In this document: one piece after another, positions 1-64,000 of the stretch | Numbering within the stretch: position 1 is the first letter of the stretch | Layout of the letters: each line of letters starts with the position of its first letter | Assembly (NCBI GenBank): GCA_964587045.1 | Contig: CAZPJY010000002.1 | Span: 1-64,000 of the forward strand | Direction of reading: 5' to 3' | Source of the DNA: an uncultured Methanosarcinales archaeon | GTDB taxonomy: Archaea; Nanobdellota; Nanobdellia; Woesearchaeales; CAZPJY01 | DNA length: 64,000 bases | Notes under the pieces: model-generated | Databases searched by the model: none | Told to the model about the DNA's origin: nothing | The model's input: the letters and a program-made list of their open reading frames with translations, nothing else | Position numbers and translations under genes: made by a program

Positions 1-460
1 TCTTGCTGGTGGGCTCGCCTTTGGCGTAGGTCTGGTAGTAAACCTTGCCGTCCCGCCTGACCTCGACCTCCAACTCCTCAGAAAGCGCGCTGGTCACAGA
101 TATTCCGACGCCGTGAAGGCCTCCCGAAACCTTGTAGACCTTGGAGTCGAACTTTCCGCCGGCGTGCAGCTTGGTCATGACGACCTGGAGCGCCGGCACC
201 CTGAACTTGGGGTGCATGTCTACAGGGATCCCCCTGCCGTCATCCCTGACCGTGACCCTGCCGTCCTTGTGTATGATGACCTCGATCAGGGTGCAGTACC
301 CTGCGAGGGCCTCGTCGATTGCGTTGTCCACAGCCTCGTAGACCAGATGGTGGAATCCCCTGATGCCGGTGGAGCCGATGTACATGCTGGGCCGCTTCCT
401 GACAGCGTCCAATCCTGACAGCACTTGGATGTCCTCTGCTGAGTAACTTTTCTTGTCCAT
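1..460 (-). CDS. gyrB: DNA gyrase subunit B, N-terminal ATPase part (runs off the window)
   Basis: My translation from ATG 460 (not in the ORF track): [29 protein letters not shown]...[14 protein letters not shown]...DDGRGIP...LHAGGKF...[11 protein letters not shown], the GHKL/GyrB signature. Confidence 0.93.
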
Positions 461-550
461 TGCAACCGATTCCTCGACTCAGAACTCACCTGATTTTCCC
501 GGCTTTATCCTCGATAAAACAGAAGTCCGCATACTATATAAATCTATCGT

Positions 551-1639
551 TCAACCCAGCGAGAATTTTGTGATCTTTACCTCGCCTGGCTTGACGCTGA
601 ACAGTATCTCATCCTTTTCCGTGAACTTGGTGAGGTTCGTTATCACCTCAGGCAGGAGTATCCTGTTGCCGCGCAGGTCCAGGTTGGTCAGTATCTCCTT
701 TGTGGCCATCTCCGTGCTCCTGATGCCCACCTCGTCCATGATCTTGCCGTGCTGGTCGTGCTTGTTGGCCTCAATGAAATCTTGGGTCCTCCTGGCGAGG
801 AACCTGGCTATCAGGTCGGCGACGTCCACCTTGGTCGCCTTGGTGATGCCCTGCAGTCCCGGCGACAGGTTGGCCTCCAGCACCATCGGGCCCCTTGGGG
901 TCTCCAGCAAGTCAACTCCGCAAATCTCAGCCCCGAGCGCCTCTGCGGTCTTGACTGCGATCTTTTTGGTCTGCGCGTCGAGCACCACCGGCTCCCCCCT
1001 GCCTCCGGCATGGATGTTGGCCCGCTGCTCTTGGCTTGATGCCACGCGCCTCATCGACGCGACGACCTCGTCCCCGACCACGATCGCGCGTATGTCTGTC
1101 CCGTCCGTGTCCATGAACTCCTGTATCAGGAAGGGCTGACGGAGAGAGTCCAGTGCGTCGAGCAGCGAGGATGCTGACGCGTATGAGTCTGCGAACATGA
1201 CCCCCCTACCTTGGGTGCCCTGCGGGAACTTGAGGACGATGGGGTAGTTGATGCGCTCAAGTATCTGCTTTGCTGCCTTGGGGCTGCTGGACACGTAGGT
1301 CGTGGGCATTGGGATGTTGTGCCTCTGCATGGCGAGGTGGGAGAGCAGCTTGTCGTGGACGGTTGTGAAAGCGGTGTGCTTGACCGGGAGGTAGCATGAG
1401 TTGTGGAGCAGCGAAGTTAGCGACCTCAGGAGGGGAGCGAAGCGGAATGAGCCCTTGACGTAGAAGCAGTCGTAATGGCTGATAGGCTTGCCGTCGTAGT
1501 AAATCTTGTACTTGTCCTGGCCGAGGCGGATCTCTATCTTCTTGATGTTCAGGGAGTGAACCTCATCGAAGTACTTGGTCATGGCCTCGTACGTCCATTC
1601 GGAGCTCAGGCTCCCCTGGCTTATTATCGCTGCTCTCAT
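551..1639 (-). CDS. rimK: RimK-family ATP-grasp alpha-L-glutamate ligase with C-terminal AbrB-like extension
   Basis: DKL..H..., YPIVLKFPQGTQGRGV, LIQEF, DIRAIVVG, RANIHAGG, CGVDLL, VLEANLSPGL. Confidence 0.88.
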   Translation of the reverse strand: MRAAIISQGSLSSEWTYEAMTKYFDEVHSLNIKKIEIRLGQDKYKIYYDGKPISHYDCFYVKGSFRFAPLLRSLTSLLHNSCYLPVKHTAFTTVHDKLLSHLAMQRHNIPMPTTYVSSSPKAAKQILERINYPIVLKFPQGTQGRGVMFADSYASASSLLDALDSLRQPFLIQEFMDTDGTDIRAIVVGDEVVASMRRVASSQEQRANIHAGGRGEPVVLDAQTKKIAVKTAEALGAEICGVDLLETPRGPMVLEANLSPGLQGITKATKVDVADLIARFLARRTQDFIEANKHDQHGKIMDEVGIRSTEMATKEILTNLDLRGNRILLPEVITNLTKFTEKDEILFSVKPGEVKITKFSLG

Positions 1640-1971
1640 TTTTCGTTTGGGTCAATAAAAAATCCTCTCCTGAGGATGTTTTTTCCTATGAGCACCCTGT
1701 ATTTCATCCCTTGCCTGTCTGCCAGGCTGAACTCGACTCGCATCCTCTTCCTGTGGATGACCACATCTGTCCTGACTATCCTCCTTTTCTTCCGGCCGTT
1801 CGCTGACCTGATCATGGTGCTACGTACAGGAGGCCCTATCTTGAGGGACTTGGCGAGCTTCTCATCTATAGAACTAACATCAGCGCCAGTGTCAATCTTA
1901 GCGACGTATTTCTTGCGTTTGCCGCTGCTGATAAAAGTCACATTCTCAGTCAAGCCGATGACTGTTCTCAT
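1636..1971 (-). CDS. RimK-associated retropepsin-like (RimB / 'ATP-dependent Zn protease') protein
   Basis: IGLTE, AKIDTGADVSSID, EFSLADR..MKYRVLIG; stop overlaps the rimK start. Confidence 0.88.
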   Translation of the reverse strand: MRTVIGLTENVTFISSGKRKKYVAKIDTGADVSSIDEKLAKSLKIGPPVRSTMIRSANGRKKRRIVRTDVVIHRKRMRVEFSLADRQGMKYRVLIGKNILRRGFFIDPNEK

Positions 1972-2099
1972 CGGTCCTTGAGAATGCAGCTTGATTTATA
2001 AACATTGTGCTGCCTGGCCTGTTTTAAATCAGCGCCTTATATTCTCCTTACCTTAATGGCAAAGGATTATACTTTTCCGCTGCCACCCCGCTTCCGGTG

Positions 2100-2567
2100 A
2101 TGGAAATGATTGCGAACAAGGACCTTGAAATCATATCTCACCTGCGGAGGAACGCGAGACAGAAACTGACCCTGCTCTCGAGGAAGACGAAAATCCCAGT
2201 GAGCACGATTTACGACAAGATAAAGAGCCACGAGGAGGGCCTGATCGTCGGCCACACCAGCCTGATCAACTTCGCAGTGCTGGGATTCGCAACTCGTGCG
2301 AACATAACAATCAAGGTGCCAAGGGAGGTGCGGGACGAGGTGAAGACCTACCTGTCAAAGCACCAGAACATCAACTCGCTCTTCAAGATCAACAACGGCT
2401 TCGATTTTCTAATGGAGGGGATATTCCGCCACATCAAGGACCTAGAGGATTTCTTGGAGGCCTTGGAGGCCAAGTTCAAGGTCCAGGATAAGAGGGTATA
2501 CTACATAATTGAGGACCTGAAAAGGGAAGCCTTCCTGTCGCAGCCCGATTTGCTCAAGATAGTCTGA
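2100..2567 (+). CDS. Lrp/AsnC family transcriptional regulator
   Basis: DLEIISHLRRNARQKLT..S HTH plus C-terminal RAM-like domain; start could be 2097, 2100 or 2106. Confidence 0.85.
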   Translation: MEMIANKDLEIISHLRRNARQKLTLLSRKTKIPVSTIYDKIKSHEEGLIVGHTSLINFAVLGFATRANITIKVPREVRDEVKTYLSKHQNINSLFKINNGFDFLMEGIFRHIKDLEDFLEALEAKFKVQDKRVYYIIEDLKREAFLSQPDLLKIV

Positions 2568-4037
2568 TTACTTCTTCCTCATGGTAGGGAAGAGGATCAC
2601 GTCTCTGATGGTTGCGCTGTCGGTCAGCAGCATGACTATGCGGTCCACCCCCAGCCCGACGCCGCTCGTCGGAGGCATGCCCTGTTCGATGGACTCTAAG
2701 AAGTCCTCATCCATGGGGTGGGCCTCCTCGTCGCCTCCCCTGCCCAGCTCAGCCTGCTCCTCGAGGAACTTGCGCTGGAGTATCGGGTCGTTTAGTTCTG
2801 AGTAGGCGTTTCCCACCTCCCAGCCGTTGATGTAGGCCTCGAACCTCTCCACGAACCTCTCGTCGCCTCCGCGGTGGGGCTTGGCGAGCGGCGTGCTCTC
2901 GACAGGGTAGTCCATGATGAAGGTGGGCTGGATGAGGTGCTCTTCGCACTTGGCCTCGAAGATGGCCATCACCAGCATGCCCCAGTTGGACTGCTCGTAC
3001 TCGATACCGTTCTTGTCGCAGTAGTCCAATAGATCCTCGCGGGACATCCCAAGCACGTCAAGCTCGGTGTACTTCTTGATGGCGTCGGTCACCTTCAGTC
3101 TCTTCCAGGGAGACTTGAGTTCGATCTCGGTGCCTTGGTATTTGATCTTGGTCCTTCCGAGGACGTCCTTTGTGGCGTTGCTCACCACGTCCTCGAAATT
3201 GCGCATGCCCTCCTCATAATCCCCGTATGCCTGGTACCATTCGACCTGCGTGAACTCCGGATTGTGTGTGCGGTCTATGCCTTCGTTTCGGAAGTCCTTG
3301 ACGAACTCGTACACCCTCTCGAAACCTCCGACGAGGAGCCTCTTGAGGTAGAGCTCGTTTGAGATTCTCAGGTACAAGGTCATGTCCAGCGCGTTGTGCT
3401 TGGTGACGAAGGGCTTTGCGTTCGCTCCGCCGTATATTGGCTGCAGCACAGGGGTTTCCACCTCGAGGAAGCCTTTGCCGTCTAGCGTGCGTCTCATTGA
3501 CTGTATGATTCTGCTGCGGATCCTGAAGGTCTCCCTGATCTCAGGGTTCATAATCAGGTCCAAGTAGCGCTTGCGGTACCTCATCTCGGTGTCCTTGATG
3601 CCGTGGAACTTCTCAGGCAGGGGGCGAATCGATTTGCACAGAATTGTGACCGACGAGGCGTAGACTGATATCTCACCGGTCTTGGTGGTAAATACCGTGC
3701 CCTCGACCCCTATGTAGTCCCCCAGGTCCACCTTCTTCCAGATAGAATAAGCCTTCTCGCCCACGTCGTCCTGCCGGACGTACACCTGTATCCTGCCAGT
3801 GCTGTCCATTATGTGCGAGAAGCTTGCCTTGCCCATCCTCCGCAGGTTGGTGACCCTGCCTGCGACTGAGACCTTCTTTTTCGTCTTGGTCTCCTTCTTG
3901 AGGTTCTTGTTCTCCTCAAGAATGGTAGCAGCGTGGTGGGTAACTCTGAACTCGTATGGGTAGGGGTTTGCCCCCAGTTCCCTGAGCTCGCTTATCTTCT
4001 TGATTCTTTCAGCGATTAGCCTGTGGTCCGGTTCCAT
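2568..4037 (-). CDS. lysS: Lysyl-tRNA synthetase, class II
   Basis: OB fold (VAGRV..R.MGKASF), RYRKRYLDL, FLEVETP, FRNEGIDRTHNPEFT, GLGVDR; start moved to ATG 4037. Confidence 0.96.
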   Translation of the reverse strand: MEPDHRLIAERIKKISELRELGANPYPYEFRVTHHAATILEENKNLKKETKTKKKVSVAGRVTNLRRMGKASFSHIMDSTGRIQVYVRQDDVGEKAYSIWKKVDLGDYIGVEGTVFTTKTGEISVYASSVTILCKSIRPLPEKFHGIKDTEMRYRKRYLDLIMNPEIRETFRIRSRIIQSMRRTLDGKGFLEVETPVLQPIYGGANAKPFVTKHNALDMTLYLRISNELYLKRLLVGGFERVYEFVKDFRNEGIDRTHNPEFTQVEWYQAYGDYEEGMRNFEDVVSNATKDVLGRTKIKYQGTEIELKSPWKRLKVTDAIKKYTELDVLGMSREDLLDYCDKNGIEYEQSNWGMLVMAIFEAKCEEHLIQPTFIMDYPVESTPLAKPHRGGDERFVERFEAYINGWEVGNAYSELNDPILQRKFLEEQAELGRGGDEEAHPMDEDFLESIEQGMPPTSGVGLGVDRIVMLLTDSATIRDVILFPTMRKK

Positions 4038-4069
4038 ATTGGTGTGTAAGAAGCATTTGTATTTATTAT

Positions 4070-5053
4070 TTACTTCATTACGTTCCAAATGAGGTACGCG
4101 AAGATGCCTATCAGGTCCCTGAGGAAGATGCTGACGAATTCGAGCAGCATCAGTGTCGTGATGGCAGTGATGTAGGGGAACGCCTTCCTGAAGTAGTCGA
4201 TTATGCGGAGGGCCGTGTTGATCTGGCCCTGGTTGGCGGACAGCCCGCCCCTCATGATCTCGTCGTCTGCGGCCTCCTTGGCCTGGTTCGTCAGCTCCTC
4301 AAGGCTGGAGTTGATGGCAAACAGGCAGTTGATCTGCTCAGGGCCTGAGAGGTCGCTGTTCTGCGCAAGACTCAATATGAGTGACGTCCCCACCATGTCG
4401 ATCATGTGGTGCGTCGCCTCTTTTTGGTGCTCGAGCATCGCCTCGTTCATGCTGGAGATGTCCTCCACTGATATGCCGATGCTCGACTGGAAGAGCGAGT
4501 CAAGCTCCTTTTCGGCAAGCAGGGGATTGTTCAGCGAGAAGAGGAAGAGCGCGATTGCGGCAGCAATGTTAAAAATCCTGAGGCCTGTGGTCAACGAGTG
4601 CGTGCTTATCACGTAAGGCTTGACCTTGATGTATGTATGTTCTGCCACTGTGACCTTCCATGAGGCTGCGATGAGACCGATTATCATCCCCGCGAAGATG
4701 AGCAGGGTTATGACAGACAAGCCGAGCAGGCCCAGGGTTCCTCCTGCGAAAAGTAGTATTGCTATTATCGGAGGCCAGTCGAGCTTCTTTTCGAGGAACA
4801 GGTACACCATCAGCATCGAGATGCCGAATGCTAGCAGGAGTAATCCGCCCAGTAGCGGCCAAAGGGAGATGCTGCTGTCCCCCCTGGATATCCCGATGAA
4901 GACGCTGAACGGTTCTGTGAAGATATGGTAGTCCAGCTTAGATATCATGAGGAGAACGACGCCCCCAATTGAGAAAAGCAGGAAGCCTATAACCATCGCG
5001 ATGCGCAGGGACCGCGGAGATTCCTGATTATCTGTCACCTCTTTTTCTGGCAT
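4070..5053 (-). CDS. Multi-pass membrane protein, unknown function
   Basis: About 6 hydrophobic segments plus a soluble loop. Confidence 0.7.
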   Translation of the reverse strand: MPEKEVTDNQESPRSLRIAMVIGFLLFSIGGVVLLMISKLDYHIFTEPFSVFIGISRGDSSISLWPLLGGLLLLAFGISMLMVYLFLEKKLDWPPIIAILLFAGGTLGLLGLSVITLLIFAGMIIGLIAASWKVTVAEHTYIKVKPYVISTHSLTTGLRIFNIAAAIALFLFSLNNPLLAEKELDSLFQSSIGISVEDISSMNEAMLEHQKEATHHMIDMVGTSLILSLAQNSDLSGPEQINCLFAINSSLEELTNQAKEAADDEIMRGGLSANQGQINTALRIIDYFRKAFPYITAITTLMLLEFVSIFLRDLIGIFAYLIWNVMK

Positions 5054-5088
5054 CAGAATCAGATTGCGCAACGGAGCTATATAAAACT

Positions 5089-5433
5089 TTACATCATGCC
5101 CAGGCTGCCTGTAACCCCATCAATCTTTTCCTCAAGGTCAGGCCCAATCCCGACGCAGGTCTTGGTGCCTGGAGCTATCACAGTCTTTCCCGCATCTGTG
5201 ATCAATGCGGTCTTGAGACCCGCGTCCTTTGCTCTCGTCATGACCTCAAGCATCTCCTTTTCGCCAGCGACCTTCAAGACCACCTTCTTCATGCCGGCCT
5301 GCCTCCACACCTTGACCAGCGACGCGTCGGACCTCAAGAGGGCTTCTGCCGACGCGTGCGCTACCTGGGCTGCCATCTTGCCCTTGGGCAGTTTGAGGTC
5401 CTGTCTTACCACGATGACTTGCTTGAGCTCCAT
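5089..5433 (-). CDS. pth2: Peptidyl-tRNA hydrolase 2
   Basis: KQVIVVRQDLKLPKGKMAAQVAHA, DAGKT..APGT.TCVGIGP. Confidence 0.95.
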   Translation of the reverse strand: MELKQVIVVRQDLKLPKGKMAAQVAHASAEALLRSDASLVKVWRQAGMKKVVLKVAGEKEMLEVMTRAKDAGLKTALITDAGKTVIAPGTKTCVGIGPDLEEKIDGVTGSLGMM

Positions 5434-5494
5434 GAGTCGTTCTGTGTGCTTAGCAGCTATTTAATCCTTTGTGGATAAATTTATAAACCGGTGA

Positions 5495-6412
5495 ATGTAT
5501 CTCGAAGGCAGAGGGACAACATTGTTTGAAGAAGAGAAGATACGTTTCAGCAAACCAAATGTCCCCCTGCTGAGGGGGAAGGGTTATTCTTGCGTCGACA
5601 TGCATTTTCACACCCGTTATTCTGACGGTTCCTCGCGCGTCGACACCGTAAAGAAGAAGCTGAAAAAGCGGCAGATTGGTGTGGCGATAACCGACCACAA
5701 CGAGATCAAGGGCTCGGTGAAGCTCATCAGGAGCAACGGAAAGCTGCTGGTGATTCCGGGAATAGAGCTCTCGAGCAGCGAAGGGAGCCATTACCTCTTC
5801 TATTTCAATAATGTGGGTGATATGCAGCACTTCTACAAGTCTCATATCATCCCGGCCAAGGACATCCACCCTCATTTCGCGCTGAAGATTTCGACCGATG
5901 AACTACTTGACCTTGCGCAAGACTACAACTGCTTGACATCTGTCGCACACCCGTACCTGCCCAACTTCTTCGGCGTCCTCAAGAACATCAGGCGCGGATA
6001 TGTATCAAAGGATGTTATAAAACGGTTCGATGCAGTCGAGGTCATCAACGGCAACCTCCTGGAGAAGATGAACCTCAAATCGGTCAAGATGGCGTACGAC
6101 CTCAACAAGTCGTACACAGGCGGCACTGATGGTCATGTCACCAGGGCTCTTGGCAAGGTCCTGACCTGCGCACACGCCGAGACTCCTGAGGCGTTCCTGG
6201 ATGAGATCAGGAGGAAGAGGAACATCGTCGTCGGTAAGGAGAGCATGCTTATAAGCAAGACCTGGCCGACTGTTCTTGCGACAAGGCACAACCTACGCCA
6301 TCAATTCAACGGCTACTGGCACTACAAGGCCAAGCACTGGAACGAGCGTTTTGTCAAGTACCACGCGCGTCAGATCAGGGAGACTCTCTCGGCGCTAAAA
6401 GAGAAAATTTAA
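5495..6412 (+). CDS. PHP-domain metal-dependent phosphoesterase
   Basis: DMHFHTRYSDG, AITDHN, PGIE, AHPY, GGTDGH. Confidence 0.88.
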   Translation: MYLEGRGTTLFEEEKIRFSKPNVPLLRGKGYSCVDMHFHTRYSDGSSRVDTVKKKLKKRQIGVAITDHNEIKGSVKLIRSNGKLLVIPGIELSSSEGSHYLFYFNNVGDMQHFYKSHIIPAKDIHPHFALKISTDELLDLAQDYNCLTSVAHPYLPNFFGVLKNIRRGYVSKDVIKRFDAVEVINGNLLEKMNLKSVKMAYDLNKSYTGGTDGHVTRALGKVLTCAHAETPEAFLDEIRRKRNIVVGKESMLISKTWPTVLATRHNLRHQFNGYWHYKAKHWNERFVKYHARQIRETLSALKEKI

Positions 6413-6445
6413 TATTGCTCGCTTCTCTCCTCTGCAATCAAGCGA

Positions 6446-6519
6446 GCCCCTGTAGTCTAGTTTGGATAGGACGCCAGCTTGCGGAGCTAGTAACCCGGGT
6501 TCAAATCCCGGCAGGGGCA
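6446..6519 (+). tRNA. tRNA-Arg(GCG)
   Basis: GCCCCTG/CAGGGGC acceptor stem, anticodon loop TTGCGGA, T arm CCGGG-TTCAAAT-CCCGG; one C.A mismatch in the anticodon stem. Confidence 0.93.
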
Positions 6520-6658
6520 TTCTAGTATACATCAAAGCTCCAGGATTAGACTAATATACAAAAATATATAATAGATTATATGCGTTCCAAAGGATAGTTA
6601 GCACAAAATAGTAAAGTTTAATAAAGAGTAGGTCTCTCTTTTTGTGGGAGGGTGGTTA

Positions 6659-6937
6659 ATGAAAAAGGATGAAATCTTTAATGTCTTCTTTCGAGAAAAG
6701 CCTGCCTCGATGCTGGTCGAGCTCAAGAACGCAAAAGGCGAAATGTACGCGTCATCCCTCGCAAAAACCGTCGACTGCACTTATTCCCATGTCGTAAAAA
6801 TCCTGCAGGAGATGGAAAAGTCCAACCTGGTAAACTTCGACAAGCAGGGACGGCTGAAACTTCTGACCCTTACCAAGAACGGATCTGATGTCGCTGATCA
6901 CATTGAGCGGATCAGGAACCTCCTAAACAAGCGCTAA
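6659..6937 (+). CDS. Winged-helix (MarR-like) DNA-binding protein
   Basis: YASSLAKTVDCTYSHVVKIL...KQGRLKLLTLT.NG; strong SD GGGAGGGTGG before ATG 6659. Confidence 0.82.
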   Translation: MKKDEIFNVFFREKPASMLVELKNAKGEMYASSLAKTVDCTYSHVVKILQEMEKSNLVNFDKQGRLKLLTLTKNGSDVADHIERIRNLLNKR

Positions 6938-7224
6938 GGCACGACGCCAAACTCTTCATGTCCCTTGTAAATTATCTTGGTGAATTGAGAATAAAGCTCC
7001 ATGTCACTTGACTTCAATTCCTTGAAAGTGGTGTGCTCGTTTATGTCATATATTCCCCCTTTCAAAATATCGATTTTCCATGCCCCGAGGAGCCCATTGA
7101 TGGACCTCCGGCTGTGGTTTGTTTTCGCGTCCGGTGGAAGCATTTCTAATTCGAGGGAGAACATTGAAATCGTATTGCACACCGTTTGGTTGTCAATAAG
7201 GTCGCATAGCTCATCATATTCCAT
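6934..7224 (-). CDS. Hypothetical protein
   Basis: 96-aa ORF filling the gap, with an upstream TTTATA. Confidence 0.55.
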   Translation of the reverse strand: MEYDELCDLIDNQTVCNTISMFSLELEMLPPDAKTNHSRRSINGLLGAWKIDILKGGIYDINEHTTFKELKSSDMELYSQFTKIIYKGHEEFGVVP

Positions 7225-7257
7225 AAAGAAAAGGGGAAAATAGGTAAAATATAAAGC

Positions 7258-7713
7258 TTATTCAATGAAGAGCTTGATTCTCTCAGGGTCGAACTTCCAG
7301 GCCTTGTCCAGTTTTCCGTTCTCCTTGTAGTACCAAACCAGCCTCTTGATCTTCGACTCAGTGAGCTGCAGGCCGCGAAGAGCGGTCCTGTCGCCCTTGT
7401 TGAGCTCGAGGTGCTTCTTTATCAGGACGTCCTTCCTCATCAGCGCCATCAGGTCTTCGGGCACCTCTCCAATGAGCTTCTTCTCCGCAAGGATTGAAGT
7501 GATTCTCTTCTTGGTGAGGGCCTTGGTGCTCGGGATGCCGTAGGTATCCCTTAGGGCGAGGCCTATCTGCGAAGCGGACTTGCCTTCCTTTGCGAGCTTG
7601 ACGACAAGCATCTCTATCTCTTTTGTCTTGTACCTGCTCCAGCTCGGGGCTGTCTTCTTGACCGGCTTGGTGCTTCCGGCCTTACCTTTCTTCCTTGAAT
7701 GCATTCGTGCCAT
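7258..7713 (-). CDS. rps15: 30S ribosomal protein uS15 (archaeal S15P/S13e)
   Basis: MARMHSRKKGKAGS, SQIGLALRDTYGIP, PEDL..L, LQLTESKIKRL..YYK. Confidence 0.97.
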   Translation of the reverse strand: MARMHSRKKGKAGSTKPVKKTAPSWSRYKTKEIEMLVVKLAKEGKSASQIGLALRDTYGIPSTKALTKKRITSILAEKKLIGEVPEDLMALMRKDVLIKKHLELNKGDRTALRGLQLTESKIKRLVWYYKENGKLDKAWKFDPERIKLFIE

Positions 7714-7819
7714 TTTCTAGTGCCTCAGGAAACAAAGAATCAGACTTTGTCTCCAGCATGGGCAAGCCGAAACCGGCCCATCTCTCGAACGAAGGTGGGA
7801 AACGCTCAGGGTTTATAAA
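7714..7819 (-). promoter_or_regulatory. rps15 promoter and structured 5' leader (candidate r-protein leader)
   Basis: TATA TTTATAAA 7812-7819; hairpins ATGGGC..GCCCAT (7758-7781) and GGAGACAAAG/CTTTGTTTCC (7728-7754). Confidence 0.55.
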
Positions 7820-7822
7820 TTT

Positions 7823-9133
7823 TTAGATGAAAAACTTCTTCCTCCGTTCCATCGCGAACGGGTAGAATCCCTTCGGGACGGTCGTGATGAAACCACCGCC
7901 GTACAGTGTCACTGATTTAGCCCCATAGCGGGCTGCGTCCTTATTGGCGTCGACCCCAATCTCGGTTTCAGGTGGGATGGAGTTCTCCTTGTCGATTATC
8001 GCGTTTTGTATCTTGCAGTGCCTGCCTATCTCGGTGTTCTCGAAGACGAGGGAGTCATCTATTGTGGTGTAACTGTTCACCCTGACATTCCTCGATATGA
8101 TGCTATGCCTAACAAGGGCACCGCTGATGATTGAGCCTTCGCCGGTCATGGACTGGATGACGTCCCCTCTACGCCCTTCTTCATCATGTACCGTCTTCGC
8201 AGGTGGCAGCCCTTCTACCTCATTCGTGATGATCTTCCACTGCTTGTTGTACAGGTTGAACACAGGTTCTGCTGAGATGAAATCCATGTTGGCATCATAA
8301 TATGCGCCGATGGTGCCCACGTCACGCCAATAACCTCTCTCCCTCTCAGTCATACCAGGCACATTATTCAATGAGAAGTCGTACCCGTAGACCTTCTTGT
8401 TGTTCTTTATCATCCATGGGATGATGTTCTTGCCGAAATCATGTTCAGTTTTCCCCTTGCCTTTCCCGTATGCCTTGCGGCTGTCGACCTCCAGAGCTTC
8501 CATCATCGGGTCAGTCTTGAAGGAGTAGATGCCCATGCTAGCGAGCACGCGTGTAGGATCGCCTGGGATAGTGTGTGCTTCCTCGGGCCTGGGCTTTTCC
8601 TGGAATCCGTTTATCAGCCCTTCACGGTCGATCACCGCGACTCCGAAATGATGGGATTCCTCCCTTATGACGGGTATGAGACCTATGGTGATGTCAGCAT
8701 CTGTCTCCTTGTGGCGGTCCATCACCTGGCCGATGTGCATCTTGTAGATGTGGTCGCCTGCCGCGATGAAGACATGTTCTGGGTTGAAATCCTCGATATG
8801 GTTTCTGTTGTGCCAGATGGCGTTCGCAGTACCTGTGTACCAGTCGCCCGCCTTACTCATCTGGGCTGGCACCACATCGATGAACTCATCGAGGCTCCGG
8901 CTCAGCTTATTGGCCCAGGTCGAGGGTATGTGCCGCCCCAACGATTCTGATTTATACTGCGTAAGCACTTTGATCTGCCTGAAGCCCGAATTGACCAAAT
9001 TACTTAGGGGTATATCGATAAGGCGGAACTTCCCTGCAAGTGGGACTGAGGGTTTGCTCCGCATTTTCGTGAGGGGATAGAGCCTCGAGCCCTCCCCTCC
9101 TGCTAAGACATATGACAGGTTCTTTATTATCAT
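7823..9133 (-). CDS. glgC: Glucose-1-phosphate adenylyltransferase (ADP-glucose pyrophosphorylase)
   Basis: LAGGEGSRLYPLT..RSKPSVP, WYTGTANA, GDHIYKM, FQEKP, ASMGIYSF, HDFGKNIIP, YWRDVGT; left-handed beta-helix C-terminus. Confidence 0.95.
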   Translation of the reverse strand: MIIKNLSYVLAGGEGSRLYPLTKMRSKPSVPLAGKFRLIDIPLSNLVNSGFRQIKVLTQYKSESLGRHIPSTWANKLSRSLDEFIDVVPAQMSKAGDWYTGTANAIWHNRNHIEDFNPEHVFIAAGDHIYKMHIGQVMDRHKETDADITIGLIPVIREESHHFGVAVIDREGLINGFQEKPRPEEAHTIPGDPTRVLASMGIYSFKTDPMMEALEVDSRKAYGKGKGKTEHDFGKNIIPWMIKNNKKVYGYDFSLNNVPGMTERERGYWRDVGTIGAYYDANMDFISAEPVFNLYNKQWKIITNEVEGLPPAKTVHDEEGRRGDVIQSMTGEGSIISGALVRHSIISRNVRVNSYTTIDDSLVFENTEIGRHCKIQNAIIDKENSIPPETEIGVDANKDAARYGAKSVTLYGGGFITTVPKGFYPFAMERRKKFFI

Positions 9134-9241
9134 GTTCTCACCTCAGATACCCCTTTGGAGTGACAATTAATTTATAAATTTATGTTATATTTATCAAATG
9201 ATAAGCTTTATATTCCATTTTCCTTCTCCTTATACATATCC

Positions 9242-9314
9242 GGGCTCGTGGTCTAGTGGCTATGACACCACCTTCACACGGTGGGGGTCGCCGGTTCAAG
9301 TCCGGCCGGGCCCA
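9242..9314 (+). tRNA. tRNA-Val(CAC)
   Basis: GGGCTCG/CGGGCCC acceptor, CCACC-TTCACAC-GGTGG anticodon arm, GCCGG-TTCAAGT-CCGGC T arm. Confidence 0.94.
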
Positions 9315-9351
9315 TTAATTTTATATATTCCATCTCACACAACAATAAATA

Positions 9352-9840
9352 ATGCGAAAAATTGCCAAGCTAATCCTTACCAGTGCACTTTCTCTATTCA
9401 TGGCAACACCCTTGGCAGCTGGTGATAAGGACCACAACTCGACTGTCAACGTCTGCATGGGAGTCTCCATCCAGGAGGGAAACCATGAGAACCATACCTT
9501 CACAGGAGGGGGCATCGCCCTTCGCCTTTGCAAGAGAAGCACTTACCTAGAGAGCAGGATCGACACCTTCAACGGAATCCTAGGAGACCATTCAATTTCA
9601 TCGATTGGCCTGAAATCCTACCTCTTCAGCGATGCCAGCCTGAATCCTTACGCAGGGGCCGGCGCTGAGTACAGGTTCTACCCGGTCGGCGATGGGGTGA
9701 TCAACCCGTATGTCAAGGGGGGTCTGAAGCTGTTCGACCTGGTTTATTTCGAGTACCAGCACAACATCGGGCAAGACAAGAACACTTACTATCCCAACTT
9801 TGATCTCGCAAGGGTTGGACTCGAGTTTAAAATCAGGTAA
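9352..9840 (+). CDS. Secreted protein resembling an 8-stranded outer-membrane beta-barrel (OmpA/OmpW-like)
   Basis: Sec signal peptide; LNPYAGAGAEYRF, NPYVKGGLK, VYFEYQH and terminal ARVGLEFKI amphipathic strands. Confidence 0.55.
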   Translation: MRKIAKLILTSALSLFMATPLAAGDKDHNSTVNVCMGVSIQEGNHENHTFTGGGIALRLCKRSTYLESRIDTFNGILGDHSISSIGLKSYLFSDASLNPYAGAGAEYRFYPVGDGVINPYVKGGLKLFDLVYFEYQHNIGQDKNTYYPNFDLARVGLEFKIR

Positions 9841-9872
9841 GGTTTAAATAGTATCCTGCACGTTGTAAAGCT

Positions 9873-11171
9873 ATGCTTCGTGGGAAAAAGGGGTCGTCTC
9901 AGGTCGATTGGGTCATAAGCCTGTCGCTCTTCTTGCTCTATCTCGCATGGTATTTCATCTTTCTCAAGCCGCAGCTGGAAGATAAGTATTCACTGGCTCC
10001 ACTGGCAGGCACGCTCGAAGACAGGGTGCATGACGAGCTCTACTGGAGCGTCGACAGAATACCATTGAGGCTCAGCACCAACGTGACAGGAGCTTATCAT
10101 ATTGTGGAATTAGACGTGCCATACAACTGGACACGGGACTACATACTGCTGCCTGAAGACCTTTATTTCCAGATAGAGGGCGGACGCATGCTGATGCTCG
10201 CCAACCTCACAGCCGGTGATGAGACGCTTTGGCTAATGCATTCTGACGAGCCGTACAACCATACAGGGATAGTCGAGGACATAATCGCTGAAGACAGCTA
10301 CGTATCCCTGGGCAGCGTCGAGATGAGGGTGGACTACGAAGATATGATGCCAAACAAGGTGGAATACAGGGACAGGCCGATGGTATACAGCATCGAATAC
10401 GCCCTCAACGGCTCCGGTCTGTCCATCCAATTCGAGAACTTCAGCATCACACCCATCTATGCTAAATACTGGGTGGCGACACCCCAGTTCAACCACACAT
10501 CACGGGTTTATGCGAGGAACTCAAAGGTGGTAAACGAGATAGCACTCAACGATGTTGACACGCCCTATTCCCTGTCATTTTCCCTTGAGCTTCAGGATTT
10601 CGATTACTACTTCGCCAACAACAGGGATTCCGGACTCATTAACTACACCAAGCAAGGATGCCGGACCTTCACATCGCCGTTCATGGATTTCTACGACAGC
10701 CTGGGCGGATTGGCATTCCTCTTCTCAAGCGATGCCGATTTCCGTTTCTGCTTCACCAATTCGTCAGACCTCAATCTGAACATCACCTGGCCGCTGGAGG
10801 AGGGCGGCCGGTATAACATCATCCCTCACGACGGCGACTACCTAGATGTCAGCCAGCAGTTCGCCGATGTGGCATACGAGTTCGGCCTGCTCGACGCTGA
10901 GGAAGGGCTGTCGCTCCAACTCATAGAGGATTTTTCCCAACGCGACTATGAAGACCTAAAAGACGACTGGAACATCCCTGGGGGCGTGCAGCTCGTCGTA
11001 TACAATTCGACGCTGAAGGCGTACCTGAGAGGCGAGGGCGACGTACTGCTAGACTACTCGCCCGAGACTCCCAAAGCCAACACGCAGGCCGAATCAGTGG
11101 AGAGGAACGCGTGGGTGATTGACAAGTACGGCAACCTGAGCATAGCATCATACAAGATAAGGGTGTGGTAG
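9873..11171 (+). CDS. Large pilin-like surface protein with class III signal peptide
   Basis: KKG/SSQVDW plus hydrophobic helix; many N-x-S/T sequons. Confidence 0.65.
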   Translation: MLRGKKGSSQVDWVISLSLFLLYLAWYFIFLKPQLEDKYSLAPLAGTLEDRVHDELYWSVDRIPLRLSTNVTGAYHIVELDVPYNWTRDYILLPEDLYFQIEGGRMLMLANLTAGDETLWLMHSDEPYNHTGIVEDIIAEDSYVSLGSVEMRVDYEDMMPNKVEYRDRPMVYSIEYALNGSGLSIQFENFSITPIYAKYWVATPQFNHTSRVYARNSKVVNEIALNDVDTPYSLSFSLELQDFDYYFANNRDSGLINYTKQGCRTFTSPFMDFYDSLGGLAFLFSSDADFRFCFTNSSDLNLNITWPLEEGGRYNIIPHDGDYLDVSQQFADVAYEFGLLDAEEGLSLQLIEDFSQRDYEDLKDDWNIPGGVQLVVYNSTLKAYLRGEGDVLLDYSPETPKANTQAESVERNAWVIDKYGNLSIASYKIRVW

Positions 11172-11570
11172 GTGGACAAGAGAGGATTCGTAAAAACGAT
11201 CGAGGTCATCTTCGCGATAGTGATAACCTTCATCTTTCTCGTCTATGTGGTCCCCGACAGGTTTATTTCAAGACCCAAGGAACAGACCTTCGATTACCTG
11301 GCCCCGCTCGAGATGAATCCGCAGTTCCGCGAGGAGGTTCTCAACCGCGCTGAGGGGTGCTACACCGATGACAACACCACCATGACCTTGTTGGTGGACG
11401 AGATGGTGCCGCAGGCTTTCAACTACACGCTCTGCGTCTCGGAAGACCCGTTCTACCTGGGAGAGGAGCTGCCTTCCGCAAAGGTCTCTGCCAACAGCTT
11501 CGTGATATCCAACAGCTCTGAGACCAGGGTGGTGAGGCTCTTCTACTGGGTCGAGCCCGGCCGCATATGA
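11172..11570 (+). CDS. Small pilin-like protein with class III signal peptide
   Basis: KRG/FVKTIE plus hydrophobic helix; abuts the previous gene. Confidence 0.65.
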   Translation: MDKRGFVKTIEVIFAIVITFIFLVYVVPDRFISRPKEQTFDYLAPLEMNPQFREEVLNRAEGCYTDDNTTMTLLVDEMVPQAFNYTLCVSEDPFYLGEELPSAKVSANSFVISNSSETRVVRLFYWVEPGRI

Positions 11571-11607
11571 CAAATTATTTATAGTCTGCAGGCGTCATCA
11601 GGCATGC

Positions 11608-11802
11608 ATGAAGATAACTATCGACACCAAGCATGATAGCGCAGACGAGATCCGCGAGGTCATCGAATTCCTGAAAAAGGTGGTTGGTTCCGGAGGGGAC
11701 GTCAGCGACGAGGGCGGCCAGGCGTTCGGCAGCATGTTCGGGAGCGATTCCCCCAGTAAGCCTCCGGAGGACGACGACATCCCCAAGATAGAACCTTATT
11801 AA
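11608..11802 (+). CDS. Small hypothetical protein
   Basis: 64 aa, upstream TTTATA, genome-typical codon usage. Confidence 0.65.
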   Translation: MKITIDTKHDSADEIREVIEFLKKVVGSGGDVSDEGGQAFGSMFGSDSPSKPPEDDDIPKIEPY

Positions 11803-11841
11803 GGAATACCTTTTTATACCGCCAAGGGCTCCTGCGCTACT

Positions 11842-12252
11842 ATGAGATTCAAGTTCGTGCAGGACCTGACGAGTGATGTGATGTTCGAGGCCTACGGGAA
11901 GGACGAAAAGGAGCTTTTCGAGAACTGCGCCATCGCGCTCGCGAGCGTCATATGCAAGATAGACCAGGTGCCTGCGGTTAAGCAGACCCAGATCAGAATC
12001 AAGGCGGATTCGCTGGAGGACCTGCTGATAGACTGGCTCCAGGCAATAATAGCCGCTGTCGACACCGAGATGCTGTTCTATTCCAAGTTCGAGATAAAAA
12101 AGATAACAGAGAACGAGCTAGAAGCGGTGGCCTACGGCTCGCCGGTCACCCCTGAGCTTGGCGAGACTGTAGTCAAGGCAGTCACGTACTACAAGTTCAG
12201 ACTGGAACACACGGGAAAGGTGTTCAAGGCTGTAGTAAGCCTTGACATATGA
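11842..12252 (+). CDS. Archease
   Basis: TSDV.FEAYG...ELFEN, EDLL.DWL, VKAVTYY, SLDI; adjacent to rtcB. Confidence 0.93.
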   Translation: MRFKFVQDLTSDVMFEAYGKDEKELFENCAIALASVICKIDQVPAVKQTQIRIKADSLEDLLIDWLQAIIAAVDTEMLFYSKFEIKKITENELEAVAYGSPVTPELGETVVKAVTYYKFRLEHTGKVFKAVVSLDI

Positions 12253-13661
12253 AGATGAAAGAAAAGCTGGTGAGGGAGAAGGAGTACGAGTGGGTCCTGC
12301 CAAAAGAGGTCAGGACTGGCATGAACGTCGACGCAAAGGTCATAGCCTCGTCCGAGATGCTCAAGCACATCGAAAACGAGGCTGTCGAGCAGCTCACGAA
12401 CGTCGCGATGCTCCCCGGGGTGATCGAGCCAGTGCTAGCCATGCCTGATGCCCACTGGGGCTACGGACTTCCCATGGGCGCGGTCGGCGCCTTCCATGCA
12501 GAGGATGGTATAATCAGCTCTGGACTTTGCGGCTTTGACATCAACTGCGGAATAAATCTCATCAGGACAGACCTGAAATACAGCGAGCTCGCGCCCAAGC
12601 TGAAGGAGATCATCCCTAATCTGTTCAGGAACGTTCCGAGCGGAGTTGGCGCCAAGGGAAGGCTCAGGCTGGGCCACGAAGAGCTCGATGACGTCCTCAG
12701 GCTCGGCTCAGGATGGGCGGTCGAAAACGGATACGGCGTCGCGCGCGACCTCCAGCACACGGAGGAGGGAGGCGGCATGAAGGGCGCGGACCCGCAGAAG
12801 ATTTCTCCTCTGGCCAAGAAGAGGGGCGCTCAGCAGCTCGGCACTCTTGGTGCCGGAAACCACTTCCTCGAGATACAGAGGGTTGGTGAGGTATTCGACG
12901 AAAAGAAGGCAGGGGAATGGGGTGTCCATGGTCCCGACCAGGTCCTGATCATGCTGCACTGCGGATCGCGAGGCCTAGGCCACCAGGTGGCGACTGACTA
13001 TCTCAAGATCCAGGAGCAGGCTGTCAAGAAGTACAACATCAAGATACCTGACCGGCAGCTCGCGTGCGCTCCGGCCAACTCCCCTGAAGGGAGGGATTTC
13101 TTCGCCGCGATGCAGGCGGCTGTCAACTTCTCTTTTGCCAACAGGCAGGTCATGACGCACTGGATTCGGGAGACCTTCGAGCAGGTCATGGGCCGCGACT
13201 GGGAATCGATGGGCATGCACACCGTATACGGCATCTGCCACAATGTAATAAAGCTCGAGGAGCACAAGGTGGCCGGAAAGAAGCAGAAGGTCTTCGTCCA
13301 CAGGAAGGGAGCCACCAGGAGCTTCCCGGGGCAGCCCGTCCTTATCGCAGGCTCAATGGGCACTTCGTCATACCTGCTTCAGGGGACGCAGTACGCCATG
13401 GAGGCGACCTTCGGGAGCTCGGCTCACGGCGCAGGACGTGCGATGTCCAGGCATCAGGCTCTCAGGCAGTTCGACGGGAGAGCCATCCAAACGGAGTTGG
13501 AGTCCAAGGGCGAGGTGGTCAAGGCGACAAGCCCGAGAAGCCTTGCTGAGGAGGCGCCGAAAGCCTATAAGGACGTCGACCTGGTGATAGAATCAGTGCA
13601 TGGTGCGGATGTCTCAAGAAAGGTGGCGAGGATGTTCCCTATAGGCGTGGTGAAGGGCTAG
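12249..13661 (+). CDS. rtcB: RNA-splicing ligase RtcB
   Basis: MPDAHWGYGLPMG, GFDINCG, LGTLGAGNHFLE, HCGSRGLG, HRKGAT, HGAGR, EEAP.AYK. Confidence 0.96.
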   Translation: MKMKEKLVREKEYEWVLPKEVRTGMNVDAKVIASSEMLKHIENEAVEQLTNVAMLPGVIEPVLAMPDAHWGYGLPMGAVGAFHAEDGIISSGLCGFDINCGINLIRTDLKYSELAPKLKEIIPNLFRNVPSGVGAKGRLRLGHEELDDVLRLGSGWAVENGYGVARDLQHTEEGGGMKGADPQKISPLAKKRGAQQLGTLGAGNHFLEIQRVGEVFDEKKAGEWGVHGPDQVLIMLHCGSRGLGHQVATDYLKIQEQAVKKYNIKIPDRQLACAPANSPEGRDFFAAMQAAVNFSFANRQVMTHWIRETFEQVMGRDWESMGMHTVYGICHNVIKLEEHKVAGKKQKVFVHRKGATRSFPGQPVLIAGSMGTSSYLLQGTQYAMEATFGSSAHGAGRAMSRHQALRQFDGRAIQTELESKGEVVKATSPRSLAEEAPKAYKDVDLVIESVHGADVSRKVARMFPIGVVKG

Positions 13662-14326
13662 AGCTCTATTACCTTGCCCTTCCTGCCGACATTGACTACT
13701 CTTGTGTTGCCAATCTTCTCCTCGATGCCTTCAGCCTCGTGGACGTGGCTGCAGAGCATGATGTCGGGCTTGAACTTGTCGATGGCGCGCTTCACGCCGT
13801 CGCTTCCCGGAAAGAACTTGGTGAACTTCTCCATCTTGGTCCCTGAGGGGTGGACGTGGGTGACCATTATCTTCTTCTCTAGGTACTTGATCTTCTTGAA
13901 GCCCTGCTCGAGCAGGTCATAAATCTCCTTTTCGCTGAGCTGGTGTATCCCGATGTTCGCGCCGCCTGCGCCGAAGATCCCGATGTCCTTGTACTTGACA
14001 GAATAACCGTGGATGTTCTTGACACCGTAGACCTCGGCCAGGAAATCTGCTGTCGCGACCGTCTCATGGTTGCCGGGGATCAACAGCACTTTCTTGTGCT
14101 TCTTGACGAAAGGGCCGATGATGTCGTCGGTCGACTGCTCCTGGAACGTGAGGTCGCCGCAGAGGATGACGAGGTCGATGTTCTCCTTTTCCGCGCGTTC
14201 TGCCAGCTTGTTGGCCAGGATTGAGTCCCCATGTATGTCGCCTGCGGCGAGAATTCTCAGCTTGTCTTCCCTTATCTTCTTGGTAAGGCCTGATTCATCG
14301 TTCGATGACGGATGGTTTGGTTTCAT
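13658..14326 (-). CDS. Calcineurin-like metallophosphoesterase
   Basis: GDIHG, CGDL, PGNHE, THVHP, SHVHE. Confidence 0.9.
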   Translation of the reverse strand: MKPNHPSSNDESGLTKKIREDKLRILAAGDIHGDSILANKLAERAEKENIDLVILCGDLTFQEQSTDDIIGPFVKKHKKVLLIPGNHETVATADFLAEVYGVKNIHGYSVKYKDIGIFGAGGANIGIHQLSEKEIYDLLEQGFKKIKYLEKKIMVTHVHPSGTKMEKFTKFFPGSDGVKRAIDKFKPDIMLCSHVHEAEGIEEKIGNTRVVNVGRKGKVIEL

Positions 14327-14870
14327 CTGCTAGGTTTATTATCTTCGAAGGCCGGACTTCCTTTTCTCCTTCGTATATTATCATGTTGATGTGGGTCTTG
14401 ATGTCTGGATCGAGATCTTCGAGTGAGGTCATGAAGTCCTTTCCCACCTTGTTGGCGCTGGTCGTGATTATCGGCATGTCAAGCTCACGGACCACTTCGC
14501 TGATCCAGTGGTTGGGTATGCGCACCCCTATGGTGGTGAGGCCTGGAGCCACGTTGGGCGCGAGCACCCGGTCGTTCCTGATGTTAAGTATGAGCGTGTA
14601 CGGGCCGGGTAGCTTGTCAACCCACTCGAGGGCTTTTCCCTCGACGTTGCAGTTCTCGAGTATCCATTCCTTGCTTGGAGCAATTATCGAGAAAGGCTTG
14701 CTGGAGCGTCCTTTTAGCTCCCTGATTTTTTCCACAGCAAGCTCGTTGGTGGCATCGCAGCCGAGACCATAAATGGTGTCTGTGGGGTGAATGAAAACTG
14801 CCCCGTCAGCCACATGCATGAAGAGCATCTCCTTGTTTTGGAGGAACTCCTCTTTGGTGAGCGTTTCCAT
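14295..14870 (-). CDS. tsaC: L-threonylcarbamoyladenylate synthase (TsaC/Sua5 YrdC domain)
   Basis: PTDTIYGLGCDA, K.R...KP, LPGPYTLI, GVRIP, TTSAN. Confidence 0.92.
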   Translation of the reverse strand: METLTKEEFLQNKEMLFMHVADGAVFIHPTDTIYGLGCDATNELAVEKIRELKGRSSKPFSIIAPSKEWILENCNVEGKALEWVDKLPGPYTLILNIRNDRVLAPNVAPGLTTIGVRIPNHWISEVVRELDMPIITTSANKVGKDFMTSLEDLDPDIKTHINMIIYEGEKEVRPSKIINLADETKPSVIER

Positions 14871-14910
14871 ACGCCGAAGGAAACCGGTTCTCTTTTTATA
14901 TCTTCTGTTG

Positions 14911-14936
14911 AAAAGAAAAACGGGGGCTAAGCCCCC
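14911..14936 (-). terminator. Hairpin plus U-tract terminator overlapping the micro-ORF stop
   Basis: Minus strand reads GGGGGC-TTA-GCCCCC-G-TTTTTCTTTT. Confidence 0.6.
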
Positions 14937-15082
14937 AGGTAACCAGCCATGAAACCGGCATCGCCGGGCGTGATGACGTCTTCGTCCGCGAGGTGTTCGA
15001 GTGCGTCAGAGAAGTAGATATCATGCTCGATTGAGGGCTCAGATTTCGGAATCTCACCCAGCCTGGCTCTCTTGGCCTTCAT
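14927..15082 (-). CDS. 51-aa acidic small protein (below the ORF-track cutoff)
   Basis: MKAKRARLGEIPKSEPSIEHDIYFSDALEHLADEDVITPGDAGFMAGYLGA; GC3-rich codons; followed by a terminator. Confidence 0.65.
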   Translation of the reverse strand: MKAKRARLGEIPKSEPSIEHDIYFSDALEHLADEDVITPGDAGFMAGYLGA

Positions 15083-15189
15083 AAGAAACACCATTGCTGT
15101 GTTTTAGGCTCGATTCCAATCGACCTCATCGTCACCATCTTCATCTGTTTGAAAAAGAGATTCCTTATGTGCTCCGGGCTCGTGTCCAT
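15079..15189 (-). CDS. 36-aa small protein / leader peptide
   Basis: Strong SD GGAGGTGA just upstream of the ATG; MDTSPEHIRNLFFKQMKMVTMRSIGIEPKTQQWCFL; ATGA overlap with the next ORF. Confidence 0.5.
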   Translation of the reverse strand: MDTSPEHIRNLFFKQMKMVTMRSIGIEPKTQQWCFL

Positions 15190-15361
15190 GAGATCACCTC
15201 CAATGCTTATACCCGTGGGTTCGCGGCCTTTTATACCTCACCGGGAGGGATGTCCAGTGGTAATGGGAAGCATAGGAAGAGAAAGGCTCTCCCTTCTGTG
15301 TGAGGAAGATATCAGCGATGCGCACAATCCTTTATAAATCCCTGTGTTCTTCCCCAAGTCC

Positions 15362-15868
15362 ATGGACCTCGAGTCATACGGTGTGTACGGAAAGGAAGGA
15401 AGACACCTCACCCTTGCCGATCTCCGCATACTGCAGGACGGGACCCGTGTCAAAGAGGGGGGCTGGGGGGTAGGATTGGGGGCATATTTCTCGTCCCCCT
15501 ACCACCAGTGCCGCGCCCTCGCGTTGAGCGACGGCATAAAAGCGGGCCTCGCGCACATATATCCTCACCAGTTGAGCGGATCCTACCTGGAAGACATGCT
15601 CAAGGAGTTCGGAGGCGGGGCGAGAGCAATAGTTGTAGAGGTTATCGGGGTGTGGGGCTCGTCATCCTCGGAATGTCTGGAGAAGGGCATCGAGTGCCGG
15701 ACGATAAGCATCGAGATGCTGCGCGACCCGACCATCAAGCATATGACCTGGTACCGCATCCTTCCAAGAGGTGTCATAGCGACTCCTGAGAAGGTCATAG
15801 TATTCGACGAGCGCCAGAGGTTAGAATGCAGTTTCCGGTACTTTTTTAAGGCACCTCCTGTTCCCTGA
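15362..15868 (+). CDS. Hypothetical protein, possible CheD/YfiH-like Cys-His fold
   Basis: HQCRALALSDGIKAGLAHIYP; TATA at 15331. Confidence 0.55.
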   Translation: MDLESYGVYGKEGRHLTLADLRILQDGTRVKEGGWGVGLGAYFSSPYHQCRALALSDGIKAGLAHIYPHQLSGSYLEDMLKEFGGGARAIVVEVIGVWGSSSSECLEKGIECRTISIEMLRDPTIKHMTWYRILPRGVIATPEKVIVFDERQRLECSFRYFFKAPPVP

Positions 15869-15872
15869 ACCC

Positions 15873-16484
15873 ATGCTGCAAAATCTCATCTTCGACTGGT
15901 CAGGAACTCTCAGCGACGACTTCATCTTAGTCTACAAAGCAGTGATGCAGGTCTTTAAGGAACTGGGCCTGGATGAGATCAGCATCGATGAGTTTCGGCG
16001 CGAACAGGTCTTCCCGTATCTGAAGTTCTACCATAAGTACGACCCTAGCATCACTAAGGAACAGGTCGAGGTGTTGTTCGAGGCGGCAATCCATGAGGTC
16101 GGCGATCCGAAATTGTACCCCGGAGTGGTTGAGACTCTCAGCGCGCTAAAGGAGAAAGGTTGCCGCATGGTGGTCCTGAGCACTGTTCCGCAAGGCAAGC
16201 TCGACAAGGAAGCTAAGGAGTACGGCGTAGGGAATTTTTTCCTCGAGCTCCTGGGAAGCGTCTATGACAAGACCGAGGTCGTTCATGACCTCATGAGACG
16301 TCATGGCTTCAATCCGGAAGAGACCGCCTTCGTCGCAGACATGGAGCATGACATGGCCGTCGCCAGGGCAGCGGGAGTCAAGGCAATCGCGATAACATGG
16401 GGCTACCGGACGGCTCAGCGCCTGGCGGAGGAGAAGCCGTACGCAATCATATCGAGGATAGAAGAGCTGCTGAAACATATCTAG
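15873..16484 (+). CDS. HAD-family hydrolase (phosphoglycolate phosphatase-like)
   Basis: LIFDWSGTLSD, LYPGV, K, FVADMEHD..VA..AG. Confidence 0.9.
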   Translation: MLQNLIFDWSGTLSDDFILVYKAVMQVFKELGLDEISIDEFRREQVFPYLKFYHKYDPSITKEQVEVLFEAAIHEVGDPKLYPGVVETLSALKEKGCRMVVLSTVPQGKLDKEAKEYGVGNFFLELLGSVYDKTEVVHDLMRRHGFNPEETAFVADMEHDMAVARAAGVKAIAITWGYRTAQRLAEEKPYAIISRIEELLKHI

Positions 16485-17551
16485 AAGTCCGTTATCTTCT
16501 TGCTTGTGTCCGCGGACAGTATGGTGGTGGAGCCTTCGGTCCCGCCTACAATCTTCTTGGTCTGGATGAACCTGTTGTCTGACAGCTTCTTCACTTTCCG
16601 CTGGAAAGTCTTGTATACCGCCTTGCCGCCTTCCTTTTGGTAGATGGCGAACAGTTCGCCGATCCGCTTGCCGGTGTGCTTCTTTATCAGCGACAGTATA
16701 AACCGCGCGTCCTCGTCCAGCTCTGAATCCTTCTTGGTGGAAAACTCCGTCATCTTGGCTATGGCGCTCTGAACATCCTCCTTGGTGATCCTCTTGGAAG
16801 CCCGGCTCTCGGCGGCGTTGCCCCCTTCCCTCAGGAGGTAGAGGCCCCTCCTTATGTCGCCCAGCTCATATGCCTTGTCTGCCACCACGTCGAAGGCGTC
16901 GTCATCCCACACACCCTTGACGAATGCGTACCCCAGGCGCTGCTTGAGTATGCCCTTGGTCTCCGTCTTGCTGTACTGCTTGAACTCCACCATTTCGAGC
17001 ATCATCCTGGACTTGATGCGGTCGTCCAGGTCTATGGCCCACTCCTTATAGTTCGTGATGAGCACTATCGACCTCCTGTACACCTCCTCGAGGATCGAGT
17101 ACAGGAACCCCACATCCTCGACCTTGTCTATCTCGTCGAAGACGAACACGGCCGACTTCTTGTTGACATTGTCCCTGACTATCCTGAAGAGCTCTTCGGT
17201 CTTCTTGTTGTGTGTGAACTTGTAGTCCAGCAGCTCGCAGAGCTCCGCCATTATCTTGAAGGTGGTGTTCTTCTGCCAGCAGTTGATGTAGAATGGGAGT
17301 ATCTCGTCGGTCTCCTCCTCGAGCTCGCGCAGGAGGTGCTTTATCGCCACAGTCTTGCCCACGCCGGGCGGTCCGTGGACCAGCACGTTCTTGCCGCTGC
17401 GCTTCATGAAGAGAGGCTTGATGCAGTCAGCCACGTAATGCTGCTCCTTCTCCCTGAAGGGCACGAGCTTTGGGATGTAGTCGTAGTCCAGCGCGACCGT
17501 GTCCATGAAGAGCGACTCCCCGCTGCCCAGCATATCCTTGAACATAGACAT
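16481..17551 (-). CDS. cdc6: Cdc6/Orc1 replication initiator AAA+ ATPase
   Basis: LDYDYIP..VPFRE, GPPGVGKT, YINCW, VFDEID, RIKSR, GDIR. Confidence 0.92.
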   Translation of the reverse strand: MSMFKDMLGSGESLFMDTVALDYDYIPKLVPFREKEQHYVADCIKPLFMKRSGKNVLVHGPPGVGKTVAIKHLLRELEEETDEILPFYINCWQKNTTFKIMAELCELLDYKFTHNKKTEELFRIVRDNVNKKSAVFVFDEIDKVEDVGFLYSILEEVYRRSIVLITNYKEWAIDLDDRIKSRMMLEMVEFKQYSKTETKGILKQRLGYAFVKGVWDDDAFDVVADKAYELGDIRRGLYLLREGGNAAESRASKRITKEDVQSAIAKMTEFSTKKDSELDEDARFILSLIKKHTGKRIGELFAIYQKEGGKAVYKTFQRKVKKLSDNRFIQTKKIVGGTEGSTTILSADTSKKITDF

Positions 17552-17605
17552 GTCCAGTGGTTACTGGAAGACTGTATTTATAGTTTTTGGTGCGATGTCC
17601 AGTGG
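17550..17605. repeat. ORB-like repeats at the cdc6 promoter
   Basis: ATGTCCAGTGG at 17550-17560 and 17595-17605; inverted TTACTGGAA at 17561-17569; TATA lies between them. Confidence 0.5.
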
Positions 17606-17606
17606 G

Positions 17607-17993
17607 TCAGCGGAGCTGCGTCCCGCACGACCTGCAGAACTTGTCGTTGGCCTGCGCCTGCGCTCCGCAGGATGGGCAGAAACTGGAGGGAGGCCGGGTT
17701 TGCTGGGCCGGGTTCGCAGCCTTTGCAGCCTGCTGCACCCTTAGGTCTACCCTGTTGGGCCTGTCCTGCTGCGGGCGCTGCTGAGGATGGTTCGTCTGCC
17801 TGTGGAGCTGGTGCCTATGCGGCGGGTGGTGGACCTTGCCCTTCCTCCACTCGTTCAGTCCGTAGAAGATGCAGATTATGCCGGCGATCGCAAAGAGCGT
17901 CATCTTGAGGTCGCCTGCGATGATGTTCATGGCAACGGAAGCGATGGTCACGACCGCTCCGAAGGCAACCCAGGCAGGCCCGTATCCCATCAC
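17607..17993 (-). CDS. Membrane protein with C-terminal zinc ribbon
   Basis: 2 TM segments, Q/H/P-rich linker, FCPSCG..ANDKFCRSCG. Confidence 0.8.
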   Translation of the reverse strand: MMGYGPAWVAFGAVVTIASVAMNIIAGDLKMTLFAIAGIICIFYGLNEWRKGKVHHPPHRHQLHRQTNHPQQRPQQDRPNRVDLRVQQAAKAANPAQQTRPPSSFCPSCGAQAQANDKFCRSCGTQLR

Positions 17994-19267
17994 TTGCCAC
18001 CTATCTTCTTCTTGCCGCCCATGAAAGGCTGCAAGGGTTTGGGCACGCTGACCGTTCCGTCGGCGTTTTGGAAGTTCTCGAGTATTGCGGTCATGGCTCT
18101 CGAGGTCGCTATGGCCGTGGAGTTGAGGGTGTGCACCAGCCTGTTGCCCTCAGGCGTCTGGTACTTTATATTGAGCCTCCTGGCCTGATAGTCGGTGCAG
18201 TTCGAGCAGGATACCACCTCGCCGTACTTGCCCTGGCGCGGCAGCCATGCCTCCAGGTCGTACTTCTTGGCCGCGACTATCCCGATGTCGCCGGTGCAGA
18301 TGTTTACAACGCGGAAAGGGATGCCCATCTCCTTCCATATATCTTCGGCGTTCTTTATGAGCTCCTCGTGATACTTCCATGAGTCTTCCGGCTTGCAGAA
18401 TACGAACTGCTCGACCTTCCAGAACTGGTGGGTCCTCCACGTCCCCCTCTCGTCGATTCCGTGCGAGCCTATCTCCTTCCTAAAGCAGGGGGAGAATCCT
18501 ATGAGCTTGAGTGGGAGCTCCTTTGGGTCGAGGACGCGGTCCATCATCATGGCTGCTATCGGATGCTCTGACGTGGCCACGAGATATAGGTCCTCGTCCT
18601 CCACCTTGTACATCATGGTCTCGAAGTCGTCCAGGTCGGTCACGCCTTCGTAGGGCTTGCGTCTGAGCATGAGCGGGGGCTCGACCAGGACGTATCCTTT
18701 TGCGGACATGCGCTGTATTGCCAACTGCATGAGGGCCTGGTTGAGCAGGGCGAGGTCTCCCTTGAGGTAGTAGAACCCTTTTCCCGCGACCTTGCCGGCA
18801 GATTCGAAATCCGCAAGTCCCGCATCTTCTGCCCACTCCCCGTGGGGTTTGAGCTCGAACTTGGGCTTCCCAGCCTTGCCCCACTTGCGGACCTCCTGGT
18901 TCTCGGAGTCGTCCTTTCCGTAGGGAACCGACTCGTGCAGGATGTTGGGCAGGCGCATGAGGTAGCTGTCGATGTCTTTTTTCAGGGAATTCTGCCGCTC
19001 TTCCGTCTTCTGGATTTTATGAGGTATTAGAGAGGCTTCCTTGAGCTTGGCGGTTGCGTTCTTGCCTGACTTCTTCAGCAGCGCTATATCTCTGGAGAGC
19101 TTGTTCCTGTTCGCCCTGAGCTGCTCTGCCTCCTGCTTTACATTGCGCCATTCCTCATCCTTCCTGAGTAGGTCCTCGAACCACTTCAGCTTCTCTGGGT
19201 CCTTCCTCTTCTTGAGGTCCTCCCTGACGATGTCGGGCTTCTCCCGTATCATGTGTATGTCCAGCAT
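17990..19267 (-). CDS. serS: Seryl-tRNA synthetase
   Basis: MLDIHMIR, LPNI, ATSEHP, CFRKEIG, R.HQF.KVEQF, KKYDLE, SCSNCTDYQARRL, HTLNST. Confidence 0.97.
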   Translation of the reverse strand: MLDIHMIREKPDIVREDLKKRKDPEKLKWFEDLLRKDEEWRNVKQEAEQLRANRNKLSRDIALLKKSGKNATAKLKEASLIPHKIQKTEERQNSLKKDIDSYLMRLPNILHESVPYGKDDSENQEVRKWGKAGKPKFELKPHGEWAEDAGLADFESAGKVAGKGFYYLKGDLALLNQALMQLAIQRMSAKGYVLVEPPLMLRRKPYEGVTDLDDFETMMYKVEDEDLYLVATSEHPIAAMMMDRVLDPKELPLKLIGFSPCFRKEIGSHGIDERGTWRTHQFWKVEQFVFCKPEDSWKYHEELIKNAEDIWKEMGIPFRVVNICTGDIGIVAAKKYDLEAWLPRQGKYGEVVSCSNCTDYQARRLNIKYQTPEGNRLVHTLNSTAIATSRAMTAILENFQNADGTVSVPKPLQPFMGGKKKIGGK

Positions 19268-19312
19268 AGTTATCACTTGGTGTCGGGCATGTTTAAAAAT
19301 CTTTTGGGGCGT

Positions 19313-19498
19313 CTATTTGAACTTGAGTGAATGCTGCTCCCCGCCGCTTCCCCAGTTCTCCTTTTCAGTCTCGTTGATCAGAACGGTGACTGCCTGCGCG
19401 GGTATTCCGATCGACGTGAAGACATCAGTGATCTTCTGGATGATGATTGGCTTCTTGTCCTTGTCGATGGGCCAGGTATCGATGTGTACTATCGGCAT
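19313..19498 (-). CDS. 4-oxalocrotonate tautomerase family protein
   Basis: Catalytic N-terminal Pro (MPIV), V.VLINE...ENWG.GG; SD GGAGGTGG. Confidence 0.88.
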   Translation of the reverse strand: MPIVHIDTWPIDKDKKPIIIQKITDVFTSIGIPAQAVTVLINETEKENWGSGGEQHSLKFK

Positions 19499-19593
19499 TT
19501 TTTTCCACCTCCGAGTATAGCAAATGACGTTTTTTTTTAAATCTTGCCGCCCCTAAGTCAAAGCTTTTATAGTCTGCTGTCTAACCTATCGCT

Positions 19594-20058
19594 ATGGAAA
19601 GGGAGCGCATCCTCCACAGAATCTTCATAACAAGCATCATCATCAAGGGTATGGACGGAATCCTCGAGCTGTTGGGGGGCATCGCTCTCTTCATTGTGAG
19701 GTCCGAATCCCTCACCGGCCTGGTGCGGTCGGTGTTCTCTCACGAGCTGGTCCAGGACCCGACAGACCTCCTCGCAAACTTCCTCCTGCATGCTGCGCAG
19801 ACGGCAACTGCCAGCACGGTATCGTTCATCGCATTTTACCTGATTATCCACGGAGCAATCAAGATAGGGCTGGTTGCGGGACTCATGCTCAAGAAACTGT
19901 GGGCTTATCCCTTAGCTGGAGTGGTTCTTTCACTGTTGGTCATATACCAGGTGATCAGGATAATCAGGGCACACTCAATCCTTCTAATAATCTTGACCGT
20001 GGTTGACCTTATCATCATCGCGCTTCTTCATTCCGAGTATATGCGCTTGAAGAAGTGA
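19594..20058 (+). CDS. DUF2127-like membrane protein
   Basis: IKGMDGILELLGG, HELVQDPTD, YLIIHGAIK, KLWAYP. Confidence 0.8.
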   Translation: MERERILHRIFITSIIIKGMDGILELLGGIALFIVRSESLTGLVRSVFSHELVQDPTDLLANFLLHAAQTATASTVSFIAFYLIIHGAIKIGLVAGLMLKKLWAYPLAGVVLSLLVIYQVIRIIRAHSILLIILTVVDLIIIALLHSEYMRLKK

Positions 20059-20724
20059 TCATCCCGGACACTGCCCTTCGGTCCACCTGTCCACTTTCGG
20101 GTCCATGCACGCAAAGCACGAGTTGGTATAAGTGCCGGCGCAAGGGTACCTGATGCACTGGATGCTCTGGTTGAACCAGCCGCACACCGGCATGTAGATT
20201 TCGAAGCATACCTCAGCTGCCTTCTGCTCCTCTGTGCATGTGTGCTCCTCAAGTCCTTCCTCAGTTACGGTCGTGTTCCTGACTGCGCTGTGCTCTACTG
20301 TCACCGTGACGTCGACAATGCCGGTCGCACCTGATGTCTTGGTAACGTTGAAGGTGTAAGTGAAGGTCCAGCAATCATCACACTCCACGTTGCTCTCGAC
20401 CTTGGACAATGTAATCTCTGCCGGATTATAGAGTTTGTATTGAGAGGTGTCCTTCACGCTCCGCAAGGCCAGGCTCTCAGCTGCCCTGTATGAAGGAAGG
20501 TCCTCGAGATTTTCCGCGCCTGTGCTCTCGCATCCACATCCGCAGGCGTCAGAGAAACCGGCGGTGCCGCTCTCGCATAGAAAGTTGATGACGCAGTTTG
20601 GGTCTTGCTTCACGTAATTCCTCGATGGGTCGTCATAGTTGCAGGCTGGGGACTGCAGGCCGCATCCCGCAACGACTGCGCCTGCCATCAGAAAGGTTAT
20701 CGCAAAAAGTATATTCAGTTTCAT
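20059..20724 (-). CDS. Secreted/lipoprotein with Cys-rich modules (C-terminal Kazal-like)
   Basis: Signal peptide ending VVAGC; CFEIYMPVCG...TYTNSCFAC...GQC. Confidence 0.7.
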   Translation of the reverse strand: MKLNILFAITFLMAGAVVAGCGLQSPACNYDDPSRNYVKQDPNCVINFLCESGTAGFSDACGCGCESTGAENLEDLPSYRAAESLALRSVKDTSQYKLYNPAEITLSKVESNVECDDCWTFTYTFNVTKTSGATGIVDVTVTVEHSAVRNTTVTEEGLEEHTCTEEQKAAEVCFEIYMPVCGWFNQSIQCIRYPCAGTYTNSCFACMDPKVDRWTEGQCPG

Positions 20725-20813
20725 GATGCTGGGTATGTTGCCTCATTATATAAAGATTTTCTAGAACTTGCGTTAACAAACTATTTATACTGCAAAAAAG
20801 CCCCCCTTTTACT

Positions 20814-21527
20814 ATGGAAATAAGGGACAAAGTCGCTATCGTGACAGGCGCTTCCTCGGGAATAGGGCTTGCGACAGCGAAGCTGCTATCAGAGAAAGGG
20901 GCCAAGGTCGTGCTTGCTGCGCGCTCGTTTGACAAGCTGCAGAAGCTATCAAAAGGCCTCAAGGATTCTCTAGCGGTACAGGCTGACATGACCAAGCCCG
21001 AAGACATCAAAGCCATGGTGGAAAAGGCCGTCGAGCGCTTCGGAAGGGTAGACATACTGGTCAACAACGCGGGTCAGGGTTATGACGCGACGGTCGAGGA
21101 GACTGATACCAAACACCTCGACCACATTTACAGGCTTGACCTAGTGGGGCCAATCCTGGCGATGCAGCAGGTCATTCCCATCATGAGGTCGCAAGGCGGC
21201 GGGGCCATAGTCAACATCAGCTCTGGCACGGCACTGATGTTCCTGCCTGGGATGGGAGGCTACTCTGCGATGAAGCGAGCTCTGGTTGGCATCAGCCTGA
21301 CCGCCCGTGAGGAGCTGAAGGACGACAACATAATGGTAAGCGTTGTCTACCCGTACATCACGGCGACCGATTTCGGGAAGAATACCATAGGCAGTTCTGG
21401 AGACACCGGGGAAATCTTCTCTAAGGCAGACTCCGCCGAACACGTGGCGAAGAAGATCCTTGAGGCGTTGAAGCAGGGAGTTCCCGAGGTCTTTGCACAC
21501 GACTGGATGGGCAAGCCAATCCAATAA
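20814..21527 (+). CDS. Short-chain dehydrogenase/reductase
   Basis: VTGASSGIG, DILVNNAG, NISS, YSAMK. Confidence 0.93.
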   Translation: MEIRDKVAIVTGASSGIGLATAKLLSEKGAKVVLAARSFDKLQKLSKGLKDSLAVQADMTKPEDIKAMVEKAVERFGRVDILVNNAGQGYDATVEETDTKHLDHIYRLDLVGPILAMQQVIPIMRSQGGGAIVNISSGTALMFLPGMGGYSAMKRALVGISLTAREELKDDNIMVSVVYPYITATDFGKNTIGSSGDTGEIFSKADSAEHVAKKILEALKQGVPEVFAHDWMGKPIQ

Positions 21528-21556
21528 ATATTTATACACCGCGTTCTTAGCATTGC

Positions 21557-22018
21557 ATGATGGATTCTTTCATGCAGGCAGCATACGACGAAGCGAAATC
21601 CGGCATGGATGCCAGAGAAGGCGGCCCGTTCGGAGCTGTGGTTGTGAAGGATGGGGAGATAATCTCGCGCGCCCACAACGAGGTAGTCGCATCCAACGAT
21701 CCGACGGCTCATGCCGAAGTTCTAGCCATAAGAAGGGCTGCTCAGAGTCTGGGCAGGTTCAAATTGGACGATTGCGAGCTTTACACGACCTGCGAGCCCT
21801 GCCCGATGTGCGCAGCTGCACTGCATTGGGCGCGCATGCCAAAGGTTCATTTCGCCTGCACGGCGCAGGACGCTACAGATGCCGGCTTCGACGACAAGCT
21901 GATGTATGAGGAGTTCAGGGGCAGCAAGAAGTCCCCAGTGATCAAGGCCAATGAGGGTAGGGATGAATGCCTGCGCCTGTTCGACGAATGGAAGGCCAGG
22001 AAGCACACTCAGTACTAG
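21557..22018 (+). CDS. Nucleoside/guanine deaminase (GuaD-like)
   Basis: GGPFGAVVV, DPTAHAE, CEPCPMC, DAGFDD. Confidence 0.9.
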   Translation: MMDSFMQAAYDEAKSGMDAREGGPFGAVVVKDGEIISRAHNEVVASNDPTAHAEVLAIRRAAQSLGRFKLDDCELYTTCEPCPMCAAALHWARMPKVHFACTAQDATDAGFDDKLMYEEFRGSKKSPVIKANEGRDECLRLFDEWKARKHTQY

Positions 22019-23997
22019 AATATACTCGTATGCACCCATCTCAGGATGTCGTTGAAGAATATCAGAACATGCTGCCATGCCGTCGCATCATTCATCTCAA
22101 TCGTAAATTCGGTCTCTGTGCTATACGGTTTTCCGTTCTCATCCTCCCAGGACGCCTGCAGCTTGACGGCGTTTGGGCCCAAAGAGAGTGATTTTCCTTC
22201 CAGCCAGACGATGAACTCCCTGTCCATGTCAAGGGTGGAAAGGTCCCAATCAGTCGGCATCCCATCCAGCAGGAAAGTGACCATCATGTCCCTTCCAGGG
22301 GATTGGGCAAGCCTTTCGAGGGTGAAGTTCACGGCGAACCTTTCGCCGTAGCTCACAGAGGAAGGAGCGCTTATCTCAGCGAAGCCGAATGAGGGCAATT
22401 CCATCACATCATATGTTAGCTGATACCTCCTCTCCAGTTCCGCATTGGTCGCATTTGCGACTGCGATGCCGATTCCAGCAGAGTCTAGATGGAGCTTGAA
22501 GCCCACCTCTGCGGTCTCGGTTATACCAAGGTCGATTACCTTGCACTCTTCCAGGCAGACCTTGAGGTTCTTGATGAACGTGTTTCCCTGGTTTTCGACA
22601 GTGCACGTCACCGCAGGCTGTTCGTAGACATAGTAGCTGTCCTTGTCCAGCTCGCACTCGAATGACAGGCCGGTCGAGAGGGCAGGTGGCTTCTCGTCTG
22701 GCACGAGCTGGTCCATGTCCCTTTCGCTGTAGGTCCTGGTGTAGCTGTCTGCCCTGAACTCTGCTGTGGCTGCCTGCTCGTTGTCCACATAGGCTGCGAG
22801 AGGCATGGTGTAGATCCCGTTCCTGTCGAGGCCATCCGGCACCCTCACCACCCATGCGATCTCCCTGGTCCCGCTGGGCCCCACAAGGACGAGCTGCCTG
22901 TTCTCTCCCCCGATTTCGATCTCCCTGGGCTTGGAGAGGTACAGGTCGACTGCCAGGTAGTGATCCCTTTGGTTGGTAAGGCTAACTGTCACGAGGTTGT
23001 AAGAGCCGAACCCCACCCTATCCTTAAACACTCTCAGCTCTGCGGAGACAGGGGCCCGGAGGTAGGGTCCTGTCTCGACCACCTGGGTATCGATGTCAAG
23101 GCTGGAAGTGCTGATGTCGTAATCATACCCCCTCCACTCGTACTTCGTGGAGGAGCTTGTGGAATCTGTGCTCTCACCCAGCTTTATGTGCGTGGCATCG
23201 ACGTACCCAACCTGGCCGTAGGTGACATCGAAAGGCACCCAGCCGACTCCTGGGAAGTATACCTCAGCCCAGCCGTGAGGCCCCCAGTTCTCCTCGAACT
23301 GCTCGGAGTTGGTGTAGGAGACGCCGGACACAAACTTCGCGGGTATCCCGAGTGACCTGGCCAGGGCGATGAAGAGGTTGGTGATCTCATCGCAGACCCC
23401 GTAGCGGTTGGCCAGCACCCAGCTGGCCTTCTGCGATGCTGATGCTGTCAGAGTGCTCAGCGAGTAGTTGACGTTGTGCTTGGTCCAGTCAGCGAGCTCA
23501 AACACCACCTCGAAGAGGTCGTCCTCTCCCTCTGCCAGCTGTGACGCTTGCTCTATGATGTCCCTGTCGCCTGAATCAATCCTCTCTGAGGGCTTTGTAT
23601 AAGGCTTCACTTCAGGAGGGAGGGCGGACCCTATGGGAAAGGCTATTCTTTCCTTTACAGGCTTGTACCTGTTGTGAGTCTTCAGGGTGGCTTCGACGTC
23701 GAAGCCGAACCTGCTCTTGGCCGGTTTGTCCCACCTGAACAGGAGTCCGTCGTCTGTCGGCAATGGGCTTGGCTGAGCCTGGAAGACCATGACTTCCTGA
23801 TCATCGCTGTCCCTTGGGTAGAAGGCGAGATCGGCTGTCACGTAGTCGAGGTACGCGTCAGTGCCGCTTGGGATGGTGGTTATGTCTGCGCCTATCTTGA
23901 GGTTCAGGATCAGCCATTCGCTGTTGAAGAGATCATTTGCCGAGACCGTTGGCAGGATGAGCAGTAATACTAGGACAATCCACCTCTTTTCCGGCAT
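22015..23997 (-). CDS. Secreted transglutaminase-like domain protein
   Basis: Signal peptide; GVCDE, ARSLGIPA, HGWAEVY...GWVPFDVT triad; Ig-like C-terminus. Confidence 0.88.
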   Translation of the reverse strand: MPEKRWIVLVLLLILPTVSANDLFNSEWLILNLKIGADITTIPSGTDAYLDYVTADLAFYPRDSDDQEVMVFQAQPSPLPTDDGLLFRWDKPAKSRFGFDVEATLKTHNRYKPVKERIAFPIGSALPPEVKPYTKPSERIDSGDRDIIEQASQLAEGEDDLFEVVFELADWTKHNVNYSLSTLTASASQKASWVLANRYGVCDEITNLFIALARSLGIPAKFVSGVSYTNSEQFEENWGPHGWAEVYFPGVGWVPFDVTYGQVGYVDATHIKLGESTDSTSSSTKYEWRGYDYDISTSSLDIDTQVVETGPYLRAPVSAELRVFKDRVGFGSYNLVTVSLTNQRDHYLAVDLYLSKPREIEIGGENRQLVLVGPSGTREIAWVVRVPDGLDRNGIYTMPLAAYVDNEQAATAEFRADSYTRTYSERDMDQLVPDEKPPALSTGLSFECELDKDSYYVYEQPAVTCTVENQGNTFIKNLKVCLEECKVIDLGITETAEVGFKLHLDSAGIGIAVANATNAELERRYQLTYDVMELPSFGFAEISAPSSVSYGERFAVNFTLERLAQSPGRDMMVTFLLDGMPTDWDLSTLDMDREFIVWLEGKSLSLGPNAVKLQASWEDENGKPYSTETEFTIEMNDATAWQHVLIFFNDILRWVHTSIF

Positions 23998-24071
23998 GTG
24001 TTATCCCTTCTCAGATAGGTTTATAATATTTTTGGAAAGGGATTAATATCTCTTCTTGTTCCGTGCACCGC

Positions 24072-24803
24072 ATGAGACTCGGTTTGTCGACTGGGTGCAT
24101 CTACAAGTGGTGCGAAGGAAACGACCATGAGATAGAGGTCCTGAAACGCCTCGATATGAATGCGCTCGAAATCAACTACGCCCAGGTGACTGAGCTGAGA
24201 AGGTCGGTGTCAGAAAAGCATGTGGATTTCCTGAAAGGTCTTGACTACCTCTCCCTGCACGCTCCCTTCTACTGGGATGCAAAGGACACCATGACCTACA
24301 GGCATGACGACAGGACTATTAGGACGCTCTCAATGCTAGAAAGGGAGGTCAGGAGGCTGGATGCTGATTCGGTCGTTCTGCATCCGCAGATAGTGGAAGA
24401 TTTTTCGGTCTTTGAGGACTTCGAACTTCCCTTGCTCCTCGAGAACTTGCCCTACAACGATGTGGATTACATGGTAAACCAGTTCGAGGAGCATCCGGAA
24501 TACGGCATGGTGCTAGACACGGCCCATGCCTTGGCCAATTCTCCTGAGACCTTGGACTTGATGGTGGGCCGCTTCTCTGGCAGGATCAGGCAGGTGCATC
24601 TGAGCGACCGCAGGTTCGACCCGCGTTACGGCCAGGTAAAGGACCATCAATCAATCTCATCCTGCGCCGACCTTTCCATCTTCGATGAAGTGGTCAGACT
24701 GGAGTGCCCTTTCATACTGGAGATCGAGCTGGATGACGTCAACTCGGTTGCCGAGGAATCGGCTTTCGCCAAGAGTTTTCTCGATACCACTTCTAGAAAG
24801 TAA
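24072..24803 (+). CDS. Xylose isomerase / AP-endonuclease-2-like TIM barrel
   Basis: SLHAP, VLHP, LLENL, VLDTAHA, VHLSD, DH, LE. Confidence 0.82.
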   Translation: MRLGLSTGCIYKWCEGNDHEIEVLKRLDMNALEINYAQVTELRRSVSEKHVDFLKGLDYLSLHAPFYWDAKDTMTYRHDDRTIRTLSMLEREVRRLDADSVVLHPQIVEDFSVFEDFELPLLLENLPYNDVDYMVNQFEEHPEYGMVLDTAHALANSPETLDLMVGRFSGRIRQVHLSDRRFDPRYGQVKDHQSISSCADLSIFDEVVRLECPFILEIELDDVNSVAEESAFAKSFLDTTSRK

Positions 24804-24829
24804 CGCATGTTTTTTAAGCTCGGAAGTCC

Positions 24830-26077
24830 ATGGAACAGCTAATGTCATTAATGCTGCTGCTGATCATAACCGGCATCCTGTTCGGTGGTATACTGATAAT
24901 CCTGCTATCAAAGGCCGTCCGGCTGCCGAAAGTCCTGCTCCTCCTGCTTTTTGGCCTGGTCCTCCAAAATATTGCCCTACCCGGAGGGGGGAGGGTGACT
25001 GTCCCGCAGGACTTCACCACCAACCTCGCGATTTTCGGGCTGGCAATCATCATCTTCCAGGGGGCCTCGAAGTTCAAGTTCCGCGACTTCATCGAGAACT
25101 ACCTCAAGATCATCAAGCTGATAGTCATCTTCATGCTGCTCAACAGCATCTTCGTCGGTGCGATATCCTACTTCGCCATCGGGACTTCAGTGCTGCTGGC
25201 CCTGCTCGTCGGCGTGCTCACAACTGCCACGGCTGCTGAGATCACCATCAGCATGTTCGAGAATCCTGACTCCAAGATTGCCAAGCTGCTCAACATCGAG
25301 TCCATAATCAACTCGCCCCTGATAGTCATCATCCCAGCGATCATCATCCAGGGCCTGATGCATGCTGTGTCTTTCAATGCGTTGGAGCACGTCCAGCCCT
25401 TCCTGCAGCAGATCATCACAGGCATCGGCGCCGGTGTCTTCTTCGGATTCCTGATACCTTTGATACTGTCTTCGAAGCAGCTGAAGGAGAACGCAAACCT
25501 CTCAGAGCTCATGATCATAGTCGGCGCCCTCTTCTCATACCTCGTAGCTGAGGCGCTCGGCGGGAACGGGGTCCTCTCAGTGACGGTCACAGCGCTGATG
25601 TACGGCAACATAGGGTCAAAGGATAGGCTGGGCCTGGAGCAGTTCCCCGAGGTGCTCTCTGAGGCGTTTCAAATCCTAATCTTCGTGATACTCGGGCTCA
25701 TCATGGAGCTTCCCTTCGACGGCGCTTTCTGGATAGTCGTGGGCATTATCTACCTGGGCCACACCGCCGCGAGGCTGCTGGCGGTCCAGCTTTCCTTCCC
25801 GTCGATCAAGTGGGCTGAGAAGATTTTCCTGACCCTCATGGTCCCCAAAGGGGTTATTCTGGCGATTGTTGTGCTATCCTTCTTTGCGCTGCCCATCCCG
25901 AACATCAGGAACACGCTGACTTATGTGACAGCGATAATCCTCGTGAGCATCATCATATCTTCGGTAACATCAGTCTTCTACAACATCTACAGCCGCAGGG
26001 TAAAGGAGGAAGAAGACCTGCTCCACGAGGTCGAGAACCTAAACTCAGCAGAGTCGGACAGCCTCGTTGACACGTAG
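24830..26077 (+). CDS. Cation:proton antiporter (CPA1/NhaP-like)
   Basis: About 12 TM segments; IESIIN, AEALGGNGVLSV, PKG. Confidence 0.85.
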   Translation: MEQLMSLMLLLIITGILFGGILIILLSKAVRLPKVLLLLLFGLVLQNIALPGGGRVTVPQDFTTNLAIFGLAIIIFQGASKFKFRDFIENYLKIIKLIVIFMLLNSIFVGAISYFAIGTSVLLALLVGVLTTATAAEITISMFENPDSKIAKLLNIESIINSPLIVIIPAIIIQGLMHAVSFNALEHVQPFLQQIITGIGAGVFFGFLIPLILSSKQLKENANLSELMIIVGALFSYLVAEALGGNGVLSVTVTALMYGNIGSKDRLGLEQFPEVLSEAFQILIFVILGLIMELPFDGAFWIVVGIIYLGHTAARLLAVQLSFPSIKWAEKIFLTLMVPKGVILAIVVLSFFALPIPNIRNTLTYVTAIILVSIIISSVTSVFYNIYSRRVKEEEDLLHEVENLNSAESDSLVDT

Positions 26078-26148
26078 GGAGCCAACAATTTGGATGCGTG
26101 AAAGGCTTTTCTTGATCCGAAGACGGGAGGGGTTGCTGCAGAAATAAA

Positions 26149-26416
26149 ATAATCTTAATCGTGGTTCCGACGAACAATGAGAGCGCGGATTACCTACATG
26201 ACGCGTTGAACAGTATAGTCAACCGGCAGATGATCTAGCTGATAGAGATATCTACCCCATGAAGGCGTGCTTGAGCAGTTTTGGGTGTCGAAGAAGGCTT
26301 ACCATTAGCTTGGTTCTGACAATGTCCGCATGGTAACAGGTCCTGAAGGTCACAGATTCTACCCAATCGCAGCTTGGCCACTCACCTTGAGATTTGCAAG
26401 CGCAAGCTCTTTTTGA
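26149..26416 (+). pseudogene. Possible degraded gene fragments (GT2-like and alpha/beta-hydrolase-like)
   Basis: No-start frame IILIVVPTNNESADYLHDALNSIV; second frame KAYH*LGSDNVRMVTGPEGHRFYPIAAWP with an internal stop. Confidence 0.3.
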
Positions 26417-26454
26417 AAACAATCCTTAAATACGGCTTGCGCATTTCTGAATGG

Positions 26455-26898
26455 ATGGATGGATTAATTTTCTGGAAGGAGCGGCATAAGAGGCTACTTG
26501 AGAAGGCCAAGTCTTTCTCAGATGTGGGCAGGGTCGCCTTTGCCGTTCAGAGATCGATGCCCGCACCGATATCCCAGGTCTGCGGCCCCATCTCGACTGG
26601 AGGGTATAACATCATTGCCAGGAACATGGAGATGCTGCGAGAGGCCATTGCGCACGTGGCGCGCAGCGAGGTAGTCTTCAACCAGCTGCCGATGGAGCAG
26701 TCGATGTTCAGGATAAGGGCGCAGCTGGGGGAAAGCTACAATCCTTTCGAGCTGCTCAACGAGGTCTACCTCCCCATGTTCGAGCAGCCTAAACTGAGAA
26801 GGTTGTATTTCGTCAAGGGCTGGAGGTCTTCACAAGGCTCACGGTGGGAGCACGAACAGGCTCTGAGGCTCGGAAAGGATATAATTTACCTTCCCTAA
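26455..26898 (+). CDS. DUF4406 / N-deoxyribosyltransferase-like protein
   Basis: VCGPISTG, GWRSSQGSRWEH..A..LGK.I; ATG 26455 after TTAAATA. Confidence 0.7.
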   Translation: MDGLIFWKERHKRLLEKAKSFSDVGRVAFAVQRSMPAPISQVCGPISTGGYNIIARNMEMLREAIAHVARSEVVFNQLPMEQSMFRIRAQLGESYNPFELLNEVYLPMFEQPKLRRLYFVKGWRSSQGSRWEHEQALRLGKDIIYLP

Positions 26899-27356
26899 TT
26901 CAACACTGCGATCGCGACGTTCAGCACGGCAGCAAAACTGACCCAACAGATGTATGGGACCATCAGGTACGCCGCAGTGGTCGACAGCTTCTTGAAGGCA
27001 AGTATCGTGCCCAGGATGGCGCCCCAGAGCAAAACTATCTCGATGAAGGCGAGCCAAGGGCTCTTCAGCCCGAAGAACAGGATGCTCCAAAGGGCGTTTA
27101 AGACTATTTGGGCGCCGAACCATACGAATGCGTTCCTCCTCGGGCCTTTAGAGGTCCAAACCAGGTACAATGCAATGCCCATCAGGATGTAGAGCGCAGT
27201 CCACACAGGCCCGAACAGCCAGTTGGGCGGGTTGAAGGCAGGCTTCTCGAGGGCCGCGTACCATGTGGGTATGGCTGAGGACGTGAAAATCGAGCCTATT
27301 GCTCCAGCGATGAGAGGGATAAGAACAGATATTACCAGCCGGATCGCTTTACGCAT
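26895..27356 (-). CDS. tspO: TspO/MBR tryptophan-rich sensory protein
   Basis: WYAALEKPAFNPPNWLFGPVWTALY, LNALWS.LFFG, PY..WVSFA. Confidence 0.93.
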   Translation of the reverse strand: MRKAIRLVISVLIPLIAGAIGSIFTSSAIPTWYAALEKPAFNPPNWLFGPVWTALYILMGIALYLVWTSKGPRRNAFVWFGAQIVLNALWSILFFGLKSPWLAFIEIVLLWGAILGTILAFKKLSTTAAYLMVPYICWVSFAAVLNVAIAVLN

Positions 27357-27391
27357 CCTAATTGGAATACCTGCCCTCTTTTTAATAGTTA

Positions 27392-28330
27392 TCATAAAAG
27401 GTCGTTCTCATAAATCGCGCCTGCGATATTTGCCGCTATCAGCCTGTAGCCCCTGGCATTTGGATGCCAGTTGTCGTACGGGAACACGTACTGCCGAATC
27501 TCCCCACTCTGGATCAGGGGAAAGAAGAGGAGGTCGTTCCTGACCAGCGGAATGCCGAGATCATTCGCGAGACGCTCGAACTCGTTGCCCGAAAGGTAGG
27601 TCGGGTTGATGTGATAGGTCATCAGCAGCACTGGGACGCCTTCGTCCTTGGCGGCCTGCACAATCTCGGTGACGTCATACCTCCACAGCTCGACGAACGC
27701 CCCCCTGTTGCTCATGGCAAAAGAGTAGACCCATCCCTCAGGAGGGAACCTCGCAAGCTCGGGTCCGCCCCAGACATAATCCATGGATTCCAGCCGCTGA
27801 ACGTGTTCAGGGTCTTCCCTGTTGACGAACCTCAAGTACAGGTACCTCAGCAGCCGGTAGCTCCTGAATCGGTCTAGGAAGGTCAGCAGCCTTATGCGCG
27901 CGGCGTCCTTTCCTCCGACGAACCTCGCAATCCTGCTCTCAGCAAGTGACCACTCGTTGTTGTATCCCACCATCAGGAGTATGAGGTCGGGCCTGTACTC
28001 CTCCAGGTGCTCACCTATCCTGTTGGCTATCTGCCCTGTGTTCTGCCCCATGTGGACAGGTACCACGACGCTGATTTCCTTTCCGGGATAGGCTTTCTTC
28101 AGGATGGACTCCAGCTGCGCCGGGTACGATTCGTTCCAATCGACCCACAGGCCAGCTGTCGAGGACTCGCCCAGCGCAAGGATGACAGTCGCGTTCCCGC
28201 CATCCCTTTGGTAGGGCCTTGTAGCGATTGCTCCAGCGATCCTCAACCCTGCCTCCAGGAGGACCAGGGCCATAAAAGAGATGAGCACGACCAGGAGGGC
28301 GACCTTCAGCTTAGGGCTCAATTTATTCAT
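27392..28330 (-). CDS. Membrane-anchored SGNH/GDSL hydrolase
   Basis: TM ending LEAGLR; LALGESSTAG, G.NN, DNWHPNA.GY. Confidence 0.82.
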   Translation of the reverse strand: MNKLSPKLKVALLVVLISFMALVLLEAGLRIAGAIATRPYQRDGGNATVILALGESSTAGLWVDWNESYPAQLESILKKAYPGKEISVVVPVHMGQNTGQIANRIGEHLEEYRPDLILLMVGYNNEWSLAESRIARFVGGKDAARIRLLTFLDRFRSYRLLRYLYLRFVNREDPEHVQRLESMDYVWGGPELARFPPEGWVYSFAMSNRGAFVELWRYDVTEIVQAAKDEGVPVLLMTYHINPTYLSGNEFERLANDLGIPLVRNDLLFFPLIQSGEIRQYVFPYDNWHPNARGYRLIAANIAGAIYENDLL

Positions 28331-28404
28331 GGTCGCATGAGAGAAGAGCCAGTCTTTTAAAGATATTGGAAACGAATAAATAGCATCGTTGGGTACAGGT
28401 CGTA

Positions 28405-29439
28405 ATGGAAGAAATTCAGCGCCCAGTTGACAGCTACTCTGGGACATCTCCGATACTCTGCGTCAACAAGGGGCATGGAATCCACCATGTGAGGGAAAGG
28501 GGCTATGTCGAAAGCCCGGTTAGGATCAGGGCGATTTTGGGACGGCTGATTCCGTCGGGAATTTTTACGATGATGAATCCGAAGCGCTATCCCGAAAGCT
28601 TCATCTTGTCAGTGCACGGTAAGGGCTACCTTTCATATTTCAAGAAAGTCTGTGAAAGGCTGCCTCCGGGAAAGTCGCTGTACCCGTACGTTTTCCCGAT
28701 CCGTAACACCGCGAAGCCTCCAAAGGAGCTTGAGGTTCGCGCCGGCTATTACTGCATTGACACTTTCACTCCGCTGAACAAGAACGCATACCTGGCGGCT
28801 CGAGGTGCGGTCGACTGTGCGCTCACCTGCGCTGACAGGATACTGGCTGGCTCGGCCCTTGCGTACGCGCTGGTGAGGCCTCCGGGGCATCATGCCGAGC
28901 ATTCTGCTTTCGGCGGCTTTTGCTACTTCAACAGCGTGGCGATCGCTGCGCAGCACCTGAGCGGACACGGCAGGGTCGCGATTCTCGACGTAGATTACCA
29001 TCACGGCAACGGCCAGCAGAACATCTTCTACGAGCGAAACGACGTTCTTACCGTAAGCATACACGGACACCCCCGCTTCGCTTATCCCTACTTCAGCGGC
29101 TTTGAAGAGGAGGGGGGTGAAGGCAATGGAATTGGTTTCAATGTGAACATGCCCCTCCCGGAGCATGTCGACGGGGAGGCTTACCGCAAAGCGTTGAGGA
29201 AAGCAGTCCGCAGGGTTTCTGAATATGCACCCGATTACCTCATCGTCGCGCTCGGACTGGACACGGCAAAGGACGACCCGACAGGCACGTGGAGCCTTGA
29301 AGCCCAAGATTTTGTTGAGAACGGGAAGCTGATAGCATCGCTGAAGCTCCCGACCCTTGTCGTGCAGGAGGGCGGCTACAAGAACGATGTGCTTGGCAGA
29401 AACGCGCTCGCTTTCTTCAAAGGACTGGCCGGACGATAG
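28405..29439 (+). CDS. Histone deacetylase family (acetylpolyamine amidohydrolase-like)
   Basis: ESP.RI, RPPGHH, GGFCYFN, DVDYHHGNG, GLD, QEGGY. Confidence 0.92.
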   Translation: MEEIQRPVDSYSGTSPILCVNKGHGIHHVRERGYVESPVRIRAILGRLIPSGIFTMMNPKRYPESFILSVHGKGYLSYFKKVCERLPPGKSLYPYVFPIRNTAKPPKELEVRAGYYCIDTFTPLNKNAYLAARGAVDCALTCADRILAGSALAYALVRPPGHHAEHSAFGGFCYFNSVAIAAQHLSGHGRVAILDVDYHHGNGQQNIFYERNDVLTVSIHGHPRFAYPYFSGFEEEGGEGNGIGFNVNMPLPEHVDGEAYRKALRKAVRRVSEYAPDYLIVALGLDTAKDDPTGTWSLEAQDFVENGKLIASLKLPTLVVQEGGYKNDVLGRNALAFFKGLAGR

Positions 29440-29475
29440 TCAAGTTATTATATTCGGTATGCTTTCCCTGAGAGT

Positions 29476-29874
29476 ATGAGAATCGCCATATGCAGCAGCA
29501 TGGCATTTGCCAAGGAGATGATCGCTGCAAGGGACGAACTGAAGGGGATGGGCCACGAAGTGGTCATCCAAGACGACGTAGAAGAGCACGCGTCCGGAGC
29601 CATCAAAGTGGAGGACAAGTGGAGGAAGCTGCAGATCGACCCGTTCAAGACCTATTATGAGGAGATCAAGAATTCTGACGCCATCTTGGTCATCAACATC
29701 ACCAAGAAGGGGGTGGAGAACTACATCGGAGGGAACACCCTCATCGAGATGGCGTTCGCCTACGTGCTGGACAAGAAGATATTCCTGCTCAATCCAGTTC
29801 CGGAGATGAGCTATGCTGACGAGATCGTGGCGATGAGGCCTGTGGTCTTGGAAGGAGACCTCTCAAAGATTTGA
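29476..29874 (+). CDS. N-deoxyribosyltransferase-like hypothetical protein
   Basis: IAICSSM.F, SDAILVIN, NYIGGNTLIEM.FA. Confidence 0.7.
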   Translation: MRIAICSSMAFAKEMIAARDELKGMGHEVVIQDDVEEHASGAIKVEDKWRKLQIDPFKTYYEEIKNSDAILVINITKKGVENYIGGNTLIEMAFAYVLDKKIFLLNPVPEMSYADEIVAMRPVVLEGDLSKI

Positions 29875-29883
29875 GGACATTTT

Positions 29884-30627
29884 CTAGGGTTCGGCGACTT
29901 TCCAAAGTACGTCGAAGTAAGATTTGAAAGTCGTGACCGTGTTCTTGTCTGTTATCATCGTGCAGCTTATCGGCTCTTGGTAATGGAGGATCAGAACGAT
30001 GTCGTCCCCGTAAATGTCGATTCCGACAGGCGTGTCCTTCTTCATGAACCTGACCGCTATGCCCTCCTCATTTTTCAGATCGTTGAATATCCTGCCCCTC
30101 TCGGAGAGTATGTACCTGCCTGTCACCCTCTTTTCCATGCGCATCTTCTCCCATCTTACCCAATAGCTTTGGCTCCAAGCGTTGATATCTGAGATTCCCA
30201 GGGAGAGGATCTCCTTTCCAGGCTCGGTCTTTTCGAGGGCCTCCTCAGCCGCTGTGACGATGCCCCGAAATCCCTTGTATGTGACTATCCTCTTTTCAGG
30301 AAGTTTTTCCTCCCTTATCTGGTCGAGGGCAGGGATCATCTCGTTGATCAGCGCCTCTTCTTCTCTTAGAGAATTCTTTTTCTGTTCGAGATACCCTATC
30401 AGCTGCTTGGGCGGCGCCGGTGTGAACAGCCGGGTGTTGTTCTCCACGGTCTCGCTCACGAGGCCCTTGTCCTTGAGCTTGTCGAGGATCTCGTATATCT
30501 TCCCTGAGTTCAGTCCTGAGGACTTTAGTATGGCTCCGGTCTTGGATGTGCCCAGCTTTAGCAGGGTCAGGTATGTTATGCTCTCGTTCCGGGTCAGGCC
30601 TATCCTTTCTAAAACTTCAGGGTTCAT
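29884..30627 (-). CDS. TrmB-family transcriptional regulator
   Basis: GLT.NE...Y.TLL, KIY.IL..L..KGLV, YKG..G, F..YF..LW. Confidence 0.88.
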   Translation of the reverse strand: MNPEVLERIGLTRNESITYLTLLKLGTSKTGAILKSSGLNSGKIYEILDKLKDKGLVSETVENNTRLFTPAPPKQLIGYLEQKKNSLREEEALINEMIPALDQIREEKLPEKRIVTYKGFRGIVTAAEEALEKTEPGKEILSLGISDINAWSQSYWVRWEKMRMEKRVTGRYILSERGRIFNDLKNEEGIAVRFMKKDTPVGIDIYGDDIVLILHYQEPISCTMITDKNTVTTFKSYFDVLWKVAEP

Positions 30628-30703
30628 TCCTCTACACTTAGTGGGGGGTATTATTTATATATTTGTCACTTCTACTAAGTAGTATCAATATTGAGGTGAT
30701 AAA

Positions 30704-30892
30704 ATGAAACTGAAAGAAAGGGCAAAGAAGACCGCATTAGGCTTCCTGGTAACATATTGCGTACTTGGGAGCATACACGGCTGCACAGAATACCTCATGG
30801 GCAGCACGACCGGGCATGGGAGTGCAGACCTCTATTTGGGCCTGAAACAACCGACCAAACTTGAAAAGCTGATAATGGAGGCGTTCAAATGA
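30704..30892 (+). CDS. Small hypothetical membrane protein
   Basis: SD GAGGTGA; 1 TM. Confidence 0.55.
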   Translation: MKLKERAKKTALGFLVTYCVLGSIHGCTEYLMGSTTGHGSADLYLGLKQPTKLEKLIMEAFK

Positions 30893-31173
30893 AATCAGAC
30901 AAATGGATTCAGATTGGGATGGGTGCCATGGCCGGAATGTACTACCGCGCCTTCTATGAGCCTTTGCCGTTTTTGCTCCCGGCAGAGCTCATGAGCGAGG
31001 CAGTTACGGCATATGCCGCAGGCGGCTTTATGTCCAAGTTCCTCCAGGGAGAGAAATTCCACTCCAAGAGCACTTTGAAGAACGCTCTCTGGTTCACAGC
31101 AGGCATGGCCATCTCAAACATAGACAGGATAGTGATGGCAGGAAACGCGCTTGGGCAGTACCTGATGAAGTAG
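30889..31173 (+). CDS. Small hydrophobic hypothetical protein
   Basis: SD GGAGG; ATGA overlap with the previous ORF. Confidence 0.55.
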   Translation: MKSDKWIQIGMGAMAGMYYRAFYEPLPFLLPAELMSEAVTAYAAGGFMSKFLQGEKFHSKSTLKNALWFTAGMAISNIDRIVMAGNALGQYLMK

Positions 31174-31175
31174 CA

Positions 31176-33125
31176 TCAGCGTCCCGGGTCGTACACGACT
31201 CCGGGCACTATGCTTACCTCATCCAGCCCTATGTCCCTTGAGATGATAACCGTAGGCTTTTTGTAGTCTCCCTTGTAGTCGCCGATCTTGACCATGGTCC
31301 TAGCGAGGGCCGTGTACATCTCGTCGACTGGGTTGTTCGATAACCTTTTGGTCTTCCTGAACGCCTTTTCCCTGTAATCATCCCAGGCCTGGTAGTCTAC
31401 GACGTATATCTCCTCGCCGTTGTGGGGGTTGACCTCGATGAGCCTGTTCTTGTAGCTGCCGAACTCGCTGTCCATGTGATGCCCCTCGATTGGGTAGTCC
31501 TCGGCCGCGCTGTTCGGTTTTGGCTTTCCAATCCCGCACCAGATGAATCCGTTGTACGCCTCCTTTGGGAATTCTCCCTCGGTTCCCCAGCTGCACAACC
31601 GCCACCCAGGGACTATCGCCGCCCTCTCATCGACCAATACCTTGCTCGGATCGCCTCCGGTGAGCACGACCTTTGCGGCCTTCTTTTCGCTGATCCAAGT
31701 ATAAAGGGGGCCTATCTCCTTTGGGTATGGGACGGCGTCCGGTTTGTTGGTCTCTTGCTCCTTTGCGACAGGTGTTGCGAGTATTTTCTCAAGCACGTTC
31801 TCCTCAAGCCAGCCGGCGATTCTCTTGCTCTCTTCTTCCCAGCTCTTGTCGGGCTTGGGGTCGGGGCGATCTATGCCCCAATGTTTCCTCTTCCTGTACA
31901 TCTGGTCCCTGTAGCTGTCGCCCTCGTACCCGCGGCCCATCGCATCCACCCTGCTGTTGGTGTAGTCATTGCCCTTCTCCTTGATGAATATACCTGAGTC
32001 GTCGTCGTAGAGGGTCAGTTCAAGCTGCAGAGGCTTAATTATGATTCTATAAGGCATCCCTGTTTCGTTGTACTTATCAAGATACGCCCTGCCTGACTTG
32101 CGGCAGTTGTATATCTGGAATTTGCTGGTCTCTATGTAGCGAATCATCGTGAACACGCCCTTGCCTGTCTCATCCATGCTCACCCTGACCTTCCCAAGCC
32201 CTTCGATCCCAATCTCTTCCTCTGCGCCCTCCTGCGTGAACCTGTAGGCGTCCAGCCTCCTGGGCAGGCGCTTCGATATCTCAGTGCTGATCCTGTCGCA
32301 CACCTCATCGACGTGCTCGAACCTCCTGCTTTCCCCGAGCCTGATGCCGCCCAGGGCTTCCTCGTGGATTATCACATGTTGAGGATAACGCTTAGAGAAG
32401 ATCTTTTCCAGGTCGCTTAAGGCAACCTGCGGCAGGGTTTTTCCTTGCTTCCACCTTATCTTGTCTCTCTTGTCCTGCTCTGCGGAGATGAGCATGTCAG
32501 ACAGGAAGCCTCCGACATCCAGGCTGTTGTTCCTCCTCGCCCTATGCTTCTCCTGCTCGAACTCGGAGTCAGAGAGTTCTGTGAGCGCTGATGAGTACAC
32601 ATGAGGGTCCGGGATTTCTCCTCTGCTGATCATGTCATATTTTATCTGGTGTTCCTCGAGGGCATTCTCCTTCTGAGCCTCCTGCTTGATTCCTTCAAGG
32701 AAGATCTCGAGAATCTTCATCTCCCCTGGGGAGCGGTTGGTGAAATAGAGCTTTTGCATGAGAGCGGCACCGCGCATGTGGTCGTCTCTGAACCTGATTC
32801 CTCCCAACTCCTTGGTCAGGTAGAACAGCTCCTTTACCCTGATTCCGGGGTTGAGGTCGACTGCCTTGAGCCCGTAAAGAATGGCTTCCTCCCCCTTCGA
32901 TGTTAAGGCGTATTCCAAGTAGATGTCAGCTAGGCCGCGGAGCATCCTACCTCCGGTCTCACTCAGTCCTTTTGGGAAAAACCCGGAACTGTAGGCGGCT
33001 AGCGCAAAGGCAGTGTTGTTGATTGTCCCTTTCTCCAACACCTTGATGTACCTGCCCAGGACATCCCTCACACTCTCGATTGGTACTGAGCCTTCCGGGT
33101 CCGTCTGATCTTCTAATGAAGACAT
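31176..33125 (-). CDS. Large hypothetical protein (649 aa)
   Basis: Long ORF, upstream TTTTATAT; no family recognised. Confidence 0.75.
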   Translation of the reverse strand: MSSLEDQTDPEGSVPIESVRDVLGRYIKVLEKGTINNTAFALAAYSSGFFPKGLSETGGRMLRGLADIYLEYALTSKGEEAILYGLKAVDLNPGIRVKELFYLTKELGGIRFRDDHMRGAALMQKLYFTNRSPGEMKILEIFLEGIKQEAQKENALEEHQIKYDMISRGEIPDPHVYSSALTELSDSEFEQEKHRARRNNSLDVGGFLSDMLISAEQDKRDKIRWKQGKTLPQVALSDLEKIFSKRYPQHVIIHEEALGGIRLGESRRFEHVDEVCDRISTEISKRLPRRLDAYRFTQEGAEEEIGIEGLGKVRVSMDETGKGVFTMIRYIETSKFQIYNCRKSGRAYLDKYNETGMPYRIIIKPLQLELTLYDDDSGIFIKEKGNDYTNSRVDAMGRGYEGDSYRDQMYRKRKHWGIDRPDPKPDKSWEEESKRIAGWLEENVLEKILATPVAKEQETNKPDAVPYPKEIGPLYTWISEKKAAKVVLTGGDPSKVLVDERAAIVPGWRLCSWGTEGEFPKEAYNGFIWCGIGKPKPNSAAEDYPIEGHHMDSEFGSYKNRLIEVNPHNGEEIYVVDYQAWDDYREKAFRKTKRLSNNPVDEMYTALARTMVKIGDYKGDYKKPTVIISRDIGLDEVSIVPGVVYDPGR

Positions 33126-33213
33126 GAGGTGGGTTCAAAAGTCCTTATATAAAAAAGTTAATGTTTGCTCCACAAAGATACAAGCGATGACGGCTCCTGT
33201 CAGCCAAAGTCTT

Positions 33214-34014
33214 TCAGGCTTTTATGTACTGCATCAACACCGAAGACGGGACCTGGGAGATTTCCGGCCAGTACACGTTGGTCTCATGCTCGTAGAACGG
33301 CGACCTATGCCACTTGATTGCTTCTTTGAGGTCATGGGGCAGAGGCTGCATCCCAATAATTTTTTGTAGGTAGAATCCCTTCTTTTCGATGTTGTCGAGA
33401 TAGGTTCCAAGTGAGCGGTGGAAGTGGGGAAGGTAGAAAGTCCTGTTTTCCTCGACGATAGGGTACATGCAAAACGTGGTGCCTTCCTCCCTGCCGATTA
33501 TCTCCTCGTGTTTCTTGAGCATGAGCTCGGTGAATTGGGGGTGCACCATCACATTGATGTATATTCCTCCTTTCTTCAAGGTGTCTGATGCGGCTCCGAC
33601 GACTTCAAGGTAGTCCGGCGTGTCGTGAAGGACGAAGAGGGTGGTTACGAGGTCAGCCTTTCCCCTGAGTTTGTGTTTTCTAATGAGATTGCGGGAATTG
33701 CCTGCTTCAAAGATTATTTTGTCATCATTGGCATTCCCTATCAAGGTCTCATTTATGTCGAACCCATATGTATCGGGTTGACCTAAATATGCGTGGAGGT
33801 ACTGCGTTTCGGAACCGTCGCCGCAGCCGATGTCCACATAAAGTTCCGGGCGATGGAAATTCAGGTGTCTTGCTGGCTCATTTATCAGAGCCTCTAATAA
33901 ATGCTCTCTGACAAGGAAGTCCCTGTAATTCTTATCCTGCTTCCTTCCAATCCAGTGCTTTTCCGCTTCTCTCCACAGACGATCAGCTTCTTTTTTCCAG
34001 AATCGTTTTTCCAT
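33214..34014 (-). CDS. Class I SAM-dependent methyltransferase
   Basis: VDIGCGDG, GFDIN, DLV...FVLH, LKKGG, VHP, HRSL. Confidence 0.88.
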   Translation of the reverse strand: MEKRFWKKEADRLWREAEKHWIGRKQDKNYRDFLVREHLLEALINEPARHLNFHRPELYVDIGCGDGSETQYLHAYLGQPDTYGFDINETLIGNANDDKIIFEAGNSRNLIRKHKLRGKADLVTTLFVLHDTPDYLEVVGAASDTLKKGGIYINVMVHPQFTELMLKKHEEIIGREEGTTFCMYPIVEENRTFYLPHFHRSLGTYLDNIEKKGFYLQKIIGMQPLPHDLKEAIKWHRSPFYEHETNVYWPEISQVPSSVLMQYIKA

Positions 34015-34028
34015 ACTTTACTGGTCAG

Positions 34029-34056
34029 TGATAAAAAAATATAAAATTTTTTATCA
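34029..34056. promoter_or_regulatory. Inverted repeat in an AT-rich divergent promoter (candidate Lrp operator)
   Basis: TGATAAAAAA-N8-TTTTTTATCA. Confidence 0.35.
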
Positions 34057-34109
34057 ATTTTTTTTGAATAATCGTAAATTTTATATAAAAAATATGATTT
34101 ATTATCAAA

Positions 34110-35009
34110 ATGGACAAGACTGATAGGAACATCCTCTCTGCGCTCTGCGAAGATGCGCGCATACCCCTTACGAGGCTTGCAAAGAAGGTCAGGCTCAAGC
34201 GCGAGACCTTGCACTATCGGATACAGCAGCTCGAAAAGGGGGTAATAAGGGGCTACACTGCGAGAGTAAACCTGGCTGCGACAACATGCACGTTATACCT
34301 AATCCTCCTCCGCTCAAGCAAAGCGTCTAAGAGGATTGCGGGAACGCATTGGATCGCCAAGATCAGCGGTGATTTCAACTATCTGATAACCTTCTCAGCA
34401 GACAATACACTCCAGTTGAAGTCCAGGTTGCGCAAAATTCTCGAGCATTATGAGCCCTCAGACCACATTATCATGACACTCATAGAGGAGTACAAGGACG
34501 ATTTCAGGTTCTATTTCTCTACGCCTGAACCGCCCTGCAGAGTAAACATCACGCCCACGGCATGGTCCCTTGACGTAAAGGACGAAAAACTTATTGCCGC
34601 ACTATCTACGAACGCCCGCAGGACAAACAGGAGCATAGCAAATGAGATGTCGATTTCCGAGGAGAATGTTAGGCATAGGATCAAACTGCTTGAAAAGAAC
34701 AAGGTGATATTGGGGTATCGTACCAAGCTTGACCCAAACAAGATGGGCTACACCAGCTTCAATGTTTTGATAAAACTCCACAAGCCCACTGAAAGCACCT
34801 TCGAGAGGATTAAGCTCTATCTCCAGGCACATCCGCGCGTAATCTACGCCTCAAGACTGATAGGATTTTATGACATCCTCATCGAGCTGTATACTGATGC
34901 GATGGCTGACTATGTGAGACTCATGTCAGACCTTCAGAGTGAGATACCTGAGGTCCAGAACCTGAGCCATAACCTGTTGCTGTCAGTTGAAGAGCATCAT
35001 TACGTTTGA
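34110..35009 (+). CDS. Tandem (double) Lrp/AsnC regulator
   Basis: Two HTH units: DKTDRNILSAL.EDAR and DVKDEKLIAALSTNAR. Confidence 0.87.
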   Translation: MDKTDRNILSALCEDARIPLTRLAKKVRLKRETLHYRIQQLEKGVIRGYTARVNLAATTCTLYLILLRSSKASKRIAGTHWIAKISGDFNYLITFSADNTLQLKSRLRKILEHYEPSDHIIMTLIEEYKDDFRFYFSTPEPPCRVNITPTAWSLDVKDEKLIAALSTNARRTNRSIANEMSISEENVRHRIKLLEKNKVILGYRTKLDPNKMGYTSFNVLIKLHKPTESTFERIKLYLQAHPRVIYASRLIGFYDILIELYTDAMADYVRLMSDLQSEIPEVQNLSHNLLLSVEEHHYV

Positions 35010-35109
35010 AGAAAAGCGCCGGGGATGATGGTAAGTTCAGCTCTCGAATATTTTTTCCGAGATAATCAAGGAAAATTTTATAAATATAAGAATATTATAA
35101 CATTATAAG

Positions 35110-35304
35110 ATGTCATTAACAACAATACCCCTACAAAAAGATACCAGAGACCGGTTGCGGAGAATCGCGAACAAATCAGAAAGCTGGGACGATGTGCTGA
35201 ACAGGCTATACAAACACGAGATAACCAGGATGAACGCCCAAGTCTTCTTCAGTGCTGACACGTTATCGCTGGATGAGGCATTGGAAGAGATTGAAAAATG
35301 GTAG
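35110..35304 (+). CDS. Putative antitoxin (RHH-like)
   Basis: TTI.L.K.TRDRL...ESWDDVLNRL; acidic tail; overlaps the next gene. Confidence 0.7.
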   Translation: MSLTTIPLQKDTRDRLRRIANKSESWDDVLNRLYKHEITRMNAQVFFSADTLSLDEALEEIEKW

Positions 35305-35627
35305 TTGAGTTCTCCAGAGCTTTCCTTAAGTTATTAAAAAAGCACATCACGAAGGCAGAAGCCAAGGTCCTGATGAAAAAGCTTGCCATGACGACTCCTT
35401 CGGACGGAGATTTTATCGCGATGGTTGCAAATATTGTGATTAGAGAGAAAAGGCAAAAGACATTCCGTTTTTATTTCGTTGTGGGTGAGAAAAGAAAGCA
35501 TGTGATAACAAAAGACGAATTAAGAGAATTCTTAATCAAGTTCGTGGCCTTGAGCAAGAAGAATAACCAGCAGGAGGTTATCGATAAGCTTAAGGAAGAT
35601 CTGAAAACATACGGTTTCGAGTTTTAA
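35298..35627 (+). CDS. Putative RelE/ParE-like toxin
   Basis: VEFSRAFLKLLKK, IRE.R..TFRFYF; basic protein downstream of the antitoxin. Confidence 0.62.
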   Translation: MVVEFSRAFLKLLKKHITKAEAKVLMKKLAMTTPSDGDFIAMVANIVIREKRQKTFRFYFVVGEKRKHVITKDELREFLIKFVALSKKNNQQEVIDKLKEDLKTYGFEF

Positions 35628-35669
35628 GGTGGAGAATTACTTTTCGGTGTGTCGTGACAGTTAACCACA

Positions 35670-35910
35670 TTATTTCACCAGGTGGATATCATAGATTGTC
35701 CTCTCAGCCACATTTTTCCCATTGAGCAGGTCCATTCCAATCTGGAGGGCAAGTTCACCCAGTTTTCTCGGGTGTGTGTCTACGGTCGTAAGCATTTTTC
35801 CTTTCTTGATATTTTCCAAGCCTTGTTTGGTTGCATCAAAGCCGCATACAATCGCTTTTTTGTGTAACTTCCCGAGTGCTTTGATTGCACCATTCGCCAT
35901 GTTATCGCTT
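35670..35910 (-). pseudogene. C-terminal fragment of an RbsB/LacI-type sugar-binding protein
   Basis: SDNMANGAIKAL...IVCGFDAT...IKKG.M.TTVD.HP..LG; in-frame stop just upstream. Confidence 0.7.
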
Positions 35911-36460
35911 GATTAATTGAATGGGGGAGGACCGCCATCTTTCTGTTATATCTGTGTGACATAGGTACCTCGTATTTTTTTGCGATATTTTTTGCTTCCT
36001 GGTAGACCGCGTTCATTCTTCGTTTAACTGATTGTCTTTCGTCTTGCCCCAACCACTGGAGGATGAGCAATCCGTCCAGAGCTGTGGCTACATCGCCTGT
36101 CCTTTTGCTTCTCTCGATCATTTTGTAGCCTTGCTCCATGTACCTGCCGACCCAGTAGGGATCTTTCGGAGCAAGTACTGGTTTTTTCTCCGTTCCCAAA
36201 CAAACAGTTCCGCCATTGAGCATGATTTTCTCCTCAGTATACCCGCATTTGATATCCATCATGGAATACTTTGGGGTTCTGTAGCTGAGGAGCTTGTCGA
36301 TGATGTTTGAAGTTTTCCCTTGTTCATGCTGAAGGCCTTTTTTTAACCTGTGTCTAGCTATCCTGTATATTTGACTTTTCACGCTGTTAGTCGTATAGTC
36401 AGCTGTTTCGTTGATAAAATCCTTGATTATTGTTCCGAGAGTGGTTTGTTGGTTTTCCAT
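35780..36460 (-). CDS. Hypothetical protein; 3' end reads out of frame into the RbsB remnant
   Basis: ATG 36460 downstream of a TATA; last ~43 codons overlap the RbsB fragment. Confidence 0.5.
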   Translation of the reverse strand: MENQQTTLGTIIKDFINETADYTTNSVKSQIYRIARHRLKKGLQHEQGKTSNIIDKLLSYRTPKYSMMDIKCGYTEEKIMLNGGTVCLGTEKKPVLAPKDPYWVGRYMEQGYKMIERSKRTGDVATALDGLLILQWLGQDERQSVKRRMNAVYQEAKNIAKKYEVPMSHRYNRKMAVLPHSINQAITWRMVQSKHSGSYTKKRLYAALMQPNKAWKISRKEKCLRP

Positions 36461-36497
36461 AGTGAATGGGATGGGAAACAAAACACTTAAATATTCC

Positions 36498-36515
36498 TCC
36501 TACCAATTGGTAGGA
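36498..36515. promoter_or_regulatory. Perfect 18-bp palindrome, candidate TrmB operator
   Basis: TCCTACCAATTGGTAGGA between TTAAATA and ATG 36519. Confidence 0.6.
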
Positions 36516-36518
36516 TAT

Positions 36519-37247
36519 ATGGATACTAAGATTTTCGAGGAATTAGGCCTCACAAAGACCGAAATAGAGGTCTATCTGGCCCTTTTAGAACTGGGATCTT
36601 CTAGCGTGGGAAGAATTATTGAAAAGTCGGCATTGCCCTCATCAACAATTCACAGGGATCTCAACAGCCTCATCGCACGAGGGCTTATCAACTACATCTT
36701 GGAAGGGAGGAGGAAAGTCTATCAAGCGACAAGACCTGAGCAATTCCTCGATTTTATTGATGATAAGAAAAGAAGGTTTAGGGAAATCCTGCCGGAGCTC
36801 AAACAGAAACAGGTGTTTGCTGAAAATAAGGAAAATGCCTCTGTATACAAAGGTATTCGGGGCATCAAAGAAGTTTATAGTATTATGATTAACACAGAAG
36901 GCAAAGAGTATAACACATTCGGTGGAGGGCCAATCACCGCAGAGATAATGGGATTTGCGTGGTGGATGAACTTGCACAAGCGAAGGGTCGAGAACAAGCT
37001 ACCGGCAAGACAAGTATTCGATGAGTCAGTTAGGTGGGGAGGAAAGGACATTAGTAAAAATCCACTCACACAGATAAGGTACCTTGATAAAAACTTCGCG
37101 CAATTCCAAGAGACAGTCATCGTTGGAAATAGAATAGCAATCACAGCGTTCTCTGAGACACCTTACGCATTCTTGATCGAAGACAAAGCAATCGCAGATA
37201 GTTATCGAAAACACTTTGAGCTACTCTGGAACCTTGCGAAAGAATAA
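36519..37247 (+). CDS. TrmB-family transcriptional regulator
   Basis: GLTKTEIEVYLALLELG, L..RGLI, YKG.RG, IADSYRKHFE.LW. Confidence 0.88.
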   Translation: MDTKIFEELGLTKTEIEVYLALLELGSSSVGRIIEKSALPSSTIHRDLNSLIARGLINYILEGRRKVYQATRPEQFLDFIDDKKRRFREILPELKQKQVFAENKENASVYKGIRGIKEVYSIMINTEGKEYNTFGGGPITAEIMGFAWWMNLHKRRVENKLPARQVFDESVRWGGKDISKNPLTQIRYLDKNFAQFQETVIVGNRIAITAFSETPYAFLIEDKAIADSYRKHFELLWNLAKE

Positions 37248-37279
37248 GTGCGCCCCTTTAGGGGTACAAAAAGGGTAAG

Positions 37280-37364
37280 CGCCGCGGGGGAGATTTGAAC
37301 TCCCGTGTCCCGGAGGACATCGGATTAGCAATCCGACGCAATGGCCAGGCTATGCGACCGCGGC
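37280..37364 (-). tRNA. tRNA-Ser(GCT)
   Basis: GCCGCGG/CCGCGGC, TCGGA-TTGCTAA-TCCGA, long variable arm, G73. Confidence 0.94.
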
Positions 37365-37392
37365 AACAAGTGGCAGAAGCGTGATTCAGTTT

Positions 37393-38055
37393 TTATACGT
37401 TTCGGTGGAGGGCCGCGTCGATCAGTCCAAGGAGCGTGTCAGAGTCGCTGCTGTGGTACATTATCTCGCCCTGCCCGTCCACAAGCCGCCAGTCCTTGCT
37501 CTCTATCCGGAGCTTGTTCCCCTTGTAGTGCGGGAAGTACTCCTCGTACAGCTGGTTGAGGTCTGCTAGGTAGGTGTCGCCGTCAGCCAGAAGGCCCCGT
37601 TCGCCCTCCCTCACGCGTCCTTCCCGGTTCAGGCGGTTGCGGATGCGCGCCTTGAGATCATCCACTTCGGTGAAAGGGTAGATTACCAGGTCGGGCTCTG
37701 GAATCTTGAGCTTCATCGCGTCGTACTGGTGGGTGATGGTCATCTTCTCAGCCCTTGACAAGAAGCCGTCCCTGTAGTTCTTCTCTGTGAAGATGTGGAT
37801 ATCTTCTGCCATCAGCCTGTCGGTCACAGCCGAGAGAGGAGAGATGGTCATGTGCCACCAGTTTCGGAACCTGCTTGACAGGAAGAATATCTGGGTGTTG
37901 TAAGCGTGCTCCTTTCGGTCGTTGTAGTAGAAGTTCAGGACGAGCTCGTTGACCTCCTCGGGGTAGAACTCGAAGTTCCAGCGCTTCTGGATCAGCTTGC
38001 AAAGCGTGGTCTTGCCTGCTGAGATGTTTCCCATCACGCCGATTATCCGTTTCAT
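37393..38055 (-). CDS. Deoxynucleoside kinase
   Basis: GNISAGKTT, FY.D..., Q.FFL..R, DR...ED, PDLVIY, RI..R.R..E. Confidence 0.9.
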   Translation of the reverse strand: MKRIIGVMGNISAGKTTLCKLIQKRWNFEFYPEEVNELVLNFYYNDRKEHAYNTQIFFLSSRFRNWWHMTISPLSAVTDRLMAEDIHIFTEKNYRDGFLSRAEKMTITHQYDAMKLKIPEPDLVIYPFTEVDDLKARIRNRLNREGRVREGERGLLADGDTYLADLNQLYEEYFPHYKGNKLRIESKDWRLVDGQGEIMYHSSDSDTLLGLIDAALHRNV

Positions 38056-38795
38056 CTGAACAGCCGCTCCATGTCAGGTATCAGCTTCACCATCTCTTCG
38101 ACGACGAACTCAAGACCCTCATCGGTGCGTATGTCATAGGTCTGGGTGTCGATTACGATCTTTGGGAACTCGCACTCCACGATCCAGGGCCTGTAAAGGT
38201 TATCCAGCTCTTTTAGGTAGGTATTCTCGGGCTTGGCGAGCTCGAATTCCTCGACGCGCTCGCGCTCCAGTATCCTCCTCTTAAGGGTCGGCACGTCGCT
38301 TTCCATGTAGATGATGAGATCGGGTTTGGGCTTGCTCTCCATGTGCAGCTTGAAGAAATAGTTGTACCTCTCCAGGTCCGCCTGCGATATGTAGCCGTGG
38401 TTCCTTGAGTTCTGGGTGAAGAGCTGGTCCTCGTAGATGCTCCTGTCCTGGACCACTGACGCCTCTCCTTTCCTAAGCATCTTATCGATCACCGTTAGGT
38501 CGAGCAGCCTGGTGAAGAAATAGGCCTCCTGCAGCGTGAAGCCCCAGTACTCAGCCTCCTGCTTGGCCTTCTGGAAGGCCTCGAAGTTGGTCTTCTCAAG
38601 CTTTTCCGCCTTAACCTTCTCGTACTCGATGACCGCGTCATAGTACTCCTCCAGGTAGCGGTGCTTCTTTACGTAGTCCACCTGCTCGAGGAAGGCGACG
38701 AGGTTCCCGTCGGTGTGCTCCTCAAGCCTCCTGGCGAGCGTGGTCTTGCCCGCGCCGATGTTGCCTGCCACAGATATGAAATAGTTCTTCATCAT
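38052..38795 (-). CDS. Deoxynucleoside kinase
   Basis: GNIGAGKTT, QDRSIYED, KPDLIIY, RILERER..E, YL..L...Y. Confidence 0.9.
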   Translation of the reverse strand: MMKNYFISVAGNIGAGKTTLARRLEEHTDGNLVAFLEQVDYVKKHRYLEEYYDAVIEYEKVKAEKLEKTNFEAFQKAKQEAEYWGFTLQEAYFFTRLLDLTVIDKMLRKGEASVVQDRSIYEDQLFTQNSRNHGYISQADLERYNYFFKLHMESKPKPDLIIYMESDVPTLKRRILERERVEEFELAKPENTYLKELDNLYRPWIVECEFPKIVIDTQTYDIRTDEGLEFVVEEMVKLIPDMERLFR

Positions 38796-38886
38796 GACCC
38801 CCCGAACAAGATGCTGATTTGGCACAGCTTATTAATATGTGTATCGCGATAGATTTAAATAGAGACTTTCGTTCCATTGACGCTAC

Positions 38887-38961
38887 AGCGGGGTAGGGCA
38901 GTCAGGAGTGCCCGCAGGGCTCATAACCCTGAGGTCGGAAGTTCAAATCTTCCCCCCGCTA
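38887..38961 (+). tRNA. Initiator tRNA-Met(CAT)
   Basis: A1:U72 pair; GGG/CCC anticodon stem around CTCATAA. Confidence 0.95.
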
Positions 38962-38990
38962 CTTTCTCTTTATAATAAAAATATTGGGAA

Positions 38991-39905
38991 TTAATGATAA
39001 AAATTCCCATGCTTTGTCAGAAGTGCGCATATGAACTTGTTGTTGTCCAAGAAGAAGCCACCAAATTGATTATTTATCAGCTCATCGCGAAATCGCTCCC
39101 GGCAAGGCTTTCTGGATTTAAAGGTGAAAATGCGGTCACCTATCTTGACTCGTTTTGTTTTGTTGACTAACCAGGGGACATTCTGCACCTTGAAGCTGCC
39201 TTCAATCATCTCATATTCTTCGTCGAAAGTGATATCCACCTGATCTATCTCGAACCCAAGCTTCTTGGCCCCTCCTGTGAATCCCTCTTTATAATCGCTA
39301 TTCTTGTAGGAGTTGATGAGCCGTCTGATATTCTTCGGTCGCAATTGTGCGGATACATAAAGTTGGTCTTGCGGCCCCATGAATTCATGTACTGGGGTTA
39401 GAATTTCGGTTGGGTCAAAATTGCTGTACGTGGCTCCAAGATAAATGAACCTTGGCGGTTCGCCTGCGAACGACTCAAAGATGGTGTCAAGCGTCCCGAG
39501 ATCTTTGGTGAAGTCACCCAGGTAGTACTGCTGAGGCACATCGTACTCTTTCAGCTGCTCTTGGGTATGCTTTAAGATGATCTCGCTGATATCAATTGCA
39601 GAGTATTGTACATCAATTTCCTTGAAGGCGTCAAGCATTATCTTTGCTTTGTCTCCGGCGCCGGGACCTAAATCAACTATGCGCATGGAAGGGTAATGCG
39701 CAGCCATCGCGAGTATGCGTTTCAGCAGATCTGTCTCAGGTATGATCATCTGCTTCCTGTACTCCTCCTCTTCATGGATTGAGAGATAGGCCTCGGCTTG
39801 CTCCTTGCTTGCATACCAAGTCTTGCTGTCGTCTAGGTGGTGCTCATCACCTATGAGGTACATTGAATCTATAAGCTCTTGCTGCTCCTTTAAATCGGTT
39901 ATCAT
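38991..39905 (-). CDS. SAM-dependent methyltransferase, EgtD-like (Methyltransf_33)
   Basis: VDLGPGAGDKA, YSAIDIS, GDFT, YLGATYSNF. Confidence 0.78.
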   Translation of the reverse strand: MITDLKEQQELIDSMYLIGDEHHLDDSKTWYASKEQAEAYLSIHEEEEYRKQMIIPETDLLKRILAMAAHYPSMRIVDLGPGAGDKAKIMLDAFKEIDVQYSAIDISEIILKHTQEQLKEYDVPQQYYLGDFTKDLGTLDTIFESFAGEPPRFIYLGATYSNFDPTEILTPVHEFMGPQDQLYVSAQLRPKNIRRLINSYKNSDYKEGFTGGAKKLGFEIDQVDITFDEEYEMIEGSFKVQNVPWLVNKTKRVKIGDRIFTFKSRKPCRERFRDELINNQFGGFFLDNNKFICALLTKHGNFYH

Positions 39906-40008
39906 GTTATCACCAAATAGTGGTATTATATTTGATATTATTAATTTTTCTTATAATTTTTTTATAAAAACAAAATATTGATATAGTAATTGTTGCAATT
40001 TAATAATT

Positions 40009-40953
40009 ATGCAATTGGATGCCAAGGACAGGAAAATACTGCAGGCCCTGGACCAGGACGTGAGATCCTCCTTCTCCAAGATTGGAAAATATGCACGCAT
40101 CTCAAAGGAAGTAGCGCAGTACAGGGTCAAACAGCTCCAGAAGAGGGGAATCATCACCAACTTCTGGGCCATTCCGAGGATTGGCACAGGCAACCGCGTC
40201 TACAAATTGCTCTTGAAGAATAGGAGCCTCAGTAGCGATAAAAAAAAGGAATTTATTGATTTCTGTGTTGGCAACAAAGCTGTCTCTTGGTTTGCCCAGA
40301 CTGAAGGCAACTGGGATTTTGTGGTCTCCTCATATGTGCGGGATGACACAACCTTCTCAGAGTTCGCAATTTCGCTACTTGACCGATTTGGGTCTTATTT
40401 TAAGGAAAAGCAAATTGTTAAAGCGACTGGCCTCATCCTTCTCAATGAGAAGTACCTTTATGATACGCCAATCGCCAAGGTAACCGAGGATTCGTTCCTC
40501 AAACCTATCGAGAAAATAGATAGCCGCGACCAGGCGATAATTAGGATGCTTGCGAACAACGCGAGGGCGTCCTTTACTTATATGGCAAAGGAACTTGGTA
40601 TAACGGCTGAGGCTGTTAGGGCTCGGTTTAAAACGATAATGCAGCGGAAATTGATTATTGGCATGAATCCGCGCATCAGCCATGAGAAAATAGGACTTCA
40701 GTATTATCACTTGTTCATCAGCATAAGAAATTATGGAGCGAGGGATACGTTGCTCAAATTCTACCAGCAGCACCCAAAATGTGTTTTCTTAATGAAACAC
40801 ATAGGTTGCTATGACTTACACCTTGAACTGGTGATGAAGCATGATGAAGTCGAATCAGTTATTGACGAGCTTGCTTTACGTTTCGGCTCTGACATAGAGT
40901 CCTATGAGTTGCTGCGGATTCAGAAAGAGCATTTAATGATTGTTACAAGGTGA
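40009..40953 (+). CDS. Tandem (double) Lrp/AsnC regulator
   Basis: LDAKDRKILQALDQDVR and IDSRDQAIIRMLANNAR. Confidence 0.88.
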   Translation: MQLDAKDRKILQALDQDVRSSFSKIGKYARISKEVAQYRVKQLQKRGIITNFWAIPRIGTGNRVYKLLLKNRSLSSDKKKEFIDFCVGNKAVSWFAQTEGNWDFVVSSYVRDDTTFSEFAISLLDRFGSYFKEKQIVKATGLILLNEKYLYDTPIAKVTEDSFLKPIEKIDSRDQAIIRMLANNARASFTYMAKELGITAEAVRARFKTIMQRKLIIGMNPRISHEKIGLQYYHLFISIRNYGARDTLLKFYQQHPKCVFLMKHIGCYDLHLELVMKHDEVESVIDELALRFGSDIESYELLRIQKEHLMIVTR

Positions 40954-41008
40954 GATGTCAGCATTTTGGTAGTAAGTTTAAAACTTCTCCCCGCCAGTAT
41001 TCCTCTTT

Positions 41009-41368
41009 TTATGACCAATGCTCCTGTAACTTTCCTACAATATCGCAGAGCTTCTCACCGGTGTCGAAGTCCAACTTGTCCTGCTTTACGAGCTCCTCCA
41101 GCCTAAACAGCACGCCAGCTGCGTTGATGTATGAATTCTTGTGTCTCTCGATATCCTTTTGGTTCCGCTGCTCGTCCACCTGCTCTGAGATTCCGGCTTC
41201 GATGTAAGATAACCTAAGCTCAATTTGCTTATAGAGGGTTCTCTTCTCCATCTCAACATATTCGAGAAAATCAAGGAAAGGCATCTGCTGGACTTCCCCA
41301 TCAAGTTTTAAGTACTCCGACCTGATGCTTTCTACTGCCTCATGAAGGTAGTATTCGCTCGCTTTCAT
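41009..41368 (-). CDS. Helical hypothetical protein (119 aa) coupled to the LysM gene
   Basis: ATG 41368 (MKASEYYLHEAV) overlaps the upstream stop as ATGA. Confidence 0.6.
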   Translation of the reverse strand: MKASEYYLHEAVESIRSEYLKLDGEVQQMPFLDFLEYVEMEKRTLYKQIELRLSYIEAGISEQVDEQRNQKDIERHKNSYINAAGVLFRLEELVKQDKLDFDTGEKLCDIVGKLQEHWS

Positions 41369-42453
41369 AGGTTCAGCCACACCTTTGCCGAATGGATGGG
41401 ATTGTTGCTCGCGCTCCTTCCCCACTGGTTGGCCTCGTGCCCGTACTCGTAGCCCACTCCGAACTTGCCAAGGTCGGCTCCGATGCCGTAGGTCAGCTTG
41501 AGCATCTCGAAGTCCTTGCCTGCGAAGAACCACTCGCCGAAGCCCACCAGCTTCCAGGGCAGCTTGACCCAGTAGTCCATCTCCCACCTGTCGGGCCCGT
41601 TGTCGTCCTCCTTCCCGCTCACCCAGTAGTAGTTGAACTTCTGGCCGCCTGTTATGCGTATCTTAACCTCATCGTGGCTTACCCCTCCTGAGAAGCCTGC
41701 GGTCCCGAAGCCGTCCAGCGACAGGCTGTTGTCCCGAAAGGATGTGTTCATCGCACCGACGCTCCCTGTGAGGTCAAGATAAAATATGCCTGAGCTGAGC
41801 AGGTTGCGGAACAGCCTGAACTCGCTCCTAGCGACAGCGTTCCTGCCGTGCCTGAACTTGAAGGCCGTCCCAGAGTGTTCCTTGGCCAGGCCCTGCTGGT
41901 ACTTCTTGCCGAACGTGCCCTGCAGGATCAGTTCGGGCATCTTGTGGTCGGGCCCTTCGATCTTGGGGTTGTAAATCAAAGAGAATGTCAGCTTGTCGAT
42001 GGACACGCCTTCCTTCCTGTTATGGTAGGCGTACCACTTGTTCACCTCATTTGCGTGGTCCAGCGCGTAGGGCAAGTTGTTGATCGCCACGATGATACGC
42101 CTCTGGTTTCGGATCACCTCGTCGAACTTGCCGTCGATGCTCTTCAGGAACGGCGCTGGGAACTTCGCTTCCGGCCTTTCCTGTTTTATCTTCTTTTCGA
42201 TGACGCTCGGGAACGGAACGTTGATCGTCTGTCCCTCCTTGATCAGGTGCGGGTCCTCGATGTCAGGATTGTACTCCTTGTAGATGTACTCCCAGTGCAT
42301 CGGGTTGCCGTCGTTTTTCTCTGCAATCTGTGACAGCGTATCCCCCTCCCTTACCTTGTACTTGTAACAGTCCTGTTGCTGCGCCTGGGCCCCGAACGTC
42401 AGCCCGAGGACTCCCAGCCCCACCAGTCCGTATTTTGTGATCCTGTTCATCAT
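41365..42453 (-). CDS. Secreted LysM protein with predicted C-terminal beta-barrel
   Basis: Signal AQA/QQQ; LysM YKVREGDTLSQIA...NPDIEDPHLIKEGQTINVP; series of amphipathic Gly/aromatic strands; SD GAGGTGA. Confidence 0.75.
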   Translation of the reverse strand: MMNRITKYGLVGLGVLGLTFGAQAQQQDCYKYKVREGDTLSQIAEKNDGNPMHWEYIYKEYNPDIEDPHLIKEGQTINVPFPSVIEKKIKQERPEAKFPAPFLKSIDGKFDEVIRNQRRIIVAINNLPYALDHANEVNKWYAYHNRKEGVSIDKLTFSLIYNPKIEGPDHKMPELILQGTFGKKYQQGLAKEHSGTAFKFRHGRNAVARSEFRLFRNLLSSGIFYLDLTGSVGAMNTSFRDNSLSLDGFGTAGFSGGVSHDEVKIRITGGQKFNYYWVSGKEDDNGPDRWEMDYWVKLPWKLVGFGEWFFAGKDFEMLKLTYGIGADLGKFGVGYEYGHEANQWGRSASNNPIHSAKVWLNL

Positions 42454-42531
42454 GATTCACCTCGACGATCGGCTGGAAAACCTGTTATATTTAAGTATAT
42501 GTTTTTAAAGGGAAGAGGCCTTCCACCACTC

Positions 42532-43176
42532 ATGAGACTGCTGGGCATCGACGAGGCAGGGAGGGGGCCGGTCATCGGTCCGCTAGCCATCGCAGGGGTT
42601 GTCGTCGAGGATGAGGCGCCCCTGATCAGGTTGGGCGTCAAGGACTCAAAGCAGCTAACTCCGGAGGAGAGGGAAAAGCTCTTCGACAAGATAATCAAAA
42701 GCAGCATTGACCATTCCATAGCGCTTGTGGTGCCTGAGGAGATAGACGCGTTCCTCAGCTGGTCGAATCTCAACAGGCTCGAGGCGCACACGATGGCTAA
42801 GGTGATAGCGGAGCTGAAGCCTGACAGCATCATCCTCGACCTTCCCGGGAGGGACCCTTCCAAGTACCTCAACTACATGAGGGAGAAGGTATCCCTGCCG
42901 ACGAGCGTGACAGCTGAGAACAAGGCAGACGAGCGCTACCCTGTTGTGAGCGCCGCCTCAATCCTTGCCAAGGTGGCGCGCGACCGCGAGATAGAGAAGC
43001 TGAAAAGTCGGTTCGGCGTGGAGTTCGGAAGCGGCTACCCAGCAGACCCCATGACCAAGGCCTTCCTAAAAGAGAGGTGGGACGACCCCAAGCTTCGGTC
43101 CCTGTTCAGGACCAGCTGGGAGCCGTGGAAGGAGCTCAAGCGCAGCTCGTCCCAGTCCAGCCTCGACTCATGGTAA
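42532..43176 (+). CDS. rnhB: Ribonuclease HII
   Basis: GIDEAGRGPVIGP, DSKQL, KAD..YPVVSAASILAKV.RD, GSGYP.DP.T; PIP-like QSSLDSW. Confidence 0.95.
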   Translation: MRLLGIDEAGRGPVIGPLAIAGVVVEDEAPLIRLGVKDSKQLTPEEREKLFDKIIKSSIDHSIALVVPEEIDAFLSWSNLNRLEAHTMAKVIAELKPDSIILDLPGRDPSKYLNYMREKVSLPTSVTAENKADERYPVVSAASILAKVARDREIEKLKSRFGVEFGSGYPADPMTKAFLKERWDDPKLRSLFRTSWEPWKELKRSSSQSSLDSW

Positions 43177-43210
43177 TGTTTTTATATCAGATGAATAGAG
43201 CTTGATTCCC

Positions 43211-44044
43211 ATGACTTCATACAAGGACGTGTCGGAAAAGGATCTGAGACCCCTGCTAAGCCAGGGATTCTACCTCGATGAGGCCAAGACCCCGCAGGAG
43301 GTCATACGCCTGAAAGGGCCAGCGACCCTGATACTCTACCAGAACGGGAGGCTGCTGGTCCAGGGGAACCCAGTGCTGCTCAAGGCTGTGGAGGGCCAGC
43401 TCGAGGAGCTGGGGCTTGAGCCTGCCGAAAAAGAATCTGCGGAGAAGAGGTACATGGACAAGAAAGGGATCATCATAGGAAGCGACGAATCCCTGAAGGG
43501 AGACACTTTCGGCGGGCTCGTTGTTGCCGCGGTCAAGTGCGACGACAACACCAGGCTTGAGCTGATGCAGAACGGTGTGACCGACTCAAAGCGAATCGCC
43601 GACGAGCGGATTCCCGACCTGGCAAGGATAATCAAGAAGAGGTGCAGGTACCATATCCGGGACCTGCCTCCTGAAGAGTACAACAAGCACAACATGACCA
43701 TCCTCCTCAACAGGCTTCACAGCGAATGCGTAAACGCCCTGCTGCCCGCTGACAAGATAGTCATAGACAAGTACCCAGGATGCGACCTGCCTGCTACCCT
43801 GTTGCCCAGGGCGGAGCTGGAGTACGTCGAAGTGGCCGCAGCATCCATACTCGCAAGGGAAGCAGCCATAGCCCAGTTCGAGCGGATGTCCGAGGAGCTC
43901 GGGTTCGAAGTGCCCAAGGGCAGCTCCCACGTCGAAGACGCGCTCAGGAGGCTTATCGAGAAGAGGGCCCCCTTCAACAGGTTCGTGAAGATGCATTTCA
44001 TGAACGTGAAGGAGGCCATACGGCGCTACGGAGAGGAAGCATAA
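43211..44044 (+). CDS. rnhC: Ribonuclease HIII
   Basis: N-terminal TBP-like (ILYQNGRLLVQG); IGSDESLKGDTFGGLVV, DSK, AE...VAAASILAR, PKG, KMHF. Confidence 0.82.
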   Translation: MTSYKDVSEKDLRPLLSQGFYLDEAKTPQEVIRLKGPATLILYQNGRLLVQGNPVLLKAVEGQLEELGLEPAEKESAEKRYMDKKGIIIGSDESLKGDTFGGLVVAAVKCDDNTRLELMQNGVTDSKRIADERIPDLARIIKKRCRYHIRDLPPEEYNKHNMTILLNRLHSECVNALLPADKIVIDKYPGCDLPATLLPRAELEYVEVAAASILAREAAIAQFERMSEELGFEVPKGSSHVEDALRRLIEKRAPFNRFVKMHFMNVKEAIRRYGEEA

Positions 44045-44084
44045 ATTTTATATAGTGAAAACCCGCGCCGTAGAGATGTCGAGA

Positions 44085-47000
44085 ATGACTAAGATTAGCA
44101 GGTTGATGATGCGTGGGTTCAAGTCGTTTGCCCACAAAACAGAGATACAGTTCGGCGACGAGTTCAACTGCGTCCTAGGACCGAACGGGTCGGGGAAGTC
44201 CAATGTCCTCGATGCCGTGTGCTTCGTGCTGGGCAAGGGTTCTGCGAAAGGGCTTAGGGTCGAGCGCGCCTCCAACCTTCTCTACAACGGCGGAAAGACC
44301 AAGAAGGCTGCAAAGGAGGGAGAGGTATCCATATTCTTCAACAACTCCGACGGGACCTTCCCGACCGAGGACAAGGAGGTGAAGGTCACGCGCATCATCA
44401 AGGCCAGCGGGCAGAGCACCTACAAGATAAACGACAAGACCCGCACCAGGCAGCAGATACTGGACCTGCTCTCAGTGGCCAGGGTCAATCCCGACGGGTA
44501 CAACATCGTGCTCCAGGGCGACATCATAAGGCTGGTTGAGATGTCACCTGCTGAGAGGCTCAAGATAATCGAGGAGATTTCAGGTATCGGCATCTATGAG
44601 GACAAAAAGCACAAGGCCGAGCTTGAGCTGGCCAAGGTCGAAGAGAGGCTCAAGGAGGCCGAGATCGTTCTGACAGAGAGGGACACCTTCCTAAAAGAGC
44701 TCAGACGGGAGCGAAACCAGGCCCTCAAGTACAAGGAGCTCAAGGAGAAGATAAAGGACAACAAAGCGACCCACCTGAACAACCAGATGGAGGTCAAGCG
44801 CGGGGAGCTGGCCAAGGTCCAAAAGCAGATAGACGACGCCGAGTCCAAGTCCAAGAAGATCGACGACGAGGTCGCAAAGCTCAGGAATGGTATCAAGGAG
44901 AACAAGGACCGCATAGAGGAGATCAACCGCGAGGTCGAGGAGAAGGGCGAAAAGGAACAGGTCGAGATTCACAAGGAAGTGGAGGCCCTCAAGGTCAAGA
45001 TAGCGACCGACGCGAACAGGATGAAAAGCCTGGAAGGAGAGCTGGCCAAGGTCAAGCAGAGGAGGGAGCAGCTCAACCAGAACTTCAAGGAACTTGAAGA
45101 CAAGATATCCATACAGACCAAGGAAAAGGAAGCCTTCGTAAAGCGGAAACAGCAGAAGGAAAAGGAGATAGCGCTCCTGAAGGGCAAGATAGAGCAGTTC
45201 AAGAAGAAGCACAAGCTGGACTACCAGGTCGAGGAGGTCGACAAGCAGGTCGAGGAGCTTGACAAGGAATCAGATGTCAAGCAAAAGGAGATACAGGAGC
45301 AGAGGGAGCAGCAGCAGGAGCTGCTCCGGGAAAAGGACCGCCTCGAGTACCAGATCAAGAGCGCGGATGAGAAGATCGAGAAGGTCCTGTCCGTGGCAAA
45401 GGAGCACAAGAAGGAGCTCGAGGACCTCAAGGGCAGGAAGGCCAGGTTCAAGACCATAACGCTCGACCTCTCCAAGAGGCTCAACGAGGACTCAAGCCTC
45501 GCAAGCCAGCTCGCCACAGCAAAGGGCAAGCTGGTCGGGCTCGAGGAGGAGCATGCCAAGCTGAGGGCGCGCGACATCGGAATCAAAGAGAGCATTGCAG
45601 GCGGCACCGCTGTCCAGAAGATTGTCGAGAACAAGTCGAGGTTCAAGGGCGTGCACGGCACCATATCGGACCTGGGCGAGGTCCAGGCCAAGTATTCCAT
45701 GGCCCTCGAGGTGGCGGCCGGCCCGAGGCTCAAGTCATTAGTCGTGGACACCGACGCAACCGCCGCTTCGTGCATCAAGTACCTGAAAGACAACAAGCTG
45801 GGCGTGGCGACCTTCCTCCCTCTCAACAAGATAAAGAGCCCGGACATCCCGGCAGAGGCCAAGAAGACAGCCAAGGCCCAGGGTGCGCACGGCCTGGCCA
45901 TAGACCTGGTCAAGTACGATCCGCAGTTCAAGAAGGCGTTCCTGTACGTGTTCGGCAGCACCATCGTGGTGGATGACATCCAGGTCGCCAGGAGGATCGG
46001 TGTCGGCAGGATAAGGATGGTCACGCTCGACGGCGACCTGGTCGAGCTGTCAGGCGCGATGGTGGGCGGCTTTAGGGCGCGCAAGAAGGAGGGCTCAGGC
46101 TTCCAGGTCAAGGAGGTAGCAAACGAGCTTGAGGCGCTCGAGAAGAAGATAAGCGATATAAGGGGAGTGGTCAAGCGCCTGGAGGGCGACAAGAGTGACA
46201 ACGAGGAGATGATCAACAAGCTGCGCGAGCAGAAGGCCAATCTGGAAGGGGAGATCATACGTATCGAGAAGGGACTGCACCTGGAGTCTGACGACCTCGA
46301 GATTAACCGCAAGCTAAAGAAGGAGTTCGATGAGAATCTCGAATCGGTTGAGAAGAAGCTGAGGGAGATCCAGGCCAAGGTAACTGCGTCGAACTCTGAG
46401 CTGGCCAAGCTCAAGATACGGAGGGGTGAGCTTCGCCAAAAGATCACCGAGCTGAGGAACCCGCGCCTCGTCGCAGAGCTCACGACTTTCGAGCAGAAAA
46501 TCAGCGAGCTGAAAGAGGACATAATCAAGATAGACGCTGAGATGAAGGGCATCGACACGAGGATAGAGAACATATTCGCCCCGGAAAAGGAGAACAACGA
46601 GCGCATACTTAAGCAGCTCGACAAGGAGGAGGAGGACTTCAGGAAGGAGTTCGCAGCCCTCGAGGAGAGTGCCAAGTCCGACAAAGCAGACCTAAAGGAG
46701 AAGGAAAAGAAGGAGAAGGCCTTCTACGAGCAGTTCAAGGAGCTGTTTACCAGGAGGAACAAGCTGTCCACCCAGCTCCAGCAGCTGGAGGCGAAGATGG
46801 CGGCCAAGTCCGAGGAGCAGAAGAGCTACGAGATAAGCAGCAGGTCGGTAGCAATCGAACGAGCCCGCCTTGCGGCCGAGTTGGCGGCATTCGAGGAGGA
46901 GTTCAAACAGTACGAAAGCGCTACCATTTTGAAAGACAAGCCTGAGGAGGTCCTCAAGCGCGAGATAAGCCAGTTCGAGAGGCTTGTCGAGAACCTTGGC

Positions 47001-47585
47001 GCGGTCAACATGAAGGCGCTCGAGATTTACGAAAAGGCGCAGGAGGAGTACAAGACCCTGCTCGGAAAGAAGGAGACCCTTGGCAAGGAGAAGGAGGACG
47101 TACTGGTCATGATGAATGAGATCGAGAGCAAGAAAAAGGAGCTCTTCATGCGCACGTTCAACGTGCTAAAGGACAACTTCATGACCATATTCAGCCAGCT
47201 GACAGTTAAGGGCAACGCCGAGCTTGTGCTCGAGAACGAGGAGTCTCCCTTCGACGGTGGGCTCCGCATCAGGGTTAGGATAACCGGCAAGAAGTACCTT
47301 GACATAAGGAGCCTTTCTGGAGGCGAGAAGACCCTCACCGCCCTCGCGTTCATGTTCGCGGTGCAGGAGCACGACCCAGCGCCGTTCTACTTCCTCGATG
47401 AGGTTGATGCGGCGCTGGACAAGAGGAACTCTGAGAAGCTGGCGCATTACGTCAGGCAATACTCCAAGAAGGCGCAGTATTTCGTGATATCGCACAACGA
47501 CGCGGTGATATCCGAGGCAGACAACCTCTATGGGGTTTCTATGGATGAGCACACCATTAGCAAAGTGGTGAGCCTGAAGATCTAA
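44085..47585 (+). CDS. smc: Chromosome segregation protein SMC
   Basis: GFKSFA, GPNGSGKSN, VLQGD, coiled coils, hinge (G.ATFLPL, VTLDG..GAMVGG), LSGGEK, LDEVDAALD. Confidence 0.96.
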   Translation: MTKISRLMMRGFKSFAHKTEIQFGDEFNCVLGPNGSGKSNVLDAVCFVLGKGSAKGLRVERASNLLYNGGKTKKAAKEGEVSIFFNNSDGTFPTEDKEVKVTRIIKASGQSTYKINDKTRTRQQILDLLSVARVNPDGYNIVLQGDIIRLVEMSPAERLKIIEEISGIGIYEDKKHKAELELAKVEERLKEAEIVLTERDTFLKELRRERNQALKYKELKEKIKDNKATHLNNQMEVKRGELAKVQKQIDDAESKSKKIDDEVAKLRNGIKENKDRIEEINREVEEKGEKEQVEIHKEVEALKVKIATDANRMKSLEGELAKVKQRREQLNQNFKELEDKISIQTKEKEAFVKRKQQKEKEIALLKGKIEQFKKKHKLDYQVEEVDKQVEELDKESDVKQKEIQEQREQQQELLREKDRLEYQIKSADEKIEKVLSVAKEHKKELEDLKGRKARFKTITLDLSKRLNEDSSLASQLATAKGKLVGLEEEHAKLRARDIGIKESIAGGTAVQKIVENKSRFKGVHGTISDLGEVQAKYSMALEVAAGPRLKSLVVDTDATAASCIKYLKDNKLGVATFLPLNKIKSPDIPAEAKKTAKAQGAHGLAIDLVKYDPQFKKAFLYVFGSTIVVDDIQVARRIGVGRIRMVTLDGDLVELSGAMVGGFRARKKEGSGFQVKEVANELEALEKKISDIRGVVKRLEGDKSDNEEMINKLREQKANLEGEIIRIEKGLHLESDDLEINRKLKKEFDENLESVEKKLREIQAKVTASNSELAKLKIRRGELRQKITELRNPRLVAELTTFEQKISELKEDIIKIDAEMKGIDTRIENIFAPEKENNERILKQLDKEEEDFRKEFAALEESAKSDKADLKEKEKKEKAFYEQFKELFTRRNKLSTQLQQLEAKMAAKSEEQKSYEISSRSVAIERARLAAELAAFEEEFKQYESATILKDKPEEVLKREISQFERLVENLGAVNMKALEIYEKAQEEYKTLLGKKETLGKEKEDVLVMMNEIESKKKELFMRTFNVLKDNFMTIFSQLTVKGNAELVLENEESPFDGGLRIRVRITGKKYLDIRSLSGGEKTLTALAFMFAVQEHDPAPFYFLDEVDAALDKRNSEKLAHYVRQYSKKAQYFVISHNDAVISEADNLYGVSMDEHTISKVVSLKI

Positions 47586-47586
47586 A

Positions 47587-47919
47587 ATGGAAGGGACAGC
47601 ATTAGGACTAAGCAACACCGACGAGATGGTTTGGTACCGGCTCGCTCCTGAGGATGCGACTCTGCAGGTGCTGAGCTCGATCTTCGACCTGAAGGACAAG
47701 CTCGCGCAGGAGGACTCAGAGGACCTGATGACCTACGCGGCCCTGACGGAGAACGGAGAGATATTCTTCCACAGGGAGACTGAGCAGTACGTCGCTTACT
47801 TCATCTTCAACCGGCAGCACGCTCACGTGCTCCTCAGGAAGACCTTTGAGTGGGAGCAGTTTAACACTCAGATGGAGGAGCTCTTCCGTTTCGTCGAGCC
47901 CAAGAACGAGGGGACTTAA
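47587..47919 (+). CDS. Hypothetical protein
   Basis: 110 aa, starts 1 nt after the smc stop. Confidence 0.65.
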   Translation: MEGTALGLSNTDEMVWYRLAPEDATLQVLSSIFDLKDKLAQEDSEDLMTYAALTENGEIFFHRETEQYVAYFIFNRQHAHVLLRKTFEWEQFNTQMEELFRFVEPKNEGT

Positions 47920-49043
47920 AGGTTCTCCAACACCTTGCTGATCTTTTCGACAGTGGTCTCCCAGCGGAAGCCGTTGACGATGGTCGCGCGGGCGTTCCTT
48001 CCCAGCTTAATCCTCAACTCCGGCTTTGAAACCAGATTCTCAAGGTGCTTGTACAGTATGTATGGCTCGTGGAATGGGAACAGCAGCCCGTTGTAGCCGT
48101 CCTTGATGTAGGATCTGACATACCCGACAGGTGTTGCGGCAACGGCGCACCCGCAGGCCATCGCCTCCATCGTAGCAAGGGAGGAAGTCTCGGTGAGCGA
48201 TGGGAGCACGAATATGTCCATCGCCTGCAGCCAGGGGACTACGTTGTCCACCGCTCCTGTGAGGATGATGCTATCCCTTGCCTTGAGGGTGCTCTTGACG
48301 TCCTTTACGCCCTCGCCGATGATGAGGAGCTTGACGTTGGGGAACTTCTTCTCCAGCCTGATGAATGCCCTGTAGAGCGTTATCAAGTCTTTCTCCCTAG
48401 CTATCCTTCCTGAAAAGCCGATGATGATATTGTTCTGAGAAAATCCTACTTGTTCCTTTGCCTTGGACTTGACTGTTGGGGGAGTGAACTTGCTAGTGTC
48501 AGTGCCGAGGTGTATCACTTCCTTCTTGGTGTCGATCTTGGCCCACCTGAAGATCTCTGCGACGTTGTATGAAGGTACCATGAGCACGTTGCAGCGCCTG
48601 TACAGGTCCCTTGCGAGATTCTTAATGAAGTGGTATGAGAATCTCTTTAAAGGGTTGTAAGGCGAGAGTCCCTTGGACACCAGGTCCCACTCGAACGAGT
48701 GTATGTACGCTGTCAGGGGTTTTTTGAGCTTCCTTGCCTGGTTGATGGTGGTCATGCCTATGGGCCCGATGGTCTGCGTCCACACCACATCCGCTGACTG
48801 AATCACCCTCCTGATGGACTTCTTCTGAAACCTGCTCGGGATGAAGTCTGCCACCTGGAACCCGTAGGTTGGGATCTTGACGACCTTGGTGCCCTCAATG
48901 TGTGGCGGTTCCTTGCCGAAGTCTGGGACTATCAGCGTTATCTTGAACTTCTCAGCAAGAGGTGGGACCACCTCTGAGAGGAAGCGTGAGATTCCGTCCC
49001 ACCTAGGGAGGTAGGAGTCCGAAGCTATGACGAGGTGCTTCAT
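47916..49043 (-). CDS. GT4 family glycosyltransferase
   Basis: ASDSYLPRWDG, GRIAREK, DIFVLPS.TETSSLATMEAMACG; true start ATG 49043. Confidence 0.92.
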   Translation of the reverse strand: MKHLVIASDSYLPRWDGISRFLSEVVPPLAEKFKITLIVPDFGKEPPHIEGTKVVKIPTYGFQVADFIPSRFQKKSIRRVIQSADVVWTQTIGPIGMTTINQARKLKKPLTAYIHSFEWDLVSKGLSPYNPLKRFSYHFIKNLARDLYRRCNVLMVPSYNVAEIFRWAKIDTKKEVIHLGTDTSKFTPPTVKSKAKEQVGFSQNNIIIGFSGRIAREKDLITLYRAFIRLEKKFPNVKLLIIGEGVKDVKSTLKARDSIILTGAVDNVVPWLQAMDIFVLPSLTETSSLATMEAMACGCAVAATPVGYVRSYIKDGYNGLLFPFHEPYILYKHLENLVSKPELRIKLGRNARATIVNGFRWETTVEKISKVLENL

Positions 49044-49696
49044 TTTATCTTCCAGAAAACCTCCGCATATTTTACTTTGTTCTGCAGTCCCAGCTTGAGG
49101 GCCTTGTAGTAGACTGACCAGAGCAACGATACCATCGAGACCCACTGGCTCTTGAAGCAGCGCAGGGCTTTGATCTTGATCTTGAAGGTGTCTGTGATGT
49201 CCACGACCAGCTTGGGCAAGTCCCGATCTTTGAGGTTCAGCGGCGTCCAAATGTCGTATGCGTAGACCTCGCACTGGCATCCGGTCCGCTTCAGGGTCTC
49301 CATTAGGAGCCTGTTCACCTGCTGGTGGTCTGGGTGCGGGTCGCCGCCAGAGTGGGTGAATATCTTGGAAGGATTCTCCTTTTGAAGGATAGCCCGGAGC
49401 TTGGCCTTGAACTTCTTCTCCTCAAAATCCTTTGCGAACCTGCCCTCCTTGAAGCCGAAGAAGACCACGCCAGACCCTCCTATCACCCTGTCTGCCGCCT
49501 GCGCCTCGCGCACGCGGGTCTCGACCGCGACCCGCCTCTGGAGCCAGGGATGAGTCATCTCACCGTATGAGAAGATGTATGTCTTGATGATCTTTCCTTC
49601 CTTGGCGTACTTGGCGACAGTGCCTCCCGGTCCGAAGATCTGGTCGTCGGAGTGGGCCCCAAAAACCAGGACGGTTTCCTTTGCTTGCTCTTCCAT
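49040..49696 (-). CDS. PIG-L family N-acetyl-sugar deacetylase
   Basis: AHSDD, R..EA, FTH...DPHPDH, K..AL....SQ. Confidence 0.9.
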   Translation of the reverse strand: MEEQAKETVLVFGAHSDDQIFGPGGTVAKYAKEGKIIKTYIFSYGEMTHPWLQRRVAVETRVREAQAADRVIGGSGVVFFGFKEGRFAKDFEEKKFKAKLRAILQKENPSKIFTHSGGDPHPDHQQVNRLLMETLKRTGCQCEVYAYDIWTPLNLKDRDLPKLVVDITDTFKIKIKALRCFKSQWVSMVSLLWSVYYKALKLGLQNKVKYAEVFWKIK

Positions 49697-49773
49697 GGGG
49701 GTGGAATGGTTTCTGTTGTAAATAAATGTTTTGGCCAGTTAGCTTTAAATATAGACATTTTTTCCACGCTACC

Positions 49774-50289
49774 ATGGAAAAGCTAAGGTTCAGCAAGGTC
49801 GAAAAATCGGTAGTTCAGAATGCTTTGGATTTCCAAGGTCCAGATGCGAAACCTTACGGGTATCTGCATTGGCTGGTGAGACCGACCCAACTGGTGGACA
49901 TAATTTATTCAGAAGGGGAAAGGGAAGTTTTGGTATACAACATTTTTACCGCTTATAACGATGGCTATAAGGGTGATTTCGAATTCGACAAGACTGTCAG
50001 GTACGGTGACCTAGCCCAGACTGTCGACGATTTCCTGGTATTCGGTGATAAGATTAATCTCGGCTTGCAGACTTCCCTCAATTCGAGAATGAAGGAAAGG
50101 ACAAAGGATTACGAGTGGAATATCCCTCTCATCAAGATAAATCCCTGCAGGAATAGGACACCACGGGGGGGATTGCTTGGTTTTCCCGGATTTTTCTCAA
50201 TACAGGGTTACGACGTGCGCCGCATAGATAAGGTCATAGGTATCATCAAGTCCACCCTAGTGAGCAAGCTGCTTGAACCGTATAGATGA
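49774..50289 (+). CDS. Hypothetical protein, paralog A
   Basis: Shares EVLV...DFL.F.DK...N.RMK.RTKDY.W..PL with the next gene. Confidence 0.7.
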   Translation: MEKLRFSKVEKSVVQNALDFQGPDAKPYGYLHWLVRPTQLVDIIYSEGEREVLVYNIFTAYNDGYKGDFEFDKTVRYGDLAQTVDDFLVFGDKINLGLQTSLNSRMKERTKDYEWNIPLIKINPCRNRTPRGGLLGFPGFFSIQGYDVRRIDKVIGIIKSTLVSKLLEPYR

Positions 50290-50344
50290 GCAAAATTCTT
50301 CTTATTACATTACCTTTAAATATTGATGTTTTTCCCACGCTGGT

Positions 50345-50839
50345 ATGACCAAGAACGAGTGCAGGTATGAGGCAGTTGGTAGGAGTATAACCAAGGTTGA
50401 AATCCAATTTGAGGATTCTCAGATAGATTACGGATGGGGCAAACCAGTTTCCGAGATATTAAAATCTGTTTACCGGCCCGAGGAGCTCGAAGTCCTTGTC
50501 TTCTCATGTTCTTCAATTTATGATGGATATGATTTTTGCCAGGCCTCCCGAATAGATGGGATCGATAAAATTGTGAAAGACTTCTTAATTTTTCGAGATA
50601 AGCAACATATGGTCGTCCGATCTTCTTTCAATAAAAGAATGAAACCAAGAACTAAGGATTATGTTTGGACCACGCCGCTCCTCGCATTACAAGAGACCTA
50701 CCGAAACAATTTGAGAATACATGTTGAGGGATACAACCCTGAGCGCATGAAGGAGATGGTTGAAGTAATCAAGGAAGAGATGGTCTACGGGGATAAGAGC
50801 CTGGCTATAGGGAATGAGGTAAATCAGGGACTGAGGTAA
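50345..50839 (+). CDS. Hypothetical protein, paralog B
   Basis: Same shared motifs as paralog A. Confidence 0.7.
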   Translation: MTKNECRYEAVGRSITKVEIQFEDSQIDYGWGKPVSEILKSVYRPEELEVLVFSCSSIYDGYDFCQASRIDGIDKIVKDFLIFRDKQHMVVRSSFNKRMKPRTKDYVWTTPLLALQETYRNNLRIHVEGYNPERMKEMVEVIKEEMVYGDKSLAIGNEVNQGLR

Positions 50840-50846
50840 ATTCCTA

Positions 50847-51118
50847 TCATCTGCGCTCGTTNNNNNNNNNNGCTCTAGCTTCTTGAGGAAAACCTCTTCT
50901 AGATTTATCTTGTGTATCCAGCAGAGCTTGTTCAGCTGCCAGAGTATATCGGCAACCTCACCCTCAAAATCCTCCCTCTTCTGCTTCTCCCGGACTGCCT
51001 CGCACACCTCGCCGACTTCCTCGACCAGGTGCAGCAGTACTTCTGTGCCGTCCTTCGGCAGGCATCCCTTCTTTTCCATCTGTTGCATCTGCCTTTCGCC
51101 TAACTCATGCAGGTCCAT
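50847..51118 (-). CDS. MazG-like NTP pyrophosphohydrolase (spans the N gap)
   Basis: LVEEVGEV.E, E.EVAD; after the gap reads NERR-stop, so the 143-aa ORF-track product is an artefact. Confidence 0.85.
50862..50871. other. Scaffold gap (10 N)
   Basis: Run of N. Confidence 1.
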
Positions 51119-51123
51119 TTAGT

Positions 51124-51663
51124 TCACCTCTCAAGGAATGAATTGAACTTCTCGAAAGCCTTCTTCCTGTGTGAAATTCGGTTCTTTTCCTCTGCTGGCA
51201 TCTCCGCAAATGTCTTCCTCTTACCAGCAGGCTGGAATATCGGGTCCCATCCGAAATTCGAGATTCCCCGCGCTTCCACAATCTTGCCCCTGACAACACC
51301 TTGGAAAACCTTAGGCGCTTTGCCTGGCTCGCAGTATCCGATCGTCACGATTGCCGAAGCCTTCTTGTCGCTAAATCCGTCGAGGAGCCGCGGGAGTTTC
51401 TCGACCCCAATCGCTTGCTCAAAGTCCTTGATATACGGTCCGGGCATGCCGCTGAGCGCGTCGAATGAGAGGGCCGTGTCCTCCACAAAGCAGGTCTCAC
51501 CCACTATCTCGGCTGCCATCGCAGCCTTCCGCTTCGCTATATCGATGGGCTTGCCCTGCAGCTCGGGAAGCTCAACCTTCATGCCAGAAATGTCGTGTCC
51601 CTTCAGTATCTGTCTTGCTTCCCTGAGCTTATTCCTGTTTCCAGTGACAAATATTAGTTTCAT
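51124..51663 (-). CDS. rdgB: Non-canonical purine NTP pyrophosphatase (RdgB/HAM1)
   Basis: FVTGN.NKL.E, ELQG, VEDT.L...ALSGMPGPYIK, FGWDPIF, TFAEM, KNRISHR. Confidence 0.94.
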   Translation of the reverse strand: MKLIFVTGNRNKLREARQILKGHDISGMKVELPELQGKPIDIAKRKAAMAAEIVGETCFVEDTALSFDALSGMPGPYIKDFEQAIGVEKLPRLLDGFSDKKASAIVTIGYCEPGKAPKVFQGVVRGKIVEARGISNFGWDPIFQPAGKRKTFAEMPAEEKNRISHRKKAFEKFNSFLER

Positions 51664-52058
51664 GAGATCCCCCTGATCCTGGTGTTCTTCTTCATCCACA
51701 TCATTATGTCTTCCTTGCTACGGAAGAACTCCGTGTAATATTCTCCCTCACCATTCTTTTCACATTCGTCCTGGTTGTATTCCCTGCAGACATCGGGGCG
51801 TTCCTTGTAGGTGGTGCACAGCTGGTTCTTGCCAAGGCCTGAGCAGGGAGTGCGGAACTCGACGAACCAATCGCCGTCGCCGTCGATAAAAACGTAGACA
51901 TTATGGTGGAGGACGTACCATATTATCTCATCGAAGTCGGATTTCTTCCTGGGTTTGTTGATATGTATCGTTACGTGCTCGCAGCATAGCGAGCAGCCCT
52001 CACACAGATGCTTGTTCCTCTCGTCGGGGTCGCGGACCCTGTGGTGTCCTATCGTCAT
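51660..52058 (-). CDS. YkgJ-family CxxCxxCC Fe-S/Zn cluster protein
   Basis: CEGCSLCC, PC..L....C..Y..RP..CREY. Confidence 0.87.
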   Translation of the reverse strand: MTIGHHRVRDPDERNKHLCEGCSLCCEHVTIHINKPRKKSDFDEIIWYVLHHNVYVFIDGDGDWFVEFRTPCSGLGKNQLCTTYKERPDVCREYNQDECEKNGEGEYYTEFFRSKEDIMMWMKKNTRIRGIS

Positions 52059-52220
52059 TGCGCGAAGGATGAGAGGTTGGTTTAAATAATTTTCCGAACC
52101 TTTCCGGACGGACAGAAGTTTTTTATATTATTACATCATTGCTGAAATACAATTGGAACATTTTCAATCTTGTTTTGTCTGATTCAAGCTTGATTAATTC
52201 TGATTGGAGGACTTTTCGAT

Positions 52221-52439
52221 ATGAAAGGACATAAGAAAAAGAATAAGGCAGGAAAGACCGTTGATTTCTCCAGGTTCAGCGACCTGAACCGGGGCGGTCA
52301 CGAATTCCAACAAAGGGAGAGGCACAAAGCAACCTGCGCTGATTGCGGAAAGGAATGCGAGGTCCCTTTCGTCCCGACTGAAGGCCGGCCCGTTTACTGC
52401 AGGGAGTGCTTCGCCAAGCGCAAATCACAAGGGTCTTGA
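52221..52439 (+). CDS. CxxC-x17-CxxC domain protein
   Basis: ATCADCGKECEVPFVPTEGRPVYCRECF; SD GGAGG. Confidence 0.88.
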   Translation: MKGHKKKNKAGKTVDFSRFSDLNRGGHEFQQRERHKATCADCGKECEVPFVPTEGRPVYCRECFAKRKSQGS

Positions 52440-52441
52440 AA

Positions 52442-52606
52442 ATGCCGAAATGCAAGAAATGTGGTAGCACTAACATAAGGAGCCGCAGGAACTACACCCA
52501 CGGGACCAAGTCCCGTCCGACCACGATCCTGAGATGCAAGGACTGTGGATCTTACGATCTCGAAGCAGAGCAGCAGAGGAATAGGAGAAATTTCCGGAGA
52601 AGGTGA
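52442..52606 (+). CDS. Small basic zinc-finger protein (54 aa)
   Basis: MPKCKKCGS...RCKDCGS; Arg-rich tail; starts 2 nt after the previous stop. Confidence 0.65.
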   Translation: MPKCKKCGSTNIRSRRNYTHGTKSRPTTILRCKDCGSYDLEAEQQRNRRNFRRR

Positions 52607-52614
52607 TGCTTGCA

Positions 52615-52686
52615 TGCGGCGGCCGGGATTCGAACCCGGATAGGCGGCTTGGAAGGCCGCAATCATAGCCATTAGATCACCGCCGC
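52615..52686 (-). tRNA. tRNA-Gly(TCC)
   Basis: GCGGCGG/CCGCCGC, GCGGC-CTTCCAA-GCCGC, CCGGG-TTCGAAT-CCCGG. Confidence 0.94.
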
Positions 52687-52763
52687 GGGCGGTTGAGAAG
52701 AACCGTCGTCACTTTATATAATTTTGCACAATCTTTTTAAACACGCCTAGATTCTTTTTGGGT

Positions 52764-54131
52764 ATGGTCCTTGACAAGCTAGGCAGCTCCCTGAAGGGGA
52801 CACTGCAAAAGATTGCGAAGTCGATGTTCGTAGATGAAAAGCTCATCAACGAGCTGGTGAAGGACATCCAGCGTGCGCTGCTGCAAAGCGACGTCAACGT
52901 CAAGCTGGTGTTCGACCTCTCAAAGCAGATCAAGGAGCGTGCTCTCAAGGAGGAGACGCCTCCCGGGCTCTCGAAGAAGGAGCACCTGATAAACATAGTC
53001 TACGAGTCTCTCGTCACCTTCCTGGGAGGGGAGGGCCTCAGGCTCGATTTCAAGAAGAAGCCGGTCGTCCTGATGCTCGTCGGCCTGTTCGGCAACGGCA
53101 AGACCACAACTGCCGGAAAGCTCGCCCACTATTACCAAAAGAGAGGCCGCAAGGTGGCCATGGTCCAGACCGACACTTGGCGTCCGGCAGCCTACACACA
53201 GCTCAAGACCTTGGGTGGTCAAATCAAGGTCCCGGTGTATGGAGACCCCAAAGGCAAGGACCCGGTTAAGATTTGGAAGGATTTTGCCCCGCAGAAGGGC
53301 AAGTTCGACCTGATCATCGTTGACACCGCGGGACGCGATGCTCTCTCTAACGACCTCATCAAGGAGCTCAACGGAATCAACGAGGCTGTCAGGGCAGACA
53401 CCCGCCTGCTGGTGATTGGAGCCGACGTCGGCCAGGCAGCGGAGAAGCAGGCCCGAGCCTTCCACGACACCTGCGGCGTCACCGGAGTGATCATCACGAA
53501 GCTCGACGGCACAGCCAAGGGTGGAGGGGCCCTCATAGCTTGCGCGGTGACAGAGGCGCCTGTGATTTTCGTGGGTGTTGGAGAAAAGATTGACGCTTTC
53601 GAGGAGTTCCGGCCCAAGGGTTTCGTTGGCCGTCTTCTGGGCATGGGCGACCTTGAAGCGCTGCTGGACAAGGCCAGGGAGGCCATCAGCGAAGAGGACG
53701 CAAAAGACATCAGCAAGAAGCTCCTGAAGGGTGACTTTAACCTAATAGACCTCTATGAACAGATGCAGGCCGTGCGCAAGATGGGTCCACTTTCTAAGGT
53801 GATGGAGATGGTTCCTGGCATGGGGCAGCTGAACATCCCAAAGGAGATGCTCAACGTGCAGGAAGGGAAGCTTGAGAAGTGGAAGCACATCATGGGCTCC
53901 ATGTCAAAGGAGGAGCTTGAGGACCCGGACATCATGTCTGTTTCACGCATCGATCGGGTGGCGAAGGGCTCAGGCATAGGTGCTTCGGAGGTAAGGGACC
54001 TGCTCAAGCAGTACAAGCAGTCCAAGAAGCTTATGAAGATGCTCAAGGGCGGCTCCCCCAAGTCTATGGAGAAGATGATGAAGCGCATGGGCGGAAAGGT
54101 CCCGGGAATGGGCAATGTCAGGATCAGGTGA
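52764..54131 (+). CDS. srp54: Signal recognition particle protein SRP54
   Basis: ALL.SDVN, GLFGNGKTTT, DTWRPAA, DTAGR, TKLDGTAKGGGAL, Met-rich M domain. Confidence 0.96.
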   Translation: MVLDKLGSSLKGTLQKIAKSMFVDEKLINELVKDIQRALLQSDVNVKLVFDLSKQIKERALKEETPPGLSKKEHLINIVYESLVTFLGGEGLRLDFKKKPVVLMLVGLFGNGKTTTAGKLAHYYQKRGRKVAMVQTDTWRPAAYTQLKTLGGQIKVPVYGDPKGKDPVKIWKDFAPQKGKFDLIIVDTAGRDALSNDLIKELNGINEAVRADTRLLVIGADVGQAAEKQARAFHDTCGVTGVIITKLDGTAKGGGALIACAVTEAPVIFVGVGEKIDAFEEFRPKGFVGRLLGMGDLEALLDKAREAISEEDAKDISKKLLKGDFNLIDLYEQMQAVRKMGPLSKVMEMVPGMGQLNIPKEMLNVQEGKLEKWKHIMGSMSKEELEDPDIMSVSRIDRVAKGSGIGASEVRDLLKQYKQSKKLMKMLKGGSPKSMEKMMKRMGGKVPGMGNVRIR

Positions 54132-54603
54132 GCTTCGAGTTAAGGATTTTCCTCAGCTTCTGGTATGCAGGTTGATTTTCAGGAAATAAGTAGTCGGTTA
54201 TCGATTCGATGATCCCATTCCTCTTAATGAGGTCATAGTACCCGTAGCCGATCTGCCTTGCTACGTTTTGGTGCCAACTGGCTGCGAGCGCCTGGTTGAC
54301 TTCATCTTCGTATCTGGGGTTGGTAATGCCGTTCACTTCTTTTGGGGTCTCGCATTTGATGTAATTCAACTGCTGCGTTAGGTCGATTATCTCCGCCAGC
54401 TTCAGTCGGAGCAGGCGGTCATACGATTTCATCAGCATCTTCACGCAGAACCCGTAAGCCTTCCTGACCCCATTTGGCCTGATGTCCTCATAGCCTTCCA
54501 CGAGATCAGCCAGCTTCCGGTAGGGCGTGTCGAATATGCCGAGCCTTTGCTTCTTCTCCAGAATCCGCGCTTCCAGAGTCTCGACGTACTCATCCTTATC
54601 CAT
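54124..54603 (-). CDS. Hypothetical protein (third gene of the transglycosylase operon)
   Basis: SD GGAGG; overlaps the upstream gene end. Confidence 0.6.
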   Translation of the reverse strand: MDKDEYVETLEARILEKKQRLGIFDTPYRKLADLVEGYEDIRPNGVRKAYGFCVKMLMKSYDRLLRLKLAEIIDLTQQLNYIKCETPKEVNGITNPRYEDEVNQALAASWHQNVARQIGYGYYDLIKRNGIIESITDYLFPENQPAYQKLRKILNSKLT

Positions 54604-55159
54604 TGGCATCCTCCAAGACGTCATCAAATGCGTGGTACAGCACAAACAGACCTGCTGAATTGATAGTGAGGTACTCGGAGGTAAGGGTGCTGGTCCTGCC
54701 GAACACCCTGTAAGTGGAAAAAAGGCGAAGCTCTGGATTTGGGCTCTCCTTGAGGTCTTGTACCCTGATGTCGTTTAGGAACTGCTTCTTCTCACGGCTG
54801 AAGTCGATACTGTAGAATTTCTTTCTGAGCTTCCCCAATGACAGCCTGTCAACCAGGAAACGGATTGAACCGTTGTCGTAGTGATCAAGGAACTTCTCAA
54901 GATGCTTTTTGCCGGTATCAATGATGTAATTTTTTGAAAGTGCTGGATCCAGGCACAGGTCACACTCCGGGCCCTGGTAATCGAATTCCTTTTCTGGGTG
55001 GTCGAGCATCGCCTGCCTCTGGGCTGAGAACCTGATTTTCTCTTCCCACGACAGGTCGAAATCCCGCGACCGCTCAGTGAGGGCGCTGATTATCTTGTCT
55101 TGGTTTTCGTGTAGGAACCTGCTGACGTGTTGGCAGTATAAGCTATTGGTTTTTTCCAT
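54596..55159 (-). CDS. Hypothetical protein (second gene of the transglycosylase operon)
   Basis: SD AGGTGA; overlaps the transglycosylase 3' end; one CxxC. Confidence 0.6.
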   Translation of the reverse strand: MEKTNSLYCQHVSRFLHENQDKIISALTERSRDFDLSWEEKIRFSAQRQAMLDHPEKEFDYQGPECDLCLDPALSKNYIIDTGKKHLEKFLDHYDNGSIRFLVDRLSLGKLRKKFYSIDFSREKKQFLNDIRVQDLKESPNPELRLFSTYRVFGRTSTLTSEYLTINSAGLFVLYHAFDDVLEDANG

Positions 55160-56468
55160 GATCTCTCACCTTCAGTTTTGCTCCTTCCAGGATTTTATGG
55201 TTTTTGAGTCCGTTCCATGCCATGATGTCAGATATGGATGTTCCGTACATGCGTGACAGGCGTCCAAGGGTCTCACCCTTCTTCACTATGTGGTGCTCCC
55301 CGGTATTTTCGGCCACGTTGATTTCGTAGAATTCCTTCGGGTCCATGAAAAGTTTGGGGTCCATCTTCACTGGCAGGCTCTCTTCTTGAGGCCCTCCGAA
55401 CAGGAAGGACATGGCATAGACCTTCCCGACGTATCTCTGTGTTTGCTCGAGGAACAGGTCTTTCATGACCCAGTAGTTGTTGGTCCGCATCTTCCTCCTG
55501 ACATCGTCGACGGTCTTCCTTCCGCAGTTGTACGCTGCGAGCGCAAGTGGGAAGGCCATTTGTTCTGGGTACTGCTCGTTTGAGAGCTCCTTTCTGTAGT
55601 ATTCGAAGTTGTCTAGGAGATGTTTTGTTCCAGCTTTGACGTTGCCTTTCAATTTCAATACGTTCTCTCCGTAGAGCTCGCCGGTCTCCTTGAGGACCTG
55701 CAGAAAACCGTAGGCTTTCGCCTTCGATTTGATGACTTTTCCGTCCTTGGTGTGGTAACCTTGGCTCTCGACTACCGCAAGCCCCTTTACCAGGGCCAGG
55801 TCAAGGTCGAGGTCATCGCACATGTCTTTTAGGATATCATTGTGCTGTTCGACCCTGTCAACGATTTCTTCATAAGTCCTGACCTCGAATATGGTGTTCA
55901 AGGCCTTGTAGTACTCAGCATATATGGTGTTCTCGACACCTTGTGTGTATTGGTCTGACGTCCAGATCAGCTTATCGATTCCGACCGCTTCGATCTTTTC
56001 GAATACCTCTTTGTTCGGGAAGAGGGTTTGCCTCTGTGCGATGTAGGCCTTGTTGATGGTTTCGGTCTTGGCAGCTATATCAGATATGGTCAGGGCGGTG
56101 TAGACAGCTGCGGGCAGTAGAATCGCGGAAGCTGCGTAGGCTGTTCTGTACATCCCCCGGACTGCGCCGCCCTTGTTGGTGTCGTAATCGTCGTAGGATG
56201 CTGAGAGCCTGTCAATCTTCTGCCTGTTCCTGCTCACGATGTTGGTTGCGCCTTTCGCTGCCAGCCCGGTGAGTCCTCCCAACACGATGTATGCTATGCC
56301 CAGAGCGCTCGGATTGCTCTGCATGGTGACCGTGTCGGTCATCTTGTGCGCCCCTATCACCCCTCCTATCACCGGGATGGATATCGCTGATGCGTAGAGG
56401 GCTGCTTTGAACCAGTTGGTCTTCCTGCCGATTCTCCTTTTCCTGATCTCTTCTTCTGTCTTGCGCAT
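55143..56468 (-). CDS. Membrane-anchored GH23 lytic transglycosylase with C-terminal LysM (MltD-like)
   Basis: 3 N-terminal TM; LAVVES (catalytic Glu), AYGFLQ, ALAAYNCG, QTQRYVGKV; LysM HIVKKGETL..LS..YG.SISDIMAWNGL. Confidence 0.88.
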   Translation of the reverse strand: MRKTEEEIRKRRIGRKTNWFKAALYASAISIPVIGGVIGAHKMTDTVTMQSNPSALGIAYIVLGGLTGLAAKGATNIVSRNRQKIDRLSASYDDYDTNKGGAVRGMYRTAYAASAILLPAAVYTALTISDIAAKTETINKAYIAQRQTLFPNKEVFEKIEAVGIDKLIWTSDQYTQGVENTIYAEYYKALNTIFEVRTYEEIVDRVEQHNDILKDMCDDLDLDLALVKGLAVVESQGYHTKDGKVIKSKAKAYGFLQVLKETGELYGENVLKLKGNVKAGTKHLLDNFEYYRKELSNEQYPEQMAFPLALAAYNCGRKTVDDVRRKMRTNNYWVMKDLFLEQTQRYVGKVYAMSFLFGGPQEESLPVKMDPKLFMDPKEFYEINVAENTGEHHIVKKGETLGRLSRMYGTSISDIMAWNGLKNHKILEGAKLKVRDHGKNQ

Positions 56469-56594
56469 GTGGGGGGAGGTTCAAAAGGCCATATATAAAA
56501 CTTTCCATTTTTAACCACTTATTAGTAGTTAATATTTTATCAAAGGGTTTAAATACAGCTGATGACTTGCTCAATCCTTTCAAGTTGATTTAAT

Positions 56595-57623
56595 ATGGCA
56601 TTGAGCGAGAAGGAGATCAAGAGCATCCGAAAGGAGCTCGAAAGTAGCGACAATCCACTATTCTTTTTCGACGACGATCCGGACGGCCTATGCTCTTTCC
56701 TCCAGGTCTACAAATTCACAGGCAGGGGACACGGCATAATAGCCAAGATGCACCCCGTCCTCGGAGAGCCACTCCTCAGGAAAGTTGTAGAATACGGTCC
56801 TGACAAGATCTTCATCCTCGACGTCCCAGATGTGAGCCAAGAATTCATAACCGGAGCCAACGTGCCTGTCTTCTGGATTGACCACCACATGCCCCTCGAG
56901 AGGGAGGGGGTGAATTATTTCAACCCGCGGAAGATGGATTCAGCTGACAGGATGCCTGTCGCCTATTGGTGCCATAAAATCACGGAGACCAGCATATGGA
57001 TTGCCATGGTAGGCTGTGTGGCAGACTGGACCTTGCCTGATTTCAGGGAAGAGTTCGAAAGAGAGTACCCGGGTCTGCTGCCTCCAGAAGTCGACACTCC
57101 TGAGAAGGCTCTATTCGAGACCAAGCTCGGGCAGCTAGCAAGGATATTCTCGTTCATCCTCAAAGGCAAGACCCAAGAGGCTATGCGGTGCGTACGCATA
57201 CTCACCCGGATCGAGGACCCCAACGAGATACTCAAGCAGACCACCTCAAGAGGGGCTTACATCCATAAGAGATACCTCCAGATGAAGGAGGAGTACGATG
57301 CGATAAAATCCAAGGCGAAGGTGACGGACGACGAGCTCATAGTCTTCACCTACACCGACAACCAGACCTCCTTTACATCCGAGCTCTCGAACGAGCTGCT
57401 TTACCGGCACCCAGACAAGGTAGTCATTGTCGCAAGGGAGAAGAATGGGGAGATGAAATGCTCAATCAGAAGCTCCAAGGTCGTCATCAACAAGATCCTC
57501 GAGAAGGTGCTTGAGGGCCTCGACGGCTATGGGGGAGGCCACGAATATGCCTGTGGCGCCTGCGTCAAGACAGGCGATTGGGGGACCTTCCTCGAACGGT
57601 TGAGGCAGGAGCTTCGCAAGTGA
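56595..57623 (+). CDS. DHH/DHHA1 phosphoesterase (RecJ/NrnA-like)
   Basis: DDDPDGLCS, ILD, IDHH, G..AD, SIRS, GGGHEYACG. Confidence 0.9.
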   Translation: MALSEKEIKSIRKELESSDNPLFFFDDDPDGLCSFLQVYKFTGRGHGIIAKMHPVLGEPLLRKVVEYGPDKIFILDVPDVSQEFITGANVPVFWIDHHMPLEREGVNYFNPRKMDSADRMPVAYWCHKITETSIWIAMVGCVADWTLPDFREEFEREYPGLLPPEVDTPEKALFETKLGQLARIFSFILKGKTQEAMRCVRILTRIEDPNEILKQTTSRGAYIHKRYLQMKEEYDAIKSKAKVTDDELIVFTYTDNQTSFTSELSNELLYRHPDKVVIVAREKNGEMKCSIRSSKVVINKILEKVLEGLDGYGGGHEYACGACVKTGDWGTFLERLRQELRK

Positions 57624-57651
57624 TTAATATTACCCCTGCGTTCTAGTTTCC

Positions 57652-58887
57652 ATGAATGTCATTTGCGTCAAGTGCAAGGGCCGAGACCCTTCCAACTGCG
57701 GTCGCACCTTCTGTCCGATAACAGCGAAGGTAAACTCGATGTACAAGGCAAGGGACAGGCTTTCCACAGACCATTTCTTCGGCGAGAGTCCGTCCCCTTT
57801 CGTCGGCCGGTTCGGCTACCCTTATGTCAATGTCGGTGTGCTTACGCCTCCGGATCCTGAGGACGAGGCTTGGCTGTACGACGCACCCAGGGAATGGGCT
57901 TTGAGGGGCTTCGACATCCTCAAGGTCATGGATCTGCGCACGGCGCTAATCAACTCCAGGGCCCTCGCCGACGTCAGGATGGCGAAGAGGTCTGTTGAGG
58001 TAAGCCAGCTGGTTGGGATGTCTTCAAAGCCTGTCGATGTGGAGGTCGAGCTCACCAAGAAGCCGCATCTGGCTGTCTCGTACTCAGACGCCTCCGCCCC
58101 GACGGGGGCTACTGCCCAGCTAAAGAGGATTCAGATGATCTCTAACCCCAAGGTCTCACCCAAGGTTGAGCGGGTCGTTGATGACACTGACCTCAAGGCG
58201 GCAAGCGCTGTTACATCCCTTTACGAGAAGGGATTCGACGAGAACTTCCTCTCGCGGATGCTGTCCGTTGGCACTGTCGGCGTCAAGGTGCAGCGCAGGT
58301 TCGTGCCTACCAGGTGGAGCATAACCGCGACCGATGACATGATTGGACGCCATCTCATTACGAAAGTCCGAGATCTTCCTGAAGGGGATACGCACTTCGT
58401 GAGGTTTGGGGGATATTTGGGCAACTACTACCTCCTGCTCTATTTCCCTGACGTCTGGAGCTATGAGCTGTTCGAGACCTACCTGCCCAGGGCCTCTTGG
58501 AACCCCACGGGCGAGATCCAGTTCGTGACAGACCGCGAGGGATACAATGGCAGGAAGGACTACGCAGCGGACACAGCCGGGGGATACTACGCCGCCCGTC
58601 TCGCTATCCTCGAGGACCTGGTCAAGGCCAAGAAGCAGCACACTATCATCGCCCTTCGGTTCATCACCGGAGAGTATGCCGTCCCCCTCGGGGTTTGGGT
58701 AGTGCGCGAGGCCACCAGGAAAGCAGTGGCAGCTGCTCCCGCAACCTTTTCTTCACGCGAGCTGATGATCCAATACGTTATGGATTTTGCCAAGAAGAAA
58801 TTCGGCGCTGACATCAGCGGGATGGTGGAATCCTCCATCCTCTTGAGGAATATCCGGACGCAAAAGAAGCTACGCTCCTATTTCTGA
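57652..58887 (+). CDS. nreA: Nre-family DNA repair protein
   Basis: C..CKG...CG...CP, FVGRFGYP.V.VG, VPTRWSITATD, GGYYAARL, PLGVW.VRE; PIP QKKLRSYF. Confidence 0.92.
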   Translation: MNVICVKCKGRDPSNCGRTFCPITAKVNSMYKARDRLSTDHFFGESPSPFVGRFGYPYVNVGVLTPPDPEDEAWLYDAPREWALRGFDILKVMDLRTALINSRALADVRMAKRSVEVSQLVGMSSKPVDVEVELTKKPHLAVSYSDASAPTGATAQLKRIQMISNPKVSPKVERVVDDTDLKAASAVTSLYEKGFDENFLSRMLSVGTVGVKVQRRFVPTRWSITATDDMIGRHLITKVRDLPEGDTHFVRFGGYLGNYYLLLYFPDVWSYELFETYLPRASWNPTGEIQFVTDREGYNGRKDYAADTAGGYYAARLAILEDLVKAKKQHTIIALRFITGEYAVPLGVWVVREATRKAVAAAPATFSSRELMIQYVMDFAKKKFGADISGMVESSILLRNIRTQKKLRSYF

Positions 58888-58894
58888 TGTATGA

Positions 58895-59175
58895 GGGTGG
58901 ATACCGAGGTATCCACCCGTTTTGGGATCACTCCCGAGGCAAACCCTTGAAGTCTTGTGAAAGAAAAAGCGGCTCCCTGGGCGGGTATCGAGGGGGGTGG
59001 TTGATAGAAAACTCAGGGAGCCGACTTTTGTGTGATCGTACTCTTATCCTCAGGATAAGAATAAAGGCTCCTGGCCTGGGTAAAAGGGGGGTGGTTCGGT
59101 TAGAATCGGCCGAGGAGCCCTTGAGCGTGCAAGCTTCCATCTTACAGAGGGAAGCCACCATGATATCCGCTATTT
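58895..59175. ncRNA. Candidate novel structured ncRNA with two C-rich (or G-rich) loop hairpins
   Basis: Six hairpins between convergent genes; repeated AGGGGGGTGGTT loops; minus-strand TATA near 59201-59208. Confidence 0.6.
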
Positions 59176-59291
59176 CCAATATAACATAGGATACACTAGT
59201 ATATAAATGTTACGAAATTGTATACTAATTTAGTGTTTACCCCATTCTTATTTATAAATGGGATATCACACAACCGAATAAAGATACAAGC

Positions 59292-61130
59292 CTATCTGAA
59301 GAAATCCTCAGCCTTGATTGCGAAATCAGGCGTGACCTCGAGGTCCAGTCCACCAGGAAAATATGCCCTGTAATTTGGGTAGGCGTAACGCTCGTCGAGG
59401 AAGACCACCAGCCCCCTGTCGTGTGCAGACCTGATGCACCTCCCGGCCGCCTGCAGAGCCTTGTTGAATGCAGGCAGGATGTAGGCGAACTCCCAGCCCT
59501 TTGAGAACTTACGGTCGTAGTAAGCGATGAGCTCCTTGGTCTCCAGATCCGGCTGCTGGAAGGGAAGTCCGACGATAACCACACAAGACAGCAGGTCTCC
59601 AGGCAGGTCGACCCCTTCTGAGAACGAGCCTGAGACGCATCCCAGGAGCACTGCGCCCGGGTTCGAGAGCATCCTAAACTTCTGCAGGGTCTCGGTCCTC
59701 TCCCGCTTGGTCATGCTGGGTGCCTCGTAGAGCACCTCCCTGGAGGTGAGCTTCTCGAAGTACTGCGCCACATGGTCGCGGAGGGCGTAGCTGGGAAAGT
59801 AGATAGCAGTGTTGCCCTTCACCCTGTCAGCGATGGCTGAGGTTATGGTTGCTATCTTCTCATACTCCCTTGGAGACCTGTTCGAGAACTTGGTCGAGGC
59901 CAGCGGCACAATCAGGTTCCTCCTGTTCTCTTTAGGGAAAGGGCTACCGAAGGTCTTTTCGACTGCGCGTCCCACACCCAGTAGCTCGCGGTACATGGAG
60001 GTGGGTGAGAGGGTGCCTGACATTACGATGGTCGAGTGGCTCTGGTTTATCACCGGGGCCGCTATCAGCGACGGGTCCAGGCACCTGTATGACAGTGTGA
60101 GGATGGGATACCTGCCTGAGTCCTTGGTCGAGAGTATCCTTGCGAAACCCTCATCAGGCCCCTGCCATGCGTCCAGGAACGTGGCGACGCTTGCGATATA
60201 GCTCTTCTTCTCCTGCTCACGTACAGTGTCCCCCAACAACGCCAGCTCTGAAGTGAGGAGGTCATAATCCTGTATGGGCTCGACGAAGGCATCCTTTGAA
60301 ACGAGGATCTCATCCTCACCTTCCTTTGCTAAGCCCATGATGGTATCCTGCACCTTGATCAGTTTGGTTGCAACCTCGTTGTACCCCATCTTCTTGGCTT
60401 CTGTAATGGCGCGCTGGAGCATCATGGTGGAGAGCCGTTCGCTTGCCAGGTCCTTGATCCTGGACGGCAGGTTGTGGCCCTCATCAACGATGATTATGGC
60501 CTTCTCCAGCTCCTTTGATGCCTTCTGGAAGAACGACTCCCTGATCTTGGGGTTGAAGATGTAGAAGTAGTCTGTCACGATGACTGAGGACTCAGATGCC
60601 AGCTTCATCGATATCTCGTACGGGCAGAGCCTTTCCTCAGCGCATCTCCTGATGGTCCCTTCAGTATGGGTCGGGCCAGCCTTCTTGAGCTCTCCGAGCA
60701 TCCTCTTGGCCTCGACAGAGAGTCCGCCCTTGGTGCGCGTGCGCTCGTAGAACTCGCACCTGTTATCCTCCCTGACAGCGCGGCAGTAGTCGGCGAACTC
60801 AGAAGAATGGAGATCCTCGACGCCGGGAACAGGGCACATCCACTTCTTGCCTATGATGTTGGTGACATTGAACTTCTCCTTGTGCTTCTCCCTTATCGCC
60901 GCCAGCGTATCGACCGCTATCGCGTGCTGGGTGTGCCTGGATGTGAGGAAGAAGACAGTCAGCCCGTGCTCGAGGGCGTAATCGAGCGCCGGGGCGATGG
61001 TGGCCGCGGTCTTCCCCAGGCCTGTCGGGGCGTGGGCGATGAGGTTACTTCCCTCATTCAGGACCTGCCTTACGCTCTCCATGAACTCCTTTTGGACAGG
61101 GCGGATGCTGTCATGCGGGAAAAGCCTCAT
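59292..61130 (-). CDS. xpd: XPD/Rad3 Fe-S DNA helicase
   Basis: R..Q, HAPTGLGKT, 4 Fe-S Cys (CPY), VDEGHN, MSGTL, FPSY, SEGVD, QAAGRCIR. Confidence 0.93.
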   Translation of the reverse strand: MRLFPHDSIRPVQKEFMESVRQVLNEGSNLIAHAPTGLGKTAATIAPALDYALEHGLTVFFLTSRHTQHAIAVDTLAAIREKHKEKFNVTNIIGKKWMCPVPGVEDLHSSEFADYCRAVREDNRCEFYERTRTKGGLSVEAKRMLGELKKAGPTHTEGTIRRCAEERLCPYEISMKLASESSVIVTDYFYIFNPKIRESFFQKASKELEKAIIIVDEGHNLPSRIKDLASERLSTMMLQRAITEAKKMGYNEVATKLIKVQDTIMGLAKEGEDEILVSKDAFVEPIQDYDLLTSELALLGDTVREQEKKSYIASVATFLDAWQGPDEGFARILSTKDSGRYPILTLSYRCLDPSLIAAPVINQSHSTIVMSGTLSPTSMYRELLGVGRAVEKTFGSPFPKENRRNLIVPLASTKFSNRSPREYEKIATITSAIADRVKGNTAIYFPSYALRDHVAQYFEKLTSREVLYEAPSMTKRERTETLQKFRMLSNPGAVLLGCVSGSFSEGVDLPGDLLSCVVIVGLPFQQPDLETKELIAYYDRKFSKGWEFAYILPAFNKALQAAGRCIRSAHDRGLVVFLDERYAYPNYRAYFPGGLDLEVTPDFAIKAEDFFR

Positions 61131-61155
61131 GAAAAGCGGAAAAGGGGAGATGTAT

Positions 61156-61809
61156 TTATTCTTTCTTGCTGACCCGGTCTTTTATCTCATCATAGAAATC
61201 CTTGGCCTTCTCCGAGGCCTTGTGGAGCATCTTGGTATGCTTTGCACCGAAGTTCTTGAGGGCCTTGTCCTTGTCAAGTATCTTGTTGCCGTACTCCTCG
61301 AAGAAAACCATTATCTCCAGGTCGTAGCGCTCGGAGCTGGGAGGCTTCTCGTCAGCATAGCCGATAGGGACGATGACATAGGGTATGATCCCTTCAGGGA
61401 TGCTTAGGATCCGGCTGACCTCGGCCTCGTCGAACGCGCTCACCCAGCAGGCTCCCAGACCCTCTGCAGTCGCGGCGAGGAGCAAGTTCTCCGTGGCAGC
61501 GGCGCAGTTTTGCACGGTGTAAAGGTTTGAGCCCCTTGGCCCGTAGAAGCGCTCTGCCTTGGTGGGATCGCCGCAGACCACGACGAAAACCTGAGCCTGG
61601 GCCATCCAGTCCTGCTGCAGGGCAGCTTCTGCCAGCTTGACCCTCTTGTCCTTGTCAGTCACGATGATGAAGGACCAGTTCTGCAGGTTGCCAGCCGACG
61701 GGGCCAGGCTGGCCGCCTCGATGACGCTTGCCACCTTGTCGAACTCGACAGGTATGGATAGAAACCTCCTGACCGACCTCCGCTCCTTTATCGCATCCTC
61801 CACATTCAT
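61156..61809 (-). CDS. Nitroreductase family protein
   Basis: RRSVRRF, APSAGNLQNW, ENLLLAA...GLGACWV. Confidence 0.92.
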   Translation of the reverse strand: MNVEDAIKERRSVRRFLSIPVEFDKVASVIEAASLAPSAGNLQNWSFIIVTDKDKRVKLAEAALQQDWMAQAQVFVVVCGDPTKAERFYGPRGSNLYTVQNCAAATENLLLAATAEGLGACWVSAFDEAEVSRILSIPEGIIPYVIVPIGYADEKPPSSERYDLEIMVFFEEYGNKILDKDKALKNFGAKHTKMLHKASEKAKDFYDEIKDRVSKKE

Positions 61810-61855
61810 GACACAATCTTTATAAAGTTCTCCTATTTATACTTACCGGGTTATC

Positions 61856-63631
61856 ATGGACTATTCTTTACTCGTAAAGGCGTATGAGGAGCTCGAGTCG
61901 ACTTCCAAAAGGATGGAGAAGACAGGCATCCTGATCATGTTCTTTCGGGAGCACCTCTCAGACCTCGAGGAGTTCGACAAGCTGGTGCTGCTCCTCCAGG
62001 GAAGGGTGTTCGCTCCTTGGGACGAGAGGAAGGTGGGGATGGCAAGCCAACTCGTGCTGAAATCCATAAGCATGGCGACAGGGGTGTCCATACCCAGGCT
62101 TGAGTCCTCTTGGAAAGAGAGCGGAGACCTGGGGGAAGTGGTGGCCCATCTGGCCTCGAAGGGAAGGCAGTCGACACTTTTCTCCAGGCACCTGACTGTC
62201 AGGAAGGTGTTCGACAACCTCCGCAACGCATCGGGGCTCTCAGGCAAGGGCACCGTCTCAAAGAAGGTCCAGTTGGTCACAGAGCTGCTCACCTCAGCCA
62301 CTCCGGCAGAGGCCAAGTACGTGGTCAGGACCGTGCTCGAGGACCTAAGGGTGGGGATAGGTGAAGGGATAATCAGGGATGCCATAGCATGGGCCGCCCT
62401 GTTCGGTGACAGGATGTCCTTTGAGGGAGGCAGGCTGCTGTTCGATTCGGAGGAGGCCAAAGCATCTGCCGGATCTGAGCTCGCACAGGCATCTGAGCTG
62501 GTGCAGGAAGCCTACGACCGCACCAATGACATGGTGGAGGTAGCAAGGATTGCCCTCAAGAAGGGTAAGCAGGGTCTCAGGGAGGTGTCCATCAGGGTGG
62601 GCAAGCCAGTTAAGGTTATGCTTTACCCCAAGGCTTCGAGCGTCGAGGATGCCTTCAACACGGTAGGGCGGCCCGCTGCAATCGAATTCAAGTATGACGG
62701 GTTCAGGATACAGGTCCATAAGGAGGGGGAGAAGATACGGCTTTTTACCAGAAGGCTAGAGGAGGTAACTGAGCAGTTCCCGGATGTCGTGTCTGCTGTG
62801 AAGAGCAACATATCAGCCAAGACATGCATACTCGATGGCGAGGCGGTCGGCTTCGACCCCAAGTCTGGCAAGTACCTGCCGTTCCAAAGCATTAGCCAAA
62901 GGATCAGACGCAAGTACGACATCGCCAGCATGGCCAAGCGATTCCCGGTTGAATATGTCGTGTTCGACCTTATCCACATTGATGGCAAGGATATCACAAG
63001 GATTCAGTTCAAGGATCGTCGCAAGAAGATTCTCAAGATTCTAAATCCTGTGCACCAAGCGATAGTGCCAGCCAAGCAGCTGATCACGGGAGATGATGAG
63101 GAGGCCGGCAGGTTCTACCAAGAGGCACTTGACGCGCAAGAGGAAGGCGTGATGTTCAAATCCCTCAGTTCTGCATACAAGCCTGGGGCGCGAGTAGGGT
63201 ATGGCATCAAACTCAAGCCGGTCATGGAGAGCCTGGACCTTGTGATTATCGGAGCAGAGTGGGGTGAGGGCAAGCGGGCGAATTGGCTGACCAGCTTCAC
63301 CCTGGCCTGCAGGAATGAAGATGGCTCCTTCCTTGAGATAGGCAAGGTCGGCACAGGACTAAAGGAGAAGGATGAGGAGGGCCTCTCCTTCAATCAGGTC
63401 ACAGAGCTGCTTAGGCCCTACATCCATAAGGAGAAGGGAAGGGAAGTGGCAATCAATCCTGCTGTCGTGCTCGAGATCAACTATGAGGAGATCCAGAAGA
63501 GTCCGACCTATGCTTCAGGGTACGCTTTGAGATTCCCGAGGGTTGTCCGCCTGAGGGATGATAAGGGTCCTGACGACGCCTCCTCCATCAAGCAGGTGGA
63601 GGAGCTGTACGAAGGGCAGAGGGCTTCTTGA
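61856..63631 (+). CDS. lig: ATP-dependent DNA ligase
   Basis: EFKYDGFR, ILDGE, VFD, EGVMFK, KLK, LDLVIIG, ALRFPR..RLR.DK. Confidence 0.96.
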   Translation: MDYSLLVKAYEELESTSKRMEKTGILIMFFREHLSDLEEFDKLVLLLQGRVFAPWDERKVGMASQLVLKSISMATGVSIPRLESSWKESGDLGEVVAHLASKGRQSTLFSRHLTVRKVFDNLRNASGLSGKGTVSKKVQLVTELLTSATPAEAKYVVRTVLEDLRVGIGEGIIRDAIAWAALFGDRMSFEGGRLLFDSEEAKASAGSELAQASELVQEAYDRTNDMVEVARIALKKGKQGLREVSIRVGKPVKVMLYPKASSVEDAFNTVGRPAAIEFKYDGFRIQVHKEGEKIRLFTRRLEEVTEQFPDVVSAVKSNISAKTCILDGEAVGFDPKSGKYLPFQSISQRIRRKYDIASMAKRFPVEYVVFDLIHIDGKDITRIQFKDRRKKILKILNPVHQAIVPAKQLITGDDEEAGRFYQEALDAQEEGVMFKSLSSAYKPGARVGYGIKLKPVMESLDLVIIGAEWGEGKRANWLTSFTLACRNEDGSFLEIGKVGTGLKEKDEEGLSFNQVTELLRPYIHKEKGREVAINPAVVLEINYEEIQKSPTYASGYALRFPRVVRLRDDKGPDDASSIKQVEELYEGQRAS

Positions 63632-63736
63632 ATCTGGAAACAGCCAGCAGATGATGCTGACTAAGCTGGTGTATTAAAAATGGAACACTGTTCCAAAATC
63701 GAAACGAATAAATATTACCATTATTTTTAATAGATA

Positions 63737-64000
63737 ATGGAGAACCTGGCAATCCTTGCTGAACTCTTCGATTCGAAGATGCTGGGCGTCCTCAAAGAGC
63801 TTTTCTCGGACAGGGAGCAACAATGGGGCGTCCGTGAGCTGGCGCGGGCCGCTAAAGTTCCCCCTGCAACCACCCACCGCATACTGAAGCGCCTCATGGA
63901 GCTGGATATAGTCCATTCCCAAGGCATAAAGAGCATTAAGCTCTATTCTCTTGCGAAGAATGAGAAGGTGACCTTCCTGGAGAGTTTCATAAAACAGGAC
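63737..64000 (+). CDS. HTH DNA-binding protein (partial, runs off the window)
   Basis: My translation: MENLAILAELFDSK...GVRELARAAKVPPATTHRILKRL. Confidence 0.75.
   Translation, partial: MENLAILAELFDSKMLGVLKELFSDREQQWGVRELARAAKVPPATTHRILKRLMELDIVHSQGIKSIKLYSLAKNEKVTFLESFIKQD

Follow-up and report, generated by a model that had tools for sequence, protein, structure and literature searches.

The window analysed here, 64,000 nucleotides of a contig from an uncultured archaeon, carries three open reading frames at exactly the positions where the original prediction had placed them (9352, 41365 and 55143), coding for proteins of 162, 362 and 441 amino acids. These and the associated features are as follows.

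9242..9314, plus strand: tRNA-Val(CAC), found by ARAGORN, directly upstream of the 162-aa gene
9319..9326, plus strand: TATA-like box TTTATATA, identified by eye, about 26-30 nt upstream of the start codon (ATG, 9352)
9352..9840, plus strand: ORF for an exported orphan of 162 aa whose Sec-type signal peptide ends in ..PLAA/GD (slash, cleavage)
9873..11171, plus strand: 432-aa protein whose N-terminus looks pilin-like (class III-like) by eye
11172..11570, plus strand: pilin-like protein of 132 aa, partner of the 432-aa gene
41365..42453, minus strand: 362-aa Sec-exported LysM protein, with a signal peptide ..GAQA/QQ and a LysM domain (aa 32-80) ahead of 270 beta-rich orphan residues
42214..42360, minus strand: LysM domain of the 362-aa protein (domain search)
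50862..50871, no strand: scaffold gap of 10 N between the second and third loci, with archaeal genes on either side
54124..54645, minus strand: 173-aa ORF of no family, overlapping the 187-aa ORF on the same strand
54596..55159, minus strand: 187-aa ORF of no family, overlapping the SLT-LysM stop by 17 nt
55143..56468, minus strand: 441-aa predicted membrane-anchored MltD-like lytic transglycosylase, three TM segments, then SLT, then LysM (ORF and domain search)
55167..55292, minus strand: C-terminal LysM domain of the 441-aa protein (domain search)
55470..55805, minus strand: SLT (GH23) catalytic domain with E234-S235, S..A.G..Q and AAYN.G (domain search and alignment)
56085..56405, minus strand: N-terminal anchor with hydrophobic segments at aa 22-38, 55-71 and 112-128 (Kyte-Doolittle and charge distribution)

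The three ORFs are genuine genes, native to the archaeon. Their neighbourhood is archaeal (Orc1/Cdc6, RtcB, archease, Nre, ATP-dependent DNA ligase, XPD, SRP54, SMC and five tRNAs), and archaeal genes or a tRNA flank each of them on both sides at a distance of about 40-400 nt; annotated neighbours and ARAGORN tRNAs thus bear out the predicted setting among archaeal housekeeping genes and tRNAs. The predicted archaeal-style promoter signals were also recognised: inspection by eye found TATA-like boxes 26-30 nt 5' of the three starts and a GAGGTGA motif at the LysM gene. The closest relatives of the SRP54 encoded in the window are titled Woesearchaeota, Nanoarchaeota or Nanoarchaeia (59-80% identity). 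Codon usage, GC and GC3 of the three genes lie inside the genome's own range, the codon-fit percentiles among 1580 genes being 32nd (162-aa), 97th (LysM protein) and 64th (SLT-LysM). Because of this fit and of the close archaeal neighbours the genes were taken as native and not as contamination. Bacterial contamination or a chimeric assembly is a highly improbable source of the loci. The scaffold gap would allow it, as would the 162-aa gene, which public contigs do not cover and whose read-level continuity rests on the assembly; against it stand the flanking genes, the codon and GC values, the promoters of archaeal style and the genome rating (completeness 100%, contamination 0.53%). Moreover, Omp85/BamA was found in 0/301 genomes of the order by a search that was positive in 7/14 control genomes, and therefore diderm carry-over is rare in these bins.

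The 441-aa protein contains an SLT domain at aa 222-333 (E 5.7e-8, 32.8 bits against a cut-off of 21.3) and a LysM domain at aa 393-434 (E 1.1e-12). The 17-mers of the three anchor segments score 1.78-1.89 on the Kyte-Doolittle scale, and because the N-tail and the loop 74-106 are rich in K/R (nine and six residues, respectively), the SLT-LysM part is predicted to lie outside the cell. The catalytic motifs were invariant in 6/6 aligned sequences. Besides itself the protein had 64 matches, all with SLT and LysM, and the few named ones are bacterial MltD-like or LysM peptidoglycan-binding proteins; identities are 21-49%, with local alignments spanning 8-56% of the query, and 21-31% where the alignments span the domains. 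The NCBIfam MltD equivalog gave 38 bits against a cut-off of 508. Like MltD (family 1D, GH23), the protein has SLT followed by a C-terminal LysM and keeps the catalytic Glu-Ser and AAYN.G. MltD is a lipoprotein, whereas the archaeal protein is anchored by three TM helices, and it also differs in its single LysM. At the level of sequence, these features confirm the predicted TM-GH23-LysM protein as a membrane-anchored MltD-like lytic transglycosylase with an intact catalytic Glu-Ser. Its gene and the 187-aa ORF are possibly co-transcribed; a search for RNA runs gave none.

The genome-wide search for further murein hydrolases showed that the murein-directed set is larger than had been noted. Domain searches of the genome found two SLT, three LysM and two Peptidase_M23 proteins; the second SLT protein is small and membrane-anchored, and a small anchored LysM protein is encoded elsewhere in the genome, as are the second SLT and the M23 peptidases. 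In the order, SLT occurs in 176/301 and LysM in 72/301 genomes. Profile searches of this genome for Mur ligase (Mur_ligase_M), SEDS and PBP transpeptidase, and for NlpC/P60 and secretin, found none. Without murein of its own, the archaeon would have to use these proteins on a foreign substrate. Chitin, too, can be a target of LysM and GH23 proteins, and for this reason murein is likely, rather than proven, to be the substrate.

The 362-aa protein was confirmed as a Sec-exported LysM protein (LysM at E 2.2e-6, 28 bits against a cut-off of 20.9). It had been predicted as a LysM-linker-barrel protein, and of this description the LysM was confirmed and the barrel not supported. Beyond LysM no Pfam, NCBIfam or PHROGs family was found in the C-terminus even at E<=10, and single-sequence AlphaFold2 gave a pLDDT of 36.3, with 55-70 for LysM only and below 50 for the C-terminal 268 aa. 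In the phmmer rank test 0 to 1 of its top 10 matches were barrels, and its AUC of 0.711 was equalled or exceeded by 10/55 negatives. A barrel was not supported for this region, which the rank tests failed to separate from ordinary archaeal surface proteins; archaeal surface proteins were also its best weak matches. Its Atlas score was 0.88, and its best window ranked 18th among 1615 for OMP-like composition, mostly behind giant surface proteins. The protein lacks a terminal aromatic residue. A soluble surface domain is more likely than a membrane barrel for the C-terminal 270 residues. The best PDB sequence matches of the protein (E 0.005) were chains 6ve2_O and 3jc8_Ta of TsaP, the type IV pilus secretin LysM protein, which likewise has an N-terminal signal peptide, LysM at the same position and then a beta-rich region; the match is, however, limited to LysM, and the genome has no secretin. 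In intimin/invasin LysM is followed by a beta-barrel, and signal peptide and LysM are at the same position, then a beta-rich region. The C-terminus was not found to be related to TsaP or to intimin/invasin.

The 162-aa protein is a candidate 8-strand OMP-like barrel. The distance from TATA-like box to ATG suggests a leaderless or short-leader mRNA, and the gene has a GC3 of 0.644. The mature protein, about 139 aa long, shows about eight dyad-patterned stretches by eye and contains two Cys. No Pfam, NCBIfam, PHROGs or OMP family matched it even at E<=10, no relative was found among 1.84 billion representatives save one spurious repeat match, and the pLDDT of single-sequence AlphaFold2 was 33.0. 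The Atlas feature search gave a score of 0.97, a recognition of 2571 and 173 features shared with small bacterial proteins, and its named match sets were all outer-membrane barrel families (PagL, DUF481, OMP_b-brl). In home-made rank tests that used 12 E. coli proteins as positives and 55 negative-control queries, 40 of them archaeal secreted proteins matched in composition, three of its top ten phmmer matches were E. coli barrels, a result that 0/55 negatives reached; the best weak match in the 397-protein set was OmpW (E 0.095). The AUC was 0.819, a small margin over the best negative (0.795). Thus, of the small OmpA/OmpW-like barrel predicted at 9352, the barrel-like character was supported by feature search and rank tests, and a family match or a confidently predicted fold was not obtained. 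The protein resembles small 8-strand barrels (OmpW, OmpX, PagL, OMP_b-brl clan) in signal peptide and mature size, but differs from them in the lack of a profile match, in its two Cys, in its end ..EFKIR (the last residue is F or W in 11/11 E. coli control barrels) and in a genome without BAM. OMP-like composition is common to many of the archaeon's surface proteins; by this measure the 162-aa protein ranks 25th of 1615.

The gene has tRNA-Val on one side and a conserved pair of pilin-like genes on the other. The 432-aa protein belongs to a conserved Woesearchaeal family present in 66/301 genomes of the order, its N-terminal ..G/SSQVDW.. and hydrophobic stretch are kept in relatives, and a homolog of the 132-aa partner is adjacent in 9/14 of the relatives' loci. 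The 432-aa protein is not part of the toolkit.

The whole genome was also searched for signs of an outer membrane. No BamA and no OmpA C-terminal domain were found in it, and together with Omp85/BamA in 0/301 genomes and the lack of murein-synthesis genes and secretin this disfavours the unrecognised second membrane that had been proposed. A TolC-like gene lies outside the window, on a 46-kb contig (C14). Its product (426 aa) resembles the TolC/outer-membrane factor family (Pfam OEP) in having a signal peptide and a pair of OEP repeats (E 5.6e-19), and is weakly similar to E. coli CusC (E 1e-5); no PDB sequence matched. Both same-strand neighbours are of no family, and neither a pump nor an adaptor was recognised next to the gene. 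OEP occurs in 9/301 genomes of the order, several of the matches being on contigs of about 2 kb.

The 162-aa ORF and the LysM protein C-terminus could be ordinary soluble beta-rich surface domains, or the 162-aa ORF non-functional, the likeness to barrels being compositional. This is a possible, if doubtful, explanation, with which the composition ranks of 25th and 18th, the lack of a family match or an AlphaFold2 fold for either sequence, the archaeal best matches of the C-terminus and the lack of a true relative of the 162-aa protein are consistent; it is opposed by the position of the latter above 55/55 negatives, including the composition-matched archaeal secreted ones, by its Atlas values, and by the GC3, codon fit, TATA-like box and signal peptide of its gene. 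Another alternative is that the archaeon exports bacterial-type outer-membrane proteins (the 162-aa barrel, the TolC-like duct and perhaps the LysM C-terminus) as a conduit beside wall-cutting enzymes, inserted into the outer membrane of a diderm bacterium attached to the archaeon, or into an outer layer that the archaeon itself possesses. We consider this unlikely. The 162-aa protein ranks with true barrels and has barrel families as its sole named Atlas sets (score 0.97), bacterial-style AxA signal peptides were seen by eye on the 162-aa, 362-aa and TolC-like proteins, and the TolC-like gene, on a contig of 46 kb, encodes both OEP repeats; but Omp85/BamA is missing from all 301 genomes, as opposed to 7/14 positive controls, this genome has neither secretin nor OmpA C-terminal domain, AlphaFold2 gave no barrel fold, the 162-aa and LysM proteins lack the terminal aromatic residue, the LysM C-terminus failed the rank tests, OEP is rare and partly on short contigs, and according to a bioRxiv abstract two membranes are known for Ignicoccus only.

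The remaining alternative is that LysM and GH23 target other GlcNAc polymers (chitin or an archaeal glycan) and serve in feeding or remodelling of the cell's own surface rather than in dealings with bacteria. GH23 includes chitinases, and the sequencing runs holding parts of the window are labelled salt marsh metagenome, a setting in which chitin is plausible. Still, this appears improbable: the SLT domain has the motifs of family-1 lytic transglycosylases and MltD-like nearest relatives, the two M23 peptidases are cutters of peptide cross-links, which chitin lacks, and no chitin-specific domain was present among the proteins scanned, a part of the proteome. Chitin binding by LysM is described in an extract of PMC12352652.

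The explanation that we favour, with a probability of roughly 55 per cent, is a set of native Woesearchaeota surface proteins directed against bacterial peptidoglycan. The 441-aa protein would be held in the archaeal membrane by its three helices and display SLT and LysM outside, where LysM would hold the glycan strand and Glu234 would cleave the MurNAc-GlcNAc bond. The target would be wall debris or a bacterium touching the cell, be it host or prey. The protein would act with the second small anchored SLT, the two M23 endopeptidases and the small anchored LysM protein. The 362-aa protein would serve as a Sec-exported LysM adaptor with an orphan beta-rich C-terminus of 270 residues, and the 162-aa protein would be a lineage-specific exported orphan, most like small 8-strand outer-membrane barrels. 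Of the proposal that the cell attaches to, perforates and docks on bacteria, wall binding and cutting fit with SLT, LysM, M23 and the lack of own murein, and perforation or docking through barrels was not supported; as to the diderm host, the data do not separate it from a monoderm one.

Extracts of Castelle 2021 (PMC8204110) and Vigneron 2022 (PMC9723730) already propose that Woesearchaeota/Pacearchaeota grip or attack bacteria. The murein-like lytic transglycosylases described there (fam00969 in PMC8204110, GH23 in PMC9723730) share lineage, catalytic domain, extracellular location and proposed use on bacterial walls with the 441-aa protein; by description, however, fam00969 is large, up to 3,000 aa, whereas the present protein is small, with a 3-TM anchor and one LysM. 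Overall, the finding amounts to an ordinary core, the binding and cutting of bacterial walls by such archaea being a known idea and not a new one, together with one intriguing, unverified orphan.

The three genes on which the original prediction was built are all present in the window as open reading frames:

9352-9840 (+), 162-aa exported orphan protein, candidate barrel (locus 1)
41365-42453 (-), 362-aa Sec-exported LysM protein, the C-terminus of which (aa 95-362) is the second barrel candidate (locus 2)
50862-50871, scaffold gap of 10 N that is bordered by archaeal genes and sets locus 3 apart from loci 1 and 2
55143-56468 (-), 441-aa MltD-like SLT-LysM protein with three TM segments (locus 3)

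The source genome (G000) comprises 1.6 Mb in 50 contigs, with a completeness of 100% and a contamination of 0.53%. The archaeal surroundings described for the three genes, with housekeeping genes, tRNAs and TATA-like boxes, hold: the window contains Orc1/Cdc6, RtcB with archease, Nre, ATP-dependent DNA ligase, XPD, SRP54, SMC and five tRNAs. TATA-like boxes, read by eye, are located 26-30 nt upstream of the starts of the 162-aa and the SLT-LysM genes, and TATA-like boxes together with a GAGGTGA motif were read in the same way at the LysM gene. GC, GC3 and codon fit of the three genes are all within the genome's own spread (1580 genes); in codon fit the LysM gene reaches the 97th percentile. 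Among species genomes, those with the closest SRP54 proteins (59-80% identity) bear the titles Woesearchaeota, Nanoarchaeota or Nanoarchaeia. Because of the archaeal neighbours, the codon and GC fit, the TATA-like boxes, the affinity of SRP54 and the archaeal genes flanking the scaffold gap, it is very unlikely that the loci are bacterial contamination. Public contigs from three DNA runs were short and of low depth, leaving 9340-9891 uncovered and the gene borders unbridged, and no RNA run containing the window sequence was found. SRP54 is 64-73% identical in many public MAG records (L066, L068, L074 and others) titled 'uncultured Methanosarcinales archaeon', titles that look like automatic mislabelling.

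The best-defined of the three products is the SLT-LysM protein, for which the predicted lytic transglycosylase with membrane anchor and LysM domain was borne out by Pfam, motifs and hydropathy. The SLT domain (PF01464) occupies aa 222-333 (E 5.7e-8, 32.8 bits vs a cut-off of 21.3; a six-frame search agrees) and the LysM domain aa 393-434 (Pfam, E 1.1e-12, 48.2 bits vs a cut-off of 20.9). Three hydrophobic segments were found (aa 22-38, 55-71 and 112-128), and lysine and arginine are enriched in the N-terminal tail (9 residues) and the loop at aa 74-106 (6 residues), a distribution from which it follows that the SLT-LysM part should face the outside of the cell. When the protein was aligned with the second SLT protein of the genome and four MltD-like proteins from bacteria, the Glu-Ser pair (E234-S235, corresponding to E35/S36 of the fragment) and the motifs S..A.G..Q and AAYN.G were invariant in all six sequences. 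Apart from itself the protein has 64 relatives, all with SLT and LysM and with 21-49% identity in local alignments spanning 8-56% of the query; the few that carry a name are bacterial MltD-like proteins. In contrast to MltD (family 1D), which has a lipoprotein anchor, the N-terminus consists of three TM segments without a lipobox, and the MltD equivalog model NF008050, which has a cut-off of 508 bits, gives only 38. Judged from its sequence, the protein probably works like MltD, yet it is no MltD equivalog. Two same-strand ORFs of 187 and 173 aa, neither assigned to a family, overlap the 3' end of the gene and may be co-transcribed with it.

A whole-genome search for further murein hydrolases, proposed along with the original prediction, turned up a second SLT gene and two M23 genes; M23 is a family of murein cross-link endopeptidases. 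The wall-directed genes found on other contigs (C-numbers) of the genome are:

C40:3935-4492 (+), second SLT, 185 aa, TM-anchored, E 6.8e-25, adjoining a proteasome-ATPase-like gene
C6:23073-23516 (+), LysM protein, 147 aa, anchored
C1:79481-80524 (+), Peptidase_M23, E 1e-25
C26:657-2609 (-), Peptidase_M23, E 1.6e-11

The two M23 genes widen the wall-targeting set of this genome, in which NlpC/P60 was not found. Searches of the genome for Mur ligase, SEDS, PBP transpeptidase and secretin were also negative; with no murein-synthesis genes the cell should make no murein, and these enzymes must therefore act on foreign material. The likeliest mechanism is that an outward-facing, membrane-anchored set would bind and cut bacterial wall, either that of contacted bacteria or wall debris.

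Such genes are common in the order. SLT occurs in 176 of 301 sampled Woesearchaeales genomes (58%) and in 131 of the 222 high-quality ones; the first count takes in two unpublished genomes, G273 and G209, and becomes 174/299 when both are left out. LysM was found in 72/301 genomes (24%), or in 71/300 without G273. Related statements are in print: attachment to bacterial walls is proposed in Castelle et al. 2021 (PMC8204110), a 'vampiristic' lifestyle is proposed from GH23 and a tlyC-type gene in Vigneron et al. 2022 (PMC9723730), and peptidoglycan hydrolases are shown to be widespread in archaea in Strock et al. 2025 (PMC12352652). Given this distribution and these proposals, the murein-directed part of the finding is real but known.

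Several other genes of the genome were noted. A CNNM+CBS protein of the CorC/TlyC type is encoded at C14:14789-15787 (-). We take it to belong to the same gene family as K03699 and to be more likely a divalent-cation transporter. The tlyC-type gene (K03699) appears as a 'pore-forming toxin' of Woesearchaeota in a passage of Vigneron et al. 2022 (PMC9723730). Within the window, two RNase HII-family genes are adjacent at 42376-43176 (+) and 43202-44044 (+) (E 2.2e-45 and 2.5e-20), the second being longer by some 90 aa at the N-terminus, and a tandem pair of deoxynucleoside kinase genes at 37393-38825 (-) (E 4.8e-26 and 9.2e-32) fits nucleoside scavenging. The 660-aa product of 22015-23997 (-) is likely another surface enzyme: it combines a transglutaminase-core domain (E 9.9e-26) with a hydrophobic segment at the N-terminus. 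ORFs 31176-33125 (-), 649 aa, and 4070-5071 (-), 333 aa, matched no Pfam family at E<=1e-5.

Both proteins for which a barrel had been predicted proved difficult to place by similarity. In the 362-aa protein the LysM domain was confirmed at aa 32-80 (Pfam, E 2.2e-6, 28 bits vs a cut-off of 20.9), whereas aa 95-362 had no match in Pfam (even at E<=10), NCBIfam or PHROGs. A word-indexed homolog search with this protein returned only itself, and the order's other LysM proteins share only LysM with it, their other domains being SLT or, by eye, NlpC/P60-like. The 162-aa protein had no match in Pfam (even at E<=10), NCBIfam or PHROGs, none in 40 genomes of the same order, and only itself in a word-indexed search; PF13505 was not matched anywhere in the genome at E<=10. 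With phmmer against 1.84 billion representatives the only hits were the query and P0068. The latter, a cadherin/Ig-repeat protein of 1403 aa, was set aside as uninformative, its E of 2e-7 being the sum of four weak repeat matches of about 29% identity. Sequence searches of the PDB with the window candidates gave nothing besides LysM and SLT. AlphaFold2, run on single sequences without an alignment, produced no usable model of either candidate: the mean pLDDT was 33.0 in the 162-aa protein, and in the LysM protein it was 36.3 overall, with 55-70 in the LysM part and values below 50 in aa 95-362. The genes, the LysM and SLT domains, the membrane anchor and the archaeal context of the original prediction thus stood, whereas the barrel folds were recovered neither by a family match nor by structure prediction.

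The barrel question was then approached with control-calibrated tests, which were home-made and used annotated E. coli K-12 genes as controls (12 barrels and 66 non-barrels, so that all positives are from E. coli). Composition log-odds separated the controls fully (positives 0.045-0.147, negatives <=0.009), with the two candidates at 0.024 and 0.050. Within the proteome of the genome this measure was unspecific: among 1615 proteins the 162-aa one came 25th and the LysM protein, by its best window, 18th, and the proteins outranking them were mostly large secreted surface proteins. Clusters of secreted proteins are present on contigs C20, C18, C12, C35, C13 and C1, some of the proteins being giants of roughly 8,500 aa at most; they are rich in G, N, Y and D like bacterial outer-membrane proteins, and the highest places in the composition ranking are mostly theirs. 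Dyad-strand coverage was discarded as a barrel criterion because its highest scores went to helical membrane proteins, giving no discrimination, and a crude alternating-hydrophobicity (beta-moment) test yielded z values of 1.4-1.5. The rank test, which counts barrels among the top 10 phmmer hits of a query in a 397-protein set, distinguished the two candidates.

Table. Barrels among the top 10 phmmer hits (397-protein set)
True barrels, self left out: at least 3 in 9/12
E. coli secreted non-barrels: at least 2 in 0/15
Composition-matched archaeal secreted proteins: at least 3 in 0/40; 2 in three of them
162-aa protein: 3 (best match OmpW, E 0.095); 0/55 negatives reach 3
C-terminus of the LysM protein: 0 to 1

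A threshold-free comparison gave an AUC of 0.819 for the 162-aa protein, near the median of the positives and above all 55 negatives, if by a small margin (best negative 0.795). The C-terminus of the LysM protein reached 0.711, a value equalled or exceeded by 10 of the 55 negatives. In the ESM Atlas feature search the 162-aa protein scored 0.97 with 173 shared features, its neighbours being small bacterial proteins of 152-167 aa, and the only named sets among its 30 hits were PagL, DUF481 and OMP_b-brl, all outer-membrane barrels; the best score for the LysM protein C-terminus was 0.88, which is a lead only. Neither candidate has a terminal aromatic residue (the C-termini are ..EFKIR in the 162-aa and ..KVWLNL in the 362-aa protein), whereas F or W is the last residue in all 11 E. 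coli control barrels whose C-terminus is native. This lack counts against a canonical OMP, as do the two cysteines of the 162-aa protein. Taken together, we favour slightly the reading that the 162-aa protein is a membrane-type barrel (probability roughly 0.55). For the C-terminus of the LysM protein a barrel is doubtful: of the predicted LysM-linker-barrel architecture the LysM part is secure, and barrel-like behaviour in the calibrated tests was lacking.

Downstream of the 162-aa gene lies a conserved pair of pilin-like genes (9873-11570 (+)) encoding proteins of 432 and 132 aa. The 432-aa family, which has no Pfam family, occurs in 66/301 genomes of the order, with a conserved N-terminus (..G|SQVDW.. 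followed by a hydrophobic stretch), and the 132-aa partner was adjacent in 9 of the 14 loci examined; a related-locus search with the 432-aa protein as query found nothing. No gene like the 162-aa one was present in any of the 14 pilin-like loci of the relatives, and it is therefore regarded as an insertion peculiar to its lineage, placed between tRNA-Val (9242-9314) and the conserved block. It has a TATA-like box of its own.

As an alternative to bacterial host docking, a second membrane had been suggested. Omp85/BamA was found neither in this genome nor in any of the 301 genomes of the order, by a search that detected it in 7 of 14 control genomes, and the OmpA C-terminal domain was not found in the genome. 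Of the interpretation offered originally, the murein-directed part, already in print, is retained, but the bacterial-type outer membrane is not. The genome does encode a TolC-family protein (L028):

C14:4595-5875 (-), TolC-like gene, 426 aa, two OEP repeats, PF02321 E 5.6e-19

The product has a signal peptide (N-terminus ending ..ARA|QE, by eye), is weakly similar to CusC and had no match among PDB sequences; its neighbours on both sides, in the same orientation, are ORFs of 328 and 302 aa without family. OEP is rare in the order (9/301 genomes, 5/222 high-quality ones), several of the matches being on contigs of about 2 kb. SLT is present in 5 of the 9 OEP-positive genomes vs 176/301 overall, and is thus not enriched among them. 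The genome has at least one clear outer-membrane-type gene, the TolC-like one, and one candidate, in a lineage without BAM; the two are not taken as evidence that a bacterial-type outer membrane exists. It is improbable, though conceivable, that this BAM-less archaeon exports two bacterial-type outer-membrane proteins, a barrel of eight strands and a TolC-like duct, into an attached diderm bacterium's outer membrane or into an unrecognised outer layer of its own, where together with the outward-facing murein-cutting enzymes they would form a cross-domain conduit for feeding or docking. Our literature searches brought up no publication on TolC or OMP-type barrels of DPANN archaea, which is weak evidence of absence.

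The confirmed part of these results is a further well-described case of a published pattern, Woesearchaeota with wall-cutting enzymes and no murein of their own, to which the small form anchored by three TM segments and the order-wide count (SLT 58%, LysM 24%, BamA none of 301) are added here. The interest lies in the 162-aa orphan, taken with the TolC-like gene of the same genome. If the orphan is a true barrel, the two raise the question of where and how such proteins are used by a cell without BAM or a known outer membrane, and they would offer a direct way to tell if there are DPANN archaea living on bacteria.

Follow-up and report, generated by a model that had tools for sequence, protein, structure and literature searches.

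An orphan archaeal LysM protein with an outer-membrane-barrel-like C-terminal sequence as a candidate murein-docking envelope effector

Main finding

We analysed a stretch of 64,000 nt of archaeal DNA (hereafter the window) and tentatively read one of its proteins, P0001, as an exported envelope effector that docks onto murein and has an OMP-like β tail, a reading to which we give somewhat less than an even chance. The protein combines a Sec-type signal peptide, an N-terminal LysM domain and a region that resembles no known protein; the outer-membrane-barrel-like sequence character of its C-terminal 148 aa is supported by two partly dependent measures. P0001 probably belongs to the archaeon's kit for contacting bacterial cell envelopes, and it probably acts on bacterial neighbours.

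Source organism and gene layout

The window contains the genes of Orc1/Cdc6, RtcB, TrmB, Nre, XPD and an ATP-dependent DNA ligase, which identify the organism as an archaeon. It is a small-genome, DPANN-type archaeon of symbiotic type that apparently has no bacterial-style wall synthesis of its own. Two ORFs are found on the minus strand at positions 41009–42453: P0001 (41365–42453; 362 aa and stop) and P0002 (41009–41368; 119 aa). The stop of P0001 overlaps the start of P0002 in the ATGA at 41365–41368, which agrees with the coupled 119-aa gene of the original prediction. According to the codon model, the annotated frame is the sole positive-scoring one in both regions. Among 1486 called genes, P0001 lies at the 93rd percentile with 0.335 per codon, a value that is even over its three parts (0.33–0.35), and P0002 at the 27th with 0.167 per codon; their GC3 values are 0.82 and 0.61, respectively. 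P0001 is a real gene, whose native codon usage speaks against contamination and against an import in recent times; on the same ground, and for lack of a bacterial homologue, we rejected a recent horizontal transfer from bacteria. There is a step in GC3 at P0001, the next three genes having values of 0.55–0.61, which marks a composition boundary.

P0002 is an acidic (pI 4.8) orphan ORF on the minus strand, for which the homologue search returned no relative and no signal peptide was found; AAGGTG lies ~14 nt upstream of its ATG. The P0002/P0001 junction is unbridged by any of 8 of the 15 matching Logan pieces, the contigs being short, ~3x deep and from the one DNA dataset listed as containing the sequence; no RNA dataset was listed. 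On the other side of P0001, a divergent intergenic region of 78 bp (42454–42531, minus strand, read from the sequence) separates it from the RNase HII gene, whose likely start is at 42532 (in the long frame, the Pfam match sets in at residue 56). This region is A/T-rich, contains the TATA-like runs tttaaaaa (42502–42509) and cttaaatataa (42485–42495), and is the putative promoter of P0001. The Shine–Dalgarno-like GAGGTGA is located at 42457–42463, 3 nt ahead of the ATG.

Signal peptide and LysM domain

A Sec-type signal peptide is predicted at residues 1–24 (42382–42453, minus strand). Read by eye, it consists of the n-region MMNRITK, the h-region YGLVGLGVLGLTFG and the predicted cleavage site AQA↓QQQ; a crude rule flags P0001 too, and the signal peptide noticed originally is thus retained on these two grounds. 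The mature protein contains no later hydrophobic 19-mer (the Kyte–Doolittle mean peaks at 0.94). Two other modes of attachment were ruled out: the cleavage site lacks the Cys of a lipobox, which excludes a lipoprotein, and there is no C-terminal hydrophobic helix that could act as an archaeal sorting anchor.

The LysM domain occupies residues 32–80 (42214–42360, minus strand). It matches Pfam PF01476 with an E value of 2.2e-6 and 28 bits, above the curated cut-off of 20.9, over profile positions 1–43 of 43, and the genome-wide search finds it in the same place (E 7.9e-7), so that its designation as a canonical LysM holds. It starts with Y-x-V-x-x-G-D-T-L-x-x-I-A and ends with G-Q-x-I-x-V-P, a motif typical of LysM, and LysM segments of PHROG endolysins match it at E 2.5e-10. 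Concerning the ligand, the 100%-complete genome gave no match to Mur_ligase_M, Transpeptidase (PBP) or FtsW/RodA (SEDS). The domain therefore most likely targets a foreign polymer, most probably bacterial murein as far as the gene content goes; LysM is also described as able to bind chitin (PMC12352652).

LysM proteins in the genome and the order

The genome encodes three LysM ORFs, which include an SLT+LysM protein with an N-terminal membrane anchor (window positions 55143–56468, 13 kb from P0001) and a protein of 147 aa that combines a LysM and a transmembrane helix. Across the order, LysM is found in 50 of 201 genomes. A murein-hydrolase Pfam domain is present in 21 of the 40 LysM-like ORFs of relatives (SLT 16, Peptidase_M15_3 2, NlpC/P60 1, Amidase_2 1 and M23 1), and LysM serves murein attack in this order. 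The other 19 have unrecognised tails, several of which resemble peptidases by eye; since an unrecognised tail beside LysM is this common, the tail of P0001 need not be a barrel.

Woesearchaeota are reported to carry GH23 lytic transglycosylases and have been proposed as predators of bacteria (PMC9723730), and killing of bacteria by archaeal peptidoglycan hydrolases is described in PMC12352652. The secreted SLT–LysM hydrolases of these reports share with P0001 an export signal or anchor and the LysM, and here too murein-synthesis genes were not found. P0001 differs from them in that it has no recognisable catalytic domain; its LysM stands at the N-terminus, and the other 280 aa are orphan with a barrel-like sequence character. 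No murein-cleaving domain (SLT, M15, M23, NlpC/P60 or amidase) was found by Pfam, NCBIfam or PHROGs outside residues 4–113.

Orphan status of residues 85–362

Homologue distribution had been suggested as a check of the original prediction, and for residues 85–362 the answer is negative at every level. An exhaustive phmmer search of 1.84 billion representative proteins found no relative, and a word-index search returned the self match alone; a six-frame search of 60 relatives gave a best E value of 0.015, which is not credible, and a pattern search of contigs gave 212 pattern matches, 0 of them confirmed. In its own proteome P0001 has no paralogue (best E 0.76 and 0.11). For want of homologues, an alignment cannot be assembled. 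The same residues have no match in Pfam (E≤10), NCBIfam (E≤1) or PDB sequences (E≤10), PHROGs (E≤1) show nothing outside the LysM, and the whole protein has no Pfam family besides LysM at E≤0.1. As for internal repeats of the tail, 71 of 100 shuffles scored as high or higher.

Middle region and C-terminal tail

The middle region (residues 95–214; 41812–42171, minus strand) is basic (pI 9.7) and orphan, with two short predicted helices followed by strands. The helical linker or stalk that was originally read here shrinks to two low-confidence AlphaFold2 helices (residues 110–116 and 127–144, pLDDT <50) and an amphipathic-helix moment around residues 102–121; the linker would not be a long stalk, because residues 150–214 are modelled with strands, albeit in a low-confidence model.

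The tail (residues 215–362; 41368–41811, minus strand) is rich in Gly (14.9%) and aromatic residues (F+W+Y 16.8%), contains no Cys and ends in ...SAKVWLNL. All eight strand strings listed in the original prediction are present (residues 224–233, 250–259, 263–277, 290–298, 302–310, 318–328, 331–339 and 355–362), and ~10 alternating strands can be threaded through the tail. Counting alternating 9-mers fails to tell barrels and controls apart: against 6 per 148 aa in P0001, 44 of 133 E. coli control proteins contain at least 6.

In the language-model search with residues 215–362, the ten best named cluster sets are all bacterial outer-membrane barrel families (0.90–0.93; among them NfrA_C, Channel_Tsx, BcsS, PLA1, DUF7840, OmpG and KdgM) and 10 of 10 share family or clan, with the caveats that shuffled proteins attain 0.9 in 4–10% of cases and agree in all ten in a third of cases, and that the matches share 117–141 of 256 features, where one family typically shares ~170. 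With residues 95–362, ‘Outer membrane protein’ is the name of two among the three best clusters (0.88). Based on composition, the best 148-aa window of P0001 is exactly residues 214–361 and scores 0.074; the range of six E. coli barrels is 0.061–0.155 (leave-one-out), and just 1 of 126 non-barrel controls reaches 0.074. Within the archaeon's own proteome this places P0001 29th of 1340, with giant surface proteins ahead of it. The two measures are not independent, because both lean on amino-acid make-up.

The strand faces were compared as well. The Gly fraction of the polar faces is 0.21 in the tail, 0.20 in pooled barrels and 0.10 in pooled soluble periplasmic controls, and the aromatic fraction of the hydrophobic faces is 0.30, 0.32 and 0.17, respectively, the joint Gly and aromatic thresholds having been chosen after the target was seen. 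Archaeal surface proteins have polar-face Gly of 0–0.17 and are rich in Ser/Thr/Asn/Gln. Charged residues (Asp/Glu/Lys/Arg) make up 42% of the polar faces in the tail, a value from 6 strands only, 17–32% in barrels (22% pooled) and ~27–28% in pooled soluble controls. The C-terminal residue is Leu and not the usual aromatic of the β-signal. There is no match to PF13505 (OMP_b-brl) in the genome at E≤1, and none of the membrane β-barrel clan to residues 85–362 at E≤10. Searches for Omp85/BamA found it neither in the archaeon's own genome (0/1) nor in 201 genomes of the order (0/201); therefore there is no known insertion machinery for a P0001 barrel.

Of the C-terminal barrel originally described, the part that stands is the OMP-like sequence character, carried by the language-model neighbours and the composition; the fold does not follow, as AlphaFold2 without alignment gives a pLDDT of 36.3 for the whole protein and 30.8 for residues 150–362. 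A barrel fold and membrane insertion of the tail are what we infer from these sequence traits, and a role for the overlapping P0002 is likewise only presumed.

Other outer-membrane-type proteins

Besides P0001, a TolC-like OEP protein (Pfam E 5.6e-19), a two-copy Gcw_chp-like family and further barrel-like secreted orphans are encoded in the genome. Apart from the Gcw_chp-like family, barrel-like proteins lie at C14:2978–3673, at window positions 9352–9840 and at C17:13396–14079. Two of the six members of the Gcw_chp-like family match Pfam Gcw_chp (best E 9.1e-6). One of the two copies in the genome ends in ...VTVGLNL, which resembles the ...KVWLNL of P0001, and three of the six archaeal proteins end in Leu as well; hhalign of the P0001 tail against their alignment gives a probability of 0.14%, that is, no relation, and the alignment profile has no credible match in the PDB. 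Of the 201 genomes of the order, 9 have TolC-like genes and 5 have the Gcw_chp-like family.

The cleavage motif [AGS]-x-A↓Q-[DENQT] occurs in 7 of 220 signal-like candidates, four of which are P0001 and outer-membrane-type candidates (the TolC-like protein, the Gcw_chp-like protein C4 and the barrel-like orphan C17). A Pfam scan of 91 of the 189 crude signal-peptide candidates, a list with numerous false positives (cytoplasmic Rossmann enzymes, for example), detected no further outer-membrane family. Our literature searches found no papers joining Woesearchaeota, outer membrane and TolC, or archaea, outer membrane β-barrel and DPANN.

Comparison with known systems

Judged by its sequence, P0001 belongs to neither the OmpM/SlpA nor the intimin family, to whose layouts it had been likened. 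Intimin/invasin inverse autotransporters consist of a signal peptide, LysM, a 12-stranded barrel and a passenger. P0001 has the same module order (signal peptide, LysM, β-rich region), but it has no IAT_beta match at Pfam E≤10 and no passenger, since the protein ends at the β region; in addition, its tail of 148 aa is too short for a 12-stranded barrel and linker, and the host is archaeal. OmpM/SlpA proteins have an N-terminal SLH, a long trimeric coiled-coil stalk and a C-terminal porin barrel. P0001 follows the general logic of these and of OmpA-type tethers, that is, a wall-binding module with a β-barrel candidate, but contains neither SLH nor OmpA_C, no long coiled coil (only the two short helices described above), no trimeric porin-size barrel and no sequence similarity to them.

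Small bacterial outer-membrane barrels (OmpX, OmpW, PagP; Tsx, OmpG, KdgM, PLA1, NfrA_C) agree with the tail in size, Gly/aromatic composition, polar-face Gly and language-model neighbourhood; however, the tail has no profile match, more charged polar faces and a terminal Leu, and the genome lacks a detected Omp85. Barrel proteins are reported to move from predator into prey membranes (PMC12228718); PopA of Bdellovibrio and PorB of Neisseria, which are reported there to enter the membrane of another cell, are precedents for a barrel of one cell that acts in the membrane of a prey or host. Their producers, unlike our archaeon, are diderm bacteria with BAM, and the link to P0001 is by analogy only.

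Proposed mode of action and alternative explanations

In the reading that we favour, P0001 would be exported by Sec and its signal peptide cut at the predicted site, after which the LysM would dock the protein onto a GlcNAc-containing polymer, most probably bacterial murein. The membrane-anchored SLT–LysM lytic transglycosylase, whose gene is 13 kb away, could expose this murein. A small up-and-down β domain with OMP-barrel sequence character would be formed by the last ~150 residues, or perhaps from residue ~150 onwards, and this tail would be the effector end, which may engage the partner cell's membrane or insert into it and so serve as an anchor or leak pore. In a diderm host the murein lies under the outer membrane, and the route to a topology with the LysM inside and the barrel outside is unexplained. 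A more far-reaching version, which we consider unlikely, is that this archaeon and a scattered few of its order possess a bacterial outer-membrane-type set without Omp85 (a TolC-like duct, Gcw_chp-like barrels, barrel-like orphans and the LysM-barrel), with which they would plug into the envelope of a diderm host, perhaps via the host's insertion machinery, or build an outer envelope of their own; P0001 would then grip murein periplasmically with its barrel in the outer membrane, as a host-anchoring protein or leak pore, and would be the first archaeal murein-tethered barrel.

It is quite possible, though we would not put it at an even chance, that P0001 is a LysM-guided soluble effector. Its tail would be a water-soluble, β-rich domain: either a new enzyme that degrades murein or the envelope and works like the LysM-hydrolases of relatives, its catalytic domain being unrecognised, or a second binding module. 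The alternating pattern would then stem from a buried core instead of a surface facing lipid. The LysM ORFs of relatives, 21 of 40 of which join LysM to a hydrolase while several of the other 19 are peptidase-like by eye, the high charge of the polar strand faces (0.42), the unexceptional strand count, the failure to find Omp85 in the genome or the order, and the OMP-like composition shared by the archaeon's own extracellular β-rich proteins (28 rank above P0001) are all in accord with this. Solubility fits less well with the polar-face Gly, which is twice that of soluble controls and unlike that of archaeal surface proteins, and with the ten named language-model neighbour sets, which are all membrane barrels and include 0 enzymes; moreover, no catalytic motif or family appears in the tail at Pfam E≤10, PDB E≤10 or PHROG E≤1.

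Double membranes have been described for some DPANN-related archaea. Together with the TolC-like, Gcw_chp-like and other barrel-like secreted proteins of the genome, the cleavage motif common to P0001 and the outer-membrane-type candidates, and the capacity of LysM for chitin, this would suit a structural protein of the archaeon's own envelope, whose LysM binds an archaeal GlcNAc glycan (e.g. the N-glycan core of an S-layer, or a sheath) or environmental chitin and whose tail sits in an outer envelope layer, tethering the archaeon's own layers as bacterial OmpA-type proteins do. We regard this as rather improbable: murein and pseudomurein ligases were not found in the genome, TolC-like and Gcw_chp-like genes are too sporadic in the order to belong to an envelope of the whole lineage, searches of other genomes gave no relative of P0001, and LysM is combined in related archaea with murein hydrolases, whose direction is outward, towards bacteria. 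Very improbable, in our estimation, is a young or decaying lineage-specific gene that has no particular function besides the LysM it retained, with the tail as fast-evolving filler and its barrel look a compositional chance. The protein is indeed wholly orphan outside the LysM, its gene lies at the composition boundary, and the tail has no internal repeat or detectable domain; against this, the frame of 362 codons is intact, its codon usage is high and even over the three parts, it has its own A/T-rich putative promoter region and Shine–Dalgarno-like GAGGTGA, and both the signal peptide and the LysM motif are well formed.

Implications

That wall-less DPANN archaea attack bacteria, or keep hold of them, by means of secreted LysM proteins is a theme of recent years, and these proteins are so far described as wall-cutting enzymes (PMC9723730, PMC12352652). 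P0001 would extend the theme by another kind of working end, namely a non-enzymatic and possibly membrane-active tail behind the LysM, in a genome with TolC-like and Gcw_chp-like proteins and no Omp85 found. If the tail is soluble, P0001 is one more lineage-specific LysM effector and of modest interest. If it is truly a membrane barrel, both how an archaeon folds and places such proteins and whether DPANN archaea wire into bacterial envelopes would become directly testable.

Gene locus and genomic setting

The 362-aa LysM protein (P0001) is encoded on the minus strand of the window (41365–42453), and its stop codon overlaps the ATG of a 119-aa minus-strand ORF (P0002, 41009–41368) as ATGA, the sole basis for coupling the two. 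Our gene calling on the 1.6-Mb genome gave 1486 genes, on which a codon model was trained; for both ORFs the coding score exceeds zero in the annotated frame only, so both look like genes. The score per codon is 0.335 for P0001 (93rd percentile, GC3 0.82), even across its three parts, and 0.167 for P0002 (27th percentile, GC3 0.61). P0001 looks native rather than newly imported, and the lower GC3 of P0002 suggests that its history differs. The A/T-rich region 5' of P0001 is 78 bp long and also precedes an RNase HII gene transcribed in the opposite direction, and GAGGTGA is located 3 nt upstream of the P0001 ATG; P0002 is acidic and has no signal peptide.

The locus is mosaic in composition: high-GC3 genes (0.81–0.82) flank a low-GC3 block (0.55–0.61; 38991–41368) of a histidine-methyltransferase-like gene, a double-HTH AsnC-type regulator and P0002. 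Two tandem deoxynucleoside-kinase genes adjoin each other (37393–38825, minus strand), and at 42532–44044 (plus strand) there are two neighbouring RNase HII-family genes, the second with a ~90-aa N-terminal extension.

The window also encodes Orc1/Cdc6, RtcB, TrmB regulators, archaeal Nre, XPD, ATP-dependent DNA ligase and SRP54. The archaeon's genome (G000) comprises 50 contigs, with completeness rated at 100% and contamination at 0.53%; its family has no second member among the genomes compared. Profile searches of this genome for Mur_ligase_M, PBP transpeptidase and FtsW/RodA returned no match, bacterial control genomes being positive; the archaeon therefore most probably produces no murein and no pseudomurein. 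A CNNM + CBS + CorC_HlyC protein is encoded on contig C14 (15784–17061, minus strand; L073:12807–13934), a type annotated as the tlyC 'hemolysin' in the work that proposes predation by Woesearchaeota (PMC9723730).

Domain architecture and orphan status

The original prediction described P0001 as a tether of LysM, helical linker and beta-barrel, akin to OmpM/SlpA or intimin. By eye, it plainly begins with a signal peptide, in which MMNRITK is followed by a Gly/Leu-rich core and the site AQA|QQQ, and residues 32–80 match Pfam PF01476 (E 2.2e-6, above the cut-off), by which P0001 is a LysM family member. All eight of the predicted strand strings occur in it. The helical linker fared less well: AlphaFold2 gives two short helices with pLDDT under 50, and residues 150–214 are modelled as strands. 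Kinship to intimin/invasin or OmpM/SlpA did not hold, LysM being the sole profile match; nor does P0001 belong to the OmpA-type family or any other profiled barrel family.

For residues 85–362, no relative was found in a word-index search of 5.8 billion clusters, a six-frame search of 60 relatives or the archaeon's own proteome, and there was no match in Pfam, NCBIfam, PDB sequences or PHROGs; when 1.84 billion representatives were scanned exhaustively with HMMER, the self-match was the only one returned. P0002 is likewise an orphan by homologue search. Modelled by AlphaFold2 without an alignment, the whole of P0001 has a pLDDT of 36.3 and residues 150–362 one of 30.8.

A 318-aa protein of a relative (genome G029; L029:751–1707, minus strand) has the same layout, with signal peptide, LysM, acidic linker and orphan beta-rich tail, in dissimilar sequence. 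A 165-aa His/Arg/Gln-rich secreted protein of the archaeon (C5:13863–14360, minus strand; L015:3863–4360) begins MNKVTKFGL…, akin to the P0001 signal peptide (MMNRITKYGL…), and its 290-aa neighbour (C5:15059–15931) has a similar basic tail.

The C-terminal tail as a candidate membrane barrel

The tail (residues 215–362) contains 14.9% Gly, 16.8% F+W+Y and no Cys. In favour of a barrel, its neighbours in a protein-language-model search restricted to named clusters are bacterial: NfrA_C (0.93), Channel_Tsx/OmpK (0.92), BcsS, PLA1, DUF7840 and OmpG (0.91) and KdgM (0.90). The best family-bearing neighbours fall ten of ten into one family or clan, but a third of shuffled proteins also reach this agreement, 4–10% of shuffled proteins attain 0.9, and the neighbours have 117–141 of 256 features in common with the tail, points that count against a barrel. 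With residues 95–362 as query, two of the three top clusters are named 'Outer membrane protein' (0.88).

A log-odds score for composition was derived by contrasting six E. coli barrels with 126 other E. coli proteins. The top 148-aa window of P0001 is exactly the tail, and its score of 0.074 lies within the leave-one-out range of the barrels (0.061–0.155) and exceeds 125 of the 126 negatives, but 28 proteins of the archaeon, mostly giant surface proteins, score higher. This score and the language-model measure are not independent because both depend on composition. In automatically picked alternating 9-mers, polar faces of the tail are 21% Gly and hydrophobic faces 30% aromatic, against 20% and 32% in pooled barrels and 10% and 17% in pooled periplasmic soluble proteins; the Gly and aromatic thresholds applied proteome-wide were set after the target had been seen. 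Ten strands can be threaded by hand across 221–362, which would place the two long loops (281–289 and 340–354) on one side and both termini opposite, as in bacterial barrels.

Further features tell against a barrel. Across six tail strands the polar faces are 42% charged (17–32% across the barrel controls), and the terminal residue is Leu, not an aromatic. No internal hairpin repeat was found in the tail, and Omp85 was not found in the archaeon's genome or in 201 genomes of the order. Plain strand counting did not tell barrels from controls. Overall, a membrane barrel is somewhat less likely than not for the tail.

Other outer-membrane-type proteins

The genome encodes a 426-aa TolC-like protein (C14:4595–5875, minus strand; L013; Pfam OEP, E 5.6e-19). 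A 231-aa signal-peptide orphan (C14:2978–3673, plus strand; L013) is encoded at a distance of about 900 bp, and its C-terminus reads …NYTAGFTTGFEF with final residues …GFTTGFEF. TolC-like genes are present in 9/201 genomes of the order, eight of which pass the cut-off; some lie on short contigs of poorer bins.

A 234-aa signal-peptide protein (C4:45932–46636, plus strand; L012:5932–6636) lies on an archaeal contig, 5 kb from eRF1, and has a paralogue (C15:33577–34236, plus strand; L063); members of this family are ~220–234 aa long. Four more genomes of the order contain relatives, so that the family occurs in 5/201. Two of six aligned members match Pfam Gcw_chp (best E 9.1e-6), which we take to be a bacterial outer-membrane barrel family. 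Given these frequencies, outer-membrane-type proteins are real but sporadic in the lineage, always without Omp85.

Two further proteins have signal peptides. A 162-aa orphan (window 9352–9840, plus strand) carries motifs of small outer-membrane-barrel type (…NPYAGAGAEYRF…, ending …VGLEFKIR); it has no Pfam match, and the word-index search gave no homologue. A 204-aa barrel-like secreted candidate (C17:13396–14079, plus strand) has the cleavage site …AMA|QN and an alternating C-terminus (…ARVSVGVDL). The cleavage motif [AGS]-x-A|Q-[DENQT], a pattern noticed after the fact, occurs in just seven of 220 signal-like candidates, among them P0001 and the TolC-like, C4 and C17 proteins.

LysM proteins and a possible role for P0001

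P0001 is one of three LysM ORFs in the genome. A 441-aa SLT-LysM protein (window 55143–56468, minus strand) combines an N-terminal membrane anchor with an SLT lytic transglycosylase domain (Pfam E 5.7e-8) and, at its C-terminus, LysM (E 1.1e-12). It is a murein cutter of the GH23 type described for some Woesearchaeota. In a 147-aa protein (C6:23073–23516, plus strand; L014:4073–4516) a single LysM (Pfam E 4.7e-5) accompanies an N-terminal transmembrane helix; this may be an adhesin that is anchored in the membrane and binds murein. LysM is present in 50/201 genomes of the order. Among 40 LysM-like ORFs extracted from relatives, 21 have a murein-hydrolase Pfam domain (SLT 16, Peptidase_M15_3 2, NlpC/P60 1, Amidase_2 1, M23 1) and 19 have LysM alone or an unrecognised tail. 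This pattern agrees with published reports that Woesearchaeota carry GH23 lytic transglycosylases, with bacterial predation proposed (PMC9723730), and that archaeal peptidoglycan hydrolases kill bacteria (PMC12352652). Judged from this LysM and hydrolase context, and from a genome in which the murein-synthesis genes searched for gave no hit, docking on bacterial murein is the best-supported role of the P0001 LysM.

On balance we favour, with some hesitation, a reading in which P0001 would be exported and its signal peptide cut, the LysM would dock on bacterial murein, where the surface-anchored SLT-LysM protein may have opened the wall, and the beta tail would engage a membrane of the partner, serving as an anchor or a leak pore. 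A precedent is the reported transfer of the barrels PopA and PorB into the membrane of a different cell (PMC12228718). Weighing against this reading, no Omp85 that could insert such a tail was found, and in a diderm host murein lies beneath the outer membrane. In the main rival, itself a plausible if doubtful reading, the tail is soluble and acts as an effector or a binding domain; the charge on the polar faces speaks for it, and the Gly proportion of these faces, nearer to the barrel controls than to the soluble ones, speaks against it.

It is unlikely that P0001 serves in the archaeon's own envelope and binds the archaeon's glycan or chitin there; LysM occasionally binds chitin (PMC12352652), but the LysM proteins of relatives frequently carry murein-hydrolase domains. 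A functionless young gene is very improbable; the orphan status of residues 85–362 would fit it, but the coding score is high throughout. P0001 is of the same kind as the secreted LysM proteins known from DPANN archaea that lack murein, and differs from them in a tail that is new and non-enzymatic-looking. Taken alone, P0001 is an orphan gene; considered alongside the genes for the TolC-like and Gcw_chp-like proteins, it offers concrete and testable grounds for the view that bacterial outer-membrane-type proteins are used by some DPANN archaea.

Follow-up and report, generated by a model that had tools for sequence, protein, structure and literature searches.

Among the closest described counterparts of the locus presented here is the membrane-bound lytic murein transglycosylase MltD (family 1D, GH23; structure 8rhe and relatives), in which an SLT domain is followed by a C-terminal LysM and which carries a lipoprotein signal with a lipobox Cys. 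Murein-like lytic transglycosylases have also been published for archaea. Passages of Castelle et al. 2021 (PMC8204110) describe family fam00969 of Woesearchaeota and Pacearchaeota, and both there and in parts of PMC10936187 it is proposed that such DPANN enzymes attach to bacterial walls and break them down; proteins of this kind are also noted by Vigneron et al. 2022, as cited in PMC12352652. The latter paper (PLoS Biol 2025) reports, in the sections considered here, that archaeal peptidoglycan hydrolases kill bacteria; in those sections the examples are M23-type hydrolases of Halobacteriales, and transglycosylases appear as a cited remark only.

The locus lies in a window of 64,000 nucleotides (the whole stretch of DNA analysed) from the 1.6-Mb genome of a small, symbiont-type archaeon of the DPANN type, 100% complete by markers, and it comprises three tightly coupled genes, ORF1, ORF2 and ORF3, at positions 54124–56468 of the minus strand, to which all feature coordinates below refer. 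ORF1 (55143–56468) encodes 441 amino acids and, from its Pfam SLT and LysM domains, is a putative lytic transglycosylase, MltD-like, anchored in the membrane and bearing a single LysM. We consider that the whole is best explained, with a probability of roughly two in three (0.68), as a native DPANN-type gene for a surface-displayed MltD-type murein lytic transglycosylase, the substrate of which would be a foreign bacterial wall. As with fam00969, in the portion of the source that describes it, an SLT domain occurs in a small-genome DPANN archaeon with a predicted extracellular location; the same description sets the two apart, fam00969 consisting of large proteins of up to ~3000 aa while ORF1 combines an MltD-like core and LysM within 441 aa. 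The enzymes treated in the relevant sections of PMC12352652 resemble ORF1, as predicted, in being archaeal, exported and equipped with a wall-binding and a wall-cleaving domain aimed at bacteria.

The catalytic domain is recognised by Pfam as SLT (PF01464) at residues 222–333 (55470–55805), with 32.8 bits (cut-off 21.3) and 35.3 bits in the genome scan, and MltD-like homology extends over residues ~205–360. It is followed, as in MltD, by a LysM (PF01476) at residues 393–434 (55167–55292), scoring 48.2 bits (cut-off 20.9; E 1.1e-12) and covering profile positions 1–42 of 43. GH23 lytic transglycosylases cleave without hydrolysis and leave 1,6-anhydroMurNAc ends; in their sequences motif II is defined as G-L/F-x-Q, motif III as A-Y-N-x-G and motif IV as a conserved Tyr. 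All four motifs are found in ORF1, namely VVES (232–235), GFLQ (254–257), AAYNCG (311–316) and Y346 within RYVGKVY, and the predicted catalytic Glu234 is encoded at 55767–55769. In an alignment of 14 sequences, ORF1 together with MltD-like proteins (alignment A1), the residues E, S, G, Q, Y, N, G, W and Y form invariant columns; E234-S235 of motif I correspond to columns E39 and S40, and motifs II to IV to G59, Q62, Y118, N119, G121 and Y151. The original prediction that the four motifs with the catalytic Glu are intact, and that a LysM lies at the C-terminus, is thus borne out. ORF1 retains from MltD the E-S, G-x-x-Q and A-Y-N-x-G motifs, the conserved Tyr and the N-Y-W ... T-x-x-Y residues after motif III, and a profile of the aligned set, dominated by bacterial rows, matches 8rhe with E 1e-65.

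Nevertheless, ORF1 differs from MltD in that identity is only ~25–31%. Its best identity is ~30%, the bacterial-type MltD-like protein P0004 being 31% identical over 188 aa with the same domain order, LysM included, and it carries a single LysM, against two in the nearest bacterial-type proteins. At >40% identity ORF1 stands alone among 5.8 billion clusters, and its terminal branch of 2.8 changes per site is the longest in the SLT tree, a quick tree that supports no donor or direction of transfer. On the NCBIfam MltD equivalog (PRK10783) it scores 38 bits, far below the cut-off of 508. We therefore class ORF1, from its sequence, as MltD-like and not as an MltD orthologue, and its extreme divergence may have brought altered specificity or a loss of activity.

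In place of the lipoprotein signal of MltD, ORF1 has three hydrophobic segments, with Kyte–Doolittle 19-residue peak means of 1.76 for residues 19–42 (56343–56414), 1.56 for residues 52–75 (56244–56315), the weakest of the three, and 1.65 for residues 109–134 (56067–56144). No Cys precedes residue 214, and ORF1 is therefore without a lipobox, in agreement with the proposed replacement of the lipoprotein signal by a three-segment anchor. Lys and Arg residues number eight in the N-terminal 18 residues before segment 1, one in the loop 41–54 and six in the loop 75–105 before segment 3. Hydropathy and the positive-inside rule together predict a topology with the N-terminus inside and the catalytic domain outside the cell, which favours the surface display originally envisaged; should the weak second segment not be a membrane helix, the catalytic domain would instead lie in the cytoplasm.

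The setting of ORF1 differs from that of MltD in that its host lacks murein synthesis. No Mur_ligase_M protein was found in the genome, complete by markers as it is; the archaeon would thus make neither murein nor pseudomurein of its own, and the substrate of ORF1 must be foreign. The same genome encodes a second, small SLT protein, giving two SLT genes with ORF1, as well as two LysM proteins besides ORF1 (three in all), two Peptidase_M23 proteins, both with a hydrophobic segment in their frames, and one Amidase_2 protein. We propose that three N-terminal helices, as suggested by hydropathy and charge, would anchor ORF1 in the cytoplasmic membrane, or that segment 1 would act as a cleaved signal peptide with the same outcome, leaving ~300 C-terminal residues outside the cell. 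The single LysM would grip glycan strands of bacterial peptidoglycan while the GH23 domain, with Glu234 as acid catalyst, would cleave the MurNAc–GlcNAc bond, and ORF1, the second SLT protein, the two membrane-anchored M23 peptidases and the amidase could together constitute a kit to open or digest bacterial walls. Contact-dependent murein cutting, as originally proposed, would be a reasonable expectation. The most likely target would be the wall of a bacterium, host or prey, where the archaeon touches it, with wall debris as a less likely one.

The use of such debris is the core of a different reading, in which the surface enzyme digests peptidoglycan necromass in sediment for uptake of sugars and amino acids and spares living bacteria. 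The domain evidence is identical for both readings, the peptidases and the amidase would complete the digestion, and the sequencing runs containing DNA of the locus are labelled salt marsh metagenome, a detritus-rich habitat. However, AnmK was not found in the genome, again 100% complete by markers, so that 1,6-anhydroMurNAc would have no known metabolic entry and the known recycling route would be closed to the anhydro-muropeptide product, which weakens a feeding role and leaves a breaching role unaffected; the search behind this argument was for AnmK. Since a tethered enzyme would, moreover, reach only material that touches the cell, we regard feeding as unlikely. A few GH23 enzymes are chitinases, and the substrate might accordingly be chitin or another GlcNAc polymer instead of murein, for which the distance of ORF1 from characterised MltD could be cited. 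The capacity of LysM to bind chitin as well, noted in a part of PMC12352652, points the same way. Against this, ORF1 keeps all the residues invariant in the murein-specific MltD-like set, including NYW...T..Y after motif III, and the M23 and Amidase_2 genes of the genome encode enzymes for the peptide moiety of murein, so that a chitin-like substrate appears improbable.

Alternatively, ORF1 could be a catalytically dead adhesin which grips bacterial walls with its LysM and a dead SLT groove, as its branch length, the greatest in the SLT tree, the additional residues behind its E-S motif and an altered stretch ahead of motif III might suggest. We give this little credence because the Glu-Ser pair and the other invariant columns have been kept despite the divergence, as is expected where purifying selection has acted on activity. 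An artefact, either an assembly chimera or bacterial contamination of an archaeal bin, would be conceivable for a metagenome assembly with low depth (~3-fold in run X1) and an SLT–LysM architecture that is typically bacterial, but it is rendered very improbable by several lines of evidence: the genes agree with the host in codon score and GC3 and overlap or directly adjoin archaeal neighbours at either end, identity to the nearest bacterial-type protein reaches only 31%, SLT genes are widespread in the archaeal order, and separately built contigs of run X1 bridge the srp54/ORF3 and ORF3/ORF2 junctions with zero differences. Run X3 yielded pieces of ORF2, also with zero differences. X1 may be the source sample, and its support is then not independent; the absence of RNA datasets among the runs with the sequence, and a gap in the run contigs at 56011–56486, which is part of the ORF1 N-terminus, bear on neither expression nor assembly.

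SLT genes occur in 125 of the 201 genomes sampled from the same order, and among 33 SLT frames examined from these relatives an N-terminal hydrophobic segment is present in most and a C-terminal LysM in five. Five same-order SLT–LysM proteins (G016, G130, G018, G145 and G106) resemble ORF1 in combining an N-terminal hydrophobic anchor with SLT, and the multi-TM SLT proteins of two further genomes (G189 and G101) share with it an anchor of several segments and, at 28% identity (E 4e-11), an MltD-like core, although their SLT genes, unlike ORF1, neighbour genes for a small membrane protein and RadC. This distribution, together with the DPANN transglycosylases already described in parts of PMC8204110, does not sustain the novelty that had been implied for the enzyme. 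Such wall enzymes of DPANN archaea are known already and our interpretation is only partly new. With ORF1, the published view that surface enzymes against bacterial walls are carried by small DPANN archaea gains one more well-documented example, and such archaea may thus live on or off bacteria as well as on other archaea. Being short (441 aa), with a clear soluble catalytic part and a single predicted catalytic residue, ORF1 would lend itself conveniently to testing this view biochemically for the first time.

The three genes had also been described as an insertion separating srp54 from a DHH gene, which the data do not support. The flanks are archaeal by Pfam (SRP54, DHH/DHHA1 and Nre), and the stop of ORF3 overlaps that of the convergent srp54. 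Codon usage and GC3 of ORF1 to ORF3 are host-like, no mobile-element genes were found near the locus and nothing in the sequence would mark ORF1 as a recent insertion. The srp54–DHH adjacency was seen in none of 16 relatives, in which 17-kb stretches around the DHH orthologue were without srp54 and Nre lay near it in four, and there is consequently no empty site to serve as a baseline for insertion.

Upstream of ORF1, a TATA-box-like sequence, TTTATATA (56492–56499), was read 24 nt 5′ of the ATG and the start has no SD; both features suggest a leaderless transcript, and from the usual archaeal promoter layout the promoter is probably of the leaderless archaeal type. ORF2 (54596–55159; 187 aa, soluble, pI 5.9) starts with an ATG at 55159, 17 nt within the end of ORF1 and preceded, 7 nt upstream, by an SD-like GGTGA (55166–55170). 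Its stop overlaps the ATG of ORF3 at 54603, in ATGGATAA, with a GGAGGA (54609–54614) located 6 nt upstream of that ATG. ORF3 (54124–54603) has 159 aa in this form, is soluble with pI 8.4 and belongs to no recognised family; a longer form of 173 aa (54124–54645) would start from a TTG at 54645 that has no SD-like site. No clear 16S 3′ end was found in the genome, where the sole GGATCACCTCC site lies on C8 and is unlike a 16S end, and the sites above are called Shine–Dalgarno-like by sequence, not by a match to the host's own anti-SD. The junctions and the searches described below agree with the original description of two overlapping downstream ORFs with SD-like sites and no confirmed family.

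In their own frames ORF1, ORF2 and ORF3 have coding scores of 0.43, 0.30 and 0.37 bits per codon, compared with a baseline of 0.405 ± 0.137 for 410 long host ORFs, and the remaining five frames at all three ORFs give at most 0.02. We take ORF2 and ORF3 to be real, co-translated, cytoplasmic and lineage-specific proteins. It is through operon structure alone that they would be tied to the ORF1 enzyme, and our best guess, weakly held, gives them an accessory or regulatory role. The coupling of such orphans to ORF1 suggests, from one genome, that accessory parts of these systems may be lineage-specific and invisible to homology searches.

A check of the conservation of the two partner genes had been suggested earlier, and ORF2 and ORF3 proved to be conserved nowhere that was searched. 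In the host genome no paralogues of the ORF1 anchor, ORF2 or ORF3 were found below E 0.4, and none of the three had recognisable relatives in the same-order SLT genomes compared. Among 5.8 billion clusters ORF2 had no match but itself, and among 1.84 billion representatives a single further one, P0068 (E 3.9e-4), an NHL-repeat/Ig protein that was rejected because a single 23-residue motif of ORF2 matches six of its repeats and inflates the score. We also rejected a similarity to the N-terminal T2SSE region, which precedes the ATPase core in a ~765-aa type II/IV secretion ATPase: three best-hit sequences gave 21.0 bits by a selection effect, whereas 34 unselected sequences gave 6.3 bits (hhalign 3.3%), a value reached by 1 of 2000 shuffles. 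Searches of PHROGs and PADLOC yielded nothing for either protein except one PHROG of unknown function for ORF3 (E 0.073), and in the ESM Atlas the best score for ORF2 was 0.85, with a low feature share, and no usable match was obtained for ORF3. AlphaFold2 without an alignment gave unusable, all-helical models with mean pLDDT of 35.0 for ORF2 and 45.8 for ORF3, and a prediction of their complex scored 0.00 which, as run without controls, is evidence neither way.

For ORF3, the 173-aa form matched no Pfam family at E <= 0.1, PPDK_N (PF01326) included. Compared with PpsA residues ~13–150 it gave 16.9 bits and hhalign 92% when the hits were selected with ORF3 itself, and 8.9 bits and hhalign 50.7% with 30 PpsA N-termini that were not so selected, the shuffle maximum being 8.3 (reached by 0 of 2000). 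These values give a weak and unproven hint of a resemblance to PEP synthase over its first 150 residues, and relative to the PpsA rows the GGK and R-S-S-x-x-x-E-D nucleotide-binding motifs are both replaced in ORF3. It is a long shot that ORF1 to ORF3 make up a dedicated module of this lineage, in which two newly evolved cytoplasmic proteins would control the timing or site of display of the wall cutter and one of them, ORF3, would have been born from a truncated, catalytically dead PEP synthase N-terminus; if true, a fragment of a housekeeping gene would have given birth to a new gene and been recruited to an inter-domain attack device.

Three coupled ORFs occupy positions 54124–56468 of the minus strand. 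ORF1 (55143–56468 in the ORF list, minus strand, 441 aa) encodes the SLT-LysM protein and is followed by two small partners, ORF2 and ORF3. The sequence TTTATATA lies 24 nt upstream of the ORF1 ATG and no Shine-Dalgarno (SD) motif could be read there, a layout that would fit a leaderless archaeal transcript. The ORF2 ATG is located 17 nt ahead of the ORF1 stop, with GGTGA upstream of it. The best start for ORF3 is the ATG at 54603. This codon and the ORF2 stop overlap (ATGGATAA), and GGAGGA is found 6 nt ahead of the ATG, unlike the TTG at 54645 used in the ORF list, which no SD-like site precedes. Both downstream ORFs carry SD-like sites and overlap the end of the preceding gene, as the original prediction had proposed. 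ORF3 is convergent with srp54, and the stop codons of the two genes overlap. Coding potential was scored with a codon model built from 410 long ORFs of the same genome. In frame, ORF1 reaches 0.43, ORF2 0.30 and ORF3 0.37 bits per codon (host mean 0.405, sd 0.137), while the remaining five frames of each reach at most 0.02; their GC3 values are 0.68, 0.65 and 0.69 (host 0.73 ± 0.08). Since both measures are host-like, the three ORFs are real genes with a composition native to the host. Nothing points to their recent import, and the neighbouring genes are of the housekeeping kind (HAM1-like, tRNA, SRP54, DHH/DHHA1, Nre and helicase). At about 50.8 kb in the window, the translation of an ORF at 50687–51118 (minus strand) contains XXXX, corresponding to a short run of N.

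Among separately built contigs from sequencing run X1, one spans the srp54/ORF3 junction (54027–54404) and another the ORF3/ORF2 junction (54460–54833), both with 0 differences, and two pieces of ORF2, also with 0 differences, were present in run X3. The X1 contigs provide weak, non-independent support for the locus because X1 could be the very sample from which the genome came; the runs carry the label salt marsh metagenome. In all checkable details, the observation of three coupled ORFs headed by an SLT-LysM gene is confirmed.

ORF1 matches Pfam SLT at residues 222–333 (32.8 bits, cut-off 21.3) and Pfam LysM at residues 393–434 (48.2 bits, cut-off 20.9), while its best named match in NCBIfam is the MltD equivalog model, at only 38 bits (cut-off 508). 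All four family-1 motifs are retained, as V-V-E234-S235, G254-F-L-Q257, A311-A-Y-N-C-G316 and Y346, and a 14-row alignment of ORF1 with MltD-like proteins shows invariant columns for E, S, G, Q, Y, N, G, W and Y. Hydrophobic stretches occur at residues 19–42, 52–75 and 109–134. Intact GH23 motifs with the catalytic Glu (E234), a C-terminal LysM and a three-segment N-terminal anchor had all been claimed earlier and each was recovered here. Eight Lys/Arg residues lie within the first 18 positions, one in the first loop and six in the second. Under the positive-inside rule, this distribution would place the N-terminus and the second loop, residues 75–105, in the cytoplasm and the SLT-LysM part outside. 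Cleavage of the first stretch as a signal peptide would lead to the same outside location. The main uncertainty is the weak second stretch (peak 1.56) and, if this forms no helix, the SLT-LysM domain would lie inside.

The window lies on contig C2 of a genome of 1.6 Mb, in 50 contigs and 100% complete by markers. No other member of the family has been sampled, and the genomes of the order are small (0.6–2.7 Mb). No match to Mur_ligase_M was found in the whole genome, and therefore neither murein nor pseudomurein is made by known routes, such that the ORF1 enzyme could not serve the organism's own wall. Searches of this marker-complete genome for AnmK and for NlpC/P60 were also negative. A second SLT protein (G000:C40:3935-4492, plus strand; L001 1321-1878) of 185 aa carries one N-terminal hydrophobic segment and scores 88.4 bits for SLT, and its gene adjoins, convergently, that for a proteasome-activating ATPase. 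There are also two LysM proteins besides ORF1, two M23 peptidases (G000:C1:80114-80401, plus strand, and G000:C26:777-1133, minus strand), both with a hydrophobic segment and one with a masked run of N in its frame, and a single, short Amidase_2 protein lacking a signal (G000:C13:28880-29236, minus strand). The M23, Amidase_2 and SLT genes resemble a set for murein degradation, although the genome is free of Mur ligase, and, given these other SLT, LysM, M23 and Amidase_2 genes, ORF1 would belong to a wider murein-directed set. The prediction that ORF1 would act as a surface-tethered MltD-like enzyme cutting foreign, bacterial murein is well supported by its anatomy and genomic context.

A 362-aa protein encoded at 41365–42453 of the window (minus strand) combines a signal peptide of bacterial appearance (ending ...AQAQQQD) with a LysM domain that scores 30.3 bits. 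Its long C-terminal part, rich in alternating aromatic/Gly stretches and ending in ...KVWLNL, is reminiscent of an outer-membrane beta-barrel. Another LysM protein, of 147 aa with one hydrophobic segment, is encoded at G000:C6:21392-23517 (L075), where its gene directly follows, and overlaps, that for a long helical protein (at least 409 aa) of no evident family.

Of 201 genomes sampled from the order, 125 have a Pfam SLT match (123 of them above the cut-off), as do 94 of the 152 high-quality genomes. Thirty-five SLT-bearing frames were inspected, drawn from the 30 best loci of the order-wide scan, four further loci and the genome's own two genes; in this biased sample, where 1.5-kb flanks clip some frames, an N-terminal hydrophobic segment was present in the majority and a C-terminal LysM in six (5/33 outside the window genome). 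Two relatives, G189 and G101, share a multi-segment anchor and an MltD-like core with 28% identity to ORF1. Their proteins (L070 462-1929 and L054 456-1935; 372 and 353 aa) carry no LysM. In both genomes, a same-strand gene for a small membrane protein (108 and 137 aa, respectively) lies ahead of the SLT gene, and a RadC gene in convergent orientation follows it.

That murein hydrolase homologs were already known in some archaea, as had been stated, agrees with Castelle et al. 2021 (PMC8204110), according to whom murein-like lytic transglycosylases are common among Woesearchaeota and Pacearchaeota and are proposed to bind bacterial walls and degrade them. The proposal is repeated for DPANN archaea of oxygen-deficient zones (PMC10936187). 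A 2025 paper (PMC12352652) demonstrates the killing of bacteria by archaeal peptidoglycan hydrolases and, on murein transglycosylases of Woesearchaeota, refers to Vigneron et al. 2022. A literature search pairing "DPANN" with "MltD" yielded no publication, and one pairing "Woesearchaeota" with "LysM" yielded only the 2025 archaeal hydrolase work. Thus the class of ORF1 is already published for such archaea and ORF1 adds another case. Specific to this locus are its predicted anchor of three helices and the pair of coupled orphan genes, which lack relatives.

Among 5.8 billion clusters, ORF1 itself was the only sequence above 40% identity. The next matches were LysM+SLT proteins, from Bacteroidota-type bacteria where named, and many covered the LysM alone. 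A domain-only search gave as best matches the proteins P0004 (E 1.3e-11) and P0058, followed by one from the same-order relative G034 (E 1.5e-08). In a quick maximum-likelihood SLT tree of 63 rows, after removal of 35 near-duplicates, ORF1 had the longest terminal branch (2.8). It stood alongside archaeal rows in an unresolved comb, outside a clade (support 97) containing all 29 bacterial-type rows and two archaeal rows, and no recent transfer or donor is therefore claimed. Conservation of the catalytic columns despite such divergence argues for retained activity.

ORF2 and ORF3 contain no hydrophobic segments and matched no Pfam, NCBIfam, PHROG or PADLOC family, consistent with their earlier description as lacking a recognisable family. 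Conservation of the two partners found no backing, with no relative in a word-indexed set of 5.8 billion and none confirmed in 401 genomes of the order. For ORF2, a HMMER pass over 1.84 billion representatives also gave no relative, one repeat-inflated NHL match being set aside. Single-sequence fold predictions for both were unusable.

A six-frame search of the 401 genomes with ORF3 gave 16 weak matches (best E 1.6e-5 per genome), 14 of which fall on the first 150 residues of a frame of about 800–900 aa, identified as PEP synthase in the 13 inspected. Against a profile of these N-termini, with rows selected by ORF3 itself, ORF3 scored 16.9 bits, a value reached by none of 2000 shuffles (maximum 9.3), and hhalign gave 92%. 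The test was repeated with 30 N-termini chosen by their likeness to one PEP synthase rather than by ORF3, omitting a single row whose genome is flagged as unpublished, and yielded 8.9 bits (0/2000 shuffles, maximum 8.3) and 50.7% with hhalign; single-sequence scores ranged from 2.9 to 18.5 bits, with only 5.0 for the genome's own PEP synthase. In the alignment ORF3 does not keep the nucleotide-binding motifs of PEP synthase, and an intact PEP synthase is encoded elsewhere in the genome. The chance that this homology is real may be put at roughly one in three. An origin of ORF3 as a PEP synthase fragment is plausible because stand-alone N-domain paralogues, with frames of about 290–370 aa and 45–52% identical to PpsA, are common across the order (for example, G041:C3:75781-76260 and G007:C6:58572-59054).

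The same search with ORF2 gave seven weak matches, four of them ahead of a secretion ATPase core, one of the four being in a genome flagged as unpublished. ORF2 scored 21.0 bits against a secretion ATPase profile of the three best rows, and the likeness was rejected when 34 unselected rows gave 6.3 bits and hhalign 3.3%. The secretion ATPase was found in 120 of 121 genomes, a tally including two flagged as unpublished. The window genome itself encodes a secretion-type ATPase of about 765 aa (G000:C21:3301-5562, minus strand), in which Pfam T2SSE covers only residues 453–603 and the long N-terminal half is unassigned.
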